64,000 nucleotides of DNA from a virus. The position numbers and the translations under genes were made by a program. The stretch covers positions 143,261 through 207,260 of IMG/VR virus record IMGVR_UViG_3300046692_000091; one strand, written 5' to 3'. The notes below the pieces were generated by a model. That model saw only the letters and a program-made list of their open reading frames with translations, made no database searches and was not told where the DNA came from. Below, one piece after another: positions 1-64,000 of the stretch; position 1 is the first letter of the stretch; each line of letters starts with the position of its first letter.

Positions 1-12
1 CTGAACCGTGTC

Positions 13-963
13 ATGAATTTGCATAATGTCGATTTCGCCATCGCAACTGAAAAAGGCAATCCCATCTCACCCACCCCGAAACAAAAATGGGTAGTCTTCA
101 TCGAGAAGTATAGCCATAACCGAGACAAGTCTATCGGCATGCATCGAATTGGTAAAGGACCAGAGATTGGTCGGTGTATTCCTAATACCAATGATGACAT
201 CGACAAACATGATTGGGTATTCCATACTCGTGATCAGGCTGCTGCCAAACGCATCAAAGGTTTAGTGTATTCGCCAGATGTAATGACGGAACAGTTAATG
301 TTCAATGAGTTACAACCATGTGTTGACAAGCTTAAAAGGCATGAAGGTATCCATATCTACACCACCGATGCTGGTGAGAAGTGGTATGCTACAAGTGACT
401 GCGGTGTGAATGATCAAATCCGCATGCGTACGAAAGGAAGTGCCGCCAGTGTGAGTAGGTACGGTTGGTTCTATAAAAACGTGATGGACCAATATGGTGG
501 CGAATGGCTACTGCATCGGTTAAGTCTCAGTAGTAAAGAAGTAATCGACTACTCAGTGGAATCATCTACCCTTACCGGTGAGATTGTTCCGAAGGCACTG
601 AAGAAACATTACCGACTAGAAGAAACCAAAGGAGATAGCTCCATTACGGTTCTGACGCCAGAAGAGTTCACTGGGTTGTATCGTAAGAAGAATTACGAAC
701 TGTTGCTCGACCTACGTGGTGTGGCTGAAGAAGGAACAGTCCTGGATATCAATGATCTGCTAACGACCATTGTGATGAAAGAATTCCCTGGGGCTTATCC
801 TAACGTCAACCTGGATAAGTTGTTGTTCCTGATCCATGGTGGAGAACCACTCGCCGGTAAGTCGATGCTGGTATGGCACGGGCGTAAGTACTACTGTACC
901 ATTCGCAACAAACAGAAATTTAGTGTCAATGCTGGTTCCGCATTTCCTTCCACTCCCTATTAA
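13..963 (+). CDS. hypothetical protein (316 aa); frame open to window start, may be 5' truncated
   Basis: Long ORF; packed against next gene (stop 963, next ATG 972). Confidence 0.5.
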   Translation: MNLHNVDFAIATEKGNPISPTPKQKWVVFIEKYSHNRDKSIGMHRIGKGPEIGRCIPNTNDDIDKHDWVFHTRDQAAAKRIKGLVYSPDVMTEQLMFNELQPCVDKLKRHEGIHIYTTDAGEKWYATSDCGVNDQIRMRTKGSAASVSRYGWFYKNVMDQYGGEWLLHRLSLSSKEVIDYSVESSTLTGEIVPKALKKHYRLEETKGDSSITVLTPEEFTGLYRKKNYELLLDLRGVAEEGTVLDINDLLTTIVMKEFPGAYPNVNLDKLLFLIHGGEPLAGKSMLVWHGRKYYCTIRNKQKFSVNAGSAFPSTPY

Positions 964-971
964 GGATCACC

Positions 972-1889
972 ATGTTCAAATTTTTCGCACGCCTGCTATC
1001 TAACCGTCGTCTCGACAAGATCTATGCTGATGAACGCTTCGCTGAGCAGATGCCTTCCCTTCGGATTGATTGGAGTGAAGACATTCACCTGGATCTAGAT
1101 CGTGATGGTCAACGTATTGCTTACCATACCCCGTCGATGAAACAAATCGACATTAATACTGTTAAGGTAAAGAGTGGTCAGGAAGGTAACTGGGCAGACC
1201 GCAGTAAACCACGTTACCAACATCAGTATGACGTTGTGGAGCAAGTAGCTAACTTCTTGCAGATGCGCAATGTTGATCTATGGTGCGGTGTACCATTCTG
1301 TAAGATCGACGGCCGAGTCCATTACGTTGCTCGTGACAGTGTTCGTCCACTGTATGTTGTTCTCTACACGGAAACTGGTAAAGAATACCGTATTCCTAAG
1401 GCACTCTTCGGTTACTTCAGAGATGAAGATTTGCTGAGACCTGATATCTACACCATGCATCCTGTCGATCTACATACACACAAACCAGTGGAAGATTGGA
1501 AGCCCATTATTCAAATGGTTCCAGGTAAACAAGATATTCATGGTGCTTATACGTACCTGAATGAAGTAGCAGGTTGTCCTGGTATCTTAGACTTCCAATC
1601 CCAGGATATCATCATCAACATTAATATCCTGGATAACAGTGCTACACCAATTGTTGACCTGAAGCCGTTCCTCTGGGCTATCCGTGATGGTGTTAAACAT
1701 GAATCCAAACGGTGGACCCTGAGTATCGATCAGATCCAACTGCAGATCGGCATGAACCCGAAACCTATCAAGGTATTGGATTTGTCTCACGAACTTCCAG
1801 AGCATCGAATCATCCTGTCTGATGTGCCTACTCTCTGGAGTGTTGAAACGTACATTAACACTGGCAACCTCCCAACTACTTACCCTTAA
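972..1889 (+). CDS. hypothetical protein (305 aa)
   Basis: Long ORF; 'aggatcaccATG' SD-like; tandem packing. Confidence 0.6.
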   Translation: MFKFFARLLSNRRLDKIYADERFAEQMPSLRIDWSEDIHLDLDRDGQRIAYHTPSMKQIDINTVKVKSGQEGNWADRSKPRYQHQYDVVEQVANFLQMRNVDLWCGVPFCKIDGRVHYVARDSVRPLYVVLYTETGKEYRIPKALFGYFRDEDLLRPDIYTMHPVDLHTHKPVEDWKPIIQMVPGKQDIHGAYTYLNEVAGCPGILDFQSQDIIININILDNSATPIVDLKPFLWAIRDGVKHESKRWTLSIDQIQLQIGMNPKPIKVLDLSHELPEHRIILSDVPTLWSVETYINTGNLPTTYP

Positions 1890-1898
1890 GGAACCAGA

Positions 1899-3056
1899 AT
1901 GTCTCTCTGTACTTGGTTTGTTGAACTACTTTACGGCAAAAAAGAAGTAGGTACCATCGCTGGTGCCGAAGAAGTAAAGCCAGAAGCGGAAATGTTCTGC
2001 CGTAGTAATCGGCGGGATACGTGGACTAAGCGTATCTATTCGGATATGATTGCCACTGGTGCCGATCTGGTATGTATCTCCACCCCAGGTAATCTTCATC
2101 GTTATCGTGGTGTTCTGTTTAACCATAAGTTGAAAGTGTGGGATGTCGTCACACTGGCTGAAGTTGAACTTGGTACATTGTGGTCGAATGGTGGTGCTCG
2201 CGGATGCTATAAGTCATCTCGTGAGATCGATGATCATCGTTCCCGTTATGAACCTCACAAGAAGATGATGAAAGAGTACGAAATCGTAGGGGGCTTTATT
2301 AACGAAGTAACCTATTGTAAAGGCATGTATGGTAACCATCACACAGGATTCTCCAAGCACTATTACCTGTCTATCGGTATTAATGTGGACCATCTGAGAA
2401 TGGTAGAGGAATTCAATACAGATAAACGGTACCGTGTTGCTACGCTTCCTAATGGCACGCAACTCTTTCGTACTGTCCCACAGATGGTTCAACAAAACAT
2501 AGCTACTTCGGCTACCAGTTTATTCACCTATACTACCCAGACAGGTGAGTCAATCACCATACCGAACTGGGTTATGGGCACGATTAAACAGGTACAGCTC
2601 GTTGATGCCGATGGGAATGATACGGTATTGGCCGACCCTATCAAGATCACCAAGCTAGATGATGGTGAGGATGTAGGGAAAGAAGCATACATCTATTTGG
2701 TTGAAGGTACGGCTAATACATACACTCGTGCCCGCTATCGGATCGAAGTTGAGTCTGAACGTATCTTTGGTGGTAAGATCGTAGACGTGGATGCCCTGTT
2801 GGAATCCATTTTCCACCGTATGTGTTTCCAGCAAATCGATCACAAGGGCAAGTTGTTCATCGACCACATCCAATACCTGTGTTTGGATGGAACGACCCAT
2901 ACCGCTGATGTAGGTGGTTTCTTGTCCATCGGGGCAGAGGCTTATCGAGCAGGTAGAACACAGGCTGGTGTGCATCATGGGTCACATGGCCATACGTATT
3001 TACAGGGCCCATTGATCGTAACCCATGTGGCCTTCCCTGAGGAACCAATTTACTAG
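1899..3056 (+). CDS. hypothetical protein (385 aa)
   Basis: Long ORF; 'aaggaaccagaATG'; followed by promoter motif and hairpin. Confidence 0.6.
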   Translation: MSLCTWFVELLYGKKEVGTIAGAEEVKPEAEMFCRSNRRDTWTKRIYSDMIATGADLVCISTPGNLHRYRGVLFNHKLKVWDVVTLAEVELGTLWSNGGARGCYKSSREIDDHRSRYEPHKKMMKEYEIVGGFINEVTYCKGMYGNHHTGFSKHYYLSIGINVDHLRMVEEFNTDKRYRVATLPNGTQLFRTVPQMVQQNIATSATSLFTYTTQTGESITIPNWVMGTIKQVQLVDADGNDTVLADPIKITKLDDGEDVGKEAYIYLVEGTANTYTRARYRIEVESERIFGGKIVDVDALLESIFHRMCFQQIDHKGKLFIDHIQYLCLDGTTHTADVGGFLSIGAEAYRAGRTQAGVHHGSHGHTYLQGPLIVTHVAFPEEPIY

Positions 3057-3086
3057 ATTTAAAACATTTATAAGGCTATATTACTG
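3056..3086 (+). promoter_or_regulatory. phage promoter-like motif ...taaggCTATATTACtg
   Basis: One of 7 plus-strand copies of CTATATTAC in AT-rich context upstream of gene starts. Confidence 0.5.
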
Positions 3087-3108
3087 TAGTGATGTAGCTC
3101 CACCCATG

Positions 3109-3134
3109 GGCCTCCTTTCGGGGAGGCTTTATGT
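3109..3134 (+). terminator. hairpin (UUCG loop) + CTTTATG
   Basis: gcctcctttcggggaggctttatg. Confidence 0.55.
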
Positions 3135-3156
3135 CCTGTAATAGAGGTATCCCAAT

Positions 3157-3441
3157 ATGATTCATCCAGTACGCTGGGCGATATCATTAATGGCAACTGC
3201 TCATCTCTACTTAAATGGAGGCGATCCAAAAGTCGTTCGTGGTATTGTAAAGCACCTAAACGTTCTGTATAACACAGAACTAGTAATGTCGCATGATCTT
3301 GATAAAGAAGTATGTGTACTAGAAGCTCTAACAAAAAGAGTCAGTGGGGTTTTCGACCACTATGGTGATGATAACCAATTATCCCCGGATGTGCGCATGT
3401 CCTACATCGAAATGCAATTAATATCCGCAAGACGCCTCTAA
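3157..3441 (+). CDS. hypothetical protein (94 aa)
   Basis: ORF just after hairpin-CTTTATG element. Confidence 0.45.
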   Translation: MIHPVRWAISLMATAHLYLNGGDPKVVRGIVKHLNVLYNTELVMSHDLDKEVCVLEALTKRVSGVFDHYGDDNQLSPDVRMSYIEMQLISARRL

Positions 3442-3486
3442 GTTAAGGGGGGTCCTGCGAAAATCTATCTTCCAGGAGGAATCCCC

Positions 3487-3849
3487 ATGAAACCTATGTA
3501 TTTGACCCTTACCGACAACACGTTGACTTTTGAAGACCTGGTTAATGTAGGCCAGGATGCAGAAGCTCTCAAATTCACGTTGGTTGATCGTTTTACCCGT
3601 CAGCCAATAGATCGTCCTATGGTTGTTGCAGCGACTGATACGCGCCATGAAGGCGTTGTTGTATCGTCTGTAGTAATGCATAGCGATGGCGAATCTACCT
3701 TTCAAGCTTTGTTTGACTGGTGGAATAAATGTGAGATCCATGAGATCGCAATCGAATGGTATCACATCGATAGTGCCAAGGTTGATATCCGTGTGAAGGG
3801 TAATCCTAAACACGTTGTAAACTATGCTCTGAAAGTAGAAAAAGCATAG
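3487..3849 (+). CDS. hypothetical protein (120 aa)
   Basis: Strong SD 'ccaggaggaatccccATG'. Confidence 0.6.
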   Translation: MKPMYLTLTDNTLTFEDLVNVGQDAEALKFTLVDRFTRQPIDRPMVVAATDTRHEGVVVSSVVMHSDGESTFQALFDWWNKCEIHEIAIEWYHIDSAKVDIRVKGNPKHVVNYALKVEKA

Positions 3850-3942
3850 TCTATCCTTTGGATTGGACACCTCTGACCTTTACGGGTTGGGGGTGTCCAT
3901 CTATTGCTTTTCTTTTTTATACTCAGCACCCCTCTAGTATAG

Positions 3943-4377
3943 GTGAACGACCATACTAAAAGCAAAGGAGGGAGGCTTTTATTTTGTAACATGGTTACGT
4001 TAGTAACATCCTTATTCCCTACCAACAAGAGATCAGAAATGACCGCAAGTAATGTTGTAAAGATCCCGGTAATCTGCATGGGTGCAGAATCGAAATTCCT
4101 GACTAAGAAGACAGTTCAGCTCGAGAAGATCGTAAGCTGTCAATTGGTAGACGCATATGGCGTACAGATTAAGGATTATGTGGTAGCTAATGAAGCTCCT
4201 ATTCCTAATCTGTACCAACGGACCATCTATAAGAAAGGTCTGGCAACATCCGAAAAGATTGGGTCGCTATTTGTTGATCAAGTAACAGGGTCTTATACTC
4301 TGAAGCTGTTAGATCCATTGGCTCGACCAGCAGGTGTTGATATCCAACTTACCATCCAAACGAAGGAAGCCGCATGA
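3943..4377 (+). CDS. hypothetical protein; start uncertain (GTG 3943, ATG 3990 or ATG 4039); C-terminus ...KEAA
   Basis: ORF; stop overlaps next start (gccgcATGa). Confidence 0.45.
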   Translation: MNDHTKSKGGRLLFCNMVTLVTSLFPTNKRSEMTASNVVKIPVICMGAESKFLTKKTVQLEKIVSCQLVDAYGVQIKDYVVANEAPIPNLYQRTIYKKGLATSEKIGSLFVDQVTGSYTLKLLDPLARPAGVDIQLTIQTKEAA

Positions 4378-4811
4378 CTGAAGTGTCTATTCGCCGTATG
4401 CCTGTTGATGACAGTGCAGATAGCCGTCAAGCCATTATTCAGGTACCGATTCATAATACCGAATGCTACCAACTACCTGATCTGTTGGGCATTAACCCAA
4501 CAGCAATTCATTGGATCACTCCGGTCCAAGTCTCAGCACAATACTCAGGTATCCCAGCCCCAGGATTTACGTTTACCATTCGTCCTTACCGTGAGCAAGA
4601 AGGTGGTGGACAATGGGTAGATGTATTCTACCGGCTGAACAAGGTAGCCCTCATTTCGATCGGTGGACCACATGGCCGTATCGTCACGGGTAATGCACTC
4701 GATGAACAATTGGCTAAGTTGTTCCCTGAGATGGCAGAAGCAGTAGCACAAGTAACGGTGGCCTTCCTCGTGCAGTACGAGGTTCCTCATGAAGACACGT
4801 TTGCTACTTGA
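4374..4811 (+). CDS. hypothetical protein (145 aa)
   Basis: ORF; ATGA overlap with upstream gene. Confidence 0.55.
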   Translation: MTEVSIRRMPVDDSADSRQAIIQVPIHNTECYQLPDLLGINPTAIHWITPVQVSAQYSGIPAPGFTFTIRPYREQEGGGQWVDVFYRLNKVALISIGGPHGRIVTGNALDEQLAKLFPEMAEAVAQVTVAFLVQYEVPHEDTFAT

Positions 4812-5166
4812 TTATTCCAATCGCGGGGTAGTCTCAGGCAGATCTAATAGTTTGGTACATCACGGATCTCCTGATCTTCAGTTTACTGATGTGAATGTAC
4901 TGGCAGTTACGCAAGGGCCACAGACCTACGAATCTGAGTTAGGCTTCTATAAGGAGCCTCAACTTGAGTTCCCCAATCGGATAGTGTTTACTTTCTTCGA
5001 TAAGATTCAGAATCAATTGATTGCTGAGTTGGAAGTAGAACTCCAATTGAAGAGAATGCGTTGGATCAAGTCCGTGACTATGTCTCGGGTTACACCTTTC
5101 CAAGTTGAGATCGAACTGATTCAAGATCCAGCTATTCCCAGCCACTTATGGAGTATAGCGATTTGA
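4789..5166 (+). CDS. hypothetical protein (125 aa)
   Basis: ORF; overlaps neighbours by a few codons. Confidence 0.45.
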   Translation: MKTRLLLDYSNRGVVSGRSNSLVHHGSPDLQFTDVNVLAVTQGPQTYESELGFYKEPQLEFPNRIVFTFFDKIQNQLIAELEVELQLKRMRWIKSVTMSRVTPFQVEIELIQDPAIPSHLWSIAI

Positions 5167-5579
5167 TAGAATTGACGATAGCTTTATACGACAAACGGGA
5201 AGGTGATCTAGGAGATTGTGTTAGAGGCACCGAAGATAAAACTTTAGGGAAGCCATTTTGGATAACCCCAGGTCTAACATTCGAAACTGATGGGCAACCC
5301 ATCCATGCCTTTAAAACAGTTCCCACGCTACACTCTTACGTGGGTGTAAAGACTTTCCAGATCTGGGACAAGCGCAGTCAGTCCAAGCGAAAGCTTGTGG
5401 CAACGATTACGATAGACACCGCTACTAATAGCTACGTTGTGGCATTAGAAGACTACTATCAACGTCGTCGGTTGAATATGACTTTCCATGTACATGGGAA
5501 TTATGTTAGACCTCCTGCGCCTGTGGCATTCCATAACAAGACCCATCACGGTGATTGGGTTTTCGATAATACGATCTAA
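5148..5579 (+). CDS. hypothetical protein (143 aa)
   Basis: ORF in tandem array. Confidence 0.5.
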   Translation: MEYSDLIELTIALYDKREGDLGDCVRGTEDKTLGKPFWITPGLTFETDGQPIHAFKTVPTLHSYVGVKTFQIWDKRSQSKRKLVATITIDTATNSYVVALEDYYQRRRLNMTFHVHGNYVRPPAPVAFHNKTHHGDWVFDNTI

Positions 5580-5581
5580 TC

Positions 5582-5734
5582 ATGAAGACCAAACTCGAGA
5601 TGATCCACACTCTGCAACAACAGATGGAAACTCTCATTGAAGATAACCTGAAACTGGTTAAACAAATGGGTGCTCTAGTAAAGAATCAGACTGATCTAGA
5701 AAAGCGTCTTGCAAAGCTAGAGGAAAGGAAATAA
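5582..5734 (+). CDS. small coiled-coil protein (50 aa), not in ORF track
   Basis: ATG 5582 right after upstream stop; heptad-like MKTKLEMIHTLQQQMETLIEDNLKLVK...LEERK; fills the 150-nt gap exactly. Confidence 0.4.
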   Translation: MKTKLEMIHTLQQQMETLIEDNLKLVKQMGALVKNQTDLEKRLAKLEERK

Positions 5735-5736
5735 CC

Positions 5737-6201
5737 ATGCAACATCCGGTAGTAGCTAAACAAGTATTTTCGGATCTAGGTATCGTGCTCGATGGCCGTT
5801 CCTATTTCCCAGAAGATTCCCTCAATGCAACCTTGATCGAAAAGGTACTGCAGCGAGAAGCCCGTTGGTTGACCTATAACAAAGCTGGTGTGCTAGTTGG
5901 CTATAATGCCGAAGAGGATATCCAACTAGGTACTCGGGTTGCACTGAACCATAACGGTTCGGTAGATGACGCCGATATTTTCTGGTCACCTCTCTCTGGG
6001 GATAAAGATACCCCTTTGGTTCAGCTGTATGCTGAAGGCTTAGAAGAGACAACCAATCGCATGCAAGAAACCCGTGCGTACATGATGCAATGTATGGGTA
6101 GCCGTGGCTGGGTTCCTACCTTTGATGATGCTGGTGATCTGGTGGGGCTATGCCGTAACTTCATTATCGATGTAAGTCAAATCAATCGTCGTGCTGCTTA
6201 A
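5737..6201 (+). CDS. hypothetical protein (154 aa); ends ...RRAA
   Basis: SD 'gaggaaaggaaataaccATG'. Confidence 0.55.
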   Translation: MQHPVVAKQVFSDLGIVLDGRSYFPEDSLNATLIEKVLQREARWLTYNKAGVLVGYNAEEDIQLGTRVALNHNGSVDDADIFWSPLSGDKDTPLVQLYAEGLEETTNRMQETRAYMMQCMGSRGWVPTFDDAGDLVGLCRNFIIDVSQINRRAA

Positions 6202-6209
6202 GGATTTAA

Positions 6210-6656
6210 ATGAAAACGTTTTTGTATCTGTTACCGATCGAACATGATCAAGAAATCAAAGATCTACTGCGCATGGTTTCAAAGCCACCAACTGAGTGCT
6301 ACTCCGGACCTATGGTGATGGAGAGTAAGCTGATTGATCTGGTAGGTAAAGCCGAACGAGTAGAAACTGATCAAGGTCTGGATGCTCGTAACCTGGTCAT
6401 CCCCGAAGATAAGATTTGTGTTGGGATCATGGTCGAACATAGTGAGGGTGAAAATGTTCATCGGACCGAATGCGACATGTTTGCTGATCACCCAGAATTC
6501 GAACATCCGGTAGGTGGTCTTGCTAATCGAATGGACCGCGCTGCCGATGTATTGATCGATAGACTACACCGTCCAAACAAAACCACTTCGTATGCCTGGA
6601 CCTATAACGGCATGAGTGGTTACAAAGCTTTGCGGTTGTGTGGGCGTTACAGTTAA
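6210..6656 (+). CDS. hypothetical protein (148 aa)
   Basis: SD 'taaggatttaaATG'. Confidence 0.55.
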   Translation: MKTFLYLLPIEHDQEIKDLLRMVSKPPTECYSGPMVMESKLIDLVGKAERVETDQGLDARNLVIPEDKICVGIMVEHSEGENVHRTECDMFADHPEFEHPVGGLANRMDRAADVLIDRLHRPNKTTSYAWTYNGMSGYKALRLCGRYS

Positions 6657-6704
6657 TTCACTTCGGTGTATTAATATTCTGACCCATCAACTAGAGGCAA
6701 CGTG

Positions 6705-7073
6705 ATGCAATGTTTAACACACGTACTGAGGTCGTTGGTTCTCGTAACCGCATTAGCGGCTGCAACGAATACAATGGCAACAGAGGTGATTGCGGATGGA
6801 ACTTACTGTGAGAGTCTAGCTGAAATGGCTAAGGCAGGAGCAGAAGCTAAATCCCGTGGTGAGTCTAAGCAACAATGGCGCACTAATCTCCTCTCCCTAA
6901 AGGGATACGTTGTGAAGAATAAAGATAACGTTCTTTACAGCATTCTTCCTAAAGCGGTATCGGAAGTGGACGCAGTCTATAAGAATCGTGAGACTCCTAT
7001 GGACACATACCAAACTTCCTACGTCGGCTGCATGACGAATGATTACGGTTCCGCCGTAACCATCAACTATTGA
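6705..7073 (+). CDS. secreted protein with N-terminal signal peptide
   Basis: N-terminus MQCLTHVLRSLVLVTALAAATNTMA; SD 'agaggcaacgtgATG'. Confidence 0.5.
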   Translation: MQCLTHVLRSLVLVTALAAATNTMATEVIADGTYCESLAEMAKAGAEAKSRGESKQQWRTNLLSLKGYVVKNKDNVLYSILPKAVSEVDAVYKNRETPMDTYQTSYVGCMTNDYGSAVTINY

Positions 7074-7078
7074 TATTT

Positions 7079-7104
7079 GGCCTTCCTTCGGGGAGGCCTT
7101 ATGT
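7079..7104 (+). terminator. hairpin + CTTATG
   Basis: ggccttccttcggggaggccttatg. Confidence 0.55.
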
Positions 7105-7125
7105 CCCAATCAAAGAAAGGTAAAT

Positions 7126-7272
7126 ATGGAAACGTTAGGCTCTTCATTAATATTGTTAGGTATTCTCGCCTTCTTCTTCGGTTTCGGTGATATGTGCGGG
7201 ACTAATAAAAAGGTAGTTGTTGGTAGTGTTGCCGCAATCGTAGCGGGCGTGATTATCAATTTAATCAACTAG
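7126..7272 (+). CDS. small membrane protein (48 aa), not in ORF track
   Basis: METLGSSLILLGILAFFFGFGDMCGTNKKVVVGSVAAIVAGVIINLIN; two hydrophobic helices. Confidence 0.45.
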   Translation: METLGSSLILLGILAFFFGFGDMCGTNKKVVVGSVAAIVAGVIINLIN

Positions 7273-7280
7273 GGGGTTCT

Positions 7281-7457
7281 ATGTGGGCACTCTATCTCGT
7301 AGCATTTGTTATCTTCGCTATCGGCTTGGAGTTCTTCTTAGGGGAACGTCAATCCAAAGTAGACGATGATGACATTGGACGTACCAGTACTGGTGAAGAA
7401 CGTTTCGCAGGACTGGTATTAATGTTGGTAGGTGTAACAATTGCATTATGGGTGTAA
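7281..7457 (+). CDS. small membrane protein (58 aa), not in ORF track
   Basis: MWALYLVAFVIFAIGLEFFLGER...FAGLVLMLVGVTIALWV; SD 'tagggggttctATG'. Confidence 0.45.
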   Translation: MWALYLVAFVIFAIGLEFFLGERQSKVDDDDIGRTSTGEERFAGLVLMLVGVTIALWV

Positions 7458-7458
7458 C

Positions 7459-7656
7459 ATGGAAACATTAGTTGGAATTATAGCTGCAATCGCCATGGCC
7501 AGTGCAATTGCTTTACTGGTATTGGGGATCAACGCTCTATGTTGGTGGGAAGCCTTTCTTCCCAAAACAAAGCGAAAAGTATTTATCAGTGCCTGTGTGT
7601 TGGGCACGATTGTATTTTTCAGTGTGCTTTGGTTTATTTGGCTCATGCACAACTAA
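7459..7656 (+). CDS. small membrane protein (65 aa)
   Basis: METLVGIIAAIAMASAIALLVLG...; starts at taacATGg after previous gene. Confidence 0.5.
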   Translation: METLVGIIAAIAMASAIALLVLGINALCWWEAFLPKTKRKVFISACVLGTIVFFSVLWFIWLMHN

Positions 7657-7684
7657 CACAAAAAATCTGAAATCTATATTACTA
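7655..7684 (+). promoter_or_regulatory. promoter-like motif aaaaaatctgaaatCTATATTACtactgtg
   Basis: Nearly identical 30-mer at 27808; precedes sspB-like gene. Confidence 0.5.
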
Positions 7685-7717
7685 CTGTGAATTCATAAAG
7701 ACCATTAGGGGCTACAA

Positions 7718-8458
7718 ATGCAAATCGAACAACGCGATACCAACATGACCCGCACTATGATGGACGCTTTCTTCAGTTGGTTCGCGGCAAACGACATCAG
7801 CCGTATCCACGTTATTGTGGACGGCACCCTTTTTGACAGTAAGGCTTTCGTAGACGATATGAATGGTCTGTATCAGATCCGTTTGTCTATTGGCGCTGCT
7901 GCAGTTCGTGGTTTCGGTTATCATGAACATGGCTTCTCGTACGGTTGCATGCGTCAAGGTGTTCATATCGACATGGACATTCCTTACGAAGCAGTGTTGG
8001 GCTTTGTTATCCCAACTGGTGAGAACACCGAAGTCATCTTCGAGGTTCCTAACCTGGAACGTCACCAAATGAAACTCGAACAACAGAAAGGTTTGTTGCC
8101 ACAACTGGGTAACTTCGCTTTCGTTGATCATGAAGGTAAAGCACTGCCGGATGAAATGGTTCATGAGCTGATGCGTCAACTCGTTCCATCCAATGCGGCC
8201 AAAGCAATCGAAGCCGCTCCTTATGCCGTACATGGCATCGCCCCAGAGACCCAGGATGAGGAAGGCAATCAACTGCCAACCATCACTGACCTGATGACCC
8301 GTAAACCTCTGGCGCAGCGTCCTGCTAAGCCCCAGCCTAAAGAAGCTCAAGCACCATTGTTGAACTTCGGCAATGTAAGTGGTACACAACTTCCAGCCCC
8401 AAAACCAACCCGTGCCATCCCTGCAGGTTGGTCCGTAATCCAAGGAGGTAAAGCATGA
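7718..8458 (+). CDS. sspB: SspB-like ClpXP adaptor homolog (stringent starvation protein B family)
   Basis: N-terminal ~110 aa aligns to E. coli SspB: MMDAFFSWFAANDISRIHVIVDGT vs LLRAFYEWLLDNQLTPHLVVDVT; IRLSIGAAAV vs IVLNIAPRAV; ...IPYEAVLGFV vs ...VPLAAVLAIY. Long low-complexity C-terminal tail, as in SspB. Confidence 0.6.
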   Translation: MQIEQRDTNMTRTMMDAFFSWFAANDISRIHVIVDGTLFDSKAFVDDMNGLYQIRLSIGAAAVRGFGYHEHGFSYGCMRQGVHIDMDIPYEAVLGFVIPTGENTEVIFEVPNLERHQMKLEQQKGLLPQLGNFAFVDHEGKALPDEMVHELMRQLVPSNAAKAIEAAPYAVHGIAPETQDEEGNQLPTITDLMTRKPLAQRPAKPQPKEAQAPLLNFGNVSGTQLPAPKPTRAIPAGWSVIQGGKA

Positions 8459-9168
8459 ACCCGTGTGACCAACTGGCGCATATCACGTGCCGTCGTAAAT
8501 CCCCGCGCCTGGCTGAGATCTTCAAGAAGCTGGATGGGGATTCGCATTTCCAGCAATTGGATATGTATGAACTGAATGACATGTTGTTCCGTGAACTAGC
8601 ATGGATGCCAAGTATGGTATCGATGGATTCTGAAGAACTCTATCAGGTCAACATCCGCACTATCCCGATCGCTCGTTTCGAAGATGGTGGTCTCCGTGTA
8701 CTGTCAATGGATACCCAAACCTTCTGGCCCAGTATGAATGATGTACAATCGGAACATGCTGTTCTGCAAGACATGGTTCATGCAGCTATGGTTAAGCATG
8801 TAATGTCCTGGGGCCTACGAATCAAAGAACCAGAACTGCGTATGCCGGTGTACTTCTCATTCGATCAACTCCGTCAGAATCTGGACGCTGTTGTTGTAGG
8901 GGCTGGTTTGCACACACTGACTGACGAACTCCGTCGTGTGCCACGTAAAACCAATCACCTCACTATTAATGTGGTGTTGACGATTACACCATCATTGATG
9001 TACCAGATCCGTGACCAGTCTCGTGCACAGATCTACATCTGCGACAACAACTTGCAACCTATCAATAACTTTGAAGGTGTTGTTGATAATGGGAACGAAA
9101 GTTTCTTTGACTTCTTGCGGAAACATAGTTACGACAGTAGCGTAATGTTAATGCCAGGTCTGGAGTAA
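8455..9168 (+). CDS. hypothetical protein (237 aa)
   Basis: ATGA overlap with sspB-like gene. Confidence 0.55.
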   Translation: MNPCDQLAHITCRRKSPRLAEIFKKLDGDSHFQQLDMYELNDMLFRELAWMPSMVSMDSEELYQVNIRTIPIARFEDGGLRVLSMDTQTFWPSMNDVQSEHAVLQDMVHAAMVKHVMSWGLRIKEPELRMPVYFSFDQLRQNLDAVVVGAGLHTLTDELRRVPRKTNHLTINVVLTITPSLMYQIRDQSRAQIYICDNNLQPINNFEGVVDNGNESFFDFLRKHSYDSSVMLMPGLE

Positions 9169-9171
9169 CAA

Positions 9172-10554
9172 ATGCTTATTCAGGAAGTGTTAGGGTTATA
9201 CCACAATGCAATAGAGATGCTCAGTTCGGGTGACTCAACAGTCAAAGGTTTCATGACGTTGGGTGTCATGGGTCTGTTGGGTTATTTGGGGCGTACGATA
9301 CCCCAAACAATCTGGGCGTTCATCAAACGTAACACGATTTCATCGATGACTTTCACTCGCGCAGGTTCATATTCCATGGACATGCAGAACTACGTAGAGT
9401 TCATGCGTTGGTTCTCACAATCCAAGTGGGCTAAATATGATCGCAATCGACGTGTAACATTCGATCGGAATGACCCAGCTTTTGGACCAGGTACTGGCTT
9501 CCACTGGTTTGTTTGGAAAGGTCGTTACTTCTGGTTTAATGTTGTCCGTTTGAATTCCTCCGGTACCGATATCGAGAAAGAAGAATTCACACTGTATACA
9601 TTCGGTCGTACCACTAAACCATTCGAAGAACTGGTGGAAGAGTTCCGTATCAAGCCATGCAAGAAATCGATACGTATCTATGCCCCATCGAATGACGGTT
9701 GGAACTATCAGGGGCGACTACGGTTGGACGCTGATGAAACACTGATCATCGATCCAGAAGTAGAGAAAGAGTTCTTTGGTTCTATCGACTGGTATCTGGC
9801 AAACGAACCATGGTACCGTAAACGTGGATTGGCTTATAAACACACTGTCGTGTTGCATGGTCCACCTGGTACCGGTAAGACTTCGTTGATCAAACGTGCA
9901 GCCCGGAAGTACAAGCGGGATATTCACTTCCTGAACTTGGCTACCCATGGTCGTCAGTTGACTGATCTGATGGGTAAGTTGTCGGCTGGTGACATTCTGT
10001 GCATTGAAGACTTTGATGATGTCAAGTCGTTGCACCGTCGCACTGGTCCGAAGAAGATGGAAATCGGTGAACTGGACATCGGTTCCGATAAGAAACCAGA
10101 AGCGTTGTTGATGGACTGCGAGATTCAACTCAGTACCTTCCTCAACGTTCTGCAAGGCGTTGTAGAGCTCGATGATATCATTATCGTGCTGACTACTAAC
10201 CACCTGGAACTGATCGATCCAGCGGTCTACCGTCCGTCCCGTGTGAACAAACTGATCGAAGTGCTACCTCTGAAAGATCCGGAAGTTAAGCGCTATATCG
10301 ACACGATGTATGATAATCCTACTTACGATCGTAATGTAATGTACCCAGACGTTCCAGCTTCTACCCTGGCTGGTATCTTCATGGAGCACCCGAACGATCA
10401 CCTGGCTTTCATTGATAAGCTAGATTCGTTGGACGACAAATACGTCGCGGAGAACTATGCTCTACAACCAGAGCCCCCGCGCCCACCTTCCAAGAAAAAT
10501 AAGGACCCTTCTCCAATAGGAGGACAGGTTCTTGAAACCGTAGAGGCAGCGTAA
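9172..10554 (+). CDS. membrane-anchored AAA+ ATPase, Bcs1-like
   Basis: N-terminal TM helix GFMTLGVMGLLGYLG; Walker A HGPPGTGKTSLIK; Walker B ILCIEDFD; BCS1-like ...IHFLNL. Confidence 0.7.
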   Translation: MLIQEVLGLYHNAIEMLSSGDSTVKGFMTLGVMGLLGYLGRTIPQTIWAFIKRNTISSMTFTRAGSYSMDMQNYVEFMRWFSQSKWAKYDRNRRVTFDRNDPAFGPGTGFHWFVWKGRYFWFNVVRLNSSGTDIEKEEFTLYTFGRTTKPFEELVEEFRIKPCKKSIRIYAPSNDGWNYQGRLRLDADETLIIDPEVEKEFFGSIDWYLANEPWYRKRGLAYKHTVVLHGPPGTGKTSLIKRAARKYKRDIHFLNLATHGRQLTDLMGKLSAGDILCIEDFDDVKSLHRRTGPKKMEIGELDIGSDKKPEALLMDCEIQLSTFLNVLQGVVELDDIIIVLTTNHLELIDPAVYRPSRVNKLIEVLPLKDPEVKRYIDTMYDNPTYDRNVMYPDVPASTLAGIFMEHPNDHLAFIDKLDSLDDKYVAENYALQPEPPRPPSKKNKDPSPIGGQVLETVEAA

Positions 10555-10555
10555 C

Positions 10556-10897
10556 ATGGATAATTTTGCACGTCACAACTTCAACGTCTACCCGGAAGAG
10601 ATGACCTACCACAAAGATCGCTTCTTGCAAAATGATGCTGGTTGTGCGGTAGTTACATTCGTTGGGGCTTTTCATGGCGATACCATTCTGACGAATGAAG
10701 TCGAAGTGATTGCACGTGGTGTGGAACTGGGTAAGATCGCTCGGTTCCTGGTTCGTTCAGGTGATCAGGAAACCCATCTCGACATGGATCTGACAACCTG
10801 CCGTTATGAAGCAGAAAGCAATATCAAAACCAAACTGGGTGACGTCGTACTGGTGTTCACCGCGCACTACCCAACCGAAGAAAAGGAAGCTGCATGA
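10556..10897 (+). CDS. hypothetical protein (113 aa); ends KEAA
   Basis: ORF; stop overlaps next ATG. Confidence 0.5.
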   Translation: MDNFARHNFNVYPEEMTYHKDRFLQNDAGCAVVTFVGAFHGDTILTNEVEVIARGVELGKIARFLVRSGDQETHLDMDLTTCRYEAESNIKTKLGDVVLVFTAHYPTEEKEAA

Positions 10898-11832
10898 TTC
10901 GCGTTCGTTATGGTTACAGTCATAGTTCTTCGACGATGCCTGTTGAAATGAAACACATGCCGGGTGGTGAACTCCACCCAACGCTTGACACGGATCACTT
11001 GAATGCCAGCGAGTACACCATCTACGCCGACACCAAGAGCTCGGATGATCTGTTTGGTATTGCTCTGGTAGCTAACGCTATCCGCCGTAATGCCGAAGTA
11101 CCAATCAAAGCACTCTCTCTGGTAATTGGTTATGTGCCTTATGCACGCCAAGACCGTATTGTTGGTGGTGAAGGTGAGGCACTATCGATCGAAGTGATGG
11201 CCGACTTCATCAACATGCTGAACTTCGATGCAGTGATCATTGCAGATCCCCACAGCGATACAACTCCGGCTTTGATCCGTAATGCTAAGGTCATGTCCCA
11301 GGAAATGATCTTCAGTGAATTCCTGATCCGCGAAACGGCAGACTTCGATACCCGTGAGATTGCTTACGTGCCATCTGAGTACATCCTGGTTTCCCCAGAT
11401 GCTGGTGCGATCAAGAAGACCGAGAAGCTGGCTACTAAGTTCGGCTTTAAAGGTGTAGCGTACGCTAACAAAACACGCAATACCCGTACCGGTAAGATCA
11501 CTGGTTGTACTGTGGACCGATTGGTTTTGGATGGTGAACCAGCAATGATAAGTCAACTACAAGGCGAGAAGCTTTTAGTAGTTGACGATATCTGTGATGG
11601 TGGTTATACATTTATCCAATTGGCCGAAGTGTTGAATACCTACAGCCCAGCTAGTTTGGAACTGTACGTCACTCACGGTATCTTCTCTAAAGGTCTCGAG
11701 CCGTTGTATAAAGCGGGTTACACTCGTGTTGTTACTACCAATGCTTATGGCATGGAAGGTAGCACTGAGCTGTATGCGCTTGAGAAAGAAGAAAAGAAAG
11801 CACTCAAATTCGTAAAAATCGATATTGCCTAA
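10894..11832 (+). CDS. ribose-phosphate pyrophosphokinase family protein (Prs-like; alternatively ADPR pyrophosphokinase Adps of the NARP1 pathway)
   Basis: Prs signatures GYVPYARQDR and PRPP-binding loop LLVVDDICDGGYT; 312 aa. Confidence 0.7.
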   Translation: MIRVRYGYSHSSSTMPVEMKHMPGGELHPTLDTDHLNASEYTIYADTKSSDDLFGIALVANAIRRNAEVPIKALSLVIGYVPYARQDRIVGGEGEALSIEVMADFINMLNFDAVIIADPHSDTTPALIRNAKVMSQEMIFSEFLIRETADFDTREIAYVPSEYILVSPDAGAIKKTEKLATKFGFKGVAYANKTRNTRTGKITGCTVDRLVLDGEPAMISQLQGEKLLVVDDICDGGYTFIQLAEVLNTYSPASLELYVTHGIFSKGLEPLYKAGYTRVVTTNAYGMEGSTELYALEKEEKKALKFVKIDIA

Positions 11833-11841
11833 GGATTCAAA

Positions 11842-13656
11842 ATGTCAATGTTTCTCAACGCTGGTACCGCTACTGACTTCTACAAACCTGGCCACGGTCC
11901 ACTGTATCCAGAAGGCACTACCCGTAAGTACTCCAACTTCACCCCACGCTCGGCGAAGAACTTCCTGCGTTCCAAAAGCTGCTCGGCTTACTATGATAAC
12001 AAAGTAGTAAACTTCGGCCTGTATGGTACCTGGCAAGAACTGGTTGACCTGTGGGATAAAACCTTCTTCCAAGTTTCGAAGAAGAAAGCAATCGCCTTCA
12101 TCAAACGTCGTTTTGATAATGGCACTGGTCCTGATGTTATCACAACTGCTCAAATCGCTGCACTCCACGATGTCGGCTTCCTGCCGGTAACTGTGTTGTC
12201 CATCGAAGAAGGTAACCGTGTCGATATCGGCATTCCTCTGTGGGTTATCTATAACTCCGAAGAATACCCAGAACACTACTGGCTGGTTAACTACCTGGAA
12301 ACCATCACCAGTTCGTACAACTGGCAGTCGATCACCAACGCAACCATCGCCTACGAATATCGTCGTCTGTGCGAGATCTGGGCTGCTAAGACCTGTGATA
12401 ACAATGACCACGTTAAAATCCAAGGTCATGACTTCTCGTTCCGTGGCATGCCTGGTCCAGAAGCTGCTGGTCGTTCTAACGCGGGCCACTTGGCTTCGTT
12501 CTGGGGTACTGATACTATCCCGGCAATCGATTACATCGAACGCCTGTATAACGCCAACTCTGATAAAGAAGTCCTGGGTGTATCGGTTACTGCTACTGAA
12601 CACGCCGTTGCTACTGCGAATATCCTGTCTCGCCTGAAGCACAAGATCCGTGCTCTGCCTGCCGACACTGTTATCTCCGGTGAAATGATCGATCTGCTCA
12701 AACTCGAATGCGAGCGTGAGTACATCCTGGAAATCATCCTGGTAAAAGTGAAGAAGGGTATCATCTCCCTGGTTTGCGATTCCTTCGACTTCTGGAGTGT
12801 TATCGAACACGTACTGCCTTCGCTCCGTAAGGAAATCGAAAGCCGTATCGTGAACGAACTCGGTCTGGCTAAAGTAGTTGTACGTCCTGACTCGGGTAAT
12901 CCGGTACACGTGATCTGTGGTTTCAAAATCATGGGTGAGTTCGCTGACATTGCTGCATTCTCGAAGCATGTCTACGACAACGGTACTTTCGAACTGGGTA
13001 TGTACGAAGCTGTGAAGATTGGTGATGTTTACCATGAACTGCAGAATACTACTTGGACTAGCTGCTCTATCGAAGACTTCCTGGGTCGTGAGATGAAGCG
13101 GGTAGAAGCAATCGGTGCGATCGAATCCCTGTGGGAATCTTTCGGTGGTCACACTAACACCAAAGGCTATAAAGTACTGAACTCGTACATCGGTCTGATC
13201 TATGGTGACTCGATCACTGTTGAACGTACCGAACAGATCTTCCAACGTCTGGCTGATAAAGGCTTCGCTTCGTCGAACGTTGTTCTGGGTATCGGTTCGT
13301 TTACTTATCAGTACAACACTCGTGATACCTTCGGCATGGCCATGAAGGCAACTGCGTGTGAAGTGCAGGATGAACTGATCGAGCTGTACAAAGATCCGAA
13401 GACCGCTGCATCCAAGAAGTCCGCTAAAGGCTTCCTGCGTGTACTGAAAGACGAGAACGGCAAATATACACTCGAACAAGAAGTGGAAATGGATTGGAAA
13501 GATCTGTTCTACGGTTCGGGTGAACTGAAGCCTCTGTTCCACAACGGTAAGTTCCAGCGTGCTGAACATTTCGGTGATGTACGTAGTCGCATTGACTCTA
13601 CTTTCGTAGTAGCTAATGACGATGACGGTTTCGACCCAGTCGAAGAAGCGGCATAA
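11842..13656 (+). CDS. nicotinamide phosphoribosyltransferase family protein (NAMPT/NadV-like, or Namat-like), 604 aa
   Basis: N-terminal GTATDFYKPGH resembles NAMPT DSYKxxH; type II PRTase-like length; ends VEEAA. Confidence 0.65.
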   Translation: MSMFLNAGTATDFYKPGHGPLYPEGTTRKYSNFTPRSAKNFLRSKSCSAYYDNKVVNFGLYGTWQELVDLWDKTFFQVSKKKAIAFIKRRFDNGTGPDVITTAQIAALHDVGFLPVTVLSIEEGNRVDIGIPLWVIYNSEEYPEHYWLVNYLETITSSYNWQSITNATIAYEYRRLCEIWAAKTCDNNDHVKIQGHDFSFRGMPGPEAAGRSNAGHLASFWGTDTIPAIDYIERLYNANSDKEVLGVSVTATEHAVATANILSRLKHKIRALPADTVISGEMIDLLKLECEREYILEIILVKVKKGIISLVCDSFDFWSVIEHVLPSLRKEIESRIVNELGLAKVVVRPDSGNPVHVICGFKIMGEFADIAAFSKHVYDNGTFELGMYEAVKIGDVYHELQNTTWTSCSIEDFLGREMKRVEAIGAIESLWESFGGHTNTKGYKVLNSYIGLIYGDSITVERTEQIFQRLADKGFASSNVVLGIGSFTYQYNTRDTFGMAMKATACEVQDELIELYKDPKTAASKKSAKGFLRVLKDENGKYTLEQEVEMDWKDLFYGSGELKPLFHNGKFQRAEHFGDVRSRIDSTFVVANDDDGFDPVEEAA

Positions 13657-13662
13657 TCGGAC

Positions 13663-13700
13663 GGGGACCTTCGGGTCCCCATCCTATTTTCTTTTTTGTC
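13663..13700 (+). terminator. hairpin + T-rich tract
   Basis: ggggaccttcgggtcccc + atcctattttcttttttg. Confidence 0.6.
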
Positions 13701-13710
13701 GGAGTAAACA

Positions 13711-14325
13711 ATGATCTGCTGTCAAAATTGTAATGTTGATGCTGTTAGTCCTCAGCGTTCAGAAGTAAATGCATCCATCCGCTTTGATGCAACTGATGCC
13801 CCTAATCCAGCATTGATCGGCAAGAATCTCCGCTTGGTTAATGGTACGTTGTTCACTCGTGATGGCGCAATGCCTAAAGGCGGCTTTCGTGTTGAGATGA
13901 TTACTACTGGTGCAAAGCATCGTATCTCGATCTACCGCATGACCTTACCTTTCGATGAGTTGATGCTGATCCTACAATTCGATGAAACGGTTGGTGAAGT
14001 ACAAGTCAGACAGTTCGCAAATGTCGAACCACTGGTACAACTCCATCTGGAGATGACCAAAGAATTCGTGGAAGAAAAACTCTACCAAGAACTAGCACCA
14101 TTGGTATACCGTGTACCTTCACGTGCAGCTATGCTCCAACTCTTCGAGCATCGTAAATTGTCAGGCCGTGTTCTGGAGGCAGCCGAAGTACAAATCCAAA
14201 CCAATAACCGGACAGGTAACTGGCCGATGATGGCAATATTCCATCAGAATCTCCTCGGTGTTGAGACGCGAAATTCTCCTGTTATTAATATTCCTGATTG
14301 GAGAAATAACGCAGCTTGGCAATAA
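13711..14325 (+). CDS. hypothetical protein (204 aa)
   Basis: SD 'ggagtaaacaATG' after terminator. Confidence 0.55.
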   Translation: MICCQNCNVDAVSPQRSEVNASIRFDATDAPNPALIGKNLRLVNGTLFTRDGAMPKGGFRVEMITTGAKHRISIYRMTLPFDELMLILQFDETVGEVQVRQFANVEPLVQLHLEMTKEFVEEKLYQELAPLVYRVPSRAAMLQLFEHRKLSGRVLEAAEVQIQTNNRTGNWPMMAIFHQNLLGVETRNSPVINIPDWRNNAAWQ

Positions 14326-14349
14326 TGTGTAATTAACCGGAGAGCTTTA

Positions 14350-15774
14350 ATGAAAGAATATTTGTCCATGCAGCAAGAAGTACTGGAACGAGGCGTGCCG
14401 AAAGGTGACCGCACTGGTACTGGTACTATTTCTTGCCCTGGTGTTAGTCGTGTATATGACATCAGCGATAATCGGTTGGCTGCAACGTCTACCAAAAAGA
14501 TTCACATCAAGACAGGTCAGGTTGAAGAAGACTGGATGTTGTCAGGTGATACCCGACTGAAGTTCCTGAAAGACAACAACTGCAACATCTGGGACGAATG
14601 GGTTCTGAAAGGTACCGGTATCTATCGTAATCGTACGGTCAAAGAAATGCGTCGAGTTTATACTCGTAACCATTTCGGTTGGTCTAAACCAGTCGTTCTA
14701 GATATCGGTTGTGACCCAGAGAACACAGAAGTCTGGAATAAGGTTGCAGAAACAGAGGACTTCGAAGTCTGGGCATGGGACGTAACTAAAGGCATCGGCA
14801 TTAAACCACATCATGGCATTCGGGATAAGTCCAAGGATAGTCTGAATTGGATGAACTGGCAAAACCCAGAAGATCCTATTTGGCTTCAGTTCTACTCTGC
14901 TCTGGGTATCTCTGATCTGGAAGTAATGGACGGAGAACTCGGTAAGGTATACGGGGCAATGTTCCGTAGTATCGAAGACACCCGTATCGATAGTGGTGGG
15001 GGTGTTAATGAGAAAGAATGGACAGACCGTGGATTCTCTTGGGAAGGTATGTTAGGTGATGGCCGATCGGTGTATACGCGTAAGATCGATCAGGTTGCTA
15101 AACTACTGTATGATCTGGAGCATAACCCAGATTCTCGTCGTTTGATTCTGTGTCCATGGAACCCAGCATATGTAGATGAACAAGCATTGCCTCCTTGCCA
15201 TTCATTCATCCAGTTCTGGACGCGTGAGATGACTTCCGAGCAACGTTACCATGTCTATTGTAAGCAGTATGACCGTGAGCAAAAAGAGTTGCTTGACGAC
15301 ATTGCTAAACGTAGTCGTGCCGACATTTATACTGCGCATGCTCCATATCCGTTGTCATGCTTTGCTGAAGTCGACGACCGTGGTACTTTCTTCGATCATT
15401 ATAAGCTGCATGCTTATCTAGATGAGCTTGATGTTCCACGTCGTGCTTTGACATGCATTGTTTATATGCGGTCTAACGATGTGTTCTTGGGTGCACCGTA
15501 TAACCTCACGTTCTATTCTTCACTAACGCACAAGCTGGCTCACCAGTTTAACATGTACGGTGAGAAACTGGTTCACTTCGTAGGTGATGCACATATCTAC
15601 CAGAACCATTTGGATCAAGTTGCCGAACAACAAGCTCGTACACCTGACCGTGATATGCCTCGACTGAAGATCAATGTTCCGAAAGGTACTTCGATTCTCG
15701 ACATGACGTTCCAAGATCTGGAAGTGATCGGTTATAACCCACAGCCTGCTATTGAAGCACCTGTAGCTGTTTAA
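14350..15774 (+). CDS. thyA: thymidylate synthase ThyA, 474 aa with large insertions
   Basis: DRTGTGT, DPDSRRLILCPWNP, catalytic LPPCHSFIQFW, C-terminal GDAHIYQNHLDQ; three inserted segments relative to ~264-aa ThyA. Confidence 0.85.
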   Translation: MKEYLSMQQEVLERGVPKGDRTGTGTISCPGVSRVYDISDNRLAATSTKKIHIKTGQVEEDWMLSGDTRLKFLKDNNCNIWDEWVLKGTGIYRNRTVKEMRRVYTRNHFGWSKPVVLDIGCDPENTEVWNKVAETEDFEVWAWDVTKGIGIKPHHGIRDKSKDSLNWMNWQNPEDPIWLQFYSALGISDLEVMDGELGKVYGAMFRSIEDTRIDSGGGVNEKEWTDRGFSWEGMLGDGRSVYTRKIDQVAKLLYDLEHNPDSRRLILCPWNPAYVDEQALPPCHSFIQFWTREMTSEQRYHVYCKQYDREQKELLDDIAKRSRADIYTAHAPYPLSCFAEVDDRGTFFDHYKLHAYLDELDVPRRALTCIVYMRSNDVFLGAPYNLTFYSSLTHKLAHQFNMYGEKLVHFVGDAHIYQNHLDQVAEQQARTPDRDMPRLKINVPKGTSILDMTFQDLEVIGYNPQPAIEAPVAV

Positions 15775-15782
15775 CAACATAA

Positions 15783-15808
15783 GGCCTCCCATTGGGGAGG
15801 CTTTTATA
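15783..15808 (+). terminator. hairpin + TTTTATAT
   Basis: ggcctcccattggggaggcttttatat. Confidence 0.55.
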
Positions 15809-15820
15809 TCGGAGTTTCAA

Positions 15821-16078
15821 ATGCAACAGAATATAATTGTAGCAGTAAGCTATCCGGTTGTAAGTAAAGACAGCGTAAAGTTTGTTCATTCAATCAACAA
15901 TGATGAGGGTACGATTACCTTCGTCTCTGTCGATACTCCTGATAAAGCACAACTTTTTGGTGGCGAAGTAGGGGCGGTTGCAGAGTTCTTAAACTACCAT
16001 GTTAAACCTAATCTGGAAAATACATGGAAGTTCAATTCTGTTGACATAAACAAAATCAAACCAGAGGAGGCAGCATGA
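15821..16078 (+). CDS. hypothetical protein (85 aa); ends PEEAA
   Basis: ORF after terminator; gaggaggcagcATGa junction. Confidence 0.5.
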   Translation: MQQNIIVAVSYPVVSKDSVKFVHSINNDEGTITFVSVDTPDKAQLFGGEVGAVAEFLNYHVKPNLENTWKFNSVDINKIKPEEAA

Positions 16079-16590
16079 CCTTTCGCCGTGAACTGAGTAT
16101 TGAAGAACGCTGTGCATTTGCTAACCTGCTGACCGATCAGCGGTTGACTGATATCCCGTCACGTTATACCCCTACAAGCATTCGTTCACTTGGGGTATTT
16201 ACTAAAGATGGCATGACGGTCGAAGCCATGCATGCGCGGCTGGATGAGACAGATGTTCCTCGTTATACTGACAACCCATACCCAGAATTTGAAGTGGGGG
16301 ATTACATTCAATCCAACAATGCCCGGCTGTATGCAATCCAATTGCAAGACAATGGCAGTCTCAAGTATACCCATCATGGCTATATCGAAACTATGTTGGC
16401 CAAGTCATTGCTTGGACACTTGGTAAAAGAAGGCGATAATTTGGTGTATCGTCGTGTGGATGAAGATGAACAAGTACTCTTGACGATTCGTCCAGGTGAC
16501 TTCTTGGTTCGCCGTATGGCAGATATGAAAACCTATGCCTATTGGTTGCCTGCCCGTGATGGGGAAGGCGTAGACACAGTGGAGGAATAA
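16075..16590 (+). CDS. hypothetical protein (171 aa)
   Basis: ATGA overlap. Confidence 0.55.
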   Translation: MTFRRELSIEERCAFANLLTDQRLTDIPSRYTPTSIRSLGVFTKDGMTVEAMHARLDETDVPRYTDNPYPEFEVGDYIQSNNARLYAIQLQDNGSLKYTHHGYIETMLAKSLLGHLVKEGDNLVYRRVDEDEQVLLTIRPGDFLVRRMADMKTYAYWLPARDGEGVDTVEE

Positions 16591-17010
16591 ATGCGTCAAA
16601 TAAAAATCGAGCTATCCAAGAAATCAGAAGGTTTTAAAGAAGCTCTTGAAGCATACATCAAAAAGAATTCAGTCTCAGGAATGCTGGTAGAGTTCGGCAC
16701 CCCTGATCTGACCCCATACAAGGACGCCAAACGTCGTGGGTGGCGGTTACGACAAGTGAACCCAGCGAATGTATGCGCTGTGCTTAAAAGCCCCGTATAC
16801 AACGAATCTGACAATACGTATATCTTTACGGTGCATCCGGATGGTGGACGGCGCGATGTACTGGATGCTTATAATGAAGAGCTCATGATAGGTACCCGAC
16901 TGATGAAAGATAAAGATGGCATGGTAATTGAAATTATGCAAATCGATTTCATCCTGGCCAATAACCACGTTGACGTCGAACATGAAGAAGTAGGGAAAAG
17001 AAAGAAATGA
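16591..17010 (+). CDS. hypothetical protein (139 aa)
   Basis: TAAATG junction. Confidence 0.55.
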   Translation: MRQIKIELSKKSEGFKEALEAYIKKNSVSGMLVEFGTPDLTPYKDAKRRGWRLRQVNPANVCAVLKSPVYNESDNTYIFTVHPDGGRRDVLDAYNEELMIGTRLMKDKDGMVIEIMQIDFILANNHVDVEHEEVGKRKK

Positions 17011-17282
17011 ATACGTTGCTTAAAATCTGTATCATCTTGTGCTTTCAGTTGTATTGGTTGCTGGCCTGGCCATTCATGAAACGTACTCGTTACCTCACCA
17101 CAGCCGGTAAGTTGAACCGTATTCCGAATATGGGTACCGGTTGCAGCGAGATCGTTAAGCTGTTGAATCGGGACTATGGCGCTGAGATGCAGATTGAAGT
17201 AACGGCTAGTCCGCGCTTCCGTTATGATCGTTTCCGCTGGACATTCCGTTTCTGCGATTGCACCATCCGCGTTACCGAATAA
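17007..17282 (+). CDS. hypothetical protein (91 aa)
   Basis: ATGA overlap; hydrophobic N-terminus. Confidence 0.45.
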   Translation: MNTLLKICIILCFQLYWLLAWPFMKRTRYLTTAGKLNRIPNMGTGCSEIVKLLNRDYGAEMQIEVTASPRFRYDRFRWTFRFCDCTIRVTE

Positions 17283-17352
17283 AAATATACCCGTGTTGAT
17301 TATTGATTGCGATGAAGTCTGTCGCTTTCAATATCTCACGAGGTGTATTTCA

Positions 17353-18735
17353 ATGACTCAAGAAGTTGCTGTATCTGTCGAAGTTGTAACTCCACCAGTA
17401 GTGGAAGCTGTTGTTGTAAAAGAAATCAAAGAAGGTTTCGGTGTTGTAGAGAAAGACCGGAAACTTGCACGTATCGTTGTAATTGATGATGTCGTTAAGC
17501 ATCCTAATGCTGACGCTCTGGAACTGGCTGTTATTGGTGGCTGGCAGCTCTGCGTTAAAATTGGCGAATACAAGAAAGGTGATCGTGCAGTCTACTGTGA
17601 AATCGACTCTCTGCTCCCACTGTCTAACGTAGAACTGTTCGGCTTCCTGGAAGAACGCCGTTCCGATAACCGTCGTGTAAATGGTGTGAACTTTCACCGT
17701 CTGAAAACCATCAAGCTGCGTAAAGAACTTTCGCAAGGTCTGCTGGTGCCAGTTCCTGCTAAGTTCAAAGATGCTCCGGTTGATACTAACCTGACTATCG
17801 AACTTGGTATCCTGAAATACGAAGCCCGTGCACCTATGGAACCTGGTTCGAAAGAAACCCGTGGTTCGGATTGGTACTCGCGTTTGGTTCGACGTATCCT
17901 GGGTAATATTGGCGGTACTCTGCTGCCATGGCCTACTCAGCTGATGAAGTCTGACCAAGATCGCGTACAGAACAAAACTGTTGCTTTCGCTGTGGCTCAA
18001 GAAGAAGGTGAAGAATTCGAAGTTACCTTCAAGCTCGACGGCCAGTCGATGACAGTCTTCTGCATCGATGATAACGGTATCCGTACTGGTGTCTGCTCCC
18101 GTAACTACGAACTGGGTATTGGCGGTGGTCAATGGACATTCGCTGAACAGATCCGTTACTGGGTTGGTACTTTCCTGGCTCGTAACCGTAAGATCATCTC
18201 CTGGAAGAAAACCAAGGATGAAGAAGGTAACTTCAAGCTTAAGGTTCGCTGGAACGGTGTGAACATCCCTGAGTGGAAAGCCAAAACTGAAGGTGGCGAT
18301 AACAACTATACCCGTACTGTTGCTAAGTACGACATCATCGAGAAGCTGAAAGCCTACCAAGCACGTACTGGTGAATTCATCAGCCTGCAAGGCGAACAGA
18401 TCGGTCCTGACATTCAGTCTGGTTTCGAAGGCGTAGAAGAACACGAGTATCATGTCTTCAACGTATACCGCAATGGTAACGAAGAAGTCCTGCCAGAAGA
18501 AGCACGTAAGATTGTTGCTGAACTTGGTCTGACTTACGTCCCAGTGATGCATGAACGTTTCAAGATCCCTGCAGAATTCACTGTTAAGGATATCCTGGCT
18601 ATGGCCGAAGGTCAACGTGCTTTCAACCAGAAGAAAGGTACTTACCGTGAAGGTATCGTGTTCAAGTCGCTGAAACGAGTAATGTCGTGGAAAGCTATCT
18701 CGAATGCTTACCTCTGTAAGAAAGCTGACGAATAA
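17353..18735 (+). CDS. ATP-dependent RNA ligase with N-terminal tRNA-binding (Myf/EMAP-like OB) domain
   Basis: tRNA_bind signature VVKHPNADALELAVIGGWQLCVKIGEYKKGDRAVY; ligase motif I TFKLDGQS; SD 'gaggtgtatttcaATG'. Confidence 0.55.
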   Translation: MTQEVAVSVEVVTPPVVEAVVVKEIKEGFGVVEKDRKLARIVVIDDVVKHPNADALELAVIGGWQLCVKIGEYKKGDRAVYCEIDSLLPLSNVELFGFLEERRSDNRRVNGVNFHRLKTIKLRKELSQGLLVPVPAKFKDAPVDTNLTIELGILKYEARAPMEPGSKETRGSDWYSRLVRRILGNIGGTLLPWPTQLMKSDQDRVQNKTVAFAVAQEEGEEFEVTFKLDGQSMTVFCIDDNGIRTGVCSRNYELGIGGGQWTFAEQIRYWVGTFLARNRKIISWKKTKDEEGNFKLKVRWNGVNIPEWKAKTEGGDNNYTRTVAKYDIIEKLKAYQARTGEFISLQGEQIGPDIQSGFEGVEEHEYHVFNVYRNGNEEVLPEEARKIVAELGLTYVPVMHERFKIPAEFTVKDILAMAEGQRAFNQKKGTYREGIVFKSLKRVMSWKAISNAYLCKKADE

Positions 18736-18743
18736 TCGTAGGC

Positions 18744-18766
18744 GGACCTTCGGGTCCGTTTATGCC
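18744..18766 (+). terminator. hairpin + TTTATG
   Basis: ggaccttcgggtccgtttatgcc after RNA ligase gene. Confidence 0.55.
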
Positions 18767-18777
18767 ATGGTGATAAG

Positions 18778-19137
18778 ATGATCTACGACTTAATTGGTAA
18801 TCAGGTTCACTCTGCACCAAGAACCACGCAAGTTAAATACATAGAAGGAAAGAACGTGACTGAGTTTTATACCAGAGGTAATGGGCGTGAAGTAACCGCA
18901 GTAATGAATGCTTTGGCCCCAGATAAGTTTTCATGTATTCAGGAAGTCATTGCTTGCATGAAAACGGGTGCTACTGATACCTACCGTGTATCGATCACAC
19001 AGAAGCGTTCATTCTGGAGCGGACGTATATACGAGTACGCCATTGTTCGGGACTACTTGGATAACCATGTCTTCGAATCAAAACGTCAGGTCGCCCATAA
19101 ACCCAAACCGTTTAACATAGCCCAAGTTATCGGCTAA
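18778..19137 (+). CDS. hypothetical protein (119 aa)
   Basis: SD 'ggtgataagATG'. Confidence 0.5.
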   Translation: MIYDLIGNQVHSAPRTTQVKYIEGKNVTEFYTRGNGREVTAVMNALAPDKFSCIQEVIACMKTGATDTYRVSITQKRSFWSGRIYEYAIVRDYLDNHVFESKRQVAHKPKPFNIAQVIG

Positions 19138-19268
19138 TAAAAAAGAGATCTAACCGTGAAACGTTTCCTGACCATTGCCTTCTCCGTGCTCATTGGTAGT
19201 ATCCTCGTAACAGGTACTCTCGTTCAACTGCAACTGACCGTTGTCAAAAATCATCAACTGGAATCGAA

Positions 19269-19559
19269 ATGAACAAGCTTTATACTCTCGCTTTTGCTTC
19301 TCTGATTTCATCGTGTGCCGCTACACCGTCTTATGCTACACCTGTCCCTGTACCAGAATTACGTGGTGAGCTGATCGCCACTCGTTGCTTTGTTGCTGAT
19401 GACAAGATTAGCCCAGTAGATTGTCTTGCCGTAGTGGACATCGGCAATCGTCCGAAAGCTTTCGCTACTGACAAGAAAGACTACTCCAACCTAGTTGGTG
19501 AAACCGTAGTTGTGGTTAGTCAGGGTAATGGGTTTAACGATATCGTCTCCAGCAAATAA
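19269..19559 (+). CDS. putative lipoprotein (96 aa)
   Basis: Signal peptide with lipobox MNKLYTLAFASLISSC. Confidence 0.5.
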   Translation: MNKLYTLAFASLISSCAATPSYATPVPVPELRGELIATRCFVADDKISPVDCLAVVDIGNRPKAFATDKKDYSNLVGETVVVVSQGNGFNDIVSSK

Positions 19560-19568
19560 GGTTATCTC

Positions 19569-20045
19569 GTGACAGATCCAAGACAGCAAGAAATAGATTG
19601 CATCGAACTCATGCGTGACCGGTTGATCAAAGAACCACATAACTGGCGTGGTACTGTGTTGGAAGAATCCAGTTGGTACAAGCTGCTAGTGGGTGAACTG
19701 GATCTTACTGAGTTCACAGTAGCATTTCGCTACTTGCTCAGTTATTGGGATAAACGTCGACTTAATGTTGGCGGCATCATGAAAATGGAAACCTATATTC
19801 GCTTGTGGAATTGCCTATCGGATGACGCTAAACAACAATGGCCTGATATCGATATCAAGGTGCATCAGTTTGTCGGTCGTCCAGAATGTGCGATCCATGT
19901 CCTGCAGGATATAATGCGTGGCCCTACTGACATCAGTACTTACCTGGATCAATTTCTGCGCGATGATGTCGGTTCTACCTTCCGCTGGGTACAAGGTATC
20001 CAAAGAGCAAAAGTAACACGCCAACTCAATAAGGAAGCAGCATGA
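19569..20045 (+). CDS. hypothetical protein (158 aa); ends NKEAA
   Basis: ORF; ATGA overlap downstream. Confidence 0.5.
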   Translation: MTDPRQQEIDCIELMRDRLIKEPHNWRGTVLEESSWYKLLVGELDLTEFTVAFRYLLSYWDKRRLNVGGIMKMETYIRLWNCLSDDAKQQWPDIDIKVHQFVGRPECAIHVLQDIMRGPTDISTYLDQFLRDDVGSTFRWVQGIQRAKVTRQLNKEAA

Positions 20046-20443
20046 GTAATCAACCTGTAACGCGTCGTATTTATAACCTGGTTCGCATCAAAGACAAACA
20101 AGGTAAAGCTTACACAGGCTTTGTTGTTGGTCTAGCCGAGAAGTGTGGTGATAGTGAACTCGATGGTCAAGCATTCTATGCCACCGAAGATCTCAGTGGT
20201 TGGACGGATGAACAGTTCGCTTTAGTCAATAAGAAACTGAAGGCCATCTGGGACTGTGCTGTCGATTATCTCGTATGGGATTGCACTCATGGCGATAATG
20301 AGCAATATATTTCCCGCATTTGTCCTGGTGATCTATTGTTGGTCATTGACGACAAAGTTGTTCCGGTTATCGGGGAACTACGTGAACTCATGTTTGAATA
20401 TGAGCACTACACAGTTGATGCCCCTCTGGAGAAAGCAGCATAA
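20042..20443 (+). CDS. hypothetical protein (133 aa); ends LEKAA
   Basis: ORF. Confidence 0.5.
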   Translation: MSNQPVTRRIYNLVRIKDKQGKAYTGFVVGLAEKCGDSELDGQAFYATEDLSGWTDEQFALVNKKLKAIWDCAVDYLVWDCTHGDNEQYISRICPGDLLLVIDDKVVPVIGELRELMFEYEHYTVDAPLEKAA

Positions 20444-20715
20444 TGGCTAAGGCAGTCCGACATAAAAGTGGTGTGTGGATGCAACCAGGTACAGAAGGCT
20501 GGGAAAAGTATCATAACCCACCTGTAATAATGAAAGTACCTAATGCTCCACTCTCACTCGATCAGTACATGGACGAGCTTGATAAGAAGTGGCGTAAAGC
20601 CGAAGGGCGTGTTCCTGTTAAAGAACTGGATGAACGGGGACTGATGCTAGAAGGCCGTATTCCATGGGACCCTGTTCGACTGAAACAACTCACCGAAGAA
20701 CGGTTGGCTGCATGA
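20443..20715 (+). CDS. hypothetical protein (90 aa); ends ERLAA
   Basis: ORF. Confidence 0.5.
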   Translation: MAKAVRHKSGVWMQPGTEGWEKYHNPPVIMKVPNAPLSLDQYMDELDKKWRKAEGRVPVKELDERGLMLEGRIPWDPVRLKQLTEERLAA

Positions 20716-20993
20716 AGTATATCGCTATCCTGATAGGCTTGCTACTATTAAGTGGTTGCGAACCAACAGCTATATACACAACCAAAGGTACTTTGATCGG
20801 AGCTAATTGCGGACCAAAGGTCATGGGTCGTTATGGCACCGCATTTGATTCTGGTTGTGTTGTTGCAGTAAAGACAGATAAGGGAGTTTCGACTTATCCT
20901 GTAAGTGTAGATAATACCACAATTGTAGGTTCATCTGTGGTCGTCATTGAAACTGGCAAGGAAATGTATCGGGTAATAAAGTCAATTGAATAA
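20712..20993 (+). CDS. putative lipoprotein (93 aa)
   Basis: MKYIAILIGLLLLSGC lipobox; ATGA overlap. Confidence 0.5.
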   Translation: MKYIAILIGLLLLSGCEPTAIYTTKGTLIGANCGPKVMGRYGTAFDSGCVVAVKTDKGVSTYPVSVDNTTIVGSSVVVIETGKEMYRVIKSIE

Positions 20994-21072
20994 GGAGATA
21001 ATGTATGTGTAATTTAAGCATACGGTAGCCTGCCTCATTTCGAGGCAGGCACCGCAGTGTGAGTAATTACCA

Positions 21073-21333
21073 ATGTCTGCTGACAAACAAACGCGTGCAT
21101 CAAACCGTTACCACGATTTCCGTATCATCCGTAATCAGTTGTCAATCTGGAAGTTTCACAATCCGACTGGCGGCTGGTTGTCGGCACAGAAGCCATCAGG
21201 CTGGCGTAAACGGAAAGCGATGAACTGTAGTTGTCATACCTGTCGTGGTTGGGCTAAAGATGCGCGTCAATTTCGTTACGATTACCAGTTGGAGAAATCC
21301 GGTATGAAACGTGAAGAATACGAAGGGATCTAA
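21073..21333 (+). CDS. hypothetical Cys/His-rich protein (86 aa)
   Basis: CSCHTCRGW segment. Confidence 0.45.
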   Translation: MSADKQTRASNRYHDFRIIRNQLSIWKFHNPTGGWLSAQKPSGWRKRKAMNCSCHTCRGWAKDARQFRYDYQLEKSGMKREEYEGI

Positions 21334-21488
21334 TGCGTACATTCATGAGTGTTAAAGGCTTTCGGCGTTGGTCTCGTATGGGACTGGCTGGACGAATCAA
21401 ACAGCTCATTAAAGACGACATGGGTAAAATGAGTTGGTTTCGACCAACTCGACAGAAACGCTGGGTTCCTGGTAAGGAGGAAACATGA
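21333..21488 (+). CDS. small basic protein (51 aa), not in ORF track
   Basis: taATG overlap; followed by further tiny ATGA-linked ORFs. Confidence 0.3.
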   Translation: MRTFMSVKGFRRWSRMGLAGRIKQLIKDDMGKMSWFRPTRQKRWVPGKEET

Positions 21489-21680
21489 ACGACGAATGGG
21501 AAGGCTACATCACTAATGAAGAGGAGTGGATCTAATGAGAGAGCTCGATTGGGATCTGTTCGTTAAGGAACTGGTATGAAAGAAGGAGAGATTGATCTCG
21601 GCTTTATGGTTCGACCTGCCCAACACAGTGATGGTTGGGAAGATTACTGTGACGAACGTCCAGATATCTAACAACATATT

Positions 21681-21720
21681 GGCTACCCTTCGGGGTAGCC
21701 TCTATTCCCTTTTCTTTTTT
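21681..21720 (+). terminator. hairpin + T-rich tract
   Basis: ggctacccttcggggtagcc + tctattcccttttcttttttg; same hairpin recurs at 52077. Confidence 0.6.
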
Positions 21721-21747
21721 GAAACTTTTTAAAGGCCTATATTACTT
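21717..21747 (+). promoter_or_regulatory. promoter-like motif actttttaaaggcCTATATTAC
   Basis: Follows terminator and T-run. Confidence 0.5.
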
Positions 21748-21776
21748 TCTTGTAATTACCCACAAGAAGGAAGCTA

Positions 21777-22025
21777 GTGATGTCTCTTACCGCTGTTCTG
21801 TTTTCTACTATGATCGGTTTCAATGAAGGCAACGCTCGCCCTGCGGTACCCAGTCAAGAGAAGATCGAATTCCGTGGTCCGAATGCGATGTCAGCATGTC
21901 GCTCATTCGAACCAACGCTGCATACCAAACCACCCACGCAGTATGGTAACCGCAAAGTGTCAGTTGATACTTACGGGAACGGGATGGTACAGCGTGAAAC
22001 TTTCTGCGTGCAAACGGAGCAATGA
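21777..22025 (+). CDS. hypothetical protein (82 aa)
   Basis: Downstream of CTATATTAC motif; SD 'aaggaagctagtgATG'. Confidence 0.45.
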   Translation: MMSLTAVLFSTMIGFNEGNARPAVPSQEKIEFRGPNAMSACRSFEPTLHTKPPTQYGNRKVSVDTYGNGMVQRETFCVQTEQ

Positions 22026-22396
22026 TGTCAAAACTTAAGGAAGAGATATATAAAGGAGAACTACGTAATTTGGAGTTCTCCTATATCGCAGTAACCCTGC
22101 AAGCACTGTGGGAAAAAGGTTATGAACCATTCTTGATGTCAATGCTGGATGTTGATATCGTATCTGACCATACCTTTCGTATTACCAAAGTAGGTGCGAA
22201 GTGGTATATCAATTGTTCAGGCCTGTTTTCTTGGGATGTTAACTTTACCGTGGAGAATGGTAAAGTAGGTGGGATTTACATTAGTAACACCAACTGCAAA
22301 AGAAAACAACTGTTGTTCCAGTTGCAAGATCTGGTTCTACATATCTTCACTACGTATCACCAGAACGATGTCCAAATCGACTTCACTGTAAATTAA
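22022..22396 (+). CDS. hypothetical protein (124 aa)
   Basis: ATGA overlap. Confidence 0.5.
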   Translation: MMSKLKEEIYKGELRNLEFSYIAVTLQALWEKGYEPFLMSMLDVDIVSDHTFRITKVGAKWYINCSGLFSWDVNFTVENGKVGGIYISNTNCKRKQLLFQLQDLVLHIFTTYHQNDVQIDFTVN

Positions 22397-22399
22397 GTG

Positions 22400-22428
22400 T
22401 TGACACGATAAGAGCCATCACCTATAAT
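22400..22428 (+). promoter_or_regulatory. perfect sigma70 consensus promoter TTGACA-17-TATAAT
   Basis: TTGACAcgataagagccatcaccTATAAT; the -10 hexamer sits in the loop of a 9-bp hairpin (gagccatca/tgatggctc). Confidence 0.55.
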
Positions 22429-22460
22429 GATGGCTCACCCACAGTAAGAAAGGATGCAAC

Positions 22461-22667
22461 ATGAAATACGAAGACCTGCTGCTTAACTCCGACCAGACAC
22501 GGGTTCTGTATCTGGTGGATGTACTCAGAGCAGCAGTGGCTGAAGGGCGTGAAACTCACAAGCCACAAGGGATTGCCATTACGGAAACACTCGCAGTATT
22601 CAGCCTTAATGACGTAGAGCGCAAGGCGTTGCACAGAGAGGCGATTGAACGCCTCCATACCACTTAA
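22461..22667 (+). CDS. hypothetical protein (68 aa)
   Basis: Behind a perfect sigma70 consensus promoter; SD 'aaaggatgcaacATG'; hairpin terminator follows. Confidence 0.5.
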   Translation: MKYEDLLLNSDQTRVLYLVDVLRAAVAEGRETHKPQGIAITETLAVFSLNDVERKALHREAIERLHTT

Positions 22668-22674
22668 CCATAAC

Positions 22675-22700
22675 CGAGCCCCGAAAGGGGCTCATCTGTT
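22675..22700 (+). terminator. hairpin terminator
   Basis: gagccccgaaaggggctc + atctgtttct. Confidence 0.5.
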
Positions 22701-22715
22701 TCTAAGGATTGACAA

Positions 22716-23015
22716 ATGTTTCTAGGTGTTCCAAGTACAGCATGGATCAATGCTATCGCTGTCCTCTTCGGTTTCTGGGGAATCTGGCTTTGTACCTCGG
22801 TATGTGATAGCAAGTCAACCATCAAGCAGATCCCATATGCTACAGCTATTGCTGGTTGCATGAATATTCTTGTAGTGGTACTCAATCTGTCATTGTTTAC
22901 ATACGGCATGTTACTTAAAGCCGAAGTACAACAAGAACGGGCGCATGACATCGCGGAATATCGAGAAGAACTATTCGCTCCAGACATAGTACTACTTGTT
23001 CCAGTAAAGCCTTAA
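22716..23015 (+). CDS. membrane protein (99 aa)
   Basis: Two hydrophobic helices. Confidence 0.45.
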   Translation: MFLGVPSTAWINAIAVLFGFWGIWLCTSVCDSKSTIKQIPYATAIAGCMNILVVVLNLSLFTYGMLLKAEVQQERAHDIAEYREELFAPDIVLLVPVKP

Positions 23016-23045
23016 CCCTTCAAGAAATCCAACAGGAATTGCAAT

Positions 23046-23726
23046 ATGTCCATGTACAGCGGTTTGCAACTTGATCTGAAGTTGCGTTCGGATATCCCAC
23101 CAGCTATCATCGTGTGGCTATCGAAGCATTCTCTAGGTGATGGCAACATTCCTGAAATCAATTCATTCTTCTCTTCTGGTGTTCCATACTTCGAAGATTG
23201 GAAAGGTGGTTCTTTGGTTTTCAAAGAAGATCATTGGCATCTGAAGTCTAATGGCGTTGGTTCCAAATACGACGACATGAAGATTGCATTCTTTCTGCAT
23301 GAACTCCAGCCTTGGATGGTTGAAGAACCTGGCCGTATTCTGGCCCGTACCATTTACGAAGAACATTGTGCTACTGAAGAAGTCTTCTGGATTGACCCAG
23401 AGACAACTCTGGTACGCCGTCGTCGTGGTGTGGTATATGGCTACGACGCACCAATGCAAATGATGCCTATGGGTAAGGAGATAGATGAACCTAAAGGTCA
23501 TTCTGATCATCACCCGAAAGATTGGGATGCCGAAGAATTGGCAGCACCGCTTGGTAACATCGAAGGTTACCCACAACCTAAATGGGCTGATGAATATACC
23601 TTCAACTATCCAGTGAATCCGAAAGTCAATGTGAGAGCAGAGACTAAACGTATCCTGGCAAAACAACACAATGATGGGCACGTAAATAATGTGCTCGCCG
23701 AACTAGCGAAGATGGAAGGGAAGTAA
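23046..23726 (+). CDS. hypothetical protein (226 aa)
   Basis: ORF. Confidence 0.55.
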   Translation: MSMYSGLQLDLKLRSDIPPAIIVWLSKHSLGDGNIPEINSFFSSGVPYFEDWKGGSLVFKEDHWHLKSNGVGSKYDDMKIAFFLHELQPWMVEEPGRILARTIYEEHCATEEVFWIDPETTLVRRRRGVVYGYDAPMQMMPMGKEIDEPKGHSDHHPKDWDAEELAAPLGNIEGYPQPKWADEYTFNYPVNPKVNVRAETKRILAKQHNDGHVNNVLAELAKMEGK

Positions 23727-24139
23727 TGAATATTGTAACATGGCGTGATGCTCGTTTAGTGTTGGTTAAGGATAGCCTGTTGTCATTAGCAGCGCGTCTT
23801 GGTTACATGGGTACGGAGCAATTGAACGAAGTCCCTGTAGGTCAAGGTACCGATGGTTGGAACGTAAGAATCAGCGCCGTCAAAGGCATTGGTCAACGTA
23901 TCAAACACGTCATGGACGTAGAGATCTGGCATGAAGAACCAGGTAGCAAGCGTTGGAAGTTTACAGTTGATGTATTGGGTCAAAACCAGTGCAAGAACTG
24001 TTACTTCCCTGAAGTGCGTGTGAATGAACGAGATGTGGATCGCATCGGGCCGGATGAGTGGGCTGATCTGTGCTTCCTACCAGAAGTCTTTGGTGACTTC
24101 GTTGCAACTGAATTGCTGAACCATTACAACCGGGGATAA
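23726..24139 (+). CDS. hypothetical protein (137 aa)
   Basis: taATG overlap. Confidence 0.5.
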   Translation: MNIVTWRDARLVLVKDSLLSLAARLGYMGTEQLNEVPVGQGTDGWNVRISAVKGIGQRIKHVMDVEIWHEEPGSKRWKFTVDVLGQNQCKNCYFPEVRVNERDVDRIGPDEWADLCFLPEVFGDFVATELLNHYNRG

Positions 24140-24141
24140 TA

Positions 24142-24621
24142 ATGCTTAATCCAACTCGCGGTCTTATTCGCAAAACCGTATTTGGCCAAGATATCCGGCC
24201 AATGCAACCACCCATCAACTGCAAGATCGGTAAAGAGTTGGCGGGTTACATGACCAAGGGACTAGTGGATCGTTTCTTGGAATACGGTTACCTGTCCATG
24301 ATCATAAAGCACAGCAAAGAATACACACCAATCTACACTTTCCAAGCGGCGACACATGTTGAGGAAGTGAAGATTCATGTCATGCCTAAGTGCTTCACCA
24401 TCTATCGTGATAAGGTAGATGGCGATGATCGCGGTATCTACTTCGTCACTGTTAAGTTGGATATGCATTTCAACGTAACTGACGTAGAGATCGAATCAAC
24501 AAAAATGGCTTTCATCGATGTAGCTACCGATCTACATCGTGTCTTGACTGGATACATGAACCAGTTCGACACATTCGGCAAAGCAAAGAACCCAACCCCA
24601 CAAGAAAAAATCGACTGCTAA
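24142..24621 (+). CDS. hypothetical protein (159 aa)
   Basis: ORF. Confidence 0.5.
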   Translation: MLNPTRGLIRKTVFGQDIRPMQPPINCKIGKELAGYMTKGLVDRFLEYGYLSMIIKHSKEYTPIYTFQAATHVEEVKIHVMPKCFTIYRDKVDGDDRGIYFVTVKLDMHFNVTDVEIESTKMAFIDVATDLHRVLTGYMNQFDTFGKAKNPTPQEKIDC

Positions 24622-24630
24622 GGATTAGTA

Positions 24631-25113
24631 ATGAAGATGTCTACTACTGCAAAACGTATTGGCCTGGCGCAACTGGAAGTAGTTGTTAAGGATTTCATTG
24701 GTAGCGGTTACTTGGCTATGTTCACTGCCGCTGCACCTTCGCACACTTTCCGTGTTGCAGAAAACCAGACCTTGGAACTGCGTTATGCAGACTCGGGTAA
24801 AATCAAACGTATTTTTATGGTGTTGACGAATACTCGTTCGACCCGTTCGGAAACTGTGGTATACACAATCCCTCGTGGCGATATCGCCGAGATCAGTGTT
24901 ACCCCAGTTCCAGGTAGTCAACTCCAGAACTACATTAAGCTAGCCATGGAGCTTGCTAATGCAATCGTCGTGGTTCAAGACAGCTGCACTGTAGATGGCG
25001 AACTTCGTGTTAGCTATCCAGGCGGTACTGGTTATTCGGCTATCGATGGTGAAGGCGCAGCTGAAGCATTCGTTCGCATGCGTAACAATGGTAGCCCAGG
25101 AGTTGCAAATTGA
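24631..25113 (+). CDS. hypothetical protein (160 aa)
   Basis: ORF. Confidence 0.55.
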   Translation: MKMSTTAKRIGLAQLEVVVKDFIGSGYLAMFTAAAPSHTFRVAENQTLELRYADSGKIKRIFMVLTNTRSTRSETVVYTIPRGDIAEISVTPVPGSQLQNYIKLAMELANAIVVVQDSCTVDGELRVSYPGGTGYSAIDGEGAAEAFVRMRNNGSPGVAN

Positions 25114-25385
25114 ATATGGTCTTGCTAAACCAGTTCATGTTTTACTTGGTGTCCTTTGCGATTAGCGGTATGTGGTTTACATATCGCGCATTCTCGACTG
25201 GTTGGGAAGCACGAACATATGCTTCTCAATACAAGCCAAGTATTCATGGACTAGATTACAAGGCTCGCTACGATAAGATGTTCAGTTATTTCACGATGAT
25301 GTGTGTAGCTGCAACATTCATGTGGATGTTCTTTTCGGCTCTTCTATTAATAGCTTACTTTGGGGGGACTTATGAAACATCTTGA
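25110..25385 (+). CDS. membrane protein (91 aa)
   Basis: Two TM-like helices. Confidence 0.45.
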   Translation: MNMVLLNQFMFYLVSFAISGMWFTYRAFSTGWEARTYASQYKPSIHGLDYKARYDKMFSYFTMMCVAATFMWMFFSALLLIAYFGGTYETS

Positions 25386-25815
25386 TTTACCCTGCATTTC
25401 AATGCTGAATGGAATCTTGAAGGGGGTGGAACTTAAACGCTTCCAGATGGAAACTCAAGCAATCGGGTACCTCACACAAGCGGAAGGTATGTGGTTGACC
25501 CAGAAGAATTCTCCGATGTTGTATTCGGCGGATGACTGGGTCGGCGAGAAGTTCGATATCCACGCTTATGGTCCAGACAAAGTAGTTCATTCTCAAAAGG
25601 TGTATGTAATCACCCATTACCATGATGAATGGAAACTTATTCTGTCTTCACCAGAAACGGCGATGGAAAACTTACCGCAGCTCATGCGTAACCTGCGTTT
25701 GGATGAAGCACTTATCCCAGATATGATTCTACTGAATCTGGATCTGTATCCACCTCAAGGACGGAGACCAAAAAGGGGTTGGCTGTATGACCCTAAAAAC
25801 CACTTCTGGAGTTAA
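25372..25815 (+). CDS. hypothetical protein (147 aa)
   Basis: Internal ATG chosen to limit overlap. Confidence 0.45.
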   Translation: MKHLDLPCISMLNGILKGVELKRFQMETQAIGYLTQAEGMWLTQKNSPMLYSADDWVGEKFDIHAYGPDKVVHSQKVYVITHYHDEWKLILSSPETAMENLPQLMRNLRLDEALIPDMILLNLDLYPPQGRRPKRGWLYDPKNHFWS

Positions 25816-25818
25816 GAC

Positions 25819-26208
25819 ATGAAGTTACTTAAAATCATGCTGGCTACAGTAATCGCATTCGGGGTGGTGTTAAGCCATCCCGTTATGGCGGTTCCTGAAC
25901 CGACCCAAGAGACAGGAATCTCGGCAGAAACATGCACCACAGCTGGTCGTTATATCGCGGACGTACTTCGGATGATACAGGAAGGTCGTACCAATATTGA
26001 GATCATGTCATGGCTCGATAGCGTTACACCCGATGCCAAGGAAAAACCACAGGCTTATCTAGGTGTGGTAATGGTAAAACTAAATGTCGTATCCGCTCGG
26101 GTGGCTTTAACAAAAGCATACAAGCCCAGCGTGATACGGCAAAAACAAATTTCTGATTGCATGACAAAAGATGGCACGCAATTAATGGTTTACGGAAAAA
26201 CACAATGA
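25819..26208 (+). CDS. secreted protein (129 aa)
   Basis: Signal peptide MKLLKIMLATVIAFGVVLSHPVMA. Confidence 0.5.
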   Translation: MKLLKIMLATVIAFGVVLSHPVMAVPEPTQETGISAETCTTAGRYIADVLRMIQEGRTNIEIMSWLDSVTPDAKEKPQAYLGVVMVKLNVVSARVALTKAYKPSVIRQKQISDCMTKDGTQLMVYGKTQ

Positions 26209-26672
26209 AACTGAATGTAATCAACCTGCTCAGCAAAACCTTTGGTGAGCGTTATGTATCGGCTAGTGACCTGTTCCGCAAATCACTGAACACGGTAGCT
26301 ACTCCAGTAATGGGTAGCAAGAAAGCAGTACTGTGGATCATTGTTGACAATGGTCAACGTGGTGAAGATGTTACTCGTCGTCACTATGAAACGATGTTGG
26401 CAGAAGACTCGTTGATCGCAGGTAAAGAAATGCCAATCGATCCGTACGGTGGTCCTCGTGAACTGGCTGTCCGTTTGCTGCAACAAGGTTACGAAATGAA
26501 GTTGACTTTGATTCCACCTGGATTCGAAGATACTGAGCGTTATCTGTCGTTACACCATTCCGCTATGGTTTCCGAACATAAAGACATTCAGGCTGTGTGC
26601 TATAACCTGGATAACCGTGTTATGCCAGAAGCGGACCCTGAACCACTTAAGATTGAAGGAATCAATACATGA
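26205..26672 (+). CDS. hypothetical protein (155 aa)
   Basis: ATGA overlap with upstream gene. Confidence 0.5.
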   Translation: MKLNVINLLSKTFGERYVSASDLFRKSLNTVATPVMGSKKAVLWIIVDNGQRGEDVTRRHYETMLAEDSLIAGKEMPIDPYGGPRELAVRLLQQGYEMKLTLIPPGFEDTERYLSLHHSAMVSEHKDIQAVCYNLDNRVMPEADPEPLKIEGINT

Positions 26673-27112
26673 GAGCTATCCTTGCTACCTTTGCACTGAT
26701 CCTCCTCGTAGTACTGGGTGGCCCTGCTAAAGCACAAGACCAACCCTTCGGTACCTTTGCAGTAGAAAAGCTTACCATCACTCCAGCTGTGTGCATGGAG
26801 GTAGGTGCACTGACTGAACAAGCTGTAGGGCACATGCAAACAGGTTCCAGCGATATGGACCTGATCGGTGACTTGGCTGCAATGGCTCAGCGTGATCTCA
26901 ACAATGATTCACACTATCTGGCAGCAATGATGACCAGTACTGCTATCCCGCATATTCGCACACGGATCAATGCCCCAGAAGTTCTGGCATTGGTTAAGAA
27001 GGTACCGGGTAACACCCGTGTATCCGCAGTTGGCTTGGATATGAAGATCAAATGCTCTAAACTAGAAGGCACAACTTACGACGTGCCAAAACGAATTAAA
27101 GCTAAGGTTTAA
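26669..27112 (+). CDS. secreted protein (147 aa), paralog of 27115-27549
   Basis: Signal peptide MRAILATFALILLVVLGGPAKA; shared LTITPAVC segment. Confidence 0.5.
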   Translation: MRAILATFALILLVVLGGPAKAQDQPFGTFAVEKLTITPAVCMEVGALTEQAVGHMQTGSSDMDLIGDLAAMAQRDLNNDSHYLAAMMTSTAIPHIRTRINAPEVLALVKKVPGNTRVSAVGLDMKIKCSKLEGTTYDVPKRIKAKV

Positions 27113-27114
27113 AC

Positions 27115-27549
27115 ATGAAAGTAATGTTTGCTATTTTCGGTCTGTTCTTTATGGGTCTGTTTGGTACTCTTGCGGCTGAGGCCAAAGATGCACCAATCAA
27201 CTACAGCGTTAAAGAAGATCTGGTAATCACACCAACTGTTTGCCAGATATATGCCGACACATTATCGTTGGCGTTGATGAGTTATGCAACCGACGCATCG
27301 TTAACAGATATCACTGGCTTGATGGATAAACAAATCCTGGTGTATATCAAAGACAATGAACAATATCTTGGCCGCACCATGGCAAGCATGGCGCTGGGTA
27401 TATCCCTTAGGATCATGCGTGATCAAGCAGCAGCAGACGGACCGACTATGGCGAATAAAACAACCATAGCGGCAAATATCACAGAAGATACATTTATTTC
27501 GTGTCGACAGGATGTCGGCAAAACCCGCGGTGCATATCGCCGCAACTAA
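27115..27549 (+). CDS. secreted protein (144 aa), paralog of 26669-27112
   Basis: Signal peptide MKVMFAIFGLFFMGLFGTLAAEA; LVITPTVC. Confidence 0.5.
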   Translation: MKVMFAIFGLFFMGLFGTLAAEAKDAPINYSVKEDLVITPTVCQIYADTLSLALMSYATDASLTDITGLMDKQILVYIKDNEQYLGRTMASMALGISLRIMRDQAAADGPTMANKTTIAANITEDTFISCRQDVGKTRGAYRRN

Positions 27550-27559
27550 GGAGGAAGTG

Positions 27560-27760
27560 ATGTATAATAAGTACCTTCGAAAACCTCTCTCTTACCTCAT
27601 CGGATTTATGATAGGATGGATATTACTGGGCGCATTCGTTCCAGTACTGTCAAGGACATTTACCACCATCGGCGACGATGTTTTGGTTTGTAGTCAAGAA
27701 TGGAACTTCATTCGCTTTAAAACCAAATGCCGTGTAGATGTCCCTCTTACCGATCACTGA
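27560..27760 (+). CDS. small membrane protein (66 aa)
   Basis: SD 'aaggaggaagtgATG'; TM helix; terminator follows. Confidence 0.45.
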   Translation: MYNKYLRKPLSYLIGFMIGWILLGAFVPVLSRTFTTIGDDVLVCSQEWNFIRFKTKCRVDVPLTDH

Positions 27761-27763
27761 TCT

Positions 27764-27800
27764 GCGCCGCCCTTCGGGGCGGCTTTGCCTGTTCTTTTTT
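27764..27800 (+). terminator. hairpin + T-rich tract
   Basis: gcgccgcccttcggggcggc + tttgcctgttcttttttg. Confidence 0.6.
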
Positions 27801-27807
27801 GTCTGTT

Positions 27808-27837
27808 TACTCGAAAAAATCTGAAATCTATATTACT
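27808..27837 (+). promoter_or_regulatory. promoter-like motif aaaaaatctgaaatCTATATTACtacagtg
   Basis: Near-identical to 7655 copy; follows terminator. Confidence 0.5.
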
Positions 27838-27947
27838 ACAGTGTATTCAAGACAAAAGAATTAATGTCTAACCGCAGCTAGTGGGGTGGGTTATGTAAAC
27901 GTTAGCAGGAAACTAATACCGTTAGGCATCTAATATAGGAGCATGCA

Positions 27948-28421
27948 ATGGCTTATACCAAATTAGCTATTGTTCGTGGGGAATGGCAACTTGACCCTGA
28001 TCAAGTATTCCGTCTCTATGTGCACCCAACACTCGAACTCATCGACCGTGCCGGAGAAACGCACCATGTATCAGCATTCGCAACAACTGTCGGAAGAGCA
28101 AGTAAATCACGATGTGAAACGTCGGGTACTCTCTTTTGCTCCGCCTCCGAAACCAGTAGCTCGTTTGGGGGAAGACCAGGGCAAGCCTTCAGAACGTCAG
28201 ACCAAAAGTGGCTGGAACCGTTAAGTCCAGACCAAAGTTTTCACATGCTTGGAGAATTGTCTAATAACAGTTCTCCGATTATGGCTGCTCTAGTATCTCG
28301 ATCAGCTGTTCAATGGCTAACTGAAGATATGGAGCCAGATCTCGTTTGCATTGATGATGCGATAGAGACCAACCAGTACGATGGACAGATCATCGAAATT
28401 CTTAAACGCATGAAGGTTTGA
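27948..28421 (+). CDS. hypothetical protein (157 aa)
   Basis: SD 'ataggagcatgcaATG' downstream of promoter motif. Confidence 0.5.
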   Translation: MAYTKLAIVRGEWQLDPDQVFRLYVHPTLELIDRAGETHHVSAFATTVGRASKSRCETSGTLFCSASETSSSFGGRPGQAFRTSDQKWLEPLSPDQSFHMLGELSNNSSPIMAALVSRSAVQWLTEDMEPDLVCIDDAIETNQYDGQIIEILKRMKV

Positions 28422-28762
28422 TAATGAGTAACCGGATTGAAATGTTGGTAAGCCAAATCCCAGATCGTGAAGAGATCATCAAAAAGGGTACGGCTCGTGA
28501 AGTAGAAGAAATCCTGCAATTGGTCATGCTGGAATTCCGTTCAAACGAAGGTGATAACGATACCTTCGCTAAAGTTCAGGATAACGTAGATTCCTGGAAG
28601 TGGTATATCGAGCTTCCATTCGCTGTATCAGAATATGTTCAGCACGCTGTGCGCGATGCACTCGCTGAGAAGTTCTTCGATATTGTTCATTTCAATGACT
28701 ACGGTTCATTCGAAGCTGGCAAGACCCGCATGTCCATCACAGTCCTCAAGAGTGAAAAGTAA
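28418..28762 (+). CDS. hypothetical protein (114 aa)
   Basis: ATGA overlap. Confidence 0.5.
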   Translation: MIMSNRIEMLVSQIPDREEIIKKGTAREVEEILQLVMLEFRSNEGDNDTFAKVQDNVDSWKWYIELPFAVSEYVQHAVRDALAEKFFDIVHFNDYGSFEAGKTRMSITVLKSEK

Positions 28763-29091
28763 TGTGCCATATTCACCACGATCCTGATGCTATCATTCAG
28801 GCTTATACCGAAGCAGTCACCAAACGCGTAATCGACCAGATCATGGCACTGCATGGCGAAGACTTAATGCCAGCAGTGATTCGCCTTAATAGGGATGGCT
28901 TGGTGTTCCAGCATCTGATCAATGAAGATATCCATTCTGCATCCAAAGCAGGTATGTCCATCATCCGTGAGATGAATAGCCTGGGATTTGTTGATATTAA
29001 GTTCTATGATCACTGCATCGCTGGCCAGCGTACTTCGATGGAATATACTCTGACGACTATCGAGAACTTCGAGGTTATTCTGAATGTTTGA
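28762..29091 (+). CDS. hypothetical protein (109 aa)
   Basis: taATG overlap. Confidence 0.5.
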   Translation: MCHIHHDPDAIIQAYTEAVTKRVIDQIMALHGEDLMPAVIRLNRDGLVFQHLINEDIHSASKAGMSIIREMNSLGFVDIKFYDHCIAGQRTSMEYTLTTIENFEVILNV

Positions 29092-29359
29092 TCTGACTAA
29101 GTGCGATACGTTCCATGAGGGTGATGTGCTTCTCACTTTCAAAATTGGTGACGATGAAACTAAAGCCAAGATGATCCCAGTAATGGCGAGCTTGGGTCTG
29201 TACCAATGGGCTTACTCCAAACGTGAAGACGATGGCTGTGAGCAATACTTGTTCGTAGCTGATTACGAACAGCGTAAGGTTGATCATCTGCGTAGCTGCA
29301 TGAATTCGTTGTCTTTGCCGGAAAGCTTTAAAGCAAAGCTCTCGGAACTGGCTTCATGA
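29084..29359 (+). CDS. hypothetical protein (91 aa)
   Basis: ORF. Confidence 0.5.
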   Translation: MFDLTKCDTFHEGDVLLTFKIGDDETKAKMIPVMASLGLYQWAYSKREDDGCEQYLFVADYEQRKVDHLRSCMNSLSLPESFKAKLSELAS

Positions 29360-29694
29360 TTCAATACCCATGTGATCTCCTAGCAGAACAACTTAAGAAG
29401 CTGCGTGAGCGGTTCTGGTGGCTTACTGGCGACACATTGCCCCTACCGGGTGAATACATCATCGATCAGTCTCATGGACGTTTCTACGAGTCCACTGAAG
29501 AACTGGTCACTCGTCGGCGTGAATGGCTTATTAACCGATCAGGCAAGACTGCGTTCCGTTTCAACTTCGATGGTGAGGCTGAAACTTTATACGTAGGTTC
29601 GCTAACAGATGAGGATGAAATCATCTTCTCTTGGTTACGTGGTGAGGATACTAAACATGACAAAGGAACTATTCCCGGAGAACCTGTCGTTTGA
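29356..29694 (+). CDS. hypothetical protein (112 aa)
   Basis: ATGA overlap. Confidence 0.5.
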   Translation: MIQYPCDLLAEQLKKLRERFWWLTGDTLPLPGEYIIDQSHGRFYESTEELVTRRREWLINRSGKTAFRFNFDGEAETLYVGSLTDEDEIIFSWLRGEDTKHDKGTIPGEPVV

Positions 29695-29839
29695 AGAAGT
29701 CTTAGCTAGTGTGGCGGGGGGTGCTTTAGTGCAGTCCCGTCATCTACCTGAAACCAAACTTGCGCTGGAACCTACCCAACAGACGGATCGATTGGAACTC
29801 AAACCAAATCCAGAATATCTGGTGGACGTGTACATATGA
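29657..29839 (+). CDS. hypothetical small protein (60 aa)
   Basis: Internal ATG; overlaps previous gene by ~38 nt. Confidence 0.3.
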   Translation: MTKELFPENLSFEEVLASVAGGALVQSRHLPETKLALEPTQQTDRLELKPNPEYLVDVYI

Positions 29840-30114
29840 GCAGCAAACAAATGACCCTGATCCGTGGGGTTATGGTAAACGATCTGTTGGAAATCAATCA
29901 ACAGGTTCAAGATGGTATCGATAGCCAAGAGTTAGGCTTTACCATCGATCAAGCTGTTGCTGTTAAACAAGCAATCCAAGACACTACTGTCGGTGTACTG
30001 CATGTGATCGACAAGCATGCGCAAATCTTTCCTGCTGGTCATGATCTCGGCTCTAATCCTTTCTTTAATGAATCGGAACTAGCCGAAGCTTACATCGAAG
30101 CAATCAACTCTTAA
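29836..30114 (+). CDS. small acidic protein ending ...YIEAINS (INS-tail family)
   Basis: ATGA overlap; C-terminal aromatic-x3-[IV]NS shared with 7 others. Confidence 0.5.
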   Translation: MSSKQMTLIRGVMVNDLLEINQQVQDGIDSQELGFTIDQAVAVKQAIQDTTVGVLHVIDKHAQIFPAGHDLGSNPFFNESELAEAYIEAINS

Positions 30115-30122
30115 GGAACAAC

Positions 30123-30371
30123 ATGGATACCGAAGAACTCGTTGAATCTGTTGCAGAGGCTAATGACCTCAAACAAAAAGAAATTCTGGATGGCATGATC
30201 GGTATTCGTATCGAAGCAGAAGCTATGCCCCAAGTAGAAGGCATTCATCACGCTATCTCTGAAACTGCTCGTCTGTATGAAGGCGCATTCGTTCTGGAAG
30301 TAACTGCCAATGGTTGTGCTACCGAATACATGGGTACCGCAGATCGTTACCTGGAGTACGTTAACTCGTGA
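30123..30371 (+). CDS. small acidic protein ending ...YLEYVNS (INS-tail family)
   Basis: SD 'taaggaacaacATG'. Confidence 0.5.
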   Translation: MDTEELVESVAEANDLKQKEILDGMIGIRIEAEAMPQVEGIHHAISETARLYEGAFVLEVTANGCATEYMGTADRYLEYVNS

Positions 30372-30604
30372 CCCATCTTGTCCCTGATGAGAAAGTCGAT
30401 GCTGCTGCAAAGCTATTCATCGACTGGTCACGCAGTGTAGATGAAGATGAGTTCGAAGCCACCTTCAAAGGTCTTGATGGTATCCTTGATATTCTAGCTA
30501 AGGCGATGATTATCCCATTGGATACTAAAGATCGTCTCACTGCTGCGATTGGCCGTATCAATGAAGAAGAGGAAAAGAAAACCTTCGAAGACTTCTTCAA
30601 ATAA
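30368..30604 (+). CDS. small acidic protein (GTG start), no INS tail
   Basis: GTGA overlap with upstream stop. Confidence 0.4.
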   Translation: MTHLVPDEKVDAAAKLFIDWSRSVDEDEFEATFKGLDGILDILAKAMIIPLDTKDRLTAAIGRINEEEEKKTFEDFFK

Positions 30605-30674
30605 AGAACTACTAATTCCCGTAATACAATGCGTGAATGTTTCGCGCTAATCATTCTCAATAGGAAGCACCGCA

Positions 30675-30908
30675 ATGACTGACAAAATCGTAGAAGCCAA
30701 TGTTGAATCCCGTGATGCCCTGATCAGTATTATCAATGAAGTCCGTAGCACCGCCAATGGCGAAGTCACCATCGCTGCCGCTGTTGATGTTGCAATCACC
30801 GGCACCGTAATTGCTGTTGAACAAGCTGTCCTGTCCGGTGGCATGGGTTCGGTAGTTGACCTGAACGAAGCCCTGGGTAAGAACTGGGCCGAAGCCGTTA
30901 ACTCCTAA
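30675..30908 (+). CDS. small acidic protein ending ...WAEAVNS (INS-tail family)
   Basis: SD 'aggaagcaccgcaATG'. Confidence 0.5.
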   Translation: MTDKIVEANVESRDALISIINEVRSTANGEVTIAAAVDVAITGTVIAVEQAVLSGGMGSVVDLNEALGKNWAEAVNS

Positions 30909-31192
30909 TGGCGCTGTCCCTAATCGACTCAGGGTTGTTCAAGCTGTTGGACCGTGATCGTGACCAACTGGTGTGCGATGAGTTCAAAGATGCACGTGAC
31001 GAGGCCGGTAATCTAACCGTCGCCTCCGTCTCTGCAGCTATGGATAAACTGTACGACAGAACAGTCGGACAAACGTTGTACGCTTTAGATAGCGTAGGCT
31101 TCTTCACGATTGCCGATACTAAAGCTAGAACAATTACAGATATCGTTTCTCAGTCAATGGGCGACGAATGGTTCGCTGCAATCAACTCGTAA
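30908..31192 (+). CDS. small acidic protein ending ...WFAAINS (INS-tail family)
   Basis: taATG overlap. Confidence 0.5.
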   Translation: MALSLIDSGLFKLLDRDRDQLVCDEFKDARDEAGNLTVASVSAAMDKLYDRTVGQTLYALDSVGFFTIADTKARTITDIVSQSMGDEWFAAINS

Positions 31193-31201
31193 GGAAATCC
31201 G

Positions 31202-31549
31202 ATGTTCCCTGTTTACTTCCAAGGTAGTGTAGTTGGTGCCATTCTAGGTATCATCTTGATTCTCTCGTTGGCAACCATTCTGATTCGCAATAAAAGCGAA
31301 GGCATGAAGTGGTTCTCCAACAAATACCGCTGGTTGGTGGCAACCGCTATACTGGTCAGTTGGACTGGTTCGTTCGTCAATATCGGTCTACACCAAGTTG
31401 AAGGTGATCGTGCCCGATTCGATCAAGCTGGTACTCTCACCGAGAAGAACATTCCTAAGGTTACTCGTGACACTCCTTCACCGGAGTCGGCACGTAAAGC
31501 TGCTGACGAATCTCGCAAAGAGATCGACGCCGGTAACCTGAACAAGTAA
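31202..31549 (+). CDS. membrane protein (115 aa)
   Basis: Two TM helices; SD 'taaggaaatccgATG'. Confidence 0.5.
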   Translation: MFPVYFQGSVVGAILGIILILSLATILIRNKSEGMKWFSNKYRWLVATAILVSWTGSFVNIGLHQVEGDRARFDQAGTLTEKNIPKVTRDTPSPESARKAADESRKEIDAGNLNK

Positions 31550-31591
31550 TACCTGGTTACACTCAAACTCGAATTCAAAAGGAAATGCTAC

Positions 31592-32455
31592 ATGAAACTG
31601 CTGTCCGTTATCAAGTCCGCTGCACTCGCCATGATCGCCGTCGTTGCACTGCAAGGCTGCTCGTTCGAAGTCATCCCACCTGCCTTCAAAGGTAAGATTC
31701 TGACTACCTCTGGTTACAACCCAGAGATCCTGGAACCAGGTAAAGAAACTCTGTGGGGTCGTGATGAACTGGTCCTGCTGGAAACCGGTACTCGCACTGT
31801 TGCTGAAACCATCACCGTGAAGATGGATGACAAACTCGATCTGACTTTCGATGTTCGTTTCCGTACTCGCATTGGCGGGGACAAGAAAGTCCTGAACCAA
31901 ATGTTCAATGACATTCAGGTCAAAGAAAAGCGTGTGACACTGCAACAAGTCTACGGTGTGTATGGTCTTGATGTAGTGCAATCGGTATCTCGTTCAGTTG
32001 TTGGCAAATACAAAACCGAAGATGTCGGTGCTAACTTCGATAAGATCACCGCTGATCTGTCTGAACGTCTCGTGAAAGCAATGGTTAATTCCCCCCTGGA
32101 AGTATCGAACGTTACTCTTGGTAATCTGAAGTATCCTAAAGTGATTACTGAAGCGATCGAGAAACAACAAGAGCGTCTGCTGGCTATTGAAACTGAAACC
32201 AACCAGCAAGCCATCGAAACAGTTAAACGTGATAACCAACTGCGGTTGGCACAACTGGATCGCGATATCGAACTGACCAAAGCCAAGACTCTGCGGGATG
32301 CTAACGCCATTACTGCGGATGGTCTGAGCCCGGCACTGCTGCAATACCGTGCTCTGGACGTACAAGAGAAAATGGCTGAGAATGATGCCGCTGTATTCGT
32401 ACCATACGAAGCCTTCGGTACCGCTGGCATGTCTAACCGTATCTTCAACAAGTAA
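31592..32455 (+). CDS. SPFH/band-7 (HflC/K-like) domain lipoprotein
   Basis: Lipobox MKLLSVIKSAALAMIAVVALQGC; long Ala/Glu/Gln-rich coiled-coil typical of SPFH proteins. Confidence 0.55.
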   Translation: MKLLSVIKSAALAMIAVVALQGCSFEVIPPAFKGKILTTSGYNPEILEPGKETLWGRDELVLLETGTRTVAETITVKMDDKLDLTFDVRFRTRIGGDKKVLNQMFNDIQVKEKRVTLQQVYGVYGLDVVQSVSRSVVGKYKTEDVGANFDKITADLSERLVKAMVNSPLEVSNVTLGNLKYPKVITEAIEKQQERLLAIETETNQQAIETVKRDNQLRLAQLDRDIELTKAKTLRDANAITADGLSPALLQYRALDVQEKMAENDAAVFVPYEAFGTAGMSNRIFNK

Positions 32456-32471
32456 CACTGTCTAACGGACT

Positions 32472-32510
32472 GCCTCCCTTCGGGGAGGCTTTCTGTCATT
32501 TCTTTTTTGT
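32472..32510 (+). terminator. hairpin + T-rich tract
   Basis: gcctcccttcggggaggc + tttctgtcatttcttttttg. Confidence 0.6.
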
Positions 32511-32519
32511 GAGGTTACG

Positions 32520-32798
32520 ATGACTCAATTCGACGAATCTTTCCAGGCAATCGAACGAAACATCTCAGGTGGTAGTTACGCCCGGAATAATCCTTGCCCA
32601 GTCTCTCAAGCTTTCGCTAATGGCTTGGAAGAAGGAGCACGTCATGGTGTACGGGTAACGCTGGATATCCTGGAGCTCCATGGGCATCTAGAAAATGAAG
32701 AAGCTGGTAAAGTATCCATCCAGAACCAATGGGATGATTGGTACCACACCATGCTTGACGAACATGTCGATGTAATTAACGGAGTACCCACAGAATGA
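32520..32798 (+). CDS. hypothetical protein (92 aa)
   Basis: SD 'gaggttacgATG' after terminator. Confidence 0.45.
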   Translation: MTQFDESFQAIERNISGGSYARNNPCPVSQAFANGLEEGARHGVRVTLDILELHGHLENEEAGKVSIQNQWDDWYHTMLDEHVDVINGVPTE

Positions 32799-33052
32799 CC
32801 CCTGTACCATCTGATTTCTTTCGTGGTCTAGTAGAACACATTGCCCATAACACCAAGCAGCATGATGCGATTGATCTCGCCTTGGTCCATTCTGGAGCAG
32901 CAATGACACTGGACTACTTTGCACTGCAGACAATTCGTGCAGAGCCAGACGGCTCGCATATAAACGCAATGGCTATGTCTGATTGTTTCCGGGAGCATGC
33001 CGAACTGTTCTATGCTGATCCTGAACAACAGCAAGCAAAAAAAGACGCATAG
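32795..33052 (+). CDS. hypothetical protein (85 aa)
   Basis: ATGA overlap. Confidence 0.45.
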   Translation: MTPVPSDFFRGLVEHIAHNTKQHDAIDLALVHSGAAMTLDYFALQTIRAEPDGSHINAMAMSDCFREHAELFYADPEQQQAKKDA

Positions 33053-33089
33053 GCATTCCCTATGTATTAACTCCATTCGGAACACCAAA

Positions 33090-33197
33090 ATGAAACACCG
33101 CATCATAGCCTTCTTCTATGAATACCGTAACCCATTGGGGTTAGCGCTCGTAGGTGGGCTATACATCGCTTTCGTAAATCTCTCTGGCCTCAGTTGA
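33090..33197 (+). CDS. small membrane peptide (35 aa)
   Basis: MKHRIIAFFYEYRNPLGLALVGGLYIAFVNLSGLS. Confidence 0.3.
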   Translation: MKHRIIAFFYEYRNPLGLALVGGLYIAFVNLSGLS

Positions 33198-33213
33198 CAA
33201 AAGGAAAACTGCA

Positions 33214-33672
33214 ATGTCTCCCGCTCTTGTTCTCTCCCTCGCTGCTATTGTAATCGTTCTACTCGTTGCCTACTATGCGTGGGTTGGTCTTATCAATGCT
33301 ACCGGTGGTGGCTTGAAAGAGTGGGTAGATGCAGACTTTCCTGATATCGTGCATACGCCGAAAGCGACATGGTTGACTGGGTTTAAATATCGCCAACATG
33401 GCTTGTCTGTTAAAGCTAAATTGGATGTGCCGATCTGTCTAGAATATGATCAGCATGTACATCTTGGTCGGTTCTCTGTGGTTGACACCTTTGCACGTTC
33501 CGCCAGTTCATTAGACGGGGTTGATCAGAACCATGAAAAGGATCTGGTTGCCTATGACTTTGGTATGGATCTGGAACTCATGACTGGTGGTCAAATCGCT
33601 ATGCGCGTAGTCTATAACCGCATCAGTATTACCGACATCGAACCAGTCATCAAGGAGTCTGCCTGTGAGTGA
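33214..33672 (+). CDS. membrane-anchored protein (152 aa)
   Basis: N-terminal TM LVLSLAAIVIVLLVAYYAWVGL; SD 'aaaggaaaactgcaATG'. Confidence 0.5.
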   Translation: MSPALVLSLAAIVIVLLVAYYAWVGLINATGGGLKEWVDADFPDIVHTPKATWLTGFKYRQHGLSVKAKLDVPICLEYDQHVHLGRFSVVDTFARSASSLDGVDQNHEKDLVAYDFGMDLELMTGGQIAMRVVYNRISITDIEPVIKESACE

Positions 33673-34018
33673 GTACCCAAAGGCAACCAAGGCCGAGCTT
33701 GAAAAAGCATATGCCTTGGTTAATGAATTAGAGAAAGAACTCGTAGCCGATTCACAAATGGCACGTGGAATTTGGTTTGCTGATATTCAAGCGAACGTCC
33801 TAGATCAGAACCCCCCAAAGTTTGACAAAGGGTCAACGATGACCCAAGCTTTCCGCATGGGGATTGATCGTGGTGTGGAATGTGTATTGAGCGCAGTCGA
33901 TTCTCGGGGCATCCTGATGATCGATGGCAATGATCGAATGCTCAACGTAGACATCACTAGCGATGGTCCGGATATGTTACCCCTGGTAGATCTGTGGACT
34001 ACCTACATTAATAGCTGA
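33665..34018 (+). CDS. protein ending ...WTTYINS (INS-tail family)
   Basis: GTGA overlap; C-terminal INS. Confidence 0.5.
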   Translation: MSEYPKATKAELEKAYALVNELEKELVADSQMARGIWFADIQANVLDQNPPKFDKGSTMTQAFRMGIDRGVECVLSAVDSRGILMIDGNDRMLNVDITSDGPDMLPLVDLWTTYINS

Positions 34019-34025
34019 GGTCTCG

Positions 34026-34361
34026 ATGTATCAAACCACCAATGATGAACGTTGGGCAAAAGCCACGACTCGTGTTATCACTGATGCTGAGATGAATAAT
34101 GCCAGTATCCGTATTGGTCAGAACATGATGTTCCAAGGGCTCAATCAGGACCTTAAGGAATTGAATCAGCTGGTCGATATGGACGAGGATAAAATCAAGT
34201 GTGTCCAGCTAGGTATGTGCATGGTTTTCAATTACATTGAAGACGCTCAGTTAGAACTGATCAGTAAAGAAGATCAGGGTTCACTGAATCCTACTCATGA
34301 ATCACATGACTATCATCTTGGTTTTGCATGGGATAGTTACATCGCTTCTATTAATAGCTAG
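34026..34361 (+). CDS. protein ending ...YIASINS (INS-tail family)
   Basis: SD 'tgaggtctcgATG'. Confidence 0.5.
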   Translation: MYQTTNDERWAKATTRVITDAEMNNASIRIGQNMMFQGLNQDLKELNQLVDMDEDKIKCVQLGMCMVFNYIEDAQLELISKEDQGSLNPTHESHDYHLGFAWDSYIASINS

Positions 34362-34423
34362 GCTCTGTATGATCTTATGTATCTATGTTTGTAGATATCA
34401 TCCTGATCACTAAGGAGTCTTAA

Positions 34424-34963
34424 ATGGCTATTCTGAAGAAAATTGAAGCTGTTGCTGCACGTGTAGCACAGGACATCACCCCACTGGAACTGTTCATCAA
34501 TGAACACCTGACTACTCAGCGTGTAATTGATTACATCAGCAATACCCAGATCGATAACCCGTCCATCCGTGTTAACATTGATGGCGCTACCCTGACCACT
34601 CCAGCCGTCGCTGCTCTGAAGGCTTCCATTGAAGCTGCAGAATGGAAAGACGTTGAAGTCATCCAGGAAGCTAAACGTGTAGTCGTTGCTTTCTCGGTTA
34701 AACCAAAGGTTGACGTTTACGTCGCCACCGTTAGCCCTGCTTCTCCATCGGTAGCTGTTGCTGGCACCGTACAACTTGTCGTTACTGTAACTAAGAACGG
34801 CGAAGCGTATAGCGCTACTCCTACCTATACCTCTGGTACTCCAGCTAAAGCCACCGTTGCATCTAACGGTCTGGTTACTGGTGTTGCCGTTGGTACTTCG
34901 GTTATCACCATTGCTGAAGCTGGCAAGTACAGCGTCACCAAGACTGTTACCGTTACTGCTTAA
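34424..34963 (+). CDS. bacterial Ig-like (Big_2) domain protein
   Basis: C-terminal VAVAGTVQLVVTVTKNGEAY...LVTGVAVGTSVITIAEAGKYSVTKTVTVTA; SD 'taaggagtcttaaATG'. Confidence 0.55.
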   Translation: MAILKKIEAVAARVAQDITPLELFINEHLTTQRVIDYISNTQIDNPSIRVNIDGATLTTPAVAALKASIEAAEWKDVEVIQEAKRVVVAFSVKPKVDVYVATVSPASPSVAVAGTVQLVVTVTKNGEAYSATPTYTSGTPAKATVASNGLVTGVAVGTSVITIAEAGKYSVTKTVTVTA

Positions 34964-34969
34964 TATATC

Positions 34970-35002
34970 GCCTATCCTTCGGGATAGGCTTTATGTTGTT
35001 TT
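34970..35002 (+). terminator. hairpin + CTTTATG; exact 33-nt repeat of 48805-48837
   Basis: gcctatccttcgggataggctttatgttgttt. Confidence 0.55.
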
Positions 35003-35007
35003 CTTTT

Positions 35008-35037
35008 ATTCAAACTTTTTAAACGCCTATATTACAT
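35008..35037 (+). promoter_or_regulatory. promoter-like motif actttttaaacgcCTATATTAC
   Basis: Same layout as 21717 copy. Confidence 0.5.
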
Positions 35038-35069
35038 TCTTGGATTCACTAACTATAGGAAAAGGCCCG

Positions 35070-35453
35070 ATGACTAGTGTAAAGACCGATCGCGAACGCG
35101 TAGAAAAACTGTCAATGTTCAGCATAGATCTCACCCAGAAGATCCGTTCACTAATCGATGTCTTAGGACCATACGCACCTCTGGCACAAGCGTTGTCCGA
35201 ATACCCTGATGCCTTAATCGTAAAAGCACAAGTAAAATTGCGTGGCTCAAGTAATAGTCTCTATCAGGTCTCTATCCTAGATAGTGGTCAACTGCAAGAA
35301 GTGTTCGTCACCGACAATGACGTATCTCGCTATATTGCACTCCGCTTTAACAAAGCGGTATTTGGTACGAGCGACATATTCGATCGTGCCTCAATCTCCG
35401 TTGATGGTGTGACTATTGATCCTGAATCTCAGGGTCTAGCCGACATCGACTGA
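35070..35453 (+). CDS. hypothetical protein (127 aa)
   Basis: SD 'aggaaaaggcccgATG' downstream of promoter motif. Confidence 0.45.
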   Translation: MTSVKTDRERVEKLSMFSIDLTQKIRSLIDVLGPYAPLAQALSEYPDALIVKAQVKLRGSSNSLYQVSILDSGQLQEVFVTDNDVSRYIALRFNKAVFGTSDIFDRASISVDGVTIDPESQGLADID

Positions 35454-35457
35454 GAAC

Positions 35458-35490
35458 AGTAACCCTTCGGGGTTACATATTTTTCTTTGT
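35458..35490 (+). terminator. hairpin + T-rich tract
   Basis: gtaacccttcggggttac + atatttttctttg. Confidence 0.55.
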
Positions 35491-35511
35491 GTGTTTTAAG
35501 GAATTTGCAGT

Positions 35512-35946
35512 ATGACAGTTGCACCAGAAATGGTTCCATTCGTTTATTGCGGTGGTACGTTAGCTGTATTCATCATAGGTACATTACTGTTCTTACTTAT
35601 CCGCGGCATGATGGATCAGCGTGAGAATGAAAAGCCCGGCGAAAACAAACGTACTCGTTACATGATGCGTTTCGTTTATGATGCAGTTAACGTTAGGAGA
35701 ATCGGCTATTACTCTACGAATACGATGAAGCCTTATATACAGGCGTATCCAAAGTATGCGGCGGTAATAACTGGTTATCCGGCGGCGAAGTCTGTGTTTG
35801 ATGACCATGCTAAACTAAGCCTTGGTCAAGTCAAAGAACAATTTGCTTATCTGTACCCTACGTGCCGAATCTATCTAATGGAAGAACGCACTTACTTCGG
35901 TATTAAATCCTGGTATGACCTAACGAGCGTGGATCTGGTCCCATGA
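35512..35946 (+). CDS. membrane protein (144 aa)
   Basis: N-terminal TM VYCGGTLAVFIIGTLLFLLI. Confidence 0.5.
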   Translation: MTVAPEMVPFVYCGGTLAVFIIGTLLFLLIRGMMDQRENEKPGENKRTRYMMRFVYDAVNVRRIGYYSTNTMKPYIQAYPKYAAVITGYPAAKSVFDDHAKLSLGQVKEQFAYLYPTCRIYLMEERTYFGIKSWYDLTSVDLVP

Positions 35947-36239
35947 GTGAATATGTAATCGAAATCATCCGTGGTCGTGATCACATTTATCTGTCTCGTA
36001 AAGAGAGCGGTAAAGCCAATGTCACACCGCAAGAACGCAACGCTATTACTTTTGAATCATCAACTGCAGCTAAGCTAGTGATTGATGCATTGATGGAAAA
36101 GCCCACCTCAGACATGCGTAAGCTGTTGAAGGTTCAAGAAGACTGGAATCGTCCAGTCCAACTGTTGGCCCGTAAGCGGTTGGGTAATAGTCACATGACT
36201 ACCAACGCCCGTATGTATCTATTTAAGGAAGCCGCATAA
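35943..36239 (+). CDS. hypothetical protein (98 aa); ends FKEAA
   Basis: ATGA overlap. Confidence 0.5.
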   Translation: MSEYVIEIIRGRDHIYLSRKESGKANVTPQERNAITFESSTAAKLVIDALMEKPTSDMRKLLKVQEDWNRPVQLLARKRLGNSHMTTNARMYLFKEAA

Positions 36240-36376
36240 TGTGGAAATTTACTTCGTTTGATGGACTCGTTTGGCGCACCCCTAAACAAATGAATCTGGT
36301 CGCCGCTGTCGCTCAGTGGACAATTTCCACTGGTCTTGGCGAAGCAGATATCAAAGAAATCATTAACATCCACTAA
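36239..36376 (+). CDS. small protein (45 aa), not in ORF track
   Basis: taATG overlap; fills gap before 36389. Confidence 0.3.
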   Translation: MWKFTSFDGLVWRTPKQMNLVAAVAQWTISTGLGEADIKEIINIH

Positions 36377-36388
36377 AAGGAATTAGTC

Positions 36389-37072
36389 ATGATCGAGATT
36401 AAAGTTAAGCCACAACATGGTAAAGGTCCTGGTATCAACATTCACGGTAAACACGTGACTGAATCGGTACACCAGATCTTCTCTCGTGTAATGCGTGCTA
36501 ATCACATGGACAGTCCTTACTACAAGGCCCGTCAAAAGTGTTCTGCATTCTTCCAAGGTGGGCATGATGCACCGAAAGGTGAATGGCTATTCATCGAGTT
36601 CTGGGGTAGTGATTACCTGGACTTCGTACAGATCATCCGTAAGCTAGTTAACTATCTCGATAATGAGGGTAATCCGCTACCGATTACCTACAGCTTCCCT
36701 GAAGAACAACGGGAGCGTGCGGATAACATCCATCACGATACATTGCGTGGTAAGTATCAGAACAATGCTGACGGCACGAAGACACTGTTCCCTGTAGATG
36801 GGGATGATGTAATCGATCTGATCTGGCACATCGAACACGAAGGCTTCGTAATCCATCGTACAGAGATCCATGTTGATCCTTACGAGTGGGAAGAGAAAGG
36901 TGCGCTGGGTGTATTCCAGATGATCACTGAGGACACTACTGTTCCTTACATCTGGTTGCTCGGTGAGAACCTACGCTTCCTACCGACCGACGAAGAACAG
37001 AAACGGGCTGTCATGGATCTGTTGGGAGAATTCAAAATCGCCTACACGTTGAAGAAATATCCGAATGTCTAA
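36389..37072 (+). CDS. hypothetical protein (227 aa)
   Basis: SD 'aaaggaattagtcATG'. Confidence 0.55.
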   Translation: MIEIKVKPQHGKGPGINIHGKHVTESVHQIFSRVMRANHMDSPYYKARQKCSAFFQGGHDAPKGEWLFIEFWGSDYLDFVQIIRKLVNYLDNEGNPLPITYSFPEEQRERADNIHHDTLRGKYQNNADGTKTLFPVDGDDVIDLIWHIEHEGFVIHRTEIHVDPYEWEEKGALGVFQMITEDTTVPYIWLLGENLRFLPTDEEQKRAVMDLLGEFKIAYTLKKYPNV

Positions 37073-37367
37073 ATCTTTGACATGGGAACTCGAATGGATT
37101 GATAACAATCCAGATCGATACGAAGGCCCTTGGCATCAGGCAGCGGTGAAACGGTTCATCACTGCCCGCTATCTACGGAATGCGCTGATCAAAAAGGATG
37201 TGTCCTATACAGGTGATCCTGAGAAGCGTTACAAGTACTTGGGAACTTCCAAAGGGGCGGGCACTAGTAAAGGAGAGATCCTAGAAGTTTACTGGTGCTT
37301 CGTTGACAACCAACTGTATCACCGTACTCCCGGTGATTTCCGTGATCGAATTCAGGATAGCCGATGA
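37065..37367 (+). CDS. hypothetical protein (100 aa)
   Basis: ORF. Confidence 0.5.
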   Translation: MSKSLTWELEWIDNNPDRYEGPWHQAAVKRFITARYLRNALIKKDVSYTGDPEKRYKYLGTSKGAGTSKGEILEVYWCFVDNQLYHRTPGDFRDRIQDSR

Positions 37368-37588
37368 GAGAACTTGCTGATGGCGTGTATGACACGTGTC
37401 CACTACATGGACCGAAAGTCTACATGCCTGACCGTTTAGTGCGCGTCACTGACAACTGTGTATCGTTTGTGATTGATGACATTGTTATACCCGATCCCAA
37501 ACCGAGTGGCTTTCCATTCCGTTTCTCCGTTGCTGACTTTTTCAGCGTAAACGTACTCTTTAACAAAGAAAAGAATAAGGTTGCATAA
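37364..37588 (+). CDS. hypothetical protein (74 aa)
   Basis: ATGA overlap. Confidence 0.45.
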   Translation: MRELADGVYDTCPLHGPKVYMPDRLVRVTDNCVSFVIDDIVIPDPKPSGFPFRFSVADFFSVNVLFNKEKNKVA

Positions 37589-37590
37589 GA

Positions 37591-38298
37591 ATGACTAATT
37601 GCGTTATCTACACCGACACCCCTTCTCGCGACGTGGTTCCTTATCGTGTCTACCTGCAAGAAGCTGGTTCGATGGGTATGGCAGATTGGTATCAAGGTAC
37701 CATGGGAAAGCTGAATACGTTGGACTCCCGTTGCTTGGTATTCCCTAATGCAAAAGAAGCTGAGGATTTTGCTCGGATCTTTGCTAATATACATAGTCGG
37801 TTTGGTGGTTGCCAGACCGTTGGTTATCATGGTGTTACTGAAAACGGTAACGCCTGTCCCCCATTCAAGATCGTTAAACATGGTGATCAAGAAATGGGCT
37901 GGACTCCTGAAAAACATGAGGCCTGGCTTAAGCGTAATGCGGCTTGGAATGAAATGCTTATACCGGCACTGATTAGTCGTGACAGCGTAACTGTTGCACG
38001 TGAGGGTGATGTCACCCCAGAAGAACTGCTTAACCGTATTACCTACCTGACTAATAACCTGGTAGAAGAAGAACTCGATGAAGTTCTTGGTAACATCCAG
38101 AACATGGAACGCTTGGAATTCAAGTGCACCGATATCGATACATATCCTGAATCCGTAACGATTCATTATACTCGTAAACTTCCAGCCTTCGAACCCTACC
38201 ATTGCTCGATGACCGTTTGCTCGTTGAATCTCTATGATGACAAAGGCATCAAGCAGTTGAAAGATCTGGCTGCACGTCGAGAACTTGCGGATGCGTGA
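37591..38298 (+). CDS. hypothetical protein (235 aa)
   Basis: ORF. Confidence 0.55.
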   Translation: MTNCVIYTDTPSRDVVPYRVYLQEAGSMGMADWYQGTMGKLNTLDSRCLVFPNAKEAEDFARIFANIHSRFGGCQTVGYHGVTENGNACPPFKIVKHGDQEMGWTPEKHEAWLKRNAAWNEMLIPALISRDSVTVAREGDVTPEELLNRITYLTNNLVEEELDEVLGNIQNMERLEFKCTDIDTYPESVTIHYTRKLPAFEPYHCSMTVCSLNLYDDKGIKQLKDLAARRELADA

Positions 38299-38731
38299 AC
38301 AAACCGATATGCGTCGGTACAGTGTGTCGCAGCAATACAAGTTCTATGAGCTCGACAAAGATACCACGATGGCTAATATCGCCTTAGGCTTGACCTGTTC
38401 ATACAGCGACATGCTTCTGGTCTTCCCGGATGATCTATCCTGGGATACTTGCCAGTACGATGGTTTCGGTGGCTACGGTATATTCGAAGTTTCAGTATGC
38501 GTGAAGAATGACTCATACTGGAACAAGCAAGGCCCATTCATATACCGTGGTGCACATGTCGTTTTCTTTGGCGGTTCTATCGAAAAGATCCAGGCACAAG
38601 CAGAGAAATGGTTTCTCACTAACCGGGATCTGAAGAACGAACTATATACTCATCGCTATGGTCGTAAAGTTACGCCGGTGCTTTTATCACTACGTTGCTA
38701 CGAACCATATGTACCCAAGATAAAAGAGTAG
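38285..38731 (+). CDS. hypothetical protein (148 aa)
   Basis: ORF. Confidence 0.5.
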   Translation: MRMREQTDMRRYSVSQQYKFYELDKDTTMANIALGLTCSYSDMLLVFPDDLSWDTCQYDGFGGYGIFEVSVCVKNDSYWNKQGPFIYRGAHVVFFGGSIEKIQAQAEKWFLTNRDLKNELYTHRYGRKVTPVLLSLRCYEPYVPKIKE

Positions 38732-38736
38732 AAAAG

Positions 38737-39018
38737 ATGAGCGTTAAGTTGATCAAGCGTGACAATGTGTGGGTTACTGAATTCTTAGGGAAAGAGCGGC
38801 ACTTCATCATTGATACTGATTTGGTGACTTGGCGCTCACTCGGTGTACACCCATCTGGTGCAGTCGAGTTCCAGATTGATCTGGATGGTAGTTTGGAAAA
38901 CGTACGCAGTATTTTTACTGGAGAAGACATTACGGAATTGGACATTCCTCGTGGCCATTCAGTTGCTGGAATGATTAAAGCAACAAAACCGTACGTACAT
39001 AGGGGGAATCATGTTTGA
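38737..39018 (+). CDS. hypothetical protein (93 aa)
   Basis: Internal ATG after upstream stop. Confidence 0.45.
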   Translation: MSVKLIKRDNVWVTEFLGKERHFIIDTDLVTWRSLGVHPSGAVEFQIDLDGSLENVRSIFTGEDITELDIPRGHSVAGMIKATKPYVHRGNHV

Positions 39019-39421
39019 TGTAACTGCAATAAATCTGGTCTTACTTTTCCTGGTGATCGCTGGTCTGATTTGGTGGTTGATCCGCTGGGTAGCGAAACCG
39101 GTAGCTATGCTTCAGTTCACCGGTGTAGAACTGATCACGCAATACGGCACACAACGCGTTATAGAGCATTCTAAGCTGCGTTCGGATGATGGTGATAAAC
39201 CACTAGTCTCTGGACTGAATGACTTCTATATCACCGTTCAGGATGGTGTATTACGGTACCATAACCCTGGCGAAGCTCATCTACTTAACCCAATCCTACG
39301 AAGCTCTGAGGAGATCCTATTCTTCAGACTGCAAATTCGTGTGGTCGGTGAACGAATTGTAAAGTTCGAGCAGACCAATCTTTCCAAACCGAACGCTACA
39401 TTGCTGTGGAGCAAAGCGTAA
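39011..39421 (+). CDS. membrane-anchored protein (136 aa)
   Basis: N-terminal TM AINLVLLFLVIAGLIWWLI. Confidence 0.5.
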   Translation: MFDVTAINLVLLFLVIAGLIWWLIRWVAKPVAMLQFTGVELITQYGTQRVIEHSKLRSDDGDKPLVSGLNDFYITVQDGVLRYHNPGEAHLLNPILRSSEEILFFRLQIRVVGERIVKFEQTNLSKPNATLLWSKA

Positions 39422-39517
39422 GGAGGTAAACCATGCTATATAGCGAAGTTGGTTTCCTTACAAGTATCCTAGTGGTACTCGGTATTATGGTATCTTCAAC
39501 TCTCCTAAGGAATACAA

Positions 39518-39979
39518 ATGTCAGAGTCACTCAATGCTGGTCAGTTCCCCGTACTACATCGCAGTAGTAATGGTGCGCTCTTCGTGCAGCATCAACAATC
39601 TTTGCCTCAGCGAGTAACCTTGCCTAGCGGTGATGTTGTTGAAACTGGTTTCGTAAAAGTCACTGGCGTCGATGCCATTGATCTGTATGCCCTGTGCCAA
39701 AACAATGGCCGTAGTAAATCCCTGTCGATTAAAGCGATCGTTTATATTGACGAAGGCGATAACTTGAAGGTGCATGATGTTAAACGTATGGCTCCGGCTT
39801 TACTGAGCGATCCAGCTTATGTCACTAAAGGCAAAGCTAAAATCGAGATCGGCCATGTAACTAAACTGTGTGGATTGCGCTGGGGTTTCAATCTCCAGCT
39901 TGACCCTGCAACCGGTAAGTGTACCATCGAAGTGGACCGGGAATCCCCGATCGTTGGTTTGAAGTTGCAGTTCGATTAA
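39518..39979 (+). CDS. hypothetical protein (153 aa)
   Basis: SD 'ctaaggaatacaaATG'; terminator follows. Confidence 0.5.
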   Translation: MSESLNAGQFPVLHRSSNGALFVQHQQSLPQRVTLPSGDVVETGFVKVTGVDAIDLYALCQNNGRSKSLSIKAIVYIDEGDNLKVHDVKRMAPALLSDPAYVTKGKAKIEIGHVTKLCGLRWGFNLQLDPATGKCTIEVDRESPIVGLKLQFD

Positions 39980-39982
39980 ACG

Positions 39983-40009
39983 GGGTCCCTTCGGGGACTC
40001 CTTTATGTT
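39983..40009 (+). terminator. hairpin + CTTTATG
   Basis: ggggtcccttcggggactcctttatg. Confidence 0.55.
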
Positions 40010-40036
40010 GCAAAAAATTATAACCCTATATTACCA
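40008..40036 (+). promoter_or_regulatory. promoter-like motif aaaattataacCCTATATTAC
   Basis: Follows terminator at 39983. Confidence 0.5.
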
Positions 40037-40098
40037 TTTGGTGTAGGGAAATCGTATCCATGACCAATCCTGGTGTTTGACTAGTAAGGCAACAAAGA

Positions 40099-40383
40099 AT
40101 GCTAAGCTCGCTCTTCAATCTGACCATCCGTAGTCTCGCAGCATCCAAAGTAGAACCAGGTATGGTATTAACCGCAGCACGAGATATATTCGTGACCATT
40201 CTCGATAGACGTGGGGCACACCACGATATCTTGTTTGCGAACGAAGGGGATCAGGTCCGAGTTGAAGGATCTGATAGTCACCGTCCTGGTGATTTGTTCG
40301 TATGCTCCAACGTCGACAACTTTGATGAAGTCGGCTCAGTAAATCCACATGACCTCGAAGACGCCTTTAATGAGTACAAATAA
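40099..40383 (+). CDS. hypothetical protein (94 aa)
   Basis: Downstream of promoter motif; SD 'taaggcaacaaagaATG'. Confidence 0.45.
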   Translation: MLSSLFNLTIRSLAASKVEPGMVLTAARDIFVTILDRRGAHHDILFANEGDQVRVEGSDSHRPGDLFVCSNVDNFDEVGSVNPHDLEDAFNEYK

Positions 40384-40724
40384 TGCAATTTGATAATCTC
40401 TACGAATACATCGACCAAACTTACGATGTTCAGCTCGATAAAGCGTTCCTTAAAAAAGAAGCTCCGTCGCTGACATACCTGAAACTGGTCCGAGTTCTTT
40501 CGGTGTTAAAGATTGATCCGACTGGTCAATCGGCAGAAGCTTTGTTCGCCGATGCTGTCCGTCAGGAACGCAGCGCGTTCACACCACATCAATACAGCCT
40601 CGTGCAGAACCTACTCACGCTGGCCGATCTCCATGAGATCATTGAAACCCTTATTCGCAAATCAGGAAAGAAAACAAATGCTCCTTTCGACAACGGTCAG
40701 TTCGCCGACGATATTAATAGCTAA
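40383..40724 (+). CDS. protein ending ...FADDINS (INS-tail family)
   Basis: taATG overlap; C-terminal INS. Confidence 0.5.
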   Translation: MQFDNLYEYIDQTYDVQLDKAFLKKEAPSLTYLKLVRVLSVLKIDPTGQSAEALFADAVRQERSAFTPHQYSLVQNLLTLADLHEIIETLIRKSGKKTNAPFDNGQFADDINS

Positions 40725-40910
40725 AGAAGACTTGACCGTGACCATCGGTGATCACACAGCTACTCTTGCCCAGAAAGGCGAGCGTGTAACTCTGTTGTAT
40801 CAACATGATGGTTTCCTAGAAGTCATGGCGACGGATGGTACCAGCTTTTATACAAACAACGATAAAGTAGTACCTGTCACCTAAATCTAATGTGATTATA
40901 GGAGATAGCG

Positions 40911-41270
40911 ATGTTTCAAGTAGACGATAAATTTTACACTTGGTCTTCCACCATGCATGGCCGAGGCTTTCGAAAAGAACTGGTAACCACTGGTGCGTTT
41001 GTGATAGACCACATCAGTACCGGATGGGTGATCATCGGTCATTCTCGTACAGTCAGTGCCGAGGTGGATAAACAGATTGCATTGCTAAAAGCTGGACGTC
41101 ATCCTAATAGACGATTCCAATCGCAGTTTTCCAGTACGAACCATGAAAGTTCGTCGGACATCAAGCTAATGGAATTTCCAGCTAAAACTGTCAAAGATGG
41201 AAAGCTGATTGAATCCAAGATCCGTTCTAGCTATACTGAGCAAGGCGGAACATTCTGCGTCACTAACTGA
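40911..41270 (+). CDS. hypothetical protein (119 aa)
   Basis: SD 'ataggagatagcgATG'. Confidence 0.5.
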   Translation: MFQVDDKFYTWSSTMHGRGFRKELVTTGAFVIDHISTGWVIIGHSRTVSAEVDKQIALLKAGRHPNRRFQSQFSSTNHESSSDIKLMEFPAKTVKDGKLIESKIRSSYTEQGGTFCVTN

Positions 41271-41279
41271 GGAAGTGTA

Positions 41280-41894
41280 ATGTTAGGGTATACCCAAATG
41301 CATCACCGGACTGGTATTGAAGAACTCCGTCTAGCGGCTGTTGAAAATATCCGGGAAACACTAGGGGATGCTCGTTGGGAGTTCATGGTTACTGAACGTG
41401 ATCCTGACGTACCTGCAGTACTCACCACCATCGGCAATAACCGCTATGGGGCACCTGATCTGATTCTGGGTTGTGGCATGACTGATAAAGGTCTGGGTCA
41501 TCTTCGTATGTCCTATGGCGATCTGTTTGCTTACTTGGAATGGCACAAAGACTTTACCTCGGGCGAAGTTGATCTGGTTGACTACTATACGTTCCTGCTG
41601 AAAGAACGTGGTCATGCCAAGATTGTTCCAATCAAACCCTCCGGTCGTATCCATCTGCTTCACGTAGATGCTGAACGCTGGTTAGCTGGTCAAGGTTGGC
41701 AACATGCTCAGTACTACAATGCAGATGAGCGTAAAAATGCACGCTTCCTGCAACTCGTACTGAGCGATGACGATGGTCGGTTACCATGGGACGAAGGTTA
41801 CAACTACGTCCGACAGCATATCCTGGAATCCAAACCATTCGGTGTTAAGCCAGTTGATGCTCCTGTATCTGCCCGTGCCCATTATTTGAACTGA
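41280..41894 (+). CDS. hypothetical protein (204 aa)
   Basis: SD 'gaggaagtgtaATG'. Confidence 0.55.
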   Translation: MLGYTQMHHRTGIEELRLAAVENIRETLGDARWEFMVTERDPDVPAVLTTIGNNRYGAPDLILGCGMTDKGLGHLRMSYGDLFAYLEWHKDFTSGEVDLVDYYTFLLKERGHAKIVPIKPSGRIHLLHVDAERWLAGQGWQHAQYYNADERKNARFLQLVLSDDDGRLPWDEGYNYVRQHILESKPFGVKPVDAPVSARAHYLN

Positions 41895-41901
41895 GGTTGT
41901 A

Positions 41902-42156
41902 ATGTCTGATCGTAAATTTGCTGTATGTGAATACGTTCAATTGAATTGTGATGTCATGATCAACAAGCCTGGTAGTGGCCAAGTGCTTTATGCACCTAAG
42001 GACACTGTAGTGCGGGTCATGTCGTTTGATCCAAGTCTGGACTCCCCTTATGGTGTCCGTGTTGATGGCGAACCTTATCGCAATGCTCCGGTTACCGAAG
42101 CCATGATGGATAAGATGCCAATGGGGTATGTACATGCCGAGCCCGTGGGACTATAG
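41902..42156 (+). CDS. hypothetical protein (84 aa)
   Basis: SD 'tgaggttgtaATG'. Confidence 0.45.
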   Translation: MSDRKFAVCEYVQLNCDVMINKPGSGQVLYAPKDTVVRVMSFDPSLDSPYGVRVDGEPYRNAPVTEAMMDKMPMGYVHAEPVGL

Positions 42157-42505
42157 GTCCGATCAACGGCAAGGGGTAAACTGGGAACGTAAGTATTACA
42201 TCGTACTGGCTGATGAAACAGGTCAGCCATTGTACGAATACGTTCGCATGGTCGGTAAAATTTACTCCAAGATTAAATCCTCACGCAAAGCACATTTCGC
42301 ACCGCTGGATAAGAAGAATGAACGCATCTACTTTATCCAGTATTCAGATGCCCGTAATGCGATAGTAACTATTGCTAAAGCATCTGCAGCGAATGTGCCC
42401 GTGGGACGTTACCTATTGATGGTGACGCAAACCTTTGAAAATGAACCTGTGGCATCATTGCCATACTACGTAGAAAGAGAGATTAAAGATGACACAAGTG
42501 ATTGA
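42128..42505 (+). CDS. hypothetical protein (125 aa)
   Basis: ORF; start may be slightly downstream. Confidence 0.45.
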   Translation: MYMPSPWDYRSDQRQGVNWERKYYIVLADETGQPLYEYVRMVGKIYSKIKSSRKAHFAPLDKKNERIYFIQYSDARNAIVTIAKASAANVPVGRYLLMVTQTFENEPVASLPYYVEREIKDDTSD

Positions 42506-42899
42506 CGAGTCAGTCAAAGTTTTGGATATCAAGCTGTTCAACCAGAGTACCCACTATTACAATCTGAAAGTGTGTGAGGGTAGCTATACTCTGCACGATA
42601 ACGAAGAAAGTCGGGCATTCAACGAACACTTCCTAACTCCGGATGATGCAAAGTTCGAAGACCAGATTGTACAAGCTGTGTTCTGTCTGGGTAACCAACA
42701 TGCGCCGGCAACTGTACGGGATCTGATCCGCATTGTCCGTACGAAGAAAGTCGATCAACAAACGCTGGCGGAGTATTCGATGTTCACCATCGGTGACTTC
42801 GTTATCCTGACTAAAGATGAAGTGATCATCGCCATCAATGGTGATGTTACTCGTCGCAATCGTGTTGATGGTTTCGACACAACTCGGGGGCAGGCATAA
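42489..42899 (+). CDS. hypothetical protein (136 aa)
   Basis: ORF. Confidence 0.5.
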   Translation: MTQVIDESVKVLDIKLFNQSTHYYNLKVCEGSYTLHDNEESRAFNEHFLTPDDAKFEDQIVQAVFCLGNQHAPATVRDLIRIVRTKKVDQQTLAEYSMFTIGDFVILTKDEVIIAINGDVTRRNRVDGFDTTRGQA

Positions 42900-43195
42900 T
42901 GCACGTTGTTCGCTTAGCAACAGATCGGTTGGGGGCTAACCCTATTGGCCAAGTCTGTGAAGCGTCTAAAGTGAAGAAATTGATGTGGTGTCCTAAGGGC
43001 ACCTCCAACACCATCGCTGACACTGCCGACTACCATGTAGGAATGATGATCGCTTCTGGTTTCATTAACGAACCCACAGCGCTCAACAAGTTCCTGCAGA
43101 AGCTGAAACAACCTGCCGGTGAGTATTACGTTCTGTTGTGGAACGTCACGCGCGGTAACTCCGATGCTGTCTTCGAGTTTGACTTTGCTGGGTAA
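42899..43195 (+). CDS. hypothetical protein (98 aa)
   Basis: taATG overlap; terminator follows. Confidence 0.5.
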   Translation: MHVVRLATDRLGANPIGQVCEASKVKKLMWCPKGTSNTIADTADYHVGMMIASGFINEPTALNKFLQKLKQPAGEYYVLLWNVTRGNSDAVFEFDFAG

Positions 43196-43216
43196 GCCTT
43201 CGGGCTTACCTTTATG
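43191..43216 (+). terminator. hairpin + TTTATG
   Basis: ggtaagccttcgggcttacctttatg. Confidence 0.55.
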
Positions 43217-43231
43217 CCATATTAAGGAAAT

Positions 43232-43771
43232 ATGATGCCTTTTGTACTGTACATCTGCTGGATGCTTTTGTCTGCTTGGGGTTGCACCCGTATTGCGACC
43301 GCGTCATTTGGACCAGGTGATGGGGTAGAACGATTACTACTCTGGATGTTCCTCTGGCTGGTTTGCCTGGTACTGGTTGGGTACCTGCTGCTTAAAGCTT
43401 ATCCTGATAAACCCCGTGGTAAGTTCAGCCTGGATCATGTATCGCTCCGTTATTGGGATGGTATTGGCCAGTACACCGAAGTATTGGATATAGCTCTAAC
43501 ACACAAGGTTTTCGAAGTAGGGGCTTGCGTCAATACCTTCTATGCAATCCTGGAAGATACCGATTATCCAACTCCTACCCGCCGTGGCAGTGTAATGGCT
43601 TGCCGACCAGTATGGATTCGTTCTCTGAAAGAAGTAGAGATCAATAGCCAAACTGATCTGTTGAAGATAACGATCGATAAGGATGGCATGACCAAGGTTA
43701 AATACATCGGTCCTGCCACCTGTGTTACAGCTGATTGCAAATGGCAATTTACCCCAGGGGAAAAGAAATGA
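43232..43771 (+). CDS. membrane protein (179 aa)
   Basis: Two N-terminal TM helices. Confidence 0.5.
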   Translation: MMPFVLYICWMLLSAWGCTRIATASFGPGDGVERLLLWMFLWLVCLVLVGYLLLKAYPDKPRGKFSLDHVSLRYWDGIGQYTEVLDIALTHKVFEVGACVNTFYAILEDTDYPTPTRRGSVMACRPVWIRSLKEVEINSQTDLLKITIDKDGMTKVKYIGPATCVTADCKWQFTPGEKK

Positions 43772-44187
43772 ATAACGAAACGTTCTATGTTGTCGAAGTA
43801 ATTCGCAAAGCCGACAACATGGCGTTTATGTTGTTCGGTAATCATTCGAGTGATGCGGATGATAGCTGGTATTTCGATCAGCGACGTATCAGTGATCTGC
43901 GTGATTGGGCGCGGTTGGGTTCCATTATCCGTATCGGCGACCATATCGACCACAATCAGTGGCTCGTTGATTTTGTTATCCCGCAGATGCGTATGTTGCA
44001 AGAGCGTTATCCTCTTAGTGACGACCATCACGGAGAGGGTGTAAAACATGTTACGCATAAACTTTGTATATACAAGGTCGATATGCGAGCTAGTTTAAAT
44101 TTACGTTTTAAACCAATGGTGTGTCAGACCTTCCATCTGGTAGGTGAAGCATTTATTGGCGCAATCAAGCAAGGATATACTACATGA
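43768..44187 (+). CDS. hypothetical protein (139 aa)
   Basis: ATGA overlap. Confidence 0.5.
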   Translation: MNNETFYVVEVIRKADNMAFMLFGNHSSDADDSWYFDQRRISDLRDWARLGSIIRIGDHIDHNQWLVDFVIPQMRMLQERYPLSDDHHGEGVKHVTHKLCIYKVDMRASLNLRFKPMVCQTFHLVGEAFIGAIKQGYTT

Positions 44188-44540
44188 GTAACCAAACAAT
44201 CCAATCGGTAGCAGTTGAAACCAAAACAGACAAACTCGCCCGTTTGCGGAAAGAGTACATCATCGATCAGTGGCCTACGTTCCTGAAACTTTTCCCTGGG
44301 ATGTCCGAGTATCGCGGTGAAGGCCCTTTGGAACAAAAGGCTTTGGAGATGCTGGAGCTGAGCTATACCGCACAAGTATCTATCATCGGTGTGAAAGTAC
44401 CCGATGAAGATCTACCTGCGCTACAAGCTCGGCCCACCAAAGACTTCATCAAGCATTTGAAGTCAAGTTACAACCGTTCTAATTTGGCCGATCAATGGCG
44501 TCTGGTACGCGATCAGTTCCTGATGGATCTCGAAGAATAA
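44184..44540 (+). CDS. hypothetical protein (118 aa)
   Basis: ATGA overlap; terminator follows. Confidence 0.5.
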   Translation: MSNQTIQSVAVETKTDKLARLRKEYIIDQWPTFLKLFPGMSEYRGEGPLEQKALEMLELSYTAQVSIIGVKVPDEDLPALQARPTKDFIKHLKSSYNRSNLADQWRLVRDQFLMDLEE

Positions 44541-44542
44541 GA

Positions 44543-44567
44543 AGAGTCCCTTCGGGGACTCCTTTAT
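44543..44567 (+). terminator. hairpin + CTTTATT
   Basis: gagtcccttcggggactcctttatt. Confidence 0.5.
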
Positions 44568-44587
44568 TACGTTAAGTGGAGTTACAC

Positions 44588-45040
44588 ATGGCAATGTCGA
44601 AAGCTGAAATTGCAATGAACGCTAAGTTTCCAACTAGTGGACCTAAGTACGTCCCTTGGTATAAAGCACCAAGTAATACTCATGTTCGTACTGACGATAT
44701 GTTCGATGTTGATCGTCAGGGCAATGGGTTCATTGTAACGGTATACGAATACCTGAACAAGAAGAAAGAAACCTGTCGTGAAGTGATCCGTGTCAAGCAC
44801 ATGGGTAAGGTTACCATACGTGATCTCGCTACTTGTTATGGTTGCCACCAAGTGCATAAGCGCGCTATGGAATCACATGACTTTCTTACCGTGTACAATC
44901 GCCTGTGTCTGGAAGCACCACTCAGTCGTGTGTATCGCTTCGATCACAATGGTCTTGCTATTAAGTGTTCTGGTAAAGCCAGTGACTTTGCCGATATGAC
45001 CGATCTGAGACAAGTCTGGCCGCCGGTGGAATCTGAATGA
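44588..45040 (+). CDS. hypothetical protein (150 aa)
   Basis: SD 'gtggagttacacATG'. Confidence 0.5.
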   Translation: MAMSKAEIAMNAKFPTSGPKYVPWYKAPSNTHVRTDDMFDVDRQGNGFIVTVYEYLNKKKETCREVIRVKHMGKVTIRDLATCYGCHQVHKRAMESHDFLTVYNRLCLEAPLSRVYRFDHNGLAIKCSGKASDFADMTDLRQVWPPVESE

Positions 45041-45450
45041 CATACGAAAGATTTATGACTCAAGTCTATCCCAAGCTTCAGTCGTATTTGCCTGGTGGTG
45101 TCAATTACGATTGGCACATGCCTATTCGTACACGGGTGGTGCTTCTTGAGCAAGCAGCTAAAGAACTTTTGCTTGCCGCTACGGAACTTGGTTGTGACCA
45201 TGTCGGTCGTCTCAATACCCCACATAAGTACGATAGCTTAATCTTTATTGCCCGGTTTGTTAATAAAGGTTGTAATCGTAACGATAAGCATGCTTGGCGT
45301 AAGCTCTGTGCAGACTCAGGGTTTGAGGTGCGCAACGAAGATTGGTGGGCACCTGTGTTCTGGGGACCAATGAAAGGTTGGGCGGAATTCCGTAAAGCGA
45401 TACAGGAATACGTTAAGCTTCAACAAAAAATGACTGGTTGTTATCATTAG
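45037..45450 (+). CDS. hypothetical protein (137 aa)
   Basis: ATGA overlap. Confidence 0.5.
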   Translation: MTYERFMTQVYPKLQSYLPGGVNYDWHMPIRTRVVLLEQAAKELLLAATELGCDHVGRLNTPHKYDSLIFIARFVNKGCNRNDKHAWRKLCADSGFEVRNEDWWAPVFWGPMKGWAEFRKAIQEYVKLQQKMTGCYH

Positions 45451-45481
45451 ATGATCATCAATCCGTCAATAGGTATTACCA

Positions 45482-45688
45482 ATGCTTCAAAGAAAACAAG
45501 TCGTTAACCTAGTTAAAGCTGTCGCCGTAAAAGCCCTTAAAGGTCGGACGCACATTTTGCTGGGTAATGCAGGTGATGAGTTCCGCGTAGTTGCGGAGCA
45601 TGAGACGATGCCAGGTTATTACTACATGCGTGGTAAGAATCCGGAATGTCCGCCAATGTCTCTGCTGCACTTTACTGAAGTTGCATAA
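45482..45688 (+). CDS. hypothetical protein (68 aa)
   Basis: ORF before terminator hairpin. Confidence 0.45.
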   Translation: MLQRKQVVNLVKAVAVKALKGRTHILLGNAGDEFRVVAEHETMPGYYYMRGKNPECPPMSLLHFTEVA

Positions 45689-45690
45689 GC

Positions 45691-45718
45691 GCAGCCCTCT
45701 GGGGCTGCATTTATTTCG
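45691..45718 (+). terminator. hairpin + TTTATTT
   Basis: gcagccctctggggctgcatttatttcg. Confidence 0.5.
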
Positions 45719-45730
45719 TTAGGAGTTAAC

Positions 45731-46150
45731 ATGCGTTACAATAGCCCGTCAAAGCAGAAGTTTACTTTACTCGGTTGGACCATGGGTTGGATCGAATGGC
45801 TCATCTTGTTCGGTGTGTTGGCGTACGGAGTTTATGATCACTTCGATAAAAAGCCCCCACCACTCACAACTGTTCAAGAAGTCGAATCCGTCTTCTTAGG
45901 TAGTGATGATGATAATACAAAGTCTGTTGACGTCTGGTTGATGAAATACCAACTGGATTTCGATCGAGCTGATAAGGAATACCAGGATGGCCGGGATCTG
46001 CGATTCTTTAAGCATTCCTTTCTGAAGAAGTGTCTTACGGAAGTGGCGGAGAAGAATGGACCACGTCTATCAGATGCCTGGGTAAGAGAGTGTCTGGAAA
46101 AAGCAGACCGTGAAGCATTCGCTGCTCAAGAATACTGGAAGAAGAAATGA
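45731..46150 (+). CDS. membrane-anchored protein (139 aa)
   Basis: TM MGWIEWLILFGVLAYGVY; SD 'aggagttaacATG'. Confidence 0.5.
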   Translation: MRYNSPSKQKFTLLGWTMGWIEWLILFGVLAYGVYDHFDKKPPPLTTVQEVESVFLGSDDDNTKSVDVWLMKYQLDFDRADKEYQDGRDLRFFKHSFLKKCLTEVAEKNGPRLSDAWVRECLEKADREAFAAQEYWKKK

Positions 46151-46467
46151 AGAAGCTAAGATGGATACAGCTTGGTATGATCGTAGGCGTGGTATTAATC
46201 GCCGCCGGTGTATTTGGCCTTGTGCAGCAAAAGAAAGACAAGGCCGAGGAGCTCCAAGAATGGATAGCTGAAAATGTCTATCCTGTACTGAAGATTCGTA
46301 ATCTGCTTACTACCCAATGTACCCTGCAATGGGAACTAGGTCACTTACGTGAAGTGGGTGGACGTTGGGAACCTGGTGTAGCTCCTGATGATGTCAAAGC
46401 CCGTTGTGCAAGCGATGCTGCCAAGGCCGCCCCTCTTCCTGTTTATACGGACAGCAATAATGAATGA
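46147..46467 (+). CDS. membrane-anchored protein (106 aa)
   Basis: TM IQLGMIVGVVLIAAGVFGLV. Confidence 0.5.
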   Translation: MKKLRWIQLGMIVGVVLIAAGVFGLVQQKKDKAEELQEWIAENVYPVLKIRNLLTTQCTLQWELGHLREVGGRWEPGVAPDDVKARCASDAAKAAPLPVYTDSNNE

Positions 46468-46741
46468 TAAGGCTACTACTTCTTTCTTCGGCGCTTGCTT
46501 TGTCATTGGCTTAGCAGCGTTGAGTGTGGTACTCTGGAACAAATACAATCCACCTCAGTTAGACCCAGGTTATCTGGCGTTCCAAGCTGATACGGATAAT
46601 CGTCTGGCCATTCGTAAGAAGCGTTTGGCCTATGAAGCTGCATGTATCCACGACGAGCGTCTGTTGGATATTCAATTTGGGAAAGTAGTCTATGACTGTG
46701 GTAAGATCTCAAAGCAGGTCTACCCAATGCCAGATGTTTAA
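46460..46741 (+). CDS. membrane-anchored protein (93 aa)
   Basis: TM FFGACFVIGLAALSVVLW. Confidence 0.45.
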   Translation: MNDKATTSFFGACFVIGLAALSVVLWNKYNPPQLDPGYLAFQADTDNRLAIRKKRLAYEAACIHDERLLDIQFGKVVYDCGKISKQVYPMPDV

Positions 46742-46792
46742 AACCATCTGAAGACTACATTACAATAGTGATAAGAACCTAAGGAGTTGTAA

Positions 46793-47470
46793 ATGGACCA
46801 AGTTAAGAGTAACTTTGAAATCGCACGTGGTATCGTTCGTCGCTACATGGCAAACTTCACTGATTCAACTACTCCACCAAAACTGGTGAAAGGTGGTTTC
46901 TTTGCTATGATCGCCTCGGATACTGGGGAGGTCTGGCTTGGGGAAGCTCAGTCCTTCGCAGCAACTATCACGCGTTTCAGAGCTACTACTGGAAAGCAGA
47001 TTGCTGATTGCATGGCGCAAGCTAAGCTGCGTGGGGCTAAGTTAGAACTGTGGCTGTTGACACAACCAACTCGCTTCTCTGCACAGGAGTTGGAAAATGA
47101 GCTGTATGAGTGTGACCTGTTGGCTGGACGGAAACGTCCTAACCGTGAAGGCGCAGGTGAGTTGCTGGTGGTTCGCCATCGTCGCTCGCTGAACTACTTC
47201 GTGGTATCCAATCGTCAGGAATCGACGCACGAGTCTGTGCTATCGCGTTTCCTGTACCGGTTGAATCAAACTGGTGGTGATGTGCACAACAAACGGTTGT
47301 CTGATTTCATTACCGAGAACGTTGAGGATGTATTGAATCAACGCGGTTTTGATATTACGTTTGTTGCACACTTTGTGGACAATGAAGATCTTTGGTTGAA
47401 GCGGCAGGTTTATATCGACGAGTGTCAATCAGGCGAATGCTTGAACCACCGTAATGTTGACCTGGTTTAA
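46793..47470 (+). CDS. hypothetical protein (225 aa)
   Basis: SD 'aaggagttgtaaATG'. Confidence 0.55.
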   Translation: MDQVKSNFEIARGIVRRYMANFTDSTTPPKLVKGGFFAMIASDTGEVWLGEAQSFAATITRFRATTGKQIADCMAQAKLRGAKLELWLLTQPTRFSAQELENELYECDLLAGRKRPNREGAGELLVVRHRRSLNYFVVSNRQESTHESVLSRFLYRLNQTGGDVHNKRLSDFITENVEDVLNQRGFDITFVAHFVDNEDLWLKRQVYIDECQSGECLNHRNVDLV

Positions 47471-47546
47471 TTATACTCTCCTTTATTATCTGGTGAGCAA
47501 ATGCTTCCACAAAAGAAATCCCAAATGTCCAAAAGGTTCAATCATC

Positions 47547-48197
47547 ATGAGTGCACACATTGTAGAGATCCATGACCATATCAAAATCCTATTAAAGCGT
47601 ATTGAAAATTATACGTCAAACCGGCAGTATGGTGAGGGGAACATTCCTCACCTGTGCATTAAAGTAAAACACAACAATGGCTTTGCCTGGTTTGGTGTTC
47701 ACATCCTGGAAGCACCAACCATCAACTGGCCTGTAGAAATACGGGACCAGATTGAGAAAGAAATTCGTGATGGTCTTGATAAGATCTGCGATGTCCAGGA
47801 ACTGGTTACTGATATGCCTCGTCTGATGGATTCCATCTCTGACGTGGTAAGTTCACGCAAGCGCCCAACTATCTTTGGTGGGCAAGGCAACGATCTACTG
47901 CAACTCCACATGGACGGTAATGTTCAACTCGATATGTATCGGGATCATCGGAATGGCGATACGCTTTCCTATGGTGGGTTTGAAGGAGAGATTCTGTTGA
48001 ATGGTCGTTGGTATCCATTCTTCATGTATCACCGTGGGGTCATCCTGTATAACTACATCGATGCTACTGTAGCTACGGCTATGATCACTCGTGCACTGAC
48101 TCGTCAGTTCCCTGAGATCTTCGATGAAGACGAACCAGACTTCGTACAAGTTGATCACAGTATCGATCGTACTCGGAATAAACGTAAGGAGCTCTGA
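47547..48197 (+). CDS. hypothetical protein (216 aa)
   Basis: Internal ATG after upstream stop. Confidence 0.5.
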   Translation: MSAHIVEIHDHIKILLKRIENYTSNRQYGEGNIPHLCIKVKHNNGFAWFGVHILEAPTINWPVEIRDQIEKEIRDGLDKICDVQELVTDMPRLMDSISDVVSSRKRPTIFGGQGNDLLQLHMDGNVQLDMYRDHRNGDTLSYGGFEGEILLNGRWYPFFMYHRGVILYNYIDATVATAMITRALTRQFPEIFDEDEPDFVQVDHSIDRTRNKRKEL

Positions 48198-48631
48198 TGT
48201 CTCATCTGGTGCTGGTTGAAATCGCACCTGTAGAAACGTCTCTAGGCTTCTCCCGTTTATCAGGGGAGCCATTGACGTGCCTAGAGTCCTACGCAGACAA
48301 GATCACTGATCTATTTACAATTCGTCAATACGGGTATCACCCTGAATACGGTGCAACACTCTTTGAGATCATCATCGACTGGGGCGACTCTTATATCAAT
48401 CCTGGTCCCCTACCTGGGTACCTCGGTGAGATACTAGAACCATTGCCGCTCAGGGCAGCTCTTGCTAAACTGCAAAGACAGTATGAGGTAATCTTAGAAG
48501 CGAACTGTCAGGTCGTGCGCCACGAGGGCCGGATAACTAGGTGTTCGTTCAAACCGAAAGGTGAATATCTAGATGCCCCGACCAATTTAGACTGGACGCT
48601 CGAAGATCCTCCCAAGCGAGAACTCATTTGA
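48197..48631 (+). CDS. hypothetical protein (144 aa)
   Basis: ATGA-type overlap. Confidence 0.5.
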   Translation: MSHLVLVEIAPVETSLGFSRLSGEPLTCLESYADKITDLFTIRQYGYHPEYGATLFEIIIDWGDSYINPGPLPGYLGEILEPLPLRAALAKLQRQYEVILEANCQVVRHEGRITRCSFKPKGEYLDAPTNLDWTLEDPPKRELI

Positions 48632-48804
48632 CCGAGAATAGTGTACAACTATATATGTGGTGATACTGCATGTGTTGTTTCCTTTCTCTTGATCGCTCTT
48701 TAACAACTTGTGTGTAACGACTAGCGGGGTTAGATTCCCTTGCACCTCCTCAGGCGTCTTTCATCGACTGATGCCGTGTCTTGGATTGCCAAGCGCAATA
48801 AATT

Positions 48805-48837
48805 GCCTATCCTTCGGGATAGGCTTTATGTTGTTTA
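48805..48837 (+). terminator. hairpin + CTTTATG; repeat of 34970
   Basis: Identical 33-mer. Confidence 0.55.
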
Positions 48838-48866
48838 AGACTAACTGACTTAATTGGGGCCACATT

Positions 48867-49322
48867 ATGTATTACAACTTCAGTCACAAAGAACTACCGT
48901 TCCAACTGAATACACTGCTGCGCTTTCTCTGCAAGGCTACAGTAATGCGTCGTCAGTTTGATGAAGACGAACACGTTTCGTTCACACCTCAAACTTCCGT
49001 AACAATGGTTGTGCCGTCACCTGGTAGCTGTGACATCGAACCGTATATCATCGCTACTTGTCCAGTAACTGGTTGCAGTCTGCGTTTGACTGTTAAGCTG
49101 GTACCTGAGCGCTCACTGGGGACACGTAATGATGCTGTGGCATACTTACGTCGCACTCTGTGCCGTGAAGCTATCATGGTGTCTGAGCGCGATATCCACA
49201 ATGTCGAGAAGTATGGTGAGCGTAAGCATTACACCAAGAACTTCTTCAAAGAGCTGATCGCGAAATATCAGTATCGCATTGATACCTTCGCATCCTACAA
49301 CTTCCATGCACGTTACGATTAA
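48867..49322 (+). CDS. hypothetical protein (151 aa)
   Basis: First gene after a 235-nt noncoding stretch and terminator. Confidence 0.5.
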   Translation: MYYNFSHKELPFQLNTLLRFLCKATVMRRQFDEDEHVSFTPQTSVTMVVPSPGSCDIEPYIIATCPVTGCSLRLTVKLVPERSLGTRNDAVAYLRRTLCREAIMVSERDIHNVEKYGERKHYTKNFFKELIAKYQYRIDTFASYNFHARYD

Positions 49323-49330
49323 GGCTTTAT

Positions 49331-49582
49331 ATGTACGGACAATCATTTCAAGGTAACACCATGAGCTTTAAAGCACGACTGAAGTACGAAGCAATAACCA
49401 TCAGTGTAAGTGTAATCAGTGCACTCTGTTATATGGCCACGGTTTTCTGCGTGGTTATGGTGTTTGGTGCAGCTGCTACAAACACGTTGTGGATGGCACC
49501 TGTTGCGTTAGCACTGGCTGTTGTCTGTGCGCGTATCGGTGTTGTTACTCATGGTTATGCTAAACCACGATGGAAACGTTAA
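49331..49582 (+). CDS. membrane protein (83 aa)
   Basis: Two TM helices. Confidence 0.45.
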   Translation: MYGQSFQGNTMSFKARLKYEAITISVSVISALCYMATVFCVVMVFGAAATNTLWMAPVALALAVVCARIGVVTHGYAKPRWKR

Positions 49583-49881
49583 TGGAAATCCCAACAAGGC
49601 AAGATCGCATTCAAAGCCTGTATGGTGAGGCTATCGAGACGTACTCGGTAGTCTTAAACAAAGCTATCCTGGAGGACAGTGAGGAAACGGATGGTAAGGG
49701 TTGTTCTTATATCACTACCCGCTTGAATGCTGACGGAGATTATGTGGACTCACGTGTTATCAAATATCTCGATGAGCATTATCGTAAAGCTGGTTGGATC
49801 ATTGAGCAGCATTCCGATGCAGATAGTGATAAGCAACACATCCGTATCTATTTTCTGCAGCAATCCGTTAAGGGTGATTAG
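49570..49881 (+). CDS. hypothetical protein (103 aa)
   Basis: ORF. Confidence 0.45.
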   Translation: METLMEIPTRQDRIQSLYGEAIETYSVVLNKAILEDSEETDGKGCSYITTRLNADGDYVDSRVIKYLDEHYRKAGWIIEQHSDADSDKQHIRIYFLQQSVKGD

Positions 49882-49992
49882 TACTCTGTATGCAATAGTA
49901 TATAGACGAACTGGAATTCCGTAGAACATCTCCCAACTTATCACCTACCCGTCGGTGTGTTGGTGCTACGTGAATTCCACCTATTTAATACT

Positions 49993-50016
49993 GTCCACCT
50001 GCGGGTGGGCTTTATG
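49993..50016 (+). terminator. hairpin + CTTTATG
   Basis: ccacctgcgggtgggctttatgcc. Confidence 0.5.
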
Positions 50017-50032
50017 CCGCTTTAGGGAACAT

Positions 50033-50209
50033 ATGACTTTCTTGAAATATTTGGCTCTATTTGGAGTCGTCCTGCTTTTTCAGGGTGGTATGGAATTACG
50101 CTATGGTTTACACCATGCTGCGTTTGATACCTGGCAATACTGGGTTGGTTCTAGTCTTCTCTGGTTAGTTGTTACGATTGTATTCGATTGGGTGGAGTCA
50201 AAGAAATGA
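50033..50209 (+). CDS. small membrane protein (58 aa)
   Basis: MTFLKYLALFGVVLLFQGG...; after hairpin. Confidence 0.35.
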   Translation: MTFLKYLALFGVVLLFQGGMELRYGLHHAAFDTWQYWVGSSLLWLVVTIVFDWVESKK

Positions 50210-50901
50210 CTTACATTGTTTACGATGGTAAAGCGCTCATCTCTGATCGATTAATGCAACAAACCGTAGGGCAGGATGCAATAGGTCGTCAGCCTGTCCA
50301 TAAATCCGGCTACGTCAATTTGTCCCGCCTAGGTAAAGGGGTGGACATTTTCTTTGATGATTGTTCCAAGATGATCTTCCCGGAGAAGGGCACGTATAAG
50401 GGTCAACGTATCCTGGTATTTGCCGCCTCTGGTTCAGTCAACAATCTAGGTGAACTGGCGAATGCTTTAGCTGCAGGTGTAGACTTCGATGCTTATTTAG
50501 GGGTTGAAGTAAACATATCTAAGGAGAGTCGTCGTATTTTCAATGGACGTACATCAGTACTGTTGATTACCGAAGATGGTACGGGACATGCTTTTACTGC
50601 GGGTGATAATGGCGTCATTGATGTCACTACAGAATTACCTCTACATCTTGGTGCGGGCATTGACCCAGTCGGCGGTGTCTATCAGATGGTCGTAGGGCCT
50701 ATGACAGCGCTGGAATGTTACGTGGTGGCTTCAAACCATAGTGATCTGGTGAGTCGTAACTTCGACTACTATATCCCTGCCACGCAGACGTACGTGAAAG
50801 ATCAACGGTTAACACCTCGTCAAGCTACACAGATTCTGGAGAAGGTTCAGAAACGAATTAACCTGCTTGCCACGGTGAAGTCTAAACCTTACGTCAATTA
50901 A
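50206..50901 (+). CDS. hypothetical protein (231 aa)
   Basis: ATGA overlap. Confidence 0.55.
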   Translation: MTYIVYDGKALISDRLMQQTVGQDAIGRQPVHKSGYVNLSRLGKGVDIFFDDCSKMIFPEKGTYKGQRILVFAASGSVNNLGELANALAAGVDFDAYLGVEVNISKESRRIFNGRTSVLLITEDGTGHAFTAGDNGVIDVTTELPLHLGAGIDPVGGVYQMVVGPMTALECYVVASNHSDLVSRNFDYYIPATQTYVKDQRLTPRQATQILEKVQKRINLLATVKSKPYVN

Positions 50902-51041
50902 CAAGGAAGTAACATGCTTAACCCAGTACAAGATAGGATAAAGCGTCGTCAGAATGCAATGCGGCTTGACACCGTCCAACGCTACACAATGAAAGCATTC
51001 ATTACTATCGTGGTGATAATAGGACTAGTGGAACTGATGAC

Positions 51042-51314
51042 ATGAATACGGCAATACCTGGTTGGACAACAATAGGTTTATTCCTAGCTTGGTTCATAAG
51101 TCACAGCTTGGTGATCTGGATAGCCTACAGACGAAACATGGCGATCGACATCAAGAATTGGCAAGGTCCCGATCTAGCGGAATTCGAGAAGAAGATGTTC
51201 TTTGCTCAGACTGATCACATCTTGGAGATCTGGTGGTTCAAAGCACTGCGCGCTGTATTCATTTACGGTAGCATCGCATTCTTCTTTATCTGGCTACACT
51301 TCGCTTCACTATAA
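51042..51314 (+). CDS. membrane protein (90 aa)
   Basis: Two TM helices. Confidence 0.45.
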   Translation: MNTAIPGWTTIGLFLAWFISHSLVIWIAYRRNMAIDIKNWQGPDLAEFEKKMFFAQTDHILEIWWFKALRAVFIYGSIAFFFIWLHFASL

Positions 51315-51337
51315 ACAATCTCAGATCTATATTACTC
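51312..51337 (+). promoter_or_regulatory. promoter-like motif caatctcagatCTATATTAC
   Basis: Upstream of 51376 gene. Confidence 0.45.
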
Positions 51338-51375
51338 TTGGGCACATACCCCCAATCGAGAACAAGGTAAAAGTA

Positions 51376-51546
51376 ATGTTGAATAACGCTGATATGTACA
51401 CCCTCGAAATTAAAGACCTGAGCGGCACTGAAGTAACTACGGTTACTAAAGCCGGTTGGGAACTGAATGGCGAATACGACTTCTTGATCGTAGGCCAAAC
51501 CGTGCGCGATTGGCGCATGTACATTGTAACTCCATTCGGAGCGTAA
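51376..51546 (+). CDS. small protein (56 aa)
   Basis: SD 'aaggtaaaagtaATG' downstream of promoter motif. Confidence 0.35.
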   Translation: MLNNADMYTLEIKDLSGTEVTTVTKAGWELNGEYDFLIVGQTVRDWRMYIVTPFGA

Positions 51547-51547
51547 T

Positions 51548-52063
51548 ATGTCGAAGCTAAAGCAGTTGGCAGTGCTGTATGCGAATGAAGACAAATCCAT
51601 CCCTGTTGAATACTACTCGCACACTGGCACTCTGTTACGAGGCTCAATCCAGCGCCTCGATGATGATGTTGCTATTGTTGTAACCCGTGATGCGTCAGCG
51701 CCTATCCGTGTGAAGATTAATGTCACCGGTATGGCCGGGGTAGCAAACCCTCAAGAGTGGTGTCTTACTCGTGAGGGGCGAGATCGTTACTGTACCATTG
51801 ATACTAATGGTGGTGATGAACTACGGCAGCAACGACTGGTAATGATAACGAATGCGTTTGAGAAAATCAAACGTCATGCTGATGATGTACATTACCATTA
51901 CGTAGACCAATGGACTGGGTTGTTTGCATCTGACATTGCTGGCTTCGTATCGTTCAACCTGAATACTCCAGATGTCCCAATCACGGGCTTCTTGGTATTC
52001 CTGGATGGACGTATACGCTTCGTTCATGCTGTACCAGTCGATGTAAAACTTCGACCGATGTAA
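51548..52063 (+). CDS. hypothetical protein (171 aa); last plus-strand gene before the convergent terminator
   Basis: taATATG junction. Confidence 0.5.
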   Translation: MSKLKQLAVLYANEDKSIPVEYYSHTGTLLRGSIQRLDDDVAIVVTRDASAPIRVKINVTGMAGVANPQEWCLTREGRDRYCTIDTNGGDELRQQRLVMITNAFEKIKRHADDVHYHYVDQWTGLFASDIAGFVSFNLNTPDVPITGFLVFLDGRIRFVHAVPVDVKLRPM

Positions 52064-52067
52064 CAAC

Positions 52068-52110
52068 ACGGCATAAAGGCTACCCTTCGGGGTAGCCGAT
52101 ATACCTTATT
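52068..52110. terminator. bidirectional terminator between convergent plus and minus blocks
   Basis: Palindromic ggctacccttcggggtagcc; T9 run on plus side; CTTTATGCC on minus side. Confidence 0.65.
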
Positions 52111-52115
52111 TTTTT

Positions 52116-53942
52116 TTACTTCCCGTAGGAACGCAACCAACGACCGATGCAAGGATCGAAGTTAGATTTGTATTTCAGGAATTTCAGGAACAGTTCTTCC
52201 AAGCGTGGATGTTCACGCAACACCATCGCACTACGAGTTACCTTAATGAAGTCTTCAGCTGGGATCACAATAGTTGGATCTTCCAGAACTCTGGCCAGTT
52301 CAGGTAGTCGATCGATGTTCTGGAAAGCTTTCCATGCATCTTCTACATCACCGTAAATCATCTTAGGGATACTATCCTGGGAGATGTTGAACAGTGTGAA
52401 TGGACCTTCATGTTCACGTAGTGTTACTTCGGTACCATCACCGAAACGATTCAACCAACGCTCGTTATTGCAGAACAGATCAACGTAGTGCTCTGTAGCT
52501 GTAACATTTCCCACTGCCTCCAGCAAACTACGCATGGCTGCAATGTTAGGCATGTTTACAATACGAACGCCATTCCCTACGAACAACTCAGGATGGAACT
52601 CATCAGCATCTACTTCAACATGTAGAACCATGATTGCTTTATCATCACCAGAATCCTTCTCGAATACATAAGCATTCTTACGATACTTAGGATTAGACAG
52701 AGTTGGTAGCTCATCAACATTATCCAGGACAGCTTTCTGGATAGCACTGATTACCTCTTCTGGGTTTTCAATTTCTTTACCCAGCGTAATATGGATGGTT
52801 TTCTTTTCTTCTGCGATTCTAGCCGTCTTGGCAATTTCATCAGTAAGGTAATGATCTGGTTTGATATCTACATTCAGATCTGCTTCTGGGTATGCCGAAC
52901 GGAAGTATCCGATCGTGCACAGTGGCGATGTATCAGTGTCATCAACTTTCAGATTGATAGTCATCTTACCTTTAGCTTCACGGACCGTATCGAACGGACC
53001 AGCATCGGCACCACAGTCTGGATCTTCACCCTCACCGAAGACACCACAGTCATCCAGATCTACACCTTCATCAGCTAAGGCAACTTCGTCATCTTCCAGA
53101 TCCACGAGACTACTCACACGGTCAGTATGATAACGCGATTCAACGCCAGTGACAATGATCAATGTATTCGTTTTCTTAGGGAGACCCAATGAACGATCAC
53201 CTTCTGACAAAGTGGTATCAGCGATGTTAAGTTTGGTGTTATATTGCCCTACGCTAGCCAGTAAATCATGGATATAACGGGAGAGCGCTTCTGCACCAGA
53301 ATTACTATCAAATCCAGTGACAGTAACATGGACGGTATTCACATCTGGATCGGCAGCATCCATGTCTTCGATAGGAGCTGGTTCTTTCGATGTCCGAGCA
53401 ATGATGTCTTTGTACTCAGGCATTTCAGTTACGTCTACTTGGAACAGGTGCGCTAGAACGCGTGCAGCTGCTATGTTAGCTTTACCATGTTCTATGCCGG
53501 AGTCCATGATAGGGCAAGCTGTATTGCAAACCCAGGACCACAGATACGATGGGTCAGAAGCCATAGCTACTTTCAATGTATCGAAAGCTTTTGTGATCTC
53601 GTTCTGTTCTGGTACCACGGGGAGAGTTTCATCAATAACTGGGCCGACTACCGAATCTTCCTCGGTCATAGCACGGGCACATTCATGTGGTCCATCCGTG
53701 GTATAACTGAAGGTGCTGGTAATAGTCATATCGACGAACCAATCCATGCCTTTGAATTCATCTACGAATAGACGGAACACACCATCACCCATAGTGCTTA
53801 CACTGGTGACGTAATTGAACGGGTCGGCTTGCAGATAACGGGCGACCAGTAGACCGAAATTAACTGATGGTTTGGCTAGAGGACGACTGACTTCTTCAAT
53901 TGCCCGATGTACTATTTCTAACAGCGTTGTTTGCGATGACAT
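52116..53942 (-). CDS. large hypothetical protein (608 aa), last gene of RtcB operon
   Basis: Start trimmed to an internal ATG so it does not overlap the upstream stop; acidic D/E-rich middle region. Confidence 0.5.
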   Translation of the reverse strand: MSSQTTLLEIVHRAIEEVSRPLAKPSVNFGLLVARYLQADPFNYVTSVSTMGDGVFRLFVDEFKGMDWFVDMTITSTFSYTTDGPHECARAMTEEDSVVGPVIDETLPVVPEQNEITKAFDTLKVAMASDPSYLWSWVCNTACPIMDSGIEHGKANIAAARVLAHLFQVDVTEMPEYKDIIARTSKEPAPIEDMDAADPDVNTVHVTVTGFDSNSGAEALSRYIHDLLASVGQYNTKLNIADTTLSEGDRSLGLPKKTNTLIIVTGVESRYHTDRVSSLVDLEDDEVALADEGVDLDDCGVFGEGEDPDCGADAGPFDTVREAKGKMTINLKVDDTDTSPLCTIGYFRSAYPEADLNVDIKPDHYLTDEIAKTARIAEEKKTIHITLGKEIENPEEVISAIQKAVLDNVDELPTLSNPKYRKNAYVFEKDSGDDKAIMVLHVEVDADEFHPELFVGNGVRIVNMPNIAAMRSLLEAVGNVTATEHYVDLFCNNERWLNRFGDGTEVTLREHEGPFTLFNISQDSIPKMIYGDVEDAWKAFQNIDRLPELARVLEDPTIVIPAEDFIKVTRSAMVLREHPRLEELFLKFLKYKSNFDPCIGRWLRSYGK

Positions 53943-53944
53943 GT

Positions 53945-54862
53945 TTATACCTGTTGTGTTGATTGAGTGGCACGATGTCCACGTAGACGGATTTTGGTAA
54001 CACCTGGAGCTTCTACCCAAACTGTAGCGACCATGTCCTCTGTACACTCGGTACGAACGGAATAATCATCAGCAGGGAATTCTTCACCGAGTTGTTTCAG
54101 TACGGCAAGCTTAATATTATCTGCGAATTCTACAGCAGTACGATCTTGCTCATGTGCTAGGAATGCATCGGTAAATGCACGATTAGCAGCCATGGTTAGA
54201 ACCAGAGTCTTTTCACTGCGACCACGTTGTGCTTTGGAGATCGGCGCAGGATCGATAGATTCTTTCACAGTTGGTTGCATTGGGTGTTCCTGTTCTTCGT
54301 AACGTTTGTATTCGATAGAGGCTTCTACTACCATGCCAACTCGGACATCTTCTACATTGACACGGAAAGACAAGTCCTTACCGACTCCACCAGTAACATT
54401 CACTTCGAAGTCTTCTTCCAGACCATCGTAATGTGCAACTAGTTCACGGCGGATCTCTTCTTCCGATTTCAGTACCAGTTGATGCAGTGTAAGAGATGCG
54501 TCACCAGTCAACTTAGCGAAGACCTTAGACACAATTCCTTCCAGTACTTCTGCCAGAGTCTGTGATTTACTCTCAGGAGCTGGGCTGAGTTCAGCATAAA
54601 CAGTTGTGACGTACTTGGCACCATCATGTTCGATAACAGCATTCACCTCGAACGTGGACTGTACCCCCTTCCAGTGAATGCAGGTACTGATACCCACACT
54701 CTTGCCTGGATATTCTTTGCGCATCATGGCTTGTATGCCATCGGCTACTTTCTCACGGAGGATATGATTATCCGATGTAACATCATCACGTACACTTGCA
54801 ACTACTTCGTTCGTGAAGTCTTGTAGGTTCGTATCGAACAAAGCTTTTTCTAATCCACCCAT
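53945..54862 (-). CDS. hypothetical protein (305 aa), RtcB operon
   Basis: SD 'aaaaggttaagtcATG' immediately after rtcB stop. Confidence 0.55.
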   Translation of the reverse strand: MGGLEKALFDTNLQDFTNEVVASVRDDVTSDNHILREKVADGIQAMMRKEYPGKSVGISTCIHWKGVQSTFEVNAVIEHDGAKYVTTVYAELSPAPESKSQTLAEVLEGIVSKVFAKLTGDASLTLHQLVLKSEEEIRRELVAHYDGLEEDFEVNVTGGVGKDLSFRVNVEDVRVGMVVEASIEYKRYEEQEHPMQPTVKESIDPAPISKAQRGRSEKTLVLTMAANRAFTDAFLAHEQDRTAVEFADNIKLAVLKQLGEEFPADDYSVRTECTEDMVATVWVEAPGVTKIRLRGHRATQSTQQV

Positions 54863-54865
54863 GAC

Positions 54866-56125
54866 TTAACCTTTTACGCAGAGAATTTGTTTGAGAGTAT
54901 GGACGATGTCCACGAGTTGTTCTTGTGCAGACATTACGTCTTCGATGTTCTTGTAAGCTTTTGGTGTTTCATCGATGACAGAGATATCCTTACGACATTC
55001 TACACCAGCTGTATCACGGACATGATCTTCCAGGGTGAATGTCTTAGCAGCCTGAGTACGGGACATGACTCGGCCAGCTCCGTGTGAACACGAGCAGAAA
55101 GAATCACGGTTACCTTTACCACGGACGATGAAAGACTTAGCGCCCATCGAACCAGGGATAATCCCGAGTGTACCTTTATCTGCGTTCACTGCACCCTTAC
55201 GAGTTACCAGAACGTTGTTACCGAAGTGGCGTTCTTCTGATACGTAGTTGTGGTGGCAGTTGATGGCCGACATATCGGAATCGATTGGCAGACCTAGAGT
55301 ACGGTGGATAGCACCAAGAGTAGCATGCATCATGATCGAACGGTTAAGTGCAGCGAAGCGTTGTGCCCAGGACACGGCTTCGATGTAGTCGTTGTAATAT
55401 TGCGAACCTTCGGGGAGGTAAGCGAGATCACCATCTGGCAGATGAATGAAGAAACGTTTCATTTCTTCTTTTGCTTTCGAGATAAAGTAAGTACCGATTG
55501 CGTTACCGATACCACGAGAACCAGAGTGCAGCATCACCCACACTTGATCGGATTCATCCAGACAGATCTCGATGAAGTGGTTACCTGTACCGAGAGTACC
55601 TACATGGTTCCATGCACGAGCTGCAGCTTTCGCCAACTTAGGATGACGTTCTACAATACGTTCCAGATGCTTACGCAGTTTCTCTGCTTCATCACGGATA
55701 GCTTGAGATTGGTGAGTGAACACGGATACCGTACCAAATGCACCACGATCGTTCTTCCCACCGTTGTCAGTACGGCCATGAGGCACTGAGGCTTCGATAG
55801 CGGCACGCAAATGGCCAAGAGAGGTCGGTAGTGCTGTGGACTTAAAAGTAAGGCGCTGCGCAGCCATACCACAACCGATATCAACACCTACTGCGGCTGG
55901 AATGATTGCGCCTTTAGTAGCAACCACAGAACCCACTGTTGCACCTTTACCCAAGTGTACGTCGGGCATCACAGCAATGTGCGAATAGATGAATGGGAGG
56001 GCAGCAATGTTCTTGAGTTGAGAAATTGCTTCTTTCTCTACTGGTACGCCAACGGTCCAGCCTTTGATTGGTTTAGAACCTGGTTCTACTGTATCACCAA
56101 TCAGTTCAAATGTTTTCTGTTTCAT
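54866..56125 (-). CDS. rtcB: RNA-splicing ligase RtcB (3'-phosphate/5'-hydroxyl RNA ligase)
   Basis: Full-length RtcB signatures MPDVHLGKG, GCGMA, HSGSRG, CHHNY, IIPGSMG, SCSHGAGR; SD 'gtgaggctttatATG'. Confidence 0.85.
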   Translation of the reverse strand: MKQKTFELIGDTVEPGSKPIKGWTVGVPVEKEAISQLKNIAALPFIYSHIAVMPDVHLGKGATVGSVVATKGAIIPAAVGVDIGCGMAAQRLTFKSTALPTSLGHLRAAIEASVPHGRTDNGGKNDRGAFGTVSVFTHQSQAIRDEAEKLRKHLERIVERHPKLAKAAARAWNHVGTLGTGNHFIEICLDESDQVWVMLHSGSRGIGNAIGTYFISKAKEEMKRFFIHLPDGDLAYLPEGSQYYNDYIEAVSWAQRFAALNRSIMMHATLGAIHRTLGLPIDSDMSAINCHHNYVSEERHFGNNVLVTRKGAVNADKGTLGIIPGSMGAKSFIVRGKGNRDSFCSCSHGAGRVMSRTQAAKTFTLEDHVRDTAGVECRKDISVIDETPKAYKNIEDVMSAQEQLVDIVHTLKQILCVKG

Positions 56126-56160
56126 ATAAAGCCTCACGCGGATGGAAAGAGGAATTGTTA

Positions 56161-56186
56161 CATACACTGACTTTGCCAGTATTATT
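56161..56186 (-). promoter_or_regulatory. minus-strand promoter-like bipartite motif (AATACTGG-N11-TATGT) upstream of rtcB
   Basis: RC = taataATACTGGcaaagtcagtgTATGTaac; one of 5 copies. Confidence 0.45.
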
Positions 56187-56190
56187 AAAC

Positions 56191-56217
56191 GGCATAAGGG
56201 TTCCCCGGAGGGAACCC
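56191..56217 (-). terminator. hairpin + CTTATGCC (minus strand)
   Basis: RC gggttccctccggggaacccttatgcc. Confidence 0.5.
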
Positions 56218-56231
56218 GAATACTTACAGGA

Positions 56232-56549
56232 CTACTTGTTACTCAGATGGCATTGAAGATCTGCCATGACGTCGTCCGCAACCTTACGTCGCCCTAACAT
56301 TCCTGTTAGTTCTTCAAGGGTGCATTCTTCAGGGTCCCATTGACCTTCTAGTCCCATACAGGAGCAGTGTGATCCATGGACTTCATAGTACTTACCATTC
56401 TGTTCGTAGAGCACGTAGGCGGACCCACTGTAATCTTCGTAAGTATAGTCAGCGTGTATGATAGTTACCCCTTCAAGCTCAGACATCCGTACATCAAAAC
56501 TCAATGCTACGTCTTCAATATCACCTTCGGACCAATCGTTGTAAAACAT
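56232..56549 (-). CDS. hypothetical acidic protein (105 aa)
   Basis: SD 'aaaggtatagaacATG'. Confidence 0.5.
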   Translation of the reverse strand: MFYNDWSEGDIEDVALSFDVRMSELEGVTIIHADYTYEDYSGSAYVLYEQNGKYYEVHGSHCSCMGLEGQWDPEECTLEELTGMLGRRKVADDVMADLQCHLSNK

Positions 56550-56611
56550 GTTCTATACCTTTAAGCGTGATTACGATGCTCGTAATCTTCATTTGCTTAT
56601 TGCGTATAGTC

Positions 56612-56640
56612 CTGTATAATGTATCTCTACCAGTATTTCT
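56612..56640 (-). promoter_or_regulatory. minus-strand promoter-like motif ~75 nt upstream of 56549 gene
   Basis: RC = gaAATACTGGtagagatacatTATACagg. Confidence 0.4.
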
Positions 56641-56961
56641 TTATCTGGATGAGACAGCATAATGAGAACCCTAAGGCCCCCTATGCTTAAGTAATCTACA
56701 ATACCAATGGCCGGCCTGCTCTATCGCCCACCTATAGGGAGCGATCATTGGTAAATGTAGCGCCACGAGTTGGCAGTATCTTTCCAGTCACGGACACCAC
56801 TCATCGGGTGCCTCTATGGACCATCAAGATAGTTGAACTTATGACTCGGCATCAGAGAGACTGTCACATCTCTAAGCACCATTCGGGTTGAAGCTTGACA
56901 GGCTTCGTTTTGTAGGTCTTCCTCCTTGTGTGTAGTAACCGCGCAACGCTACACTCTGGTC

Positions 56962-56988
56962 GTATACTATTACGTTCTCAGTATTTTA
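56962..56988 (-). promoter_or_regulatory. minus-strand promoter-like motif overlapping radical-SAM stop
   Basis: RC = aaAATACTGAgaacgtaatagTATACgac; faces a 435-nt noncoding region. Confidence 0.45.
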
Positions 56989-57870
56989 TTTCAGGAAAGT
57001 ACCACAACTTGCTTGTACATCAGTACCAACGCGAGGAATTAGTTTTACACGTGCATTGGGTAATCGGCGTTTGATGTAACGATGTAAGTAATCGATATGG
57101 CCTTCTACTGGTTCACGAGAGTAATGCCCTTCTGGTGGATTGTACCGAACGATGTTCCAATTAACCTCTAACTGATATCCATCGATCACATCCAGGATAG
57201 CTTTAACATCAGCAAGGTTATCATTTTCATGTTCAATGAAAGCGTAGTGGATCTTCGGAACTTTGCCTGTGTGCAGCTGCCAGTCTTTGAGGATTGCGAA
57301 TGCATCTCGTGGGTAACCCGCTTTAGGTAACCAACGTTTACGAAACCGATCATTCAATGAGTAGACCGAATAATAAATCTCGGGGTATACCTCTGGATCA
57401 GTGAACACCGATTCAAGTGACCGGCGACTAAACTCTTCTGGCATGATAGTAGATATCAGGAACTTTGATTCAAGTCCATATCTGGCTGCACGTTTCTTTA
57501 AGCCACGCAAGATCTCATCGGCATTACTTAGAAAGATCTTATTAGCTAAAGGTTCGCCTCGTGCCATGAAGTTGAAATGGACCATCTTAGCTGGATGCTT
57601 GTCGGCATAGTATCGTAGGACTTCATCTGCTTGCTGCCAGAATTCTTCAATCGTGGTATCACGTAGTTTATTCTGACCTGTTGCAGTTAACCAGCACATC
57701 CGGCAAGCTTGCTTACAACCTGTCTGAGACGACAAGTAAACAATGAAGTAGTCATCAACCCGACGTACATATCGTGCCTCTAGCATCCCTGGGTGATCTT
57801 CAAAGCGGTGTTCGAAGTTTACTGATTGATCGAGTTGGGATACATGTTGTTTAAAGATTAGATTATCCAT
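56986..57870 (-). CDS. radical SAM enzyme (294 aa)
   Basis: 4Fe-4S motif TGCKQACRMCW (CxxxCxxC); SD 'agggactattagctaATG'. Confidence 0.6.
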   Translation of the reverse strand: MDNLIFKQHVSQLDQSVNFEHRFEDHPGMLEARYVRRVDDYFIVYLSSQTGCKQACRMCWLTATGQNKLRDTTIEEFWQQADEVLRYYADKHPAKMVHFNFMARGEPLANKIFLSNADEILRGLKKRAARYGLESKFLISTIMPEEFSRRSLESVFTDPEVYPEIYYSVYSLNDRFRKRWLPKAGYPRDAFAILKDWQLHTGKVPKIHYAFIEHENDNLADVKAILDVIDGYQLEVNWNIVRYNPPEGHYSREPVEGHIDYLHRYIKRRLPNARVKLIPRVGTDVQASCGTFLK

Positions 57871-58256
57871 TAGCTAATAGTCCCTATTTGCCATCCATCC
57901 AGACGTAGTGAGATATAACCTTTTCGACCTTCTTCTACATACACTGCAGTTGGTTCATATGCCCGGTAAGCTTTTTGTCGATCGGTAAACCCATTACGAA
58001 TATCATGCATTGCCATTTCTAATTTGGAACACATTTGTAGCGTGCTATATGCGCTGTCTCCACGCATGTCATTGAAATATGGCTGTAGTGCTGATCCATA
58101 AGCAACTACGGCTTCATTGATTGGTTGTGGACCTTTGTACCGGGTTAGCTCAGCTTCATAGGCATCGAACGCTGCTGTCTGTTTACGTCTAGCTATGCCT
58201 TGGTTAAGTCGTTCAACCACTGCTCGTTCGCGTGGCCGAAATCTGTTTGGGCGCAT
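57870..58256 (-). CDS. hypothetical protein (128 aa)
   Basis: SD 'aaaaggaatatacaATG'; TAATG overlap with radical SAM gene. Confidence 0.5.
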   Translation of the reverse strand: MRPNRFRPRERAVVERLNQGIARRKQTAAFDAYEAELTRYKGPQPINEAVVAYGSALQPYFNDMRGDSAYSTLQMCSKLEMAMHDIRNGFTDRQKAYRAYEPTAVYVEEGRKGYISLRLDGWQIGTIS

Positions 58257-58282
58257 TGTATATTCCTTTTGTATGATTGCGG

Positions 58283-58310
58283 GCATAAAGGCTATCCCGA
58301 AGGATAACCC
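58283..58310 (-). terminator. hairpin + CTTTATGCC (minus strand) after tRNA-Thr
   Basis: RC ggttatccttcgggatagcctttatgcc. Confidence 0.5.
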
Positions 58311-58335
58311 AATGCGAGGGGCTCTAAGGCCAATA

Positions 58336-58411
<76 letters not shown>

Positions 58412-58416
58412 TAATT

Positions 58417-58505
58417 TGGCGGAAGCATAGAGATTCGAACTCTAGGGGCTGTTACACCCGACGGTTTTCAAGACCGTTGCCTTAAGCCATCTCGGCCATG
58501 CTTCC
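58417..58505 (-). tRNA. tRNA-Ser (anticodon TGA), type II long variable arm
   Basis: RC = GGAAGCATGGCCGAGATGGCTTAAGGCAACGGTCTTGAAAACCGT...TAGAGTTCGAATCTCTATGCTTCCGCCA. Confidence 0.85.
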
Positions 58506-58520
58506 TGTGTTGCTTTTGTA

Positions 58521-58606
58521 TGGTGCGGACAGAGAGACTCGAACTCTCACGCCCTAAGGGCGCTGGAACCTAAATCCAGTGCGTCTACCAATTCCGCCAT
58601 GTCCGC
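58521..58606 (-). tRNA. tRNA-Leu (anticodon TAG), type II
   Basis: RC = GCGGACATGGCGGAATTGGTAGACGCACTGGATTTAGGTTCCAG...GAGAGTTCGAGTCTCTCTGTCCGCACCA. Confidence 0.85.
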
Positions 58607-58636
58607 TGTATATTATTACACACCAAGTATTTTTTT
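58607..58636 (-). promoter_or_regulatory. minus-strand promoter-like motif immediately upstream of tRNA-Leu(TAG)
   Basis: RC = aaAATACTTGgtgtgtaataaTATACa followed directly by the tRNA 5' end GCGGACA. Confidence 0.5.
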
Positions 58637-58637
58637 A

Positions 58638-59369
58638 TTAGACTACGCTGGGGGTGTAATTATTGGTGTAACGCACGTAGTTACTAATTCTTACATTACC
58701 TAGGTAACGAGGAACGTTATTAGCGTTGCTGTTTAGAGCACCTAGGTATAACGTAGACAAGTTAGCGAAGTTACTAGCTGGTCCACTCTGGAAGAAACCA
58801 GATAATGTTCCACCTGAAACTCCAGGCTGCATGTCTTGTAGTACGCCGTTAATATAGAATCTTAGGCGGCGATTAGTATCGCAGGTCATTGCGTATTTAG
58901 TGACTATATTCGTAAAGGTGTTGAAGGTAACTGCCGGGTAACGACACTCTGACTTCGCTCCACTGTTGCTGTTATCAGAGAACATCAATAGATTACCATA
59001 ACCGGCATCACCAAAGCGCATGGTGAAACCTTTGAGTAATGACGAATCTGTCATATAGAATTCGTTTGTCCAAGCCGTAGCATTACCTGGGCGAAGTTCT
59101 GACCACTCGATTGTCCAATTGGTACTAGACAAATCCAAGAGTGGGTTGAAAGCCATGAATAAACGCGAACCACTACCACCAGCTGTAGGCATAGATAGGG
59201 TTGGTTTATTATCAATTAGTGTTGTGTTACTCACCACTGCGCCAGCGGATATTGTGATGGGTCTATTACTAACAGTCTCGGTCACTGTGGCCATGTCAAT
59301 ATACAGGATCACATCACCTGTTTCTGGCGGGACCGAGCTCGAACTTGGTGATAGTAGTAATTCATACAT
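58638..59369 (-). CDS. concanavalin A-like/LamG-like domain protein (243 aa), paralog of 61416-62135
   Basis: Shared blocks with paralog: MYExLL, TGDVxxLYxD, NWTxEWS, RxGDxGxxxLxxxDN, RxSNxxRYTxNYTP. Confidence 0.5.
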   Translation of the reverse strand: MYELLLSPSSSSVPPETGDVILYIDMATVTETVSNRPITISAGAVVSNTTLIDNKPTLSMPTAGGSGSRLFMAFNPLLDLSSTNWTIEWSELRPGNATAWTNEFYMTDSSLLKGFTMRFGDAGYGNLLMFSDNSNSGAKSECRYPAVTFNTFTNIVTKYAMTCDTNRRLRFYINGVLQDMQPGVSGGTLSGFFQSGPASNFANLSTLYLGALNSNANNVPRYLGNVRISNYVRYTNNYTPSVV

Positions 59370-59433
59370 GTTGATTATCCTGGTTATATAAACATATAAT
59401 TAGGTGATAGTCAAAATCCCCTTTGCATAATAC

Positions 59434-59459
59434 AGCATAAAGCTTCCCCAAAGGGAAGC
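59434..59459 (-). terminator. hairpin + CTTTATGCTG (minus strand) after tRNA-Leu(TAA)
   Basis: RC gcttccctttggggaagctttatgctg. Confidence 0.5.
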
Positions 59460-59467
59460 ACTATGTT

Positions 59468-59554
59468 TGGTGCGGGGAGCGGGATTCGAACCCAGCGAGC
59501 CTGTACAGGCGGCGGCTTTTAAGGCCGCTATGTATTCCGCTCCATCATCCCCGC
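59468..59554 (-). tRNA. tRNA-Leu (anticodon TAA), type II; slightly irregular T-stem
   Basis: RC = GCGGGGATG...GCGGCCTTAAAAGCCGC...GGGTTCGAATCCCGCTCCCCGCACCA. Confidence 0.7.
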
Positions 59555-60408
59555 GTGTAACTAAATTCGGTCCCAGCATCCAGGATTCAAGCCCTGGTTA
59601 TCAACGAACACGGGGTCGTTGGTAGATCGCCGCTGGGCGAGCTTTTCATCCCAATGTACAGCTTGAGCTGGTCGCGGCATTCCGCTAGAGGTCAAACCGT
59701 TCCGAAGGGTCTATCTACTTACTCGCCTTACAACGCTTCAGAGTGATGGAGGGCAAGTAAAAGAATCGGGGTAACCCACTATTCCCTTGGCAGCGGTCAT
59801 GGTTTAAGATGACTTGCGGAATAGCTCGTTACATGGGTGCACTATAGCGTACACGTCGCTGCCTTTCGGCCTTCTCATCGATTACCAGCCGCAGCTAGTT
59901 CTCTGTGTATGGCCCAGTAGCCTCTTTACGGGAGTCATCTACTGGGAAGGTTACCACTACAGGACTATCACCTTCTATGGCCTGGTATTCCAACCAGTTC
60001 ATGTAACCAAGACGGACATCTGATCCGTTGCAGCCGAGTCGTAACGCTTCTTCGGTATGGCGCCTTAGTAGTCAGGACTATCTGACCTTTGGGGTATCAT
60101 GAGTACGGGCTTCGAGTTTCCCTGATATTCCACTATTCTAGTCTTTTGTGGAACGTCATTGGGTATCATTCGTAGATCTATACAAGTGTAACTCTGTGCC
60201 CTAGTCTGAGGATTAATCAGACACCTGTATTGATCCGAGCCTATCCCTTCCAGGCTAGGTCTTCACACTCCCACTTCTGGGGGAATGCGTATGTAAAAGT
60301 TTGATGGAACGATCCTCTACCTTCATCTATTCGGACTTAGGCGACCTTTTCAGCACAGTGGGGTGGAGTGCACTTACCCAACATCCTACCATGTCTTTCA
60401 CATGCTCT

Positions 60409-61083
60409 TTATTCGTGCGTAGTAGACAGCTCAGAGATAATGCAGATCGAACCATCTTCAACCGGAGTGGTATCGGAGTAATCAACCTGATTGTAAACAC
60501 CACCATGGAACTGGAAGGTTTCATATTTCCACGAACTATCTAGCTTCAGCACTGGGCAGACTGACTTACGACCTTGGCAAAGCACTGACGCCGATACGGA
60601 ACCAGCAGCTGTGACATGTAAGCTAATCTTGAATGGTACACCCAATGGAACGTCTTCTATTAGTGTAAAGTTGTTTATTAGTGCGTCATCGAAGTTAGCT
60701 CGGAAACCAGCTGTGATCTTCCCTTTATTCCAGAAGACTTTCAGTGGCGGAGTTGTAGCATCTTTGACATGGACTTGTGCAATTACCACTTTCTTAGCCG
60801 AGTTGACTTTAGTAACAGTCATCTCTTGGCGAGACCAGTGATGTGCTGCGCTAGTAAGAGACCAATAAGCTGGTTCTTTCCATTCACAGCGTGTGCGATG
60901 TGTACTTTTGCTGGACGCCCCTAATGTGGGCGCAGAGAGTTGAATAGAACCGTCTTCCAATTGACTGACCACTTCTGGACATCTTACCAAGGCTTCCGAA
61001 CCGAGGAGCTCCAATGCAACCGGATTCTCATCAGAGACCGGTAATGGAGTAGCAATCAAATAGTTACTGATATCAACGAACAT
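60409..61083 (-). CDS. beta-jelly-roll protein, tentatively polysaccharide lyase family 7 (alginate lyase)-like
   Basis: VIAQVHVKD resembles PL7 Q(I/V)H; FQFHGGVYNQ resembles PL7 YFKAGVYNQ. By-eye call only. Confidence 0.35.
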   Translation of the reverse strand: MFVDISNYLIATPLPVSDENPVALELLGSEALVRCPEVVSQLEDGSIQLSAPTLGASSKSTHRTRCEWKEPAYWSLTSAAHHWSRQEMTVTKVNSAKKVVIAQVHVKDATTPPLKVFWNKGKITAGFRANFDDALINNFTLIEDVPLGVPFKISLHVTAAGSVSASVLCQGRKSVCPVLKLDSSWKYETFQFHGGVYNQVDYSDTTPVEDGSICIISELSTTHE

Positions 61084-61101
61084 TTTAACTCTCTTTTGAA
61101 A

Positions 61102-61177
61102 TGGCGGGCATCCAGGGAGTCGAACCCCGAACCGACGGATTTGGAATCCGTTACTCTGCCAATTGAGCTAGACACCC
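61102..61177 (-). tRNA. tRNA-Trp (anticodon CCA)
   Basis: RC = GGGTGTCTAGCTCAATTGGCAGAGTAACGGATTCCAAATCCGTCGGTTCGGGGTTCGACTCCCTGGATGCCCGCCA. Confidence 0.85.
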
Positions 61178-61185
61178 GAATGAAG

Positions 61186-61267
61186 AAAGGGAACAGGAAT
61201 CGAACCTGCGTTTCCGGCTTGGTACTTATGGTGGCCACCGGTGTCCTAGGCCGCTAGACGACCCCTC
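61186..61267 (-). ncRNA. atypical tRNA-like element (possible pseudo-tRNA or noncanonical tRNA)
   Basis: RC has acceptor GAGGGGT/TCCCTTT and T-arm GCAGGTTCGATTCCTGT but ~33 nt of palindromic CCGGTGGCCACC...CCGG where the anticodon arm should be. Confidence 0.3.
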
Positions 61268-61384
61268 TCACAAACTTGGTCGGGTTTTTGTTAAACCAGG
61301 CTAACCGATATCCCTGGTCCCTATCGAGTAAGCTCTAGGGGAGTCTTACTCTTACGCTCGTTTGGAGACTTAACGACAGTCTCT

Positions 61385-61412
61385 CGTATACTATTACACT
61401 GCCAGTATTTTG
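61385..61412 (-). promoter_or_regulatory. minus-strand promoter-like motif upstream of tRNA-like element and tRNA-Trp
   Basis: RC = aaAATACTGGcagtgtaatagTATACgag. Confidence 0.5.
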
Positions 61413-61415
61413 TTA

Positions 61416-62135
61416 TTACAACTCTAGTGGGCCAGGAGTATAGTTACGTGTATATCTAGCGAAGTTACTAAGTCGAACTCTACCGTGATGCCCAGGAACA
61501 GCACGTACCGAACTACCGTTCGAATCACCAAATATAAGCGAGGTGATATTGATCAGTGCTGTTGGTGTAATCGTTTGCATAATGTAGGTTCCATTAGCTG
61601 CACCCTTAGCCAATGGGAGTCTCTGTCCATTACGGTAAATAAAGATCTGACCATTCTTACATACAAATGCCCATCTACTCAAATTACTAACTAAGGCAGC
61701 TTTAGTGAATTGGGTATTATAACAATCGGCTGGTGCAGAGGCTGTGTTATCCCCCAAATGGAGTCTGTCTAAGAAACCAGAGTCACCATACCTGAAGAAT
61801 AGTCCACGGCCAGCTGTTGAACTAGTCATTGAAAATTCAAGGGCATAGGCAGTAGGGGCGGTGTCGTTTATAGATGACCATTCTAATGTCCAGTTTATTG
61901 CACTTAAGTTGAGAGGGGCTGCAAATGTCATCACCTGTTTAGCTGCAACCGTTGGGTATTGCATACTGCCTTGCCCATCGATTAAATACCCAGCGTCAGC
62001 TATTGCTCCACCGGTATTGTTGGTGACGGTACCTAACCCAGATAGATCGGTGGCGGTAACTGGATCATACAAGAATAACACATCCCCTGTGTCCTCCACT
62101 GGTAAACTACCCCCAGCTAATAATGCCTCATACAT
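61416..62135 (-). CDS. concanavalin A-like/LamG-like domain protein (239 aa), paralog of 58638-59369
   Basis: Same conserved blocks as 58638-59369. Confidence 0.5.
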   Translation of the reverse strand: MYEALLAGGSLPVEDTGDVLFLYDPVTATDLSGLGTVTNNTGGAIADAGYLIDGQGSMQYPTVAAKQVMTFAAPLNLSAINWTLEWSSINDTAPTAYALEFSMTSSTAGRGLFFRYGDSGFLDRLHLGDNTASAPADCYNTQFTKAALVSNLSRWAFVCKNGQIFIYRNGQRLPLAKGAANGTYIMQTITPTALINITSLIFGDSNGSSVRAVPGHHGRVRLSNFARYTRNYTPGPLEL

Positions 62136-62198
62136 GACGGTGTGTCCTTTGGTTTATCAATTCAAACTATTGGGCGACATAAGAGTAGCCGAAGCTAC

Positions 62199-62393
62199 TC
62201 ATCCATAAAGAGTTCCCCAGTTAACAACTTTATTCAGTTGTTCTTGAGTAGGGATTTTATCTCTGACTCGTTGCTCGCATTCTTTATCGAATTGTTCCAT
62301 TCTGATACGTGCTTCTTTGAGCCTTTCTTTTTGTTCATCTGTCAGTGGTTCTAATGCGTTACGTGAGAGTGCTATTAAAGTAGCCAGGCTCAT
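62199..62393 (-). CDS. small helical protein (64 aa), member 5 of tandem paralog array
   Basis: MSLATLIALSRNALEPLTDEQKERLKEAR...; ATGA overlap with member 4. Confidence 0.5.
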   Translation of the reverse strand: MSLATLIALSRNALEPLTDEQKERLKEARIRMEQFDKECEQRVRDKIPTQEQLNKVVNWGTLYG

Positions 62394-62572
62394 ATCGTGA
62401 TCAGCCTATTCAAGAGTTCTTGTGAAGGAGCCGTACGCGCGTGGCGCTCGTCAATCTCTTTGTTATATCCCCGCATTCTTTCATAGAACGCTATATTCCT
62501 TTTCTCACGCTCTTCGGCAGATATTGGTTCAGCTCTTTTATTAGCCAGATCTATTAAAGCTTTCAGGCTCAT
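62390..62572 (-). CDS. small helical protein (60 aa), member 4
   Basis: MSLKALIDLANKRAEPISAEEREKRN...SQELLNRLITI. Confidence 0.5.
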   Translation of the reverse strand: MSLKALIDLANKRAEPISAEEREKRNIAFYERMRGYNKEIDERHARTAPSQELLNRLITI

Positions 62573-62736
62573 AATGAGATTACTCTGTTTAAGAGTTCTT
62601 CTGTAACTACTGAGGCTTTCCATTCCTTGGATAACCGGATGTTAGTCTGTCTCATTCTTTCTTGGGCAACGGAAAGGCTTTCTTCATGTGTACCATTGCG
62701 CGTACGAGCATCTTCGATGAGTTGTTCAAGTGTCAT
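62569..62736 (-). CDS. small helical protein (55 aa), member 3, not in ORF track
   Basis: MTLEQLIEDARTRNGTHEES...TEELLNRVISL; ATGA overlaps on both sides. Confidence 0.45.
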   Translation of the reverse strand: MTLEQLIEDARTRNGTHEESLSVAQERMRQTNIRLSKEWKASVVTEELLNRVISL

Positions 62737-62900
62737 AACGTACATCTCTTAGCTAAAAGTTCAGGGGTAACTTTCTGCTTCTCGAAGTCTTCAGCACACC
62801 GCTTATTAAAAGCAGCCGAACGTTTAGCATGGGCTGCCATGCGTTCTTCTTTAGTGCCCATGCTATCTCTTACAGCTTTACACAGTGCCTCTAGACTCAT
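62733..62900 (-). CDS. small helical protein (55 aa), member 2, not in ORF track
   Basis: MSLEALCKAVRDSMGTKEERMAAHAK...TPELLAKRCTL. Confidence 0.45.
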   Translation of the reverse strand: MSLEALCKAVRDSMGTKEERMAAHAKRSAAFNKRCAEDFEKQKVTPELLAKRCTL

Positions 62901-63082
62901 AACGTACACCTTTTGTTCAAGATCTCAGGAGTCATTTGTTGATTTTTCAACTGTTGCTCCAGCCTCTGGTCCAGTTCAGACATATATTTCTTTTGATACT
63001 CTTGAAACTCTACCTGTGTCATACCCATAGCCGATGCAATCCGATCTGCCATTCGTTCAATTAATCCCGGTGTCATTGCCAT
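62897..63082 (-). CDS. small helical protein (61 aa), member 1
   Basis: MAMTPGLIERMADRIAS...TPEILNKRCTL; same KRCTL end as member 2. Confidence 0.5.
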   Translation of the reverse strand: MAMTPGLIERMADRIASAMGMTQVEFQEYQKKYMSELDQRLEQQLKNQQMTPEILNKRCTL

Positions 63083-63345
63083 TAATCCACCTGTATCTGT
63101 ACATAGACTCTTGTCACACCATGCACGAAGTCATAGTTGCTTACGTACTGTGCTTCATTCAAAGGCTTAGCACTGATCCATACTTGGATGATATCCTGTC
63201 CACACTTACGTAGGATCTTAGATACACGGTTCTGGATACGTCTACGACCTACTGCAGATATCTTAGGGAACTCACGCTTTAACATGAGTACCATGCGTTC
63301 ATGGCATTCTTTGCCACGCTGTACTTCTGATGGGGTTCTATGCAT
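63082..63345 (-). CDS. small basic protein (87 aa), possible HTH
   Basis: FPKISAVGRRRIQNRVSKILRKCG resembles a sigma region-4-type HTH; TAATG overlap upstream. Confidence 0.4.
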   Translation of the reverse strand: MHRTPSEVQRGKECHERMVLMLKREFPKISAVGRRRIQNRVSKILRKCGQDIIQVWISAKPLNEAQYVSNYDFVHGVTRVYVQIQVD

Positions 63346-63629
63346 TAGTGCATCACCATTGAACCTTCGAGATGGCAAGCGCAACGACACAGTTGTGTTT
63401 CTGTATCGCCATCAACCACAATCAACAGACTAGGATAGAATTGACGTTTAGCAAAAACTAGCTTACCCCATTCTGATTCTGTATCATCTCGTTCAATAGC
63501 TACAGCCGTTTCACTAAAGTTCTTTTTTAGGAAAGCTTCACTCAGTGTGTGATCTTTATTGAGGTATTGACGTTCACTTCTTGCGCAACAAGGTACCATT
63601 GGATATTCCTCTTTTGGATTAGACAGCAT
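63345..63629 (-). CDS. Cys-rich hypothetical protein (94 aa)
   Basis: MVPCCARSE ... QLCRCACH; start is the ATG inside a hairpin-CTTTATG element. Confidence 0.4.
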   Translation of the reverse strand: MLSNPKEEYPMVPCCARSERQYLNKDHTLSEAFLKKNFSETAVAIERDDTESEWGKLVFAKRQFYPSLLIVVDGDTETQLCRCACHLEGSMVMH

Positions 63630-63650
63630 AAAGGAGATCCGAAGATCTCC
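63625..63650 (-). terminator. hairpin + CTTTATGCTG (minus strand)
   Basis: RC ggagatcttcggatctcctttatgctg; the ATG doubles as start of 63345-63629. Confidence 0.45.
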
Positions 63651-63660
63651 TTTATTGAAT

Positions 63661-63735
63661 TGGCTCCGAGACTAGGATTCGAACCTAGGACCAACGCATT
63701 AACAGTGCGCGGCTCTACCAACTGAGCTATCTCGA
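63661..63735 (-). tRNA. tRNA-Asn (anticodon GTT)
   Basis: RC = TTCGAGATAGCTCAGTTGGTAGAGCCGCGCACTGTTAATGCGTTGGTCCTAGGTTCGAATCCTAGTCTCGGAGCCA. Confidence 0.85.
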
Positions 63736-63736
63736 A

Positions 63737-63814
63737 ATGGCTCCATGACCTGGACTCGAACCAGGGACACCTTGATTAACAGTCAAGTGCTACTACCAAC
63801 TGAGCTATCATGGA
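63737..63814 (-). tRNA. tRNA-Asn (anticodon GTT), second copy
   Basis: RC = TCCATGATAGCTCAGTTGGTAGTAGCACTTGACTGTTAATCAAGGTGTCCCTGGTTCGAGTCCAGGTCATGGAGCCA. Confidence 0.8.
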
Positions 63815-64000
63815 ATGTACTGGGATGCCGGGCTTTACCGGATGATCGTTTTATCTAGACTCCCTCTCATGTCTAGCGATGCTTGTATCCCCAAGGATAG
63901 CCTAGGCTTGCAGCGAGCTAACGGTTACCCGTTTGGTGCAAGAGCTGATCTAGTCTACCGATGGAAATTCTTTATCTATCAGCGGGTCTTGAAGCCGCAC

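Follow-up and report, generated by a model that had tools for sequence, protein, structure and literature searches.

Background

Phage phiKZ, whose early genes are reported to be unidirectional, carries 28 early promoters according to primer extension and RNA-seq and 32 according to dRNA-seq (PMC8244752), and its promoter is given as TATATTAC (PMC7058600 Table 2). The start sites of PHIKZ054 and PHIKZ260 have been mapped experimentally, and 5' UTRs in this phage are typically 31-40 nt long (PMC8244752). Early promoters of both phiKZ and 201phi2-1 have the motif some 10 bp ahead of the start and are conserved around -10, -20 and -30 (PMC11512511), the early promoter consensus of 201phi2-1 being TTAWTAVAA_HYWTTTRARR_BTATATTACDWHDGTG (PMC7058600 Table 2). 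In the literature, the polymerase of the phiKZ-type class is a phage enzyme without a sigma homologue; the assignment of the phiKZ motif to the virion polymerase rests on timing, rifampicin insensitivity and virion content.

Here, we analysed promoter-like motifs in a 64,000-nt stretch of viral DNA (hereafter the window). It is collinear with Pseudomonas phage Psa21, its closest relative, at ~76% identity and represents part of a hitherto undescribed jumbo phage. Psa21 forms a nucleus and has multisubunit RNA polymerases, both virion and non-virion; its genes include those for PhuZ and the nuclear shell protein and seven annotated as 'RNA polymerase beta subunit'. Within the window, genes for RNA polymerase, the shell protein and PhuZ were all absent, nor can they lie on the source contig, which is only 80.7 kb long; by synteny with Psa21, the source phage would possess a virion polymerase. 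We identified eight plus-strand sites that are very probably phiKZ-type early promoters, i.e. of the class that published work attributes to a virion RNA polymerase entering the cell with the DNA. This motif class is already known and is ordinary for nucleus-forming phiKZ-like giant phages.

Motif copies and predicted promoter anatomy

The core CTATATTAC occurs seven times in the window, on the plus strand only, against a chance expectation of 0.41, and none of 100 shuffled windows contained seven or more copies, so that the recurrent motif with seven plus-strand copies proposed in a sequence-only reading is borne out by the counts. Exact copies lie at 3076, 7674, 21737, 27828, 35027, 40026 and 51327; six of the seven coordinates proposed in that reading were correct and one, 27827, was off by one. 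The 8-mer TATATTAC is found at the same seven sites and at no others in the window on either strand. A scoring matrix built from Psa21 sites alone and applied to the window with a cut-off of >6 bits returned exactly eight matches, all on the plus strand (25-42 bits) and none on the minus strand, the best score obtained in shuffles being 13.6 bits. It also agreed with the earlier remark that 7.7-21.7 kb is devoid of copies. The AT-rich core of phiKZ-type early promoters is present at these sites as seven exact copies and one one-base variant. The latter, at 46755 (core CTACATTAC), retains every invariant flank position. This eighth copy had been overlooked in the sequence-only reading.

The stretch 8-14 nt ahead of the core contains conserved A/T-rich positions. 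Counted back from the core, A,A (14-13 nt), T (8 nt) and A (4 nt) are invariant in all eight sites, and the same A/T-rich pattern in the -20/-30 regions was observed in Psa21 and phiKZ sites. As proposed for the source phage, the invariant AT-rich core CTATATTAC would be centred ~10-11 nt upstream of the start, the -20/-30 regions would be represented by conserved A/T positions (AAA..T.T...A before the core), and the predicted start would be the invariant G 7 nt past the core. Homology is the basis on which start positions, expression early in infection and reliance on the virion polymerase are predicted here. The promoters, their first genes and the neighbouring hairpins are as follows.

3054..3091, plus strand: predicted early promoter 1, subtype B; core CTATATTAC at 3076-3084; predicted start G 3091; 37.4 bits
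3109..3128, plus strand: terminator-type hairpin GGCCTCCTTTCGGGGAGGCT followed by TTTAT, downstream of promoter 1 and inside its predicted 66-nt 5' UTR
3157-3441, plus strand: ORF, first gene of promoter 1
7652..7689, plus strand: predicted early promoter 2, subtype A; core 7674-7682; predicted start 7689; 37.5 bits
7718-8458, plus strand: ORF, first gene of promoter 2
21681..21700, plus strand: intrinsic-terminator-like hairpin GGCTACCCTTCGGGGTAGCC, directly 5' of promoter 3
21715..21752, plus strand: predicted early promoter 3, subtype B; core 21737-21745; predicted start 21752; 36.2 bits
21780, plus strand: start ATG of the first gene of promoter 3
27766..27783, plus strand: terminator hairpin GCCGCCCTTCGGGGCGGC with T-rich tail, 45 nt 5' of promoter 4
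27806..27843, plus strand: predicted early promoter 4, subtype A; core 27828-27836; predicted start 27843; 42.5 bits
27948-28421, plus strand: ORF, first gene of promoter 4, with a long predicted 5' UTR (105 nt)
34970..34989, plus strand: terminator hairpin GCCTATCCTTCGGGATAGGC with TTTATG tail, 38 nt 5' of promoter 5
35005..35042, plus strand: predicted early promoter 5, subtype B; core 35027-35035; predicted start 35042; 34.4 bits
35070 (ATG) to 35453, plus strand: first gene of promoter 5
39982..40001, plus strand: terminator hairpin GGGGTCCCTTCGGGGACTCC with TTTATG tail, 25 nt 5' of promoter 6
40004..40041, plus strand: predicted early promoter 6, intermediate flanks aaaaaattataacc; core 40026-40034; predicted start 40041; 25.4 bits
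40099-40383, plus strand: ORF, first gene of promoter 6
46733..46770, plus strand: predicted early promoter 7; core CTACATTAC at 46755-46763; predicted start 46770; 26.8 bits (23.2 in another scan)
46793-47470, plus strand: ORF, first gene of promoter 7
51305..51342, plus strand: predicted early promoter 8, subtype A; core 51327-51335; predicted start 51342; 35.4 bits
51376 (ATG) to 51546, plus strand: first gene of promoter 8

A promoter of the N4 virion RNA polymerase type (i.e. a small DNA hairpin) was also considered and rejected: single-stranded DNA folding of the -30..+21 region gave energies between 0 and -3.7 kcal/mol, which did not improve on shuffled sequences.

Placement relative to genes and hairpins

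All eight sites are on the plus strand, non-coding and co-oriented with the downstream genes; their cores fall within the 7.1% of positions 1-52100 that lies outside plus-strand ORFs (chance ~0.071^8). These genes are small and mostly hypothetical, like phiKZ early genes. From 3076 to 51327, the distances between core end and start codon are 72, 35, 34, 111, 34, 64, 29 and 40 nt, i.e. a range of 29-111 nt that partly matches the spacing of 20-60 nt to the gene start proposed before; gaps to the first ORF are long at three sites (64, 72 and 111 nt), and the predicted 5' UTR is 23-34 nt at five sites, compared with the 31-40 nt typical of phiKZ.

The motif had also been described as usually standing just after a terminator hairpin. 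This holds for 21737, 27828, 35027 and 40026, which are preceded by a strong CCYTTCGGRG-loop terminator at 25-45 nt, and in a weaker form for 7674, with a weaker hairpin 67 nt upstream. It does not hold for 46755 and 51327, where no hairpin was found upstream, nor for 3076, where the hairpin is downstream of the motif; Psa21 has the same arrangement at this last site, with compensatory changes in the stem. The terminator at 34970 has an identical 29-nt copy at 48805. CCYTTCGGRG-loop terminators just upstream may bound several of the early units.

Comparison with related phages

In the Psa21 genome, TATATTAC occurs 31 times, always on the plus strand, and 29 of these copies carry the extended motif, 27 of the 29 being intergenic in the RefSeq annotation; the matrix returned 34 sites, again all on the plus strand. 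Applied to the phiKZ genome, the same matrix gave 32 matches on the plus strand and none on the minus strand. These agree with the published set in number (32), and include the sites 5' of PHIKZ054 and PHIKZ260; retrieval is judged by this count and by the two mapped promoters. A whole-genome search for a bias towards upstream-of-gene positions, which had been suggested as a check, revealed an extreme bias in both Psa21 and phiKZ. The resemblance to a TATATTAC-type early promoter of phiKZ-like phages, suggested in the sequence-only reading, is documented in PMC7058600 Table 2, in the phiKZ genome itself and in the 32-site retrieval, and is further supported by the multisubunit RNA polymerase genes of the nucleus-forming relative Psa21.

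The window sites share with phiKZ the core TATATTAC, the A/T-rich upstream elements, a (T)G ~7 nt past the core, the restriction to one strand, the intergenic placement and both flank subtypes. However, the base preceding TATATTAC is C, G, T or A in phiKZ and always C in the window, subtype B reads ...TTTAAACAG-TATATTAC in phiKZ and ...TTTAAAGGC-CTATATTAC in the window, and G+C content is 36.8% in the phiKZ genome against ~46% in the window. The phiKZ promoters are backed by transcripts; those of the window are predicted from sequence. The closest published consensus is that of 201phi2-1, with the common layout TTTRARR-B-TATATTAC-DWHD-GTG and GTG 5-7 nt past the core; conservation at -10, -20 and -30 is shared, and a terminator immediately after the start site has likewise been reported (PMC11512511). 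This phage belongs to another genus (Serwervirus), and only six of its early promoters were captured experimentally (PMC11512511). In more distant jumbo phages that encode RNA polymerases, the early promoters of OBP and N1M2 (...KATATTAT...), EL (CCTACATTAT) and AR9 have an AT-rich element of ~10 nt centred near -10, which lies 5' of early operons and is assigned to the virion polymerase, as with the window class; their cores (ATATTAT or TACATTAT) differ from that of the window.

At six sites a homologue of the downstream gene was detected; there, the motif or a variant differing by 1-2 bases stands beside the gene in Psa21, in D6 or in both, and the surrounding intergenic DNA has diverged. 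The core of promoter 1 (3076) is exact at the orthologous Psa21 site 233355, in Psa21 only. For promoter 2 the core is exact in Psa21 and is the variant CTATATAAC in D6, and for promoter 4 it is exact in both. The counterpart of promoter 3 is TATATTAT in D6, the Psa21 promoter being one gene further upstream (250999). An exact Psa21 core at 265031 corresponds to promoter 5 (35027) by collinear position only. The remaining orthologous sites read CTATATCAC in Psa21 and CTACATTAC in D6 (promoter 6), CTATATCAT in Psa21 and exact TATATTAC in D6 (promoter 7), and the exact core in Psa21 and CTATATCAC in D6 (promoter 8). The variants CTACATTAC and TATATTAT at orthologous sites point towards the cores of the distant phages. 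Consensus queries of 40 nt for both subtypes matched many phiKZ-like jumbo phages, usually in unannotated intergenic DNA, and each of the closest relatives was hit at several sites; with subtype B, weaker matches were also returned from phages that are not related.

Flank subtypes

Two flank subtypes, noticed earlier from shared strings, were recovered: aaaaaatctgaaatCTATATTACtac is identical at 7674 and 27828, and actttttaaa(g/c)gcCTATATTAC is common to 21737 and 35027. Subtype A corresponds to AAAAAATCTSAGAT-CTATATTAC-TA and subtype B to TTTAAAnnATTTAAAAGS-CTATATTAC-AA. Psa21 and phiKZ share both with the window (e.g., in phiKZ, 5' of PHIKZ068 and PHIKZ246.1), and flank positions are statistically interdependent, with a silhouette of 0.232 where 200 column shuffles reached at most 0.161. 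Moreover, the subtype agrees in 10 of 11 promoter pairs with homologous downstream genes (Psa21 or window vs phiKZ); these include the gene for the shell protein, the gp68 cluster and the beta gene of the non-virion polymerase. At two orthologous positions, both genomes compared carry CTATATCAT, a third core variant. No description of flank subclasses was found in the literature searched.

We tentatively raise the possibility, on balance a doubtful one, that the subtypes reflect more than drift and are functionally distinct subclasses of virion-polymerase promoters kept across genera; they might, for instance, vary in strength or timing, or in the accessory factor that recognizes them. However, common descent could give equal retention of subtypes, and the association of the upstream subtype with the base that follows the core, detected in Psa21 (p=1e-4), is absent in phiKZ (p=0.41).

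Discussion

The sigma-70 -10 element (TATAAT) is also AT-rich, hexamer-like and ~10 nt upstream of the start, and the sites could be taken for host sigma-70 promoters in which TATATT serves as the -10 and the A/T-rich tract ahead of it resembles an UP element. TATATT in the core matches TATAAT at five of six positions, the upstream flanks are A/T-rich, and site 7653-7680 scored 9/12 in a sigma-70 scan. We nevertheless consider it highly improbable that the sites are host promoters, although the TATATT hexamer makes some use by the host polymerase conceivable. Unlike a sigma-70 -10 element, the window motif lacks a -35 partner and has other invariant positions: no conserved hexamer was found among the sites at the -35 position, 16-18 nt before the -10 hexamer, and the best TTGACA matches there (2-4/6) compare with a background mean of 2.45, which upholds the earlier statement that no -35-like element is present. 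Invariance extends beyond the needs of a -10 element (flanking C, AC after TATATT, G at +7), and sigma-70-like sites are depleted in the window (18 vs 33.5 expected). Furthermore, early promoters of phiKZ bear the motif, and rifampicin, which inhibits the host polymerase, does not affect infection by this phage. Recognition by the non-virion phage polymerase, which would make this a middle or late class, or by the two phage polymerases alike, appears quite unlikely, even though PHIKZ054 has both an early and a middle promoter, some promoter assignments in 201phi2-1 were unexpected, and neither direct biochemistry of the virion enzyme nor reconstituted in vitro transcription by the phiKZ virion polymerase was found in the literature searched. 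Published middle and late motifs differ from that of the window, consisting of a weak AT-rich or TACT element at ~-22 to -24 and of TATG at the start, the latter being where the purified phiKZ non-virion polymerase initiates at late promoters; reviews describe these classes as not detectable bioinformatically, whereas the window motif is strongly conserved. The downstream genes, small and mostly hypothetical, also resemble phiKZ early genes.

The least probable alternative in our view is that the motif is not a promoter at all but is bound by some regulator or by a protein of replication or packaging, or is the trace left by a repeated mobile terminator-plus-motif cassette. The 26-nt near-identical copies at 7674 and 27828, together with the 29-nt identical terminator at 34970 and 48805, suggest a cassette spread by recombination, although such spread is compatible with a promoter role. 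Against a non-promoter function, the motif is strictly one-stranded and oriented with the downstream genes, its spacing to start codons is promoter-like, it has no inverted-repeat or hairpin character, and mapped starts in phiKZ and 201phi2-1 lie ~10 nt downstream of the same motif.

According to the phiKZ, 201phi2-1 and AR9 literature, phiKZ-type early promoters are read by a multisubunit virion RNA polymerase injected with the DNA; with this promoter class, the nucleus-forming Chimalliviridae express their first genes independently of the host RNA polymerase. If they are read in this way in the source phage, the eight promoters would head eight early plus-strand units consisting mostly of small genes. 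As the promoter class is well known, its presence here adds little for the field, wider interest being limited to the pair of conserved flank subtypes. For the source phage, an uncultured giant phage resembling Psa21, the motif maps eight predicted early transcription units and would place the fragment among the nucleus-forming phages that dispense with the host polymerase.

Recurrent motif and its placement in the window

The 64-kb window contains exactly seven copies of a repeated AT-rich 9-mer, CTATATTAC, hereafter the core, against 0.41 expected; a count of seven was reached in 0 of 100 shuffles. All seven copies are exact matches on the + strand, and the shorter 8-mer TATATTAC marks the same seven sites and is absent elsewhere on both strands of the window. 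The seven-copy motif of the earlier sequence-only reading is confirmed and extended to eight sites; six of its seven coordinates stand and the other, 27827, is off by one (i.e. 27828). When sites are aligned on the core, invariant bases are found before it (A at 14, 13 and 4 nt; T at 8 nt) and after it (G at 7 nt). The eighth site (46755) was retrieved with a matrix built from the seven window sites and keeps all invariant flank positions. To avoid circularity, a second matrix was rebuilt from 29 sites of the related Pseudomonas jumbo phage Psa21; applied to the window, it gave exactly eight matches above 6 bits (25-42 bits), all on the + strand, for a shuffle maximum of 13.6 bits.

Sites in the window (core start, strand, core, predicted transcription start site)
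3076, + strand, CTATATTAC, predicted start 3091
7674, + strand, CTATATTAC, predicted start 7689
21737, + strand, CTATATTAC, predicted start 21752
27828, + strand, CTATATTAC, predicted start 27843
35027, + strand, CTATATTAC, predicted start 35042
40026, + strand, CTATATTAC, predicted start 40041
46755, + strand, CTACATTAC, predicted start 46770
51327, + strand, CTATATTAC, predicted start 51342

Of positions 1-52100, 7.1% are uncovered by + strand ORFs of at least 50 codons, and every one of the eight cores falls within this fraction. Five cores end 29-40 nt before the next start codon; at the remaining three sites this distance is 64, 72 and 111 nt. Four sites are preceded at 25-45 nt by a strong terminator with a CCYTTCGGRG loop and one, at 67 nt, by a weaker hairpin; two have none, and at 3076 the hairpin is downstream of the motif.

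Identity of the phage

Conserved genes of the window share about 76% nucleotide identity with the jumbo Pseudomonas phages Psa21, D6 and RVTF4, and the window aligns collinearly with Psa21 from about 229.6 to 293.6 kb. Exact protein matches assign the window to a Logan assembly contig of 80.7 kb from run SRR26076607; the phage is thus an undescribed one, not a described isolate. The annotation of Psa21 lists seven 'RNA polymerase beta subunit' genes, the tubulin PhuZ and a nuclear shell protein, which identifies Psa21 as a nucleus-forming, phiKZ-like phage that has multisubunit polymerases of its own; none of these genes was found within the window itself. Genes of approximately the first 52 kb are on the + strand; after them comes a - strand block with RtcB and seven tRNAs. 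A Rfam scan of the window retrieved tRNAs and no other family.

Annotated features of the window
9172-10554, AAA/BCS1-like ATPase, in an auxiliary metabolism/RNA-repair cluster (9172-18735 and 52116-63814)
10894-11832, phosphoribosyltransferase-domain protein, matching Psa21 ribose-phosphate pyrophosphokinase
11842-13656, nicotinamide phosphoribosyltransferase
14350-15774, long thymidylate synthase (474 aa)
17224-18735, RNA ligase
54866-56167, - strand, RtcB
Seven tRNAs, - strand: Thr, Ser, Leu, Leu, Trp, Asn, Asn

Conservation in Psa21 and D6

In the complete Psa21 genome, TATATTAC is present 31 times, always on the + strand, and 29 of these copies carry the extended motif. According to the RefSeq annotation, 27 of the 29 are intergenic and the other two fall within CDS starts, which look over-extended. 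In Psa21 (NC_062581), gp334 (256941-257549) and gp354 (265043-265438) have annotated start codons that precede an early promoter or directly follow its core; both starts look over-extended, and homology with the window protein moves that of gp334 to about 257073.

Each window site was checked for a homologue of its downstream gene in Psa21 or D6, which was found for six sites. The motif is present at these homologues in Psa21 and/or D6, either exact or with 1-2 changes (CTATATCAC, CTACATTAC, TATATTAT, CTATATAAC, CTATATCAT), and for site 3076 it is kept in Psa21 only. For site 35027, an exact Psa21 core lies at the collinear position 265031, the support here being position and not downstream-gene homology. 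The intergenic DNA around the conserved motifs has otherwise diverged between the window and Psa21/D6; such retention of a motif amid diverging surroundings is what a functional element would be expected to leave.

Relation to phiKZ-type early promoters

The sequence-only reading had proposed a phage-specific, phiKZ-like early promoter class, and this interpretation is supported by published data, as TATATTAC is the predicted phiKZ promoter in a published table (PMC7058600). The promoter predicted there for phage 201phi2-1, TTAWTAVAA_HYWTTTRARR_BTATATTACDWHDGTG (PMC7058600), is essentially the same as the extended consensus of the window sites. Scanning the complete phiKZ genome with the matrix trained on Psa21 gave 32 matches above 12 bits on the + strand and 0 on the - strand, and phiKZ dRNA-seq placed the early promoter motif at 32 start sites, with PHIKZ054 and PHIKZ260 as named examples with primary start sites (PMC8244752); a matrix match lies just upstream of both genes, the published comparison comprising the total and these two genes. 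Further phiKZ instances are aaaaaatttgagatCTATATTACtaacatg upstream of PHIKZ068 and tttaaactatttaaaaagCTATATTACaaatatg upstream of PHIKZ246.1, the latter directly after the terminator CCCTTCGGGG.

Consensus queries of 40 nt for the two classes of upstream flank (subtypes A and B, described below) matched phiKZ relatives, 201phi2-1, Phabio and PA1C-like phages, as well as Erwinia, Ralstonia, Aeromonas, Vibrio and Salmonella jumbo phages; the matches listed fall mostly in unannotated intergenic DNA, and the subtype B query gave additional weaker matches in unrelated phages. In an IMG/VR pattern scan, 23 of the 80 matches listed are on contigs over 200 kb, none of them being the contig of the window. 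Reviews attribute promoters of this class to the virion RNA polymerase, which is injected together with the DNA, and consider such a motif bioinformatically findable in every jumbo phage encoding these polymerases (PMC7598289; PMC13282480). In the literature searched, the assignment in phiKZ itself is based on timing, rifampicin insensitivity and virion content, and no reconstituted transcription by the phiKZ virion enzyme was found. The virion polymerase genes of phiKZ are those encoding gp80, gp149, gp178 and gp180.

Flank subtypes and variant core

The two flank subtypes noticed in the sequence-only reading are real: clustering the flanks of 74 sites (window, Psa21 and phiKZ) yielded two groups, each including sites from all three genomes (in phiKZ, 18 of subtype A and 14 of subtype B), and the dependence between flank positions exceeded that in each of 200 column-wise shuffles.

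Flank subtypes (sequence before the core)
Subtype A: AAAAAA.TYT.AGAT
Subtype B: TTTAAA..ATTTAAA..

Subtype was identical in 10 of the 11 promoter pairs with homologous downstream genes (Psa21 or window vs. phiKZ), these pairs being not all independent. The base that follows the core covaried significantly with the upstream subtype in Psa21 but not in phiKZ, and this link is therefore not claimed as general. No description of promoter subclasses was found in the literature searched; the subtypes could be two functional subclasses or simply reflect retention by descent. Additionally, CTATATCAT, a variant of the core, occurs together with subtype A flanks at orthologous positions in Psa21 (NC_062581; 40045 and 58198) and phiKZ (NC_004629; 44921 and 63062). 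At one location the variant lies ahead of a non-virion RNA polymerase beta gene, at the second ahead of the gene preceding the nuclear shell protein; this recurrence suggests a conserved weaker or differently timed form.

Terminators and stretches devoid of early promoters

A 29-nt terminator, GCCTATCCTTCGGGATAGGCTTTATGTTG, is found twice in identical form. It is part of a larger family on the + strand, in which at least eight hairpins share a CCYTTCGGRG loop.

Terminator family
34970-34998 and 48805-48833, GCCTATCCTTCGGGATAGGCTTTATGTTG
3114, 21686, 27770, 32476, 35463, 39987, 44548 and 52083, + strand, other positions of the family

Several family terminators are followed by TTTATG, which contains TATG, the tetranucleotide defining phiKZ late promoters; its occurrence within terminator tails may be a coincidence. 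A 236-nt ORF-free stretch (48631-48867), ahead of the terminator at 48805, has no Rfam family match.

The scan with the Psa21-trained matrix bore out the promoter-free gap reported at 7.7-21.7 kb, as no early promoter was detected there. The enriched non-coding 7-mers comprised the terminator family and the early promoter only, with no third recurrent intergenic motif that would mark another promoter class, which agrees with a review according to which sequence does not allow these phages' middle and late promoters to be predicted (PMC7598289). Terminators without a subsequent early promoter are only 14-43 nt from the next start codon. Given this spacing and the lack of a further 7-mer, genes past such terminators could be expressed either by read-through or from weakly conserved middle/late promoters, both described for phiKZ and 201phi2-1 (PMC7598289; PMC11512511).

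At site 3076, a terminator-type hairpin, GGCCTCCTTTCGGGGAGGCT, followed by TTTAT (3109-3128, within region 3085-3160) begins 18 nt after the predicted start site, in the predicted 5' UTR of ORF 3157-3441. The same layout exists in Psa21 (233364-233434), with compensatory stem changes (GCCTCTCttcgGAGAGGC). The hairpin is clear, but taken as a whole the 5' UTR after this promoter shows no better folding than shuffled sequences. The hairpin could give rise to a short RNA, about 40 nt long and ending near 3133, or act as an attenuator of the unit, and similar start-then-stop units were reported in 201phi2-1 as 5'UTR-derived sRNAs (PMC11512511).

Alternative explanations and proposed assignment

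Recognition of these sites as host sigma-70 promoters is unlikely, since they are without a -35 element and their invariant bases exceed the needs of a -10 hexamer. Sigma-70-like sites are even under-represented in window positions 1-20000 (18 found vs. 33.5 +/- 6.6 in shuffles), a shortage that fits a genome independent of, or avoiding, the host polymerase. Use by the non-virion polymerase is likewise improbable, the motifs published for that enzyme being different and weak (PMC7598289; PMC8244752). A binding site unrelated to transcription initiation does not fit the orientation and spacing of the motif, nor the start sites mapped in phiKZ and 201phi2-1. An N4-like hairpin promoter was excluded because the sites have no hairpin potential.

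Judged on sequence, the best-supported reading of the eight window sites is as putative phiKZ-type early promoters. Transcriptome data for 201phi2-1 put the motif some 10 bp ahead of the start site and show conserved positions at -10, -20 and -30 (PMC11512511). If this published centring of the core near -10 applies here, transcription would probably start at the invariant G that follows the core by 7 nt; the core would then span -15 to -7, with the T..T/A positions near -20 and AAA near -28. Five of the predicted 5' UTRs would be 23-34 nt long, and the remaining three would measure 58, 66 and 105 nt. The longest (27843-27947, after promoter 27828) is unusually long and has no Rfam family match. 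For the window phage, we infer start-site position, early timing and use by a virion polymerase from homology. In an undescribed phage, the eight sites would add new instances to a promoter class that is already well known.

Follow-up and report, generated by a model that had tools for sequence, protein, structure and literature searches.

Ala-Ala C-termini in a phage gene block: probably a lineage-specific junction idiom

Ala-Ala tails in the window

The window, a stretch of 64,000 nucleotides of viral DNA analysed at its full length, holds 124 genes in our own ORF set, and ten encode proteins that end in Ala-Ala (Table 1). At the positions tabulated, each of the ten open reading frames (ORFs) translates to a product with Ala-Ala directly before the stop, and nine of them lie inside 31 consecutive genes (permutation p 0.00045). 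The first-pass annotation had put the expectation at fewer than one, and this proved sound: Ala content is 7.0%, internal Ala-Ala dipeptides amount to 0.60%, and ten tails were observed against 0.74 expected (range 0.6-0.75; Poisson p ~7e-9). Under a null conditioned on a Shine-Dalgarno (SD) sequence, p is 3e-10. Among 2388 gene ends of IMG/VR contigs picked without regard to Ala-Ala tails, the background rate of such tails is 0.9%, or 0.64% in the GC range 0.38-0.52, against 8-9% in the window, which is therefore an outlier. The enrichment is confined to the very last two positions and is absent at neighbouring offsets. In GC, GC3 and Ala content the genes concerned are no different from their neighbours.

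The codons are less uniform than initially described. The last Ala, thought always to be GCA, is GCA in eight of the ten (GCT in 5737-6201, GCG in 9172-10554), and the usual pattern is GAR-GCN-GCA-TRA rather than GAR-GMN-GCA-TRA. Half of the tails are followed by TAA and half by TGA.

Table 1. Features of the window, with the ends of orthologous proteins in relatives (L002-L006 are three other distinct lineages: L002-L004, whose results are identical, L005 and L006)
Feature	Position	Strand	C-terminus	Junction	Ends in relatives
ORF	3943-4377	+	TKEAA	AAG GAA GCC GCA TGA; ATGA overlap with ATG of 4374-4811	KESQ in sister contig (AAGGAAAGCCAATGA), nucleotides kept (AAGGAAAGCC) with frame shifted to Ser-Gln; 17-aa Cys-rich extension ending AAA or AVA in more distant relatives
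ORF	5737-6201	+	NRRAA	GCT GCT TAA; uncoupled; next start 6210, its SD (TAAGGA) beginning with this stop codon	RRNI, DRNV, ERNL, RRFAE
SspB homolog	7718-8458	+	IQGGKA, not Ala-Ala	CAAGGAGGTAAAGCATGA, also holding SD and start of 8455-9168	
BCS1-like AAA+ ATPase (Pfam BCS1_N + AAA)	9172-10554	+	TVEAA	GAG GCA GCG TAA c ATG; next start 10556	EAA in sister; SAA in L005, SD after stop; LSE, PAV in others
113-aa ORF	10556-10897	+	EKEAA	AAGGAAGCTGCATGA; overlaps start of PRPP-synthetase-like gene, 10894	15-mer identical in L002-L006, synonymous site included; KEAV in Psa21
Nicotinamide/nicotinate phosphoribosyltransferase (Pfam NAPRTase)	11842-13656	+	VEEAA	GAA GAA GCG GCA TAA; not coupled	EEAA, KEAA, FEVA, VVEA
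Hairpin GGGGACC-TTCG-GGTCCCC	about 13663-13680			3' of 11842-13656	
85-aa ORF	15821-16078	+	PEEAA	GAGGAGGCAGCATGA; overlaps start at 16075	AEVPA in sister; DVQA in Psa21
158-aa ORF	19569-20045	+	NKEAA	AAGGAAGCAGCATGA; overlaps start at 20042	no ortholog found in sister
133-aa ORF	20042-20443	+	LEKAA	GCA GCA TAA TG; one-base overlap, start 20443	DKAT in sister
90-aa ORF	20443-20715	+	ERLAA	GCT GCA TGA; overlaps ATG at 20712	ERLAT in sister (GCG ACA TGA)
98-aa ORF	35943-36239	+	FKEAA	AAGGAAGCCGCATAATG; one-base overlap with start 36239	FKEAA kept in sister, synonymous change, ATGA junction

Anatomy of the gene junctions

Eight of the ten tails sit at coupled junctions, with the next start on the same strand and within -4 to +4 of the stop; the overlaps that the first-pass annotation had seen in several genes are thus real, although the count is eight. 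The geometry is ATGA at five, TAATG at two and TAAcATG at one. As had been noted, 5737-6201 and 11842-13656 are uncoupled. The layout at coupled junctions is [K/E][E/K]-Ala-Ala-stop, that is, SD codons, two GCN codons and an overlapping stop and start, and the consensus of the tails is RAGGAR-GCN-GCA-TRA. An SD-like AAGGAA, GAGGAGG, GAGG or GGAG lies inside the upstream tail, 4-12 nt 5' of the downstream start, at seven of the eight junctions, and is weak at 20715. Spacing between SD and start ranges from 4 to 11 nt, and Ala-Ala is anchored directly before the stop in all three geometries. From this arrangement, downstream translation is predicted to be coupled to upstream translation at the eight junctions.

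Ala-Ala is found at 8 of 47 coupled junctions and at 2 of 77 gene ends elsewhere (odds ratio 7.7, p 0.006). Survival of the enrichment after removal of coupled junctions had been set as a test of the first-pass degradation reading; the enrichment was largely lost, and the excess that remains is marginal (2/77, p 0.078, or 2/62, p 0.045). The ribosome-binding site alone does not explain the alanines, since SD embedding and codon usage predict Ala-Ala in 0.4-0.6% of tails, the frequency with which internal in-frame SD-like cores are followed by Ala-Ala; the earlier view that SD embedding is not enough to force the dipeptide therefore stands. The motif GGARGCNGC occurs six times in the window, five of them at Ala-Ala junctions. 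At gene starts GCNGCATG is found exclusively at ATGA overlaps, and neither it nor GCNGC is ever used in non-coding spacers, which are A/T/C-rich; the idiom is limited to translated spacers.

Relatives, other phages and the SspB homolog

Turnover of the tails is fast between close relatives. Among orthologous tails, Ala-Ala is kept in 4 of 9 in the sister contig and in 0 of 9 in phage Psa21. The window lineage has acquired at least three tails, the sister not one, so that the change looks directional; the gain at 5737-6201 is deduced from orthologs that lack Ala-Ala. Several tails arose by in-place point changes (e.g. ACA/GCA; AAT ATC to GCT GCT). The tails sit in length-variable, poorly conserved C-terminal extensions, and gene content in the region of the cluster varies between close relatives.

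The idiom recurs in unrelated phages. In phage lambda 8 of 65 called ORFs end in Ala-Ala, seven of these being annotated coding sequences, and in Pseudomonas phage Medea1 9 of 75. No other tail is as common as Ala-Ala at the ATGA junction-like sites of lambda (4/30), Medea1 (7/43), E220 (3/46) and the window (5/36). At such sites it is absent from Psa21 and Phabio, both relatives of the window, and from Kremar, and the idiom is thus a lineage habit. It is strongest in mosaic lambdoid phages. One 15-mer, AAGGAAGCNGCATGA, occurs at four window junctions, whose similarity does not extend beyond ~12-15 nt, and in at least 118 IMG/VR contigs, many of them unrelated; among the 118 matches listed, 87 have the same KEAA-stop/ATG configuration, against 19 of 120 for a Val-Val control pattern. 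In contigs of similar GC sampled without regard to Ala-Ala, coupled junctions almost never end so (1/362), a point against the junction reading favored below, and at KE-X-X-stop junctions of contigs so sampled none does (0/26). At uncoupled ends terminal Ala-Ala is ~4-fold enriched in Psa21 and in KEAA-bearing contigs, an excess not expected from junctions alone. Many phages show such an excess at uncoupled ends, ~2-4-fold and weaker than that at coupled junctions, and the phosphoribosyltransferase (NAMPT) and 5737-6201 tails fit it.

The protein of 7718-8458, earlier proposed as a phage SspB homolog, is a genuine one, judged from the profile matches of its family and the annotation of its homologs. 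Its N-terminal part is an SspB substrate-binding domain, from which a long linker leads to an XB-like C-terminus. Searched alone against Pfam it gave nothing above thresholds; its homologs carry PF04386 (four of them) or the name stringent starvation protein B, and the family profile matches SspB structures 1ZSZ, 1OU8, 1OX9 and 8ET3 (E 4e-7 to 4e-5, residues 14-96). The family C-terminus, ...GRP(H/K)L(T/R)(V/L)IQGGKA, may be compared with the E. coli XB peptide RGGRPALRVVK; the putative XB region of the window copy (...PAGWSVIQGGKA) is less like the latter than the family consensus is. The gene sits in a clade of nucleus-forming-type jumbo phages (Psa21 encodes PhuZ). A tblastn search with the window's SspB family matched six phage records, lambda and Medea1 not among them.

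Competing readings and known systems

Because eight tails sit at SD-carrying junctions and lambda shows the same habit, the tails probably reflect junction building, a lineage-specific idiom rather than a programmed degradation signal. On balance we favor the view that they are the protein read-out of an idiom used for translational coupling. In the dense block on the plus strand, the final four codons of one gene would also serve as the ribosome-binding region of the gene after it: Lys and Glu codons (AAG GAR, GAG GAG) would supply the SD, two GCN codons would fill the spacer between SD and start, and the stop would overlap or abut the next ATG (ATGA, TAATG, TAAcATG). Ala may be the least harmful filler of a coding spacer, as U-rich codons would make the tails hydrophobic, C-rich codons encode Pro, ACN encodes Thr, a residue disfavoured at C-termini, and G-rich codons would create a second SD in competition with the first. 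Most tails would be prevented from serving as strong tags for ClpX by the charged residues that the SD encodes just before the alanines. A counterpoint to harmlessness is that the core element recognized by ClpX is Ala-Ala-COOH itself.

Under the degradation reading, the tails are an ssrA-like ClpX signal by which co-located proteins are degraded by, or saturate, host ClpXP, perhaps with help from the SspB-like adaptor. This we regard as unlikely; programmed ClpXP turnover is weakly supported and not the best-supported reading. Recognition of the ssrA type needs terminal Ala-Ala, which was predominant among the strongest tags of an unbiased screen (PMC10862746). Ala is mildly disfavoured at C-termini of bacterial proteomes (PMC7246954), and the excess therefore does not follow a generic trend. 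The SspB homolog with its XB-like end is genuine, nine of the genes cluster around it, and the tails, repeatedly gained, lie in variable extensions where they are likely accessible. In that DEtox screen, however, terminal Ala-Ala was necessary and not sufficient: strong tags were [LFYW][LAR]LAA, with Leu favourable at -3 and Leu, Ala or Arg at -4 in a neutral or positive, moderately hydrophobic 5-mer (PMC10862746). All ten window tails have the Ala-Ala-COOH of ClpX C-motif-1, but only ERLAA (20443-20715) has favourable upstream residues and resembles the strong consensus x-[LAR]-L-A-A (PMC10862746). Seven have Glu at -3, where strong tags have Leu, and all are hydrophilic at -5 to -3 (mean hydropathy -4.2 to 0.0, against +1.4 for YALAA). 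The concentration of the excess at coupled junctions also argues against the degradation reading, as does the poor conservation of tails in the sister contig and Psa21, both of which have the SspB gene. Among the phages compared, Ala-Ala tails do not go together with SspB: Psa21 and Phabio carry the homolog and have no Ala-Ala junctions, whereas lambda and Medea1 show the excess and are outside the SspB matches. Moreover, the proteins that end in Ala-Ala in Psa21 include some that must be stable, namely the major capsid protein, UvsX and a subunit of RNA polymerase, and no SspB-binding motif common to the ten tails could be discerned ahead of them. A compromise is a little less probable still: such tails may be widespread in some phage proteomes, lambda's included, with junction design also setting ClpXP susceptibility, and here a subset (e.g. 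-ERLAA, -NRRAA) would engage ClpX, timing turnover of co-expressed proteins or loading ClpXP with decoys. This property of such proteomes may so far have gone unremarked.

About as doubtful as the degradation reading is the idea that Ala-Ala is selected because ribosomes then terminate quickly and cleanly at the overlapping stop and restart efficiently on the gene that follows, with tRNA-Ala occupying the P and E sites and the nascent end small and helix-prone. The last two residues reportedly modulate termination (Bjornsson et al. 1996). The anchoring of Ala-Ala before the stop at every SD spacing, and its restriction to the last two positions, would suit such tuning, as would the effects of Pro and Thr there (cited in PMC7246954). 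The even use of TAA and TGA speaks against it; so does the difference among P. syringae phages, Ala-Ala ending 16% of ATGA junction-like sites in Medea1 and 0% in Kremar and Psa21, which speaks against a factor of the host's translation apparatus. That short conserved sequences such as the 15-mer are recombination linkers, promoting module exchange between mosaic phages and spreading with modules, is far less probable. Its recurrence among unrelated contigs, the prominence of the idiom in lambdoid mosaics and the variable gene content of the cluster are in keeping with linkers, but similarity ends within ~12-15 nt, the third position of the first Ala codon differs from junction to junction, the genes are compositionally native, and several tails stem from point changes in place. 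Chance, paralogy or mis-called ORFs have next to no probability. The pattern was singled out after the fact in one window; against this stand both p values above, the lack of any paralogous pair among the proteins (blastp 1e-3), orthologs in related phages for nine of the ten ORFs and positive coding scores for all, by which these explanations are effectively refuted.

The junction idiom has the anatomy of translationally coupled overlapping genes (ATGA/TAATG with the SD inside the upstream gene) in eight of ten tails. As in bacteria, there is an NNA-TGA constraint on the last codon and use of SD-encoding Lys, Glu, Gly and Arg codons; the NNA-UGA preference from overlapping starts is established (PMC7246954). 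Unlike in other such genes, the spacer codons are Ala-Ala far above what codon usage or SD embedding predicts, and no description of an Ala-Ala junction idiom was found in the literature searched. There is also a likeness to lambda, a temperate siphovirus of E. coli that is not known to encode an SspB homolog: its junctions and those of lambdoid phages at bet/exo, ninB/ninC, ninC/ninD and ninG/ninH have the same ...GCNGCATGA, and about 10-12% of lambda genes are so tailed, much as in the window. In lambda, unlike the window, the GCCGCC codons of some tails are part of terminator stems. The SspB homolog resembles gp039 of Erwinia phage RAY and gp18 of Pseudomonas phage pf16, both SspB-like adaptors of ClpXP, in its substrate-binding domain and putative XB-like C-terminus, although the presence of SspB does not track Ala-Ala frequency across phages. 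With the ssrA tag (...YALAA-COOH) the window tails share terminal Ala-Ala with a free carboxylate, and ERLAA also Leu at -3, with Arg at -4. They differ in their mostly Glu-bearing, hydrophilic upstream residues, as read from sequence, and in being encoded in the genome at gene junctions rather than added by tmRNA.

The Ala-Ala excess and its junctions

Translation confirms that all ten open reading frames (ORFs) singled out in the first-pass annotation end in Ala-Ala followed by a stop codon. The enrichment also holds, with 10 such tails observed against 0.74 expected among 124 proteins (p 7e-9), where ORFs were called with a codon-usage model and the expectation derives from 7.0% Ala and an internal Ala-Ala dipeptide frequency of 0.60%. 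The excess is sharply terminal: ten dipeptides occupy the last two positions and each of the 14 offsets preceding these has 0-2, while Ala at the last position is enriched 2.4-fold and Glu at -3 is enriched 2.5-fold. Nine of the ten genes fall inside 31 consecutive genes, from 3.9 to 20.7 kb (permutation p 0.00045), and orthologs exist in related phages for nine of the ten. Paralogy was rejected as the source of the repeated tails, since blastp among the ten proteins shows no similarity, as was foreign origin, since GC, GC3 and Ala content match those of neighbouring genes. The finding is genuine and somewhat more general than the first-pass annotation supposed.

In eight of the ten genes, rather than the several originally noted, the next gene starts at the tail end, forming a coupled junction (next start within -4 to +4 of the stop). 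The usual tail form is RAG-GAR-GCN-GCA-TRA, in which the Lys/Glu codons give AAGGAA or GAGGAGG, the Shine-Dalgarno (SD) sequence for the next gene, and the two Ala codons form the spacer before the stop; the last Ala codon, first described as always GCA, is GCA in eight of the ten. Ala-Ala ends 8/47 genes at coupled junctions versus 2/77 elsewhere (odds ratio 7.7, p 0.006). Setting aside the coupled junctions, the comparison on which the first-pass annotation would have had its protein-level reading stand or fall, leaves a marginal remainder (p 0.078; 2/62, p 0.045 under a stricter classifier). The two uncoupled tails are EEAA of NAMPT, followed by a terminator hairpin, and RRAA of 5737-6201, where the following SD opens with the stop codon itself.

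Features of the window
Feature	Gene ends or coordinates	Strand	Description
Ala-Ala tails, ATGA overlaps	4377, 10897, 16078, 20045, 20715	+	five
Ala-Ala tails, TAATG overlaps	20443, 36239	+	two
Ala-Ala tail, TAAcATG	10554	+	one
Lys-rich tails	17010, 19272, 43771, 46150		RKK, ESK, EKK, KKK; ending AAA TGA
(I/V)NS-ending proteins	29836-30114, 30123-30371, 30675-30908, 30908-31192, 33665-34018, 34026-34361, 40383-40724	+	seven, 77-117 aa
SspB homolog	7718-8458		tail at 8441-8458
NAD salvage module	9172-13656	+	BCS1-like AAA+ ATPase, 113-aa ORF, PRPP-synthetase-like protein, NAMPT (11842-13656)
Thymidylate synthase	14350-15774	+	474 aa
tRNA cluster	58336-63814	-	seven genes: Thr, Ser, Leu x2, Trp, Asn x2; ORFs between them

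SD embedding combined with codon usage is not a sufficient cause. At in-frame internal SD-like cores in genes of the window and of phage Psa21, Ala-Ala makes up the next two codons in 0.4-0.6% of cases, and against this SD-conditioned null the 8/47 coupled tails have p 3e-10. Nor is GCNGC a better ribosome-binding-site spacer as such, because the non-coding spacers of the window are A/T/C-rich and all lack it, and GCNGCATG at gene starts is confined to ATGA overlaps. As a DNA-level motif (restriction or methylation site) GCNGC was likewise rejected, there being no genome-wide enrichment (169 in genes versus 190 +/- 8 from synonymous resampling; the related contig L001 is similarly unremarkable). 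GCNGC is instead this phage's choice where the spacer must be translated. The best-supported reading, and a somewhat probable one, is that the tails are a junction idiom for translational coupling, in which Ala-Ala would be the favoured choice for filling the coding stretch from an embedded SD to an overlapping stop/start.

At ATGA junctions of the window, Lys-rich tails rank second in frequency; in AT-rich phages they are the usual form. The end of 21333-21488 (21474-21488; AAG GAG GAA ACA TGA, KEET) has the full SD plus ATGA form; no ORF of at least 40 aa starts at 21485, where there may be an unlisted small ORF.

Relatives and other phages

The window comes from a jumbo phage whose nearest named relative is Pseudomonas phage Psa21 (genus Tepukevirus, 305 kb), with ~77% DNA identity across the NAMPT/PRPP-synthetase/AAA-ATPase region; because Psa21 encodes PhuZ, the clade is of the nucleus-forming type. 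Nearer relatives are IMG/VR contigs only, whose AAA ATPase is 92% (L006/L252) or 86% (L005) identical to that of the window at the protein level.

The tails are situated in variable C-terminal extensions and turn over rapidly. A sister contig has Ala-Ala in 4/9 comparable tails (those of genes starting at 9172, 10556, 11842 and 35943), the other five ending KESQ, RRNI, EVPA, KAT and LAT. Judged against outgroups, the window lineage has gained at least three tails and the sister has gained none, and orthologous Ala-Ala tails in Psa21 number zero. The 15-mer AAGGAAGCTGCATGA at 10897 is the same in the window and three other distinct lineages (L002-L004, L005, L006), synonymous site included, and at 4377 the sister retains the nucleotides with the frame shifted to Ser-Gln; together these observations argue for constraint on RNA, not on peptide. 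There is counter-evidence, however: NAMPT and the AAA ATPase retain Ala-Ala in L005, where the codons differ synonymously and no SD is embedded. In 300 kb of Psa21, 9/399 ORFs end in Ala-Ala (3-fold, p 0.003), none of the KEAA/ATGA type; the major capsid protein, an RNA polymerase subunit and UvsX are among the nine.

More distant orthologs of 3943-4377 (L001 5582-5974, L002 4594-4974, L005 4192-4626) have ~17 extra residues and read through the next gene's start; these extra residues are rich in Cys (e.g. KCQNCPSAECQSMKAAA), and their coding sequence overlaps the downstream ORF in a different frame. The window and sister versions lack the extension and end at ATGA.

A further set of tails, in small proteins ending (I/V)NS, is as improbable as the Ala-Ala set (7 observed versus 0.24 expected). 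At 1e-3, blastp among the seven detects no similarity; aligned, they form a family of highly diverged paralogs in which the C-terminus conserves [AG]-[DE]-x-[WY]-x-x-x-(I/V)-N-S. Psa21 has nine NS tails.

Beyond these relatives, at least 118 IMG/VR contigs contain the pattern AAGGAAGCNGCATGA. Pattern scans were compared by the fraction in junction configuration, not by total counts: the KEAA-stop/ATG configuration accounts for 87/118 among the AAGGAAGCNGCATGA matches listed, versus 19/120 among those listed for a Val-Val control. The contigs bearing KEAA also have a 4-5-fold excess of Ala-Ala at their other gene ends, coupled and uncoupled alike. Where contigs were sampled regardless of Ala-Ala, 0.9% of 2388 gene ends carry it, ~2-fold over internal offsets. 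A universal trait of coupled junctions is rejected, since in unbiased samples Ala-Ala is found at 0/26 KE-X-X-stop junctions and at 1/362 coupled ends with GC 0.38-0.52.

Ala-Ala tails in individual phages
Phage	ORFs ending -AA	AA at ATGA junction-like sites
Window	10/124	5/36
Lambda	8/65	4/30
Medea1	9/75	7/43
E220	1/36	3/46
Kremar	0/71	0/20
Phabio (50-kb region)	1/104	0/26
Psa21	9/399	0/83

At ATGA junction-like sites, Ala-Ala outnumbers every other tail in lambda, Medea1, E220 and the window. Seven of the lambda ORFs ending this way are annotated coding sequences (B, bet, ea10, ral, ninB, ninC, ninG), and ...GCATGA junctions account for 7/9 Medea1 tails. These whole-genome comparisons were decisive: the idiom belongs to certain phage lineages. 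A host-specific cause is rejected, since Medea1, Kremar and Psa21 share P. syringae as host and differ completely. Thus 8-12% of genes end in Ala-Ala in some phages (lambda, Medea1 and the window phage), but not in close relatives or same-host phages, a frequency for which no description was found in the literature searched. In lambda ea10 and the unannotated ORF 29118-29285, a terminator stem (GCCGCCTGA..GGCGGTTTT) has the Ala codons GCCGCC as its 5' arm; such stems are a second nucleotide-level route to Ala-Ala tails.

Gene content of the window

The plus strand carries about 110 of the ORFs, between 1 and 52 kb, and a minus-strand block with the tRNA cluster comes next. Two ORFs of the cluster are paralogous (58638-59369 and 61416-62135, 34% identity), and HNH endonucleases stand between tRNAs in the matching Psa21 region. 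A search of the window for tmRNA found none. The NAD salvage module is a conserved block lying directly 3' of the SspB homolog, and its BCS1-like ATPase is annotated in Psa21 as 'cell division protein FtsH'. Thymidylate synthase matches a 266-position Pfam profile in two stretches, which, given its length, implies an inserted segment considerably longer than 100 residues; the segment is kept in relatives (466-486 aa).

The SspB homolog and protein turnover

The first-pass annotation coupled the tails to a phage SspB homolog and proposed programmed ClpXP turnover or competition with ssrA substrates. The homolog is genuine: its relatives either have PF04386 or bear the name stringent starvation protein B. 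Searched as a single sequence against Pfam and PDB, 7718-8458 has no match, whereas the family profile matches SspB crystal structures (E 4e-7), so that only homolog annotation and the family profile reveal its identity. Phage SspB homologs are already on record, namely pf16 gp18 and the cytoplasmic RAY gp039. The family C-terminus, ...GRP(H/K)L(T/R)(V/L)IQGGKA, is similar to the E. coli XB peptide RGGRPALRVVK, and judged by sequence the ...IQGGKA of the window homolog appears to be an XB-like ClpX-docking end. GGK(A/Q/R) is conserved throughout the family. The same tail (CAA GGA GGT AAA GCA TGA) also provides the SD and ATGA start of 8455-9168.

Engagement of the tails by ClpXP is nonetheless doubtful. 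On the side of ClpXP, the tails are likely to be accessible, the gains appear directional and the genes cluster around that of SspB; moreover, bacterial C-termini mildly disfavour Ala (PMC7246954), so the excess reflects no generic trend. However, the two traits do not co-occur: SspB is present in Psa21 and Phabio, yet Ala-Ala junctions are not, and lambda and Medea1, which have the idiom, are not among the six phage records matched by tblastn with the SspB family. Relatives sharing the adaptor do not conserve the tails. In the DEtox screen, tags needed a terminal Ala-Ala, but this did not suffice; the strong ones had the form [LFYW][LAR]LAA, were neutral or positively charged and showed moderate hydrophobicity (PMC10862746). 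Here, seven tails have Glu at -3, all ten are hydrophilic at -5 to -3, and ERLAA alone fits that consensus. The enrichment and the adaptor stand, while the mechanism drawn from them is the weaker explanation. It is similarly unlikely that Ala-Ala is chosen because the nascent chain or the tRNA affects termination and restart, and very improbable that the junctions are recombination linkers.

If the junction idiom is the right reading, caution is due, as nucleotide constraints imposed by the next gene can yield a degron-like C-terminal motif, and C-terminal statistics should be stratified by junction type. If ClpXP does read the tails, phage operon architecture would be tied to protein lifetime and the unexplained phage SspB homologs would gain candidate cargoes.

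The proteobacterial ssrA tag is AANDENYALAA. The NAMPT C-terminus (window ~13609-13656) reads ...VVANDDDGFDPVEEAA, and its ANDD..[F] ... AA layout is loosely like that tag. Its spacing varies among relatives (Psa21: VNDGFEVA), and the likeness may therefore be coincidence.

Follow-up and report, generated by a model that had tools for sequence, protein, structure and literature searches.

Why would a jumbo phage carry its own version of SspB, the adaptor that enhances the specificity of bacterial ClpXP, and what would such a protein do in the infected cell? The question is raised by a gene in a 64,000-nt stretch of viral DNA (the window), whose source is a ~300 kb Pseudomonas-type jumbo phage (GC content ~46%) related to Psa21, D6 and RVTF4. 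The original prediction, made from the sequence alone, saw in this gene an SspB homolog with a long flexible tail and an unusual C-terminus, which might be either a working adaptor or a decoy. In the present analysis the observation was confirmed, and the interpretation placed upon it was partly supported.

An SspB-like gene and its parts

The open reading frame is exactly as originally predicted in its coordinates, its length and its C-terminal end, ...AGWSVIQGGKA. An antisense reading frame at 7712–8443 was rejected as a shadow of the real gene. The gene and its parts are as follows:

7718–8458, plus strand: SspB-like coding sequence of 246 aa, with its ATG at 7718 and a TGA ending at 8458 (open reading frame listing and sequence)
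7745–8068, plus strand: SspB-type substrate-binding domain (residues ~10–117), made up of an N-terminal helix and then a small beta-barrel (profile, AF2 and Foldseek)
8069–8344, plus strand: linker (residues 118–209) with clade-conserved short motifs (pLDDT 41–57, composition, invariant columns)
8354–8371, plus strand: PLLNFG motif (residues 213–218), at a fixed spacing of ~20 residues before the C-terminal motif
8429–8452, plus strand: docking-type motif W-S-V-I-Q-G-G-K (residues 238–245), the positional ortholog of the SspB XB (ClpX N-domain binding) motif

Nearby genes include a pair encoding PRPP-synthetase-like and NAMPT-like proteins, a thymidylate synthase, an RNA ligase, RtcB and seven tRNAs; no tmRNA gene was found in the 64,000-nt window.

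A genuine but remote SspB domain

Is the N-terminal domain really that of SspB? Searches with the single sequence give weak answers. PF04386 was not found in a single-sequence Pfam search, and a match to GMP_PDE_delta in the same kind of search (E 0.013, under threshold) was dismissed as noise. The sole PHROGs match was to a family of unknown function, and a PDB sequence search with the window protein alone gave no match. The four NCBIfam SspB equivalog models gave collinear matches over residues 11–117 (E 9e-4 to 0.05), with scores of 13–19 bits against cut-offs of 162–202, below the threshold of every model, while BLASTP against the E. coli SspB domain gave 25% identity over 84 residues (E 1e-4). 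The motifs on which the original prediction was based are nevertheless present: DAFFSWFAAN, HVIVDGT, QIRLSIGAAAVRGF and PYEAVLGF in the window protein correspond to RAFYEWLLDN, HLVVDVT, QIVLNIAPRAVGNL and PLAAVLAI in E. coli.

The decisive evidence comes from profiles and structure. Thirteen homologs, close to mid-distance and all from phages or ~300 kb phage-like contigs, were aligned with the window protein to make a family profile of 14 sequences. Searched against the PDB, this profile matched 10 sequences, all of them SspB (E 4e-7 to 4e-5), in line with the resemblance originally noted for the N-terminal ~110 residues. Searched against 1.84 billion representatives, it recovered 139 proteins, about 45 of which are long and phage-type, most of the others being proteins of 125–200 aa with canonical SspB tails. 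PF04386 is matched individually by 8 of the 14 family members (best E 3e-8), the window protein not being among them, and the Psa21 ortholog is found by tblastn with a canonical Pseudomonas-type SspB (E 5e-6). In the AF2 monomer model, residues ~10–110 have a pLDDT of ~66–76, and the N-terminal helix (residues 10–25) is present. The first 13 matches of this model in a Foldseek search of the PDB are all SspB (E 3e-5 to 6e-4; TM 0.66–0.74, normalized to the target), the next matches being the Agrobacterium and Caulobacter orthologs. Because the profile and structural evidence is decisive where single-sequence searches are weak, the domain is, on sequence profiles and modeling, a genuine but remote SspB substrate-binding domain. 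The absence of an SspB-family match, against which the original prediction had staked itself, is thus real for single-sequence Pfam and false at the level of profile and structure. Since SspB is matched at the family level and the curated thresholds are not reached, the window protein is best described as a remote homolog rather than an equivalog.

The N-domain fold is like that of bacterial SspB from E. coli and H. influenzae (PDB 1OX9, 1OU8, 8ET3; PF04386), the ClpXP specificity-enhancing adaptor, and the two have in common a W, the I-x-L-N-I strand and A, F, G and P positions. Like SspB, the protein is soluble, its N-domain being acidic and its C-terminus basic. Both also have a disordered tail bearing a basic hydrophobic docking peptide, which takes the form [KR]-P-x-L-x-V-I in phage relatives. 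On the other hand, the window protein differs from bacterial SspB in its low identity (~25%), its sub-threshold scores in Pfam and NCBIfam and an A-R-F motif that is not conserved. Its tail is ~130 rather than ~50 residues long and has three extra conserved motifs, an invariant GGK extension and a Trp in place of Leu, and the gene itself is phage-encoded and stands behind a phage promoter element.

Groove residues and cargo

A17, W21, D35, I54, L56, I58, A62, F66, G81, P89 and A92 are also found in bacterial SspB. Of the nine columns that are best conserved in bacteria, the phage family keeps seven in the alignment; at these nine the window protein is identical at five (W, L, A, G, P) and conservatively replaced at two (N57S, F75Y). 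The conserved positions of SspB form the dimer interface and the ssrA-binding groove (PMC9963277). In the window clade the groove Asn (N57) is Ser, and the window protein has neither the R nor the F of the bacterial A-R-F motif. These two changes suggest a cargo other than the canonical ssrA tag, and, judged from these residues, an altered cargo specificity is likely.

A long tail with conserved motifs

The long flexible tail of the original prediction is borne out by the model and by composition. Residues ~118–246 have block-mean pLDDT values of 41–57, and P, G, S, Q, E, K and A make up 55–62% of them; at ~130 residues against ~50, the tail is about 2.5 times the length of that of E. coli SspB. 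Within the linker lie the motifs PYAVHG (residues 167–173) and LPTIxDLMxRKP (186–197), and A170, V171, P187, L192 and M193 are invariant columns in the 14-sequence alignment. Further on, P213, L214, L215, F217 and G218 of the PLLNFG motif are invariant in all 14 sequences, and PLL(D/N)FG is found in most of 28 wider family members.

The tails of Xanthomonas phages and of some bacteria have a motif of a "DF-basic" class, and PLL(D/N)FG was considered as a motif of this class, which would give the window protein two SspB-tail motifs in tandem. This was rejected, since a matrix built from eight such tails has no match in the window's clade; its significant and correctly placed matches are confined to the Phabio-like subfamily (8–10 bits, against a 95th percentile of 7.7). 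Nor is there support for regarding the "DF-basic" tails as the alphaproteobacterial SspB-alpha type, as P0126 matches E. coli-type SspB and not the Caulobacter entries.

The C-terminal docking-type motif

Among 62 bacterial SspB tails the C-terminal consensus is K-G-[RK]-P-x-L-[KRT]-[VI]-[VI]-K-COOH. The corresponding consensus of 45 phage-type proteins is P-x-[L/W/M]-T-[VL]-I-[QKE]-G-G-K-x-COOH, the first Gly being present in all 45 and the second in 42. Relatives of the window protein at 36–50% identity have a near-canonical XB core with an invariant QGGK (e.g. GAPHLTVI-QGGKA and KGKPTLTVI-QGGKK), and their KGKPTLTVI-QGGK aligns with the bacterial KGKPTLKVVK. When scored with an XB matrix trained on 61 bacterial tails only (shuffled 99th percentile, 9.3 bits), all but one of the phage members that have the Leu (L-type: Psa21-, D6- and RVTF4-like and others) reach 7.6–23 bits, the exception being P0017, with 2.2 bits. 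The best match always ends 5–6 residues before the C-terminus, so that QGGK directly follows the XB-like core.

The tail of the window clade, PxGW[S/Q]VIQGGKA (PAGWSVIQGGKA), departs from this pattern. The key Leu, found in 60 of the 62 bacterial tails, is replaced by Trp, and the terminus scores −5.3 bits with the XB matrix, in agreement with the earlier remark that it differs from the canonical LRVVK-type motif. It thus lacks the canonical XB peptide, [RK]-P-x-L-[KRT]-[VI]-[VI]-K-COOH, and because of the matrix score and the Trp it is XB-like by orthologous position only. Aligned with the XB core of its orthologs, however, the W-S-V-I of the window protein is a derived variant of the XB site, which makes an untethered decoy less likely. 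The suggestion of a decoy without a ClpX tether was therefore right as to the noncanonical terminus, but the tail is a variant of what is a ClpX-binding-type site in the orthologs at 36–50% identity.

The extension itself appears to be under selection. Its Gly codons vary synonymously, the first taking all four forms among orthologs, and this variation indicates selection at the protein level. The Shine-Dalgarno sequence of the next gene lies within the Q-G-G codons, and QGGK as a by-product of this overlap was considered; it was rejected, given the synonymous codons and the retention of the motif where the downstream gene differs. WxVIxGGK is also found internally in long 201phi2-1-like homologs and, from this recurrence, seems to behave as a reusable docking motif.

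The GGK-tailed family and other phage SspBs

These features allow a GGK-tailed family to be defined operationally, by an SspB-like N-domain joined to a long tail that contains PLL(D/N)FG and ends in [LWM]-x-[VL]-I-x-G-G-K, all of which the window protein has according to alignments and motif counts. Other members are Psa21 PSA21_299, D6, RVTF4 XDJ14923.1, Phabio PHABIO_349, PhiPA3 gp270, 201phi2-1, the PA1C/PS119XW group and Viktualia. The Psa21, D6 and RVTF4 group is 36–50% identical to the window protein and has the same architecture. Unlike the other members, the window protein and its closest metagenomic relatives have Trp for the XB Leu and Ser for the groove Asn.

Several phage proteins are modulators of host AAA+ proteases, such as SPO1 gp53, which is ClpCP adaptor-like, and the Lon inhibitors T4 PinA and T7 gp4.5. 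Their folds and targets are unrelated to SspB, and none of them is SspB-like; what they have in common with the proposed role is the principle of a phage protein diverting or inhibiting an ATP-dependent protease of the host. Phage-encoded SspB homologs are, however, already recognized, contrary to the original impression that they had not been characterized in phages. Database entries from RVTF4, 201phi2-1, Viktualia, AH06, RTH11, DT01, Noxifer and others carry labels such as "stringent starvation protein B" (RVTF4), "SspB domain-containing protein" (201phi2-1), "Sspb-like stringent starvation protein" (Viktualia) or "ClpXP protease specificity-enhancing factor", and BFVD contains at least 19 confident phage SspB-fold matches. 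Two papers discuss such proteins (PMC5587285, PMC10299810). The SspB of pf16, gp18, was analyzed by modeling only, and its authors proposed from this in silico work that it interferes with host SspB, RseA and ClpXP (PMC5587285). [quoted passage not shown] The same paper treats 201phi2-1 and PhiPA3, both of which carry GGK-family members, as nucleus-forming. A functional test of a phage SspB homolog was not found in the searchable literature. By sequence, the window protein belongs to a Trp-variant subclade of this recognized group.

The tails of other phage SspBs include the following:

DT01: RERPSLKVVK, the last ten residues being those of the canonical Pseudomonas-like SspB P0066
pf16: KKPTLRVVK
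AH06: RGPSLSIVK
FLC4-3B: KGFLSVVK
Xanthomonas phages (LucasX, RTH11): the "DF-R-x-x-RK" class, also present in some bacterial matches

All of those examined fit recognized SspB tail classes, and these host-type tails suggest that phages generally preserve the end that tethers the adaptor to the protease. Like the window protein, pf16 gp18 is a phage-encoded SspB, but it is a recent host-like copy of 128 aa, 49% identical to Pseudomonas-type SspB and carried by a T4-like phage. RAY has an RtcB homolog near gp039, as does the window. The Agricanvirus-type SspB used for comparison was AH06 gp38 rather than that of RAY; with 155 aa and its canonical tail, it is unlike the window protein.

Promoter and operon context

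The SspB-like gene is the first of three, with these associated features:

7660–7689, plus strand: promoter-like element AAAAAATCTGAAATC-TATATTAC-TACTGTG, with the TATATTAC core at 7675–7682, 36 nt upstream of the ATG
8442–8449, plus strand: Shine-Dalgarno sequence AAGGAGGT of the downstream gene, inside the Q-G-G codons of the SspB-like gene
8455–9168, plus strand: co-transcribed and translationally coupled orphan gene of 237 aa, between the SspB-like and AAA+ genes in relatives
9172–10554, plus strand: BCS1-like AAA+ ATPase of 460 aa, third of the trio (Pfam, phrog and PDB matches)

The TATATTAC element, which we take to be an early-class promoter, occurs seven times in the window, always on the plus strand, against 2.05 copies expected, and none of 100 shuffles reached seven. 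The copy at 27829 has almost the same extended context. The element also precedes the orthologous gene in other phages, without mismatch in Psa21, Phabio, L005 and L009 and with one mismatch in RVTF4 and D6, so that the promoter element is shared within the GGK-tailed family, while the operon is shared within the Psa21-like clade. The element matches the promoter consensus predicted for phiKZ and 201phi2-1 (PMC7058600, Table 2).

The SspB-like gene and the orphan gene overlap by a stop/start ATGA at 8455–8458. Three metagenomic relatives, as well as RVTF4, D6 and Psa21, keep the orphan in this position. Nothing in Pfam, PHROG or the PDB matches it, its PADLOC match to BrxB is marginal (E 0.005), and its AF2 model, with a pLDDT of 46, is unusable. 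The AAA+ ATPase matches BCS1_N (4e-12) and AAA (5e-12) in Pfam and phrog_7485 (2e-110), and its best PDB match is mitochondrial BCS1 (4e-22).

Proposed action on host ClpXP and its alternatives

What does the protein do? The reading that we prefer, and to which we give about an even chance, is that it is a diverged SspB-family adaptor or competitor that acts on host ClpXP in the host cytoplasm, presumably by binding ClpX. A short stretch of the cargo protein would be bound by the N-domain, which is probably dimeric like that of SspB, and the C-terminal [L/W]-x-V-I-x-G-G-K would dock on the N-terminal zinc-binding domain of ClpX. Two outcomes can be envisaged. Selected proteins might be delivered for degradation, be they ssrA-tagged fragments or certain proteins of the host or the phage; or the protein might occupy the ClpX N-domains and the tag, out-competing host SspB and other adaptors and substrates that depend on the N-domain.

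This reading builds on the modeled SspB fold, the tail predicted to be long and disordered, the conserved C-terminal docking-type peptide and the phiKZ-type promoter element upstream. It is supported by the SspB homology seen with profiles and structure and in the tblastn match of the Psa21 ortholog, by the seven conserved columns kept in the phage family, by the solubility and charge pattern of the protein, by the L-type tails, whose motif is a significant XB match in a constant place, by the host-type tails of other phage SspBs, and, by analogy, by the diffuse cytoplasmic location of the RAY homolog, in the compartment where ClpXP resides. Against it stand the failure of the window tail with the XB matrix, the Trp for Leu, the GGK extension and extra tail motifs that have no counterpart in bacterial SspB, the sub-threshold scores in Pfam and in all the NCBIfam SspB models, and the loss of the R and F of A-R-F. 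Judged on the motif comparisons, its weakest link would be the binding of ClpX by a W-type tail.

The SspB fold might instead have been re-used outside proteolysis, for example as a peptide-binding scaffold whose tail motifs recruit other phage or host factors. This would fit the low identity to SspB, the sub-threshold scores and the presence of several conserved tail motifs with no known counterpart. We consider it unlikely, however, as the full SspB architecture of domain, disordered linker and terminal docking peptide has been kept, and relatives have a canonical-type XB core.

A further alternative, which we regard as quite improbable, is that the protein is an adaptor or partner of the phage's own BCS1-like ATPase rather than of host ClpX. 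The SspB-like domain would hold cargo, possibly the 237-aa orphan or the orphan's clients, and the GGK tail, PLLNFG and the other tail motifs would dock on the phage ATPase two genes downstream. The three genes are translationally coupled, and all Psa21-like relatives, even those at 36% identity, have them in the same order; the failure of the window tail with the canonical matrix and the absence of the GGK extension and additional motifs from bacterial SspB would also be accounted for. Gene order alone is weak evidence, however, because the whole region is syntenic across the clade. The adjacency is moreover clade-specific: other genes adjoin the SspB-like gene in Phabio, where the trio is not kept, and in PA1C-type phages the SspB-like and AAA+ genes are ~47 kb apart. 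Homologs of the ATPase are found in 162 phage records, against only about 20 for GGK-tailed SspB by single-query searches. The L-type tails strongly match the ClpX-binding motif, and BCS1-type ATPases are not known to have a ClpX-like zinc-binding N-domain.

Finally, the protein might be a pure decoy, its groove binding ssrA-like tags or degrons and the Trp for Leu leaving it without a ClpX tether, so that tagged phage proteins would be shielded from both ClpXP and ClpAP. SspB blocks the recognition of ssrA-tagged proteins by ClpAP (PMC9963277); protection by binding alone is therefore mechanistically plausible, and the noncanonical terminus is in keeping with it. But this is decidedly improbable, as W, V, I, G, G and K hardly vary within the W-type clade and across the family, while their codons vary synonymously, and WxVIxGGK recurs internally in the 201phi2-1-like homologs; such strong conservation points to a docking peptide that is in use and has not decayed.

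Implications for jumbo phages

Phage SspB homologs as such were known, from the databases and the two papers cited above, and to a specialist the present finding would be unsurprising and not new in kind. What is added is a jumbo-phage subfamily with an invariant GGK extension on a ClpX-binding-type tail, a subclade including the window protein in which the key Leu has become Trp, and a promoter and operon context that, in one clade, ties the SspB-like gene to that of a BCS1-like ATPase. The lead is sound and testable, and it falls in a neglected area: the way in which jumbo phages, including those that form a nucleus, cope with proteolysis in the host cytoplasm has scarcely been studied.

A naturally re-tuned pair of adaptor and tail might also be of use in engineered degradation systems. 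If the pairing with the BCS1-like ATPase were true, the protein would be the first known adaptor of a BCS1-type ATPase, and jumbo phages would possess a self-contained protein-remodeling module, an adaptor and unfoldase or translocase pair derived from a captured SspB. If, on the other hand, the phage SspB redirects or blocks ClpXP, it would represent a clear and easily testable mechanism of host takeover.

Tail variants among the relatives

The long 201phi2-1-like homologues of the SspB-like protein (P0024, P0027, P0030 and P0041; 249-315 aa) carry W-x-V-I-x-G-G-K at the C-terminus together with a second, internal copy (e.g. RRWTVIEGGKGK), and the conserved PLLDFG motif is replaced in them by FPDLDV. 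Pseudomonas phage 201phi2-1 apparently has genes for two distinct SspB-fold proteins, the BFVD matches B3FJK8 (373 aa) and B3FJL0 (132 aa). In the Phabio-like subfamily (Phabio, locus L003, 4001-4717; P0028, P0034 and P0044), the tail looks like a tandem of two SspB tail classes, G-I-E-F-H-S-R-K-K followed by R-P-x-W-M-T-V-I-D-G-G-K. The first part gives a significant match (8-10 bits) to the "DF-basic" matrix, built from eight SspB tails of that class.

Neighbouring genes and transcriptional context

The following features lie around the SspB-like gene:

7126-7656, +, three small ORFs (48, 58 and 71 aa), directly upstream
8455-9168, +, orphan of 237 aa, middle gene of the translationally coupled trio SspB-like, orphan, AAA+
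9172-10554, +, BCS1-like AAA+ ATPase (matches to BCS1_N and AAA domains)

The orphan is kept throughout the Psa21-like clade, yielded no match in Pfam, PHROG or the PDB, and has an AF2 model with a pLDDT of 46. Homologues of the ATPase occur in 162 phage records, from jumbo phages that infect Pseudomonas, Serratia, Klebsiella, Ralstonia, Erwinia, Vibrio and other hosts; its PHROG family is annotated as unknown function, and a BCS1-type folded-protein translocase is not known to have a role in phages.

The small upstream ORFs are strongly hydrophobic (Kyte-Doolittle maxima 2.3-2.8), and a terminator-like hairpin (7589-7607) closes the group just 5' of the promoter-like element that precedes the SspB-like gene. 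This element is one of seven copies of TATATTAC in the window (3077, 7675, 21738, 27829, 35028, 40027 and 51328, all +), against about two expected. All seven share an AT-rich context 5' and a GTG-like context 3', resemble published predicted promoters of phiKZ and 201phi2-1, and probably mark the starts of transcription units. At the related locus L008 (JGI contig Ga0436557_0000003), the SspB-like orthologue is immediately preceded by an inserted I-TevI-like homing-endonuclease gene (5280-5990), and TATATTAC is absent from the 110 nt upstream of the orthologue.

Nucleotide-metabolism genes and a possible tRNA toolkit

10894-13656, +, adjoining genes for a PRPP-synthetase-like protein (312 aa) and a NAMPT/NAPRTase-like protein (604 aa)
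14350-15774, +, thymidylate synthase (Pfam match)
17224-18735, +, RNA ligase
54866-56167, -, RtcB ligase
58336-63814, -, seven tRNAs (Thr, Ser, two Leu, Trp, two Asn)

The first pair adjoins the trio formed by the SspB-like, orphan and ATPase genes in all relatives, and is reminiscent of the phage Adps/Namat pair (NARP1), which reconstitutes NAD+ and counters NAD-depleting defences. The unusual length of the thymidylate synthase (474 aa), with its Pfam match falling in two separate stretches, suggests a large insertion. A search of the window for a tmRNA gene found none; the RNA ligase, RtcB and the tRNA cluster together look like a toolkit for tRNA repair and supply.
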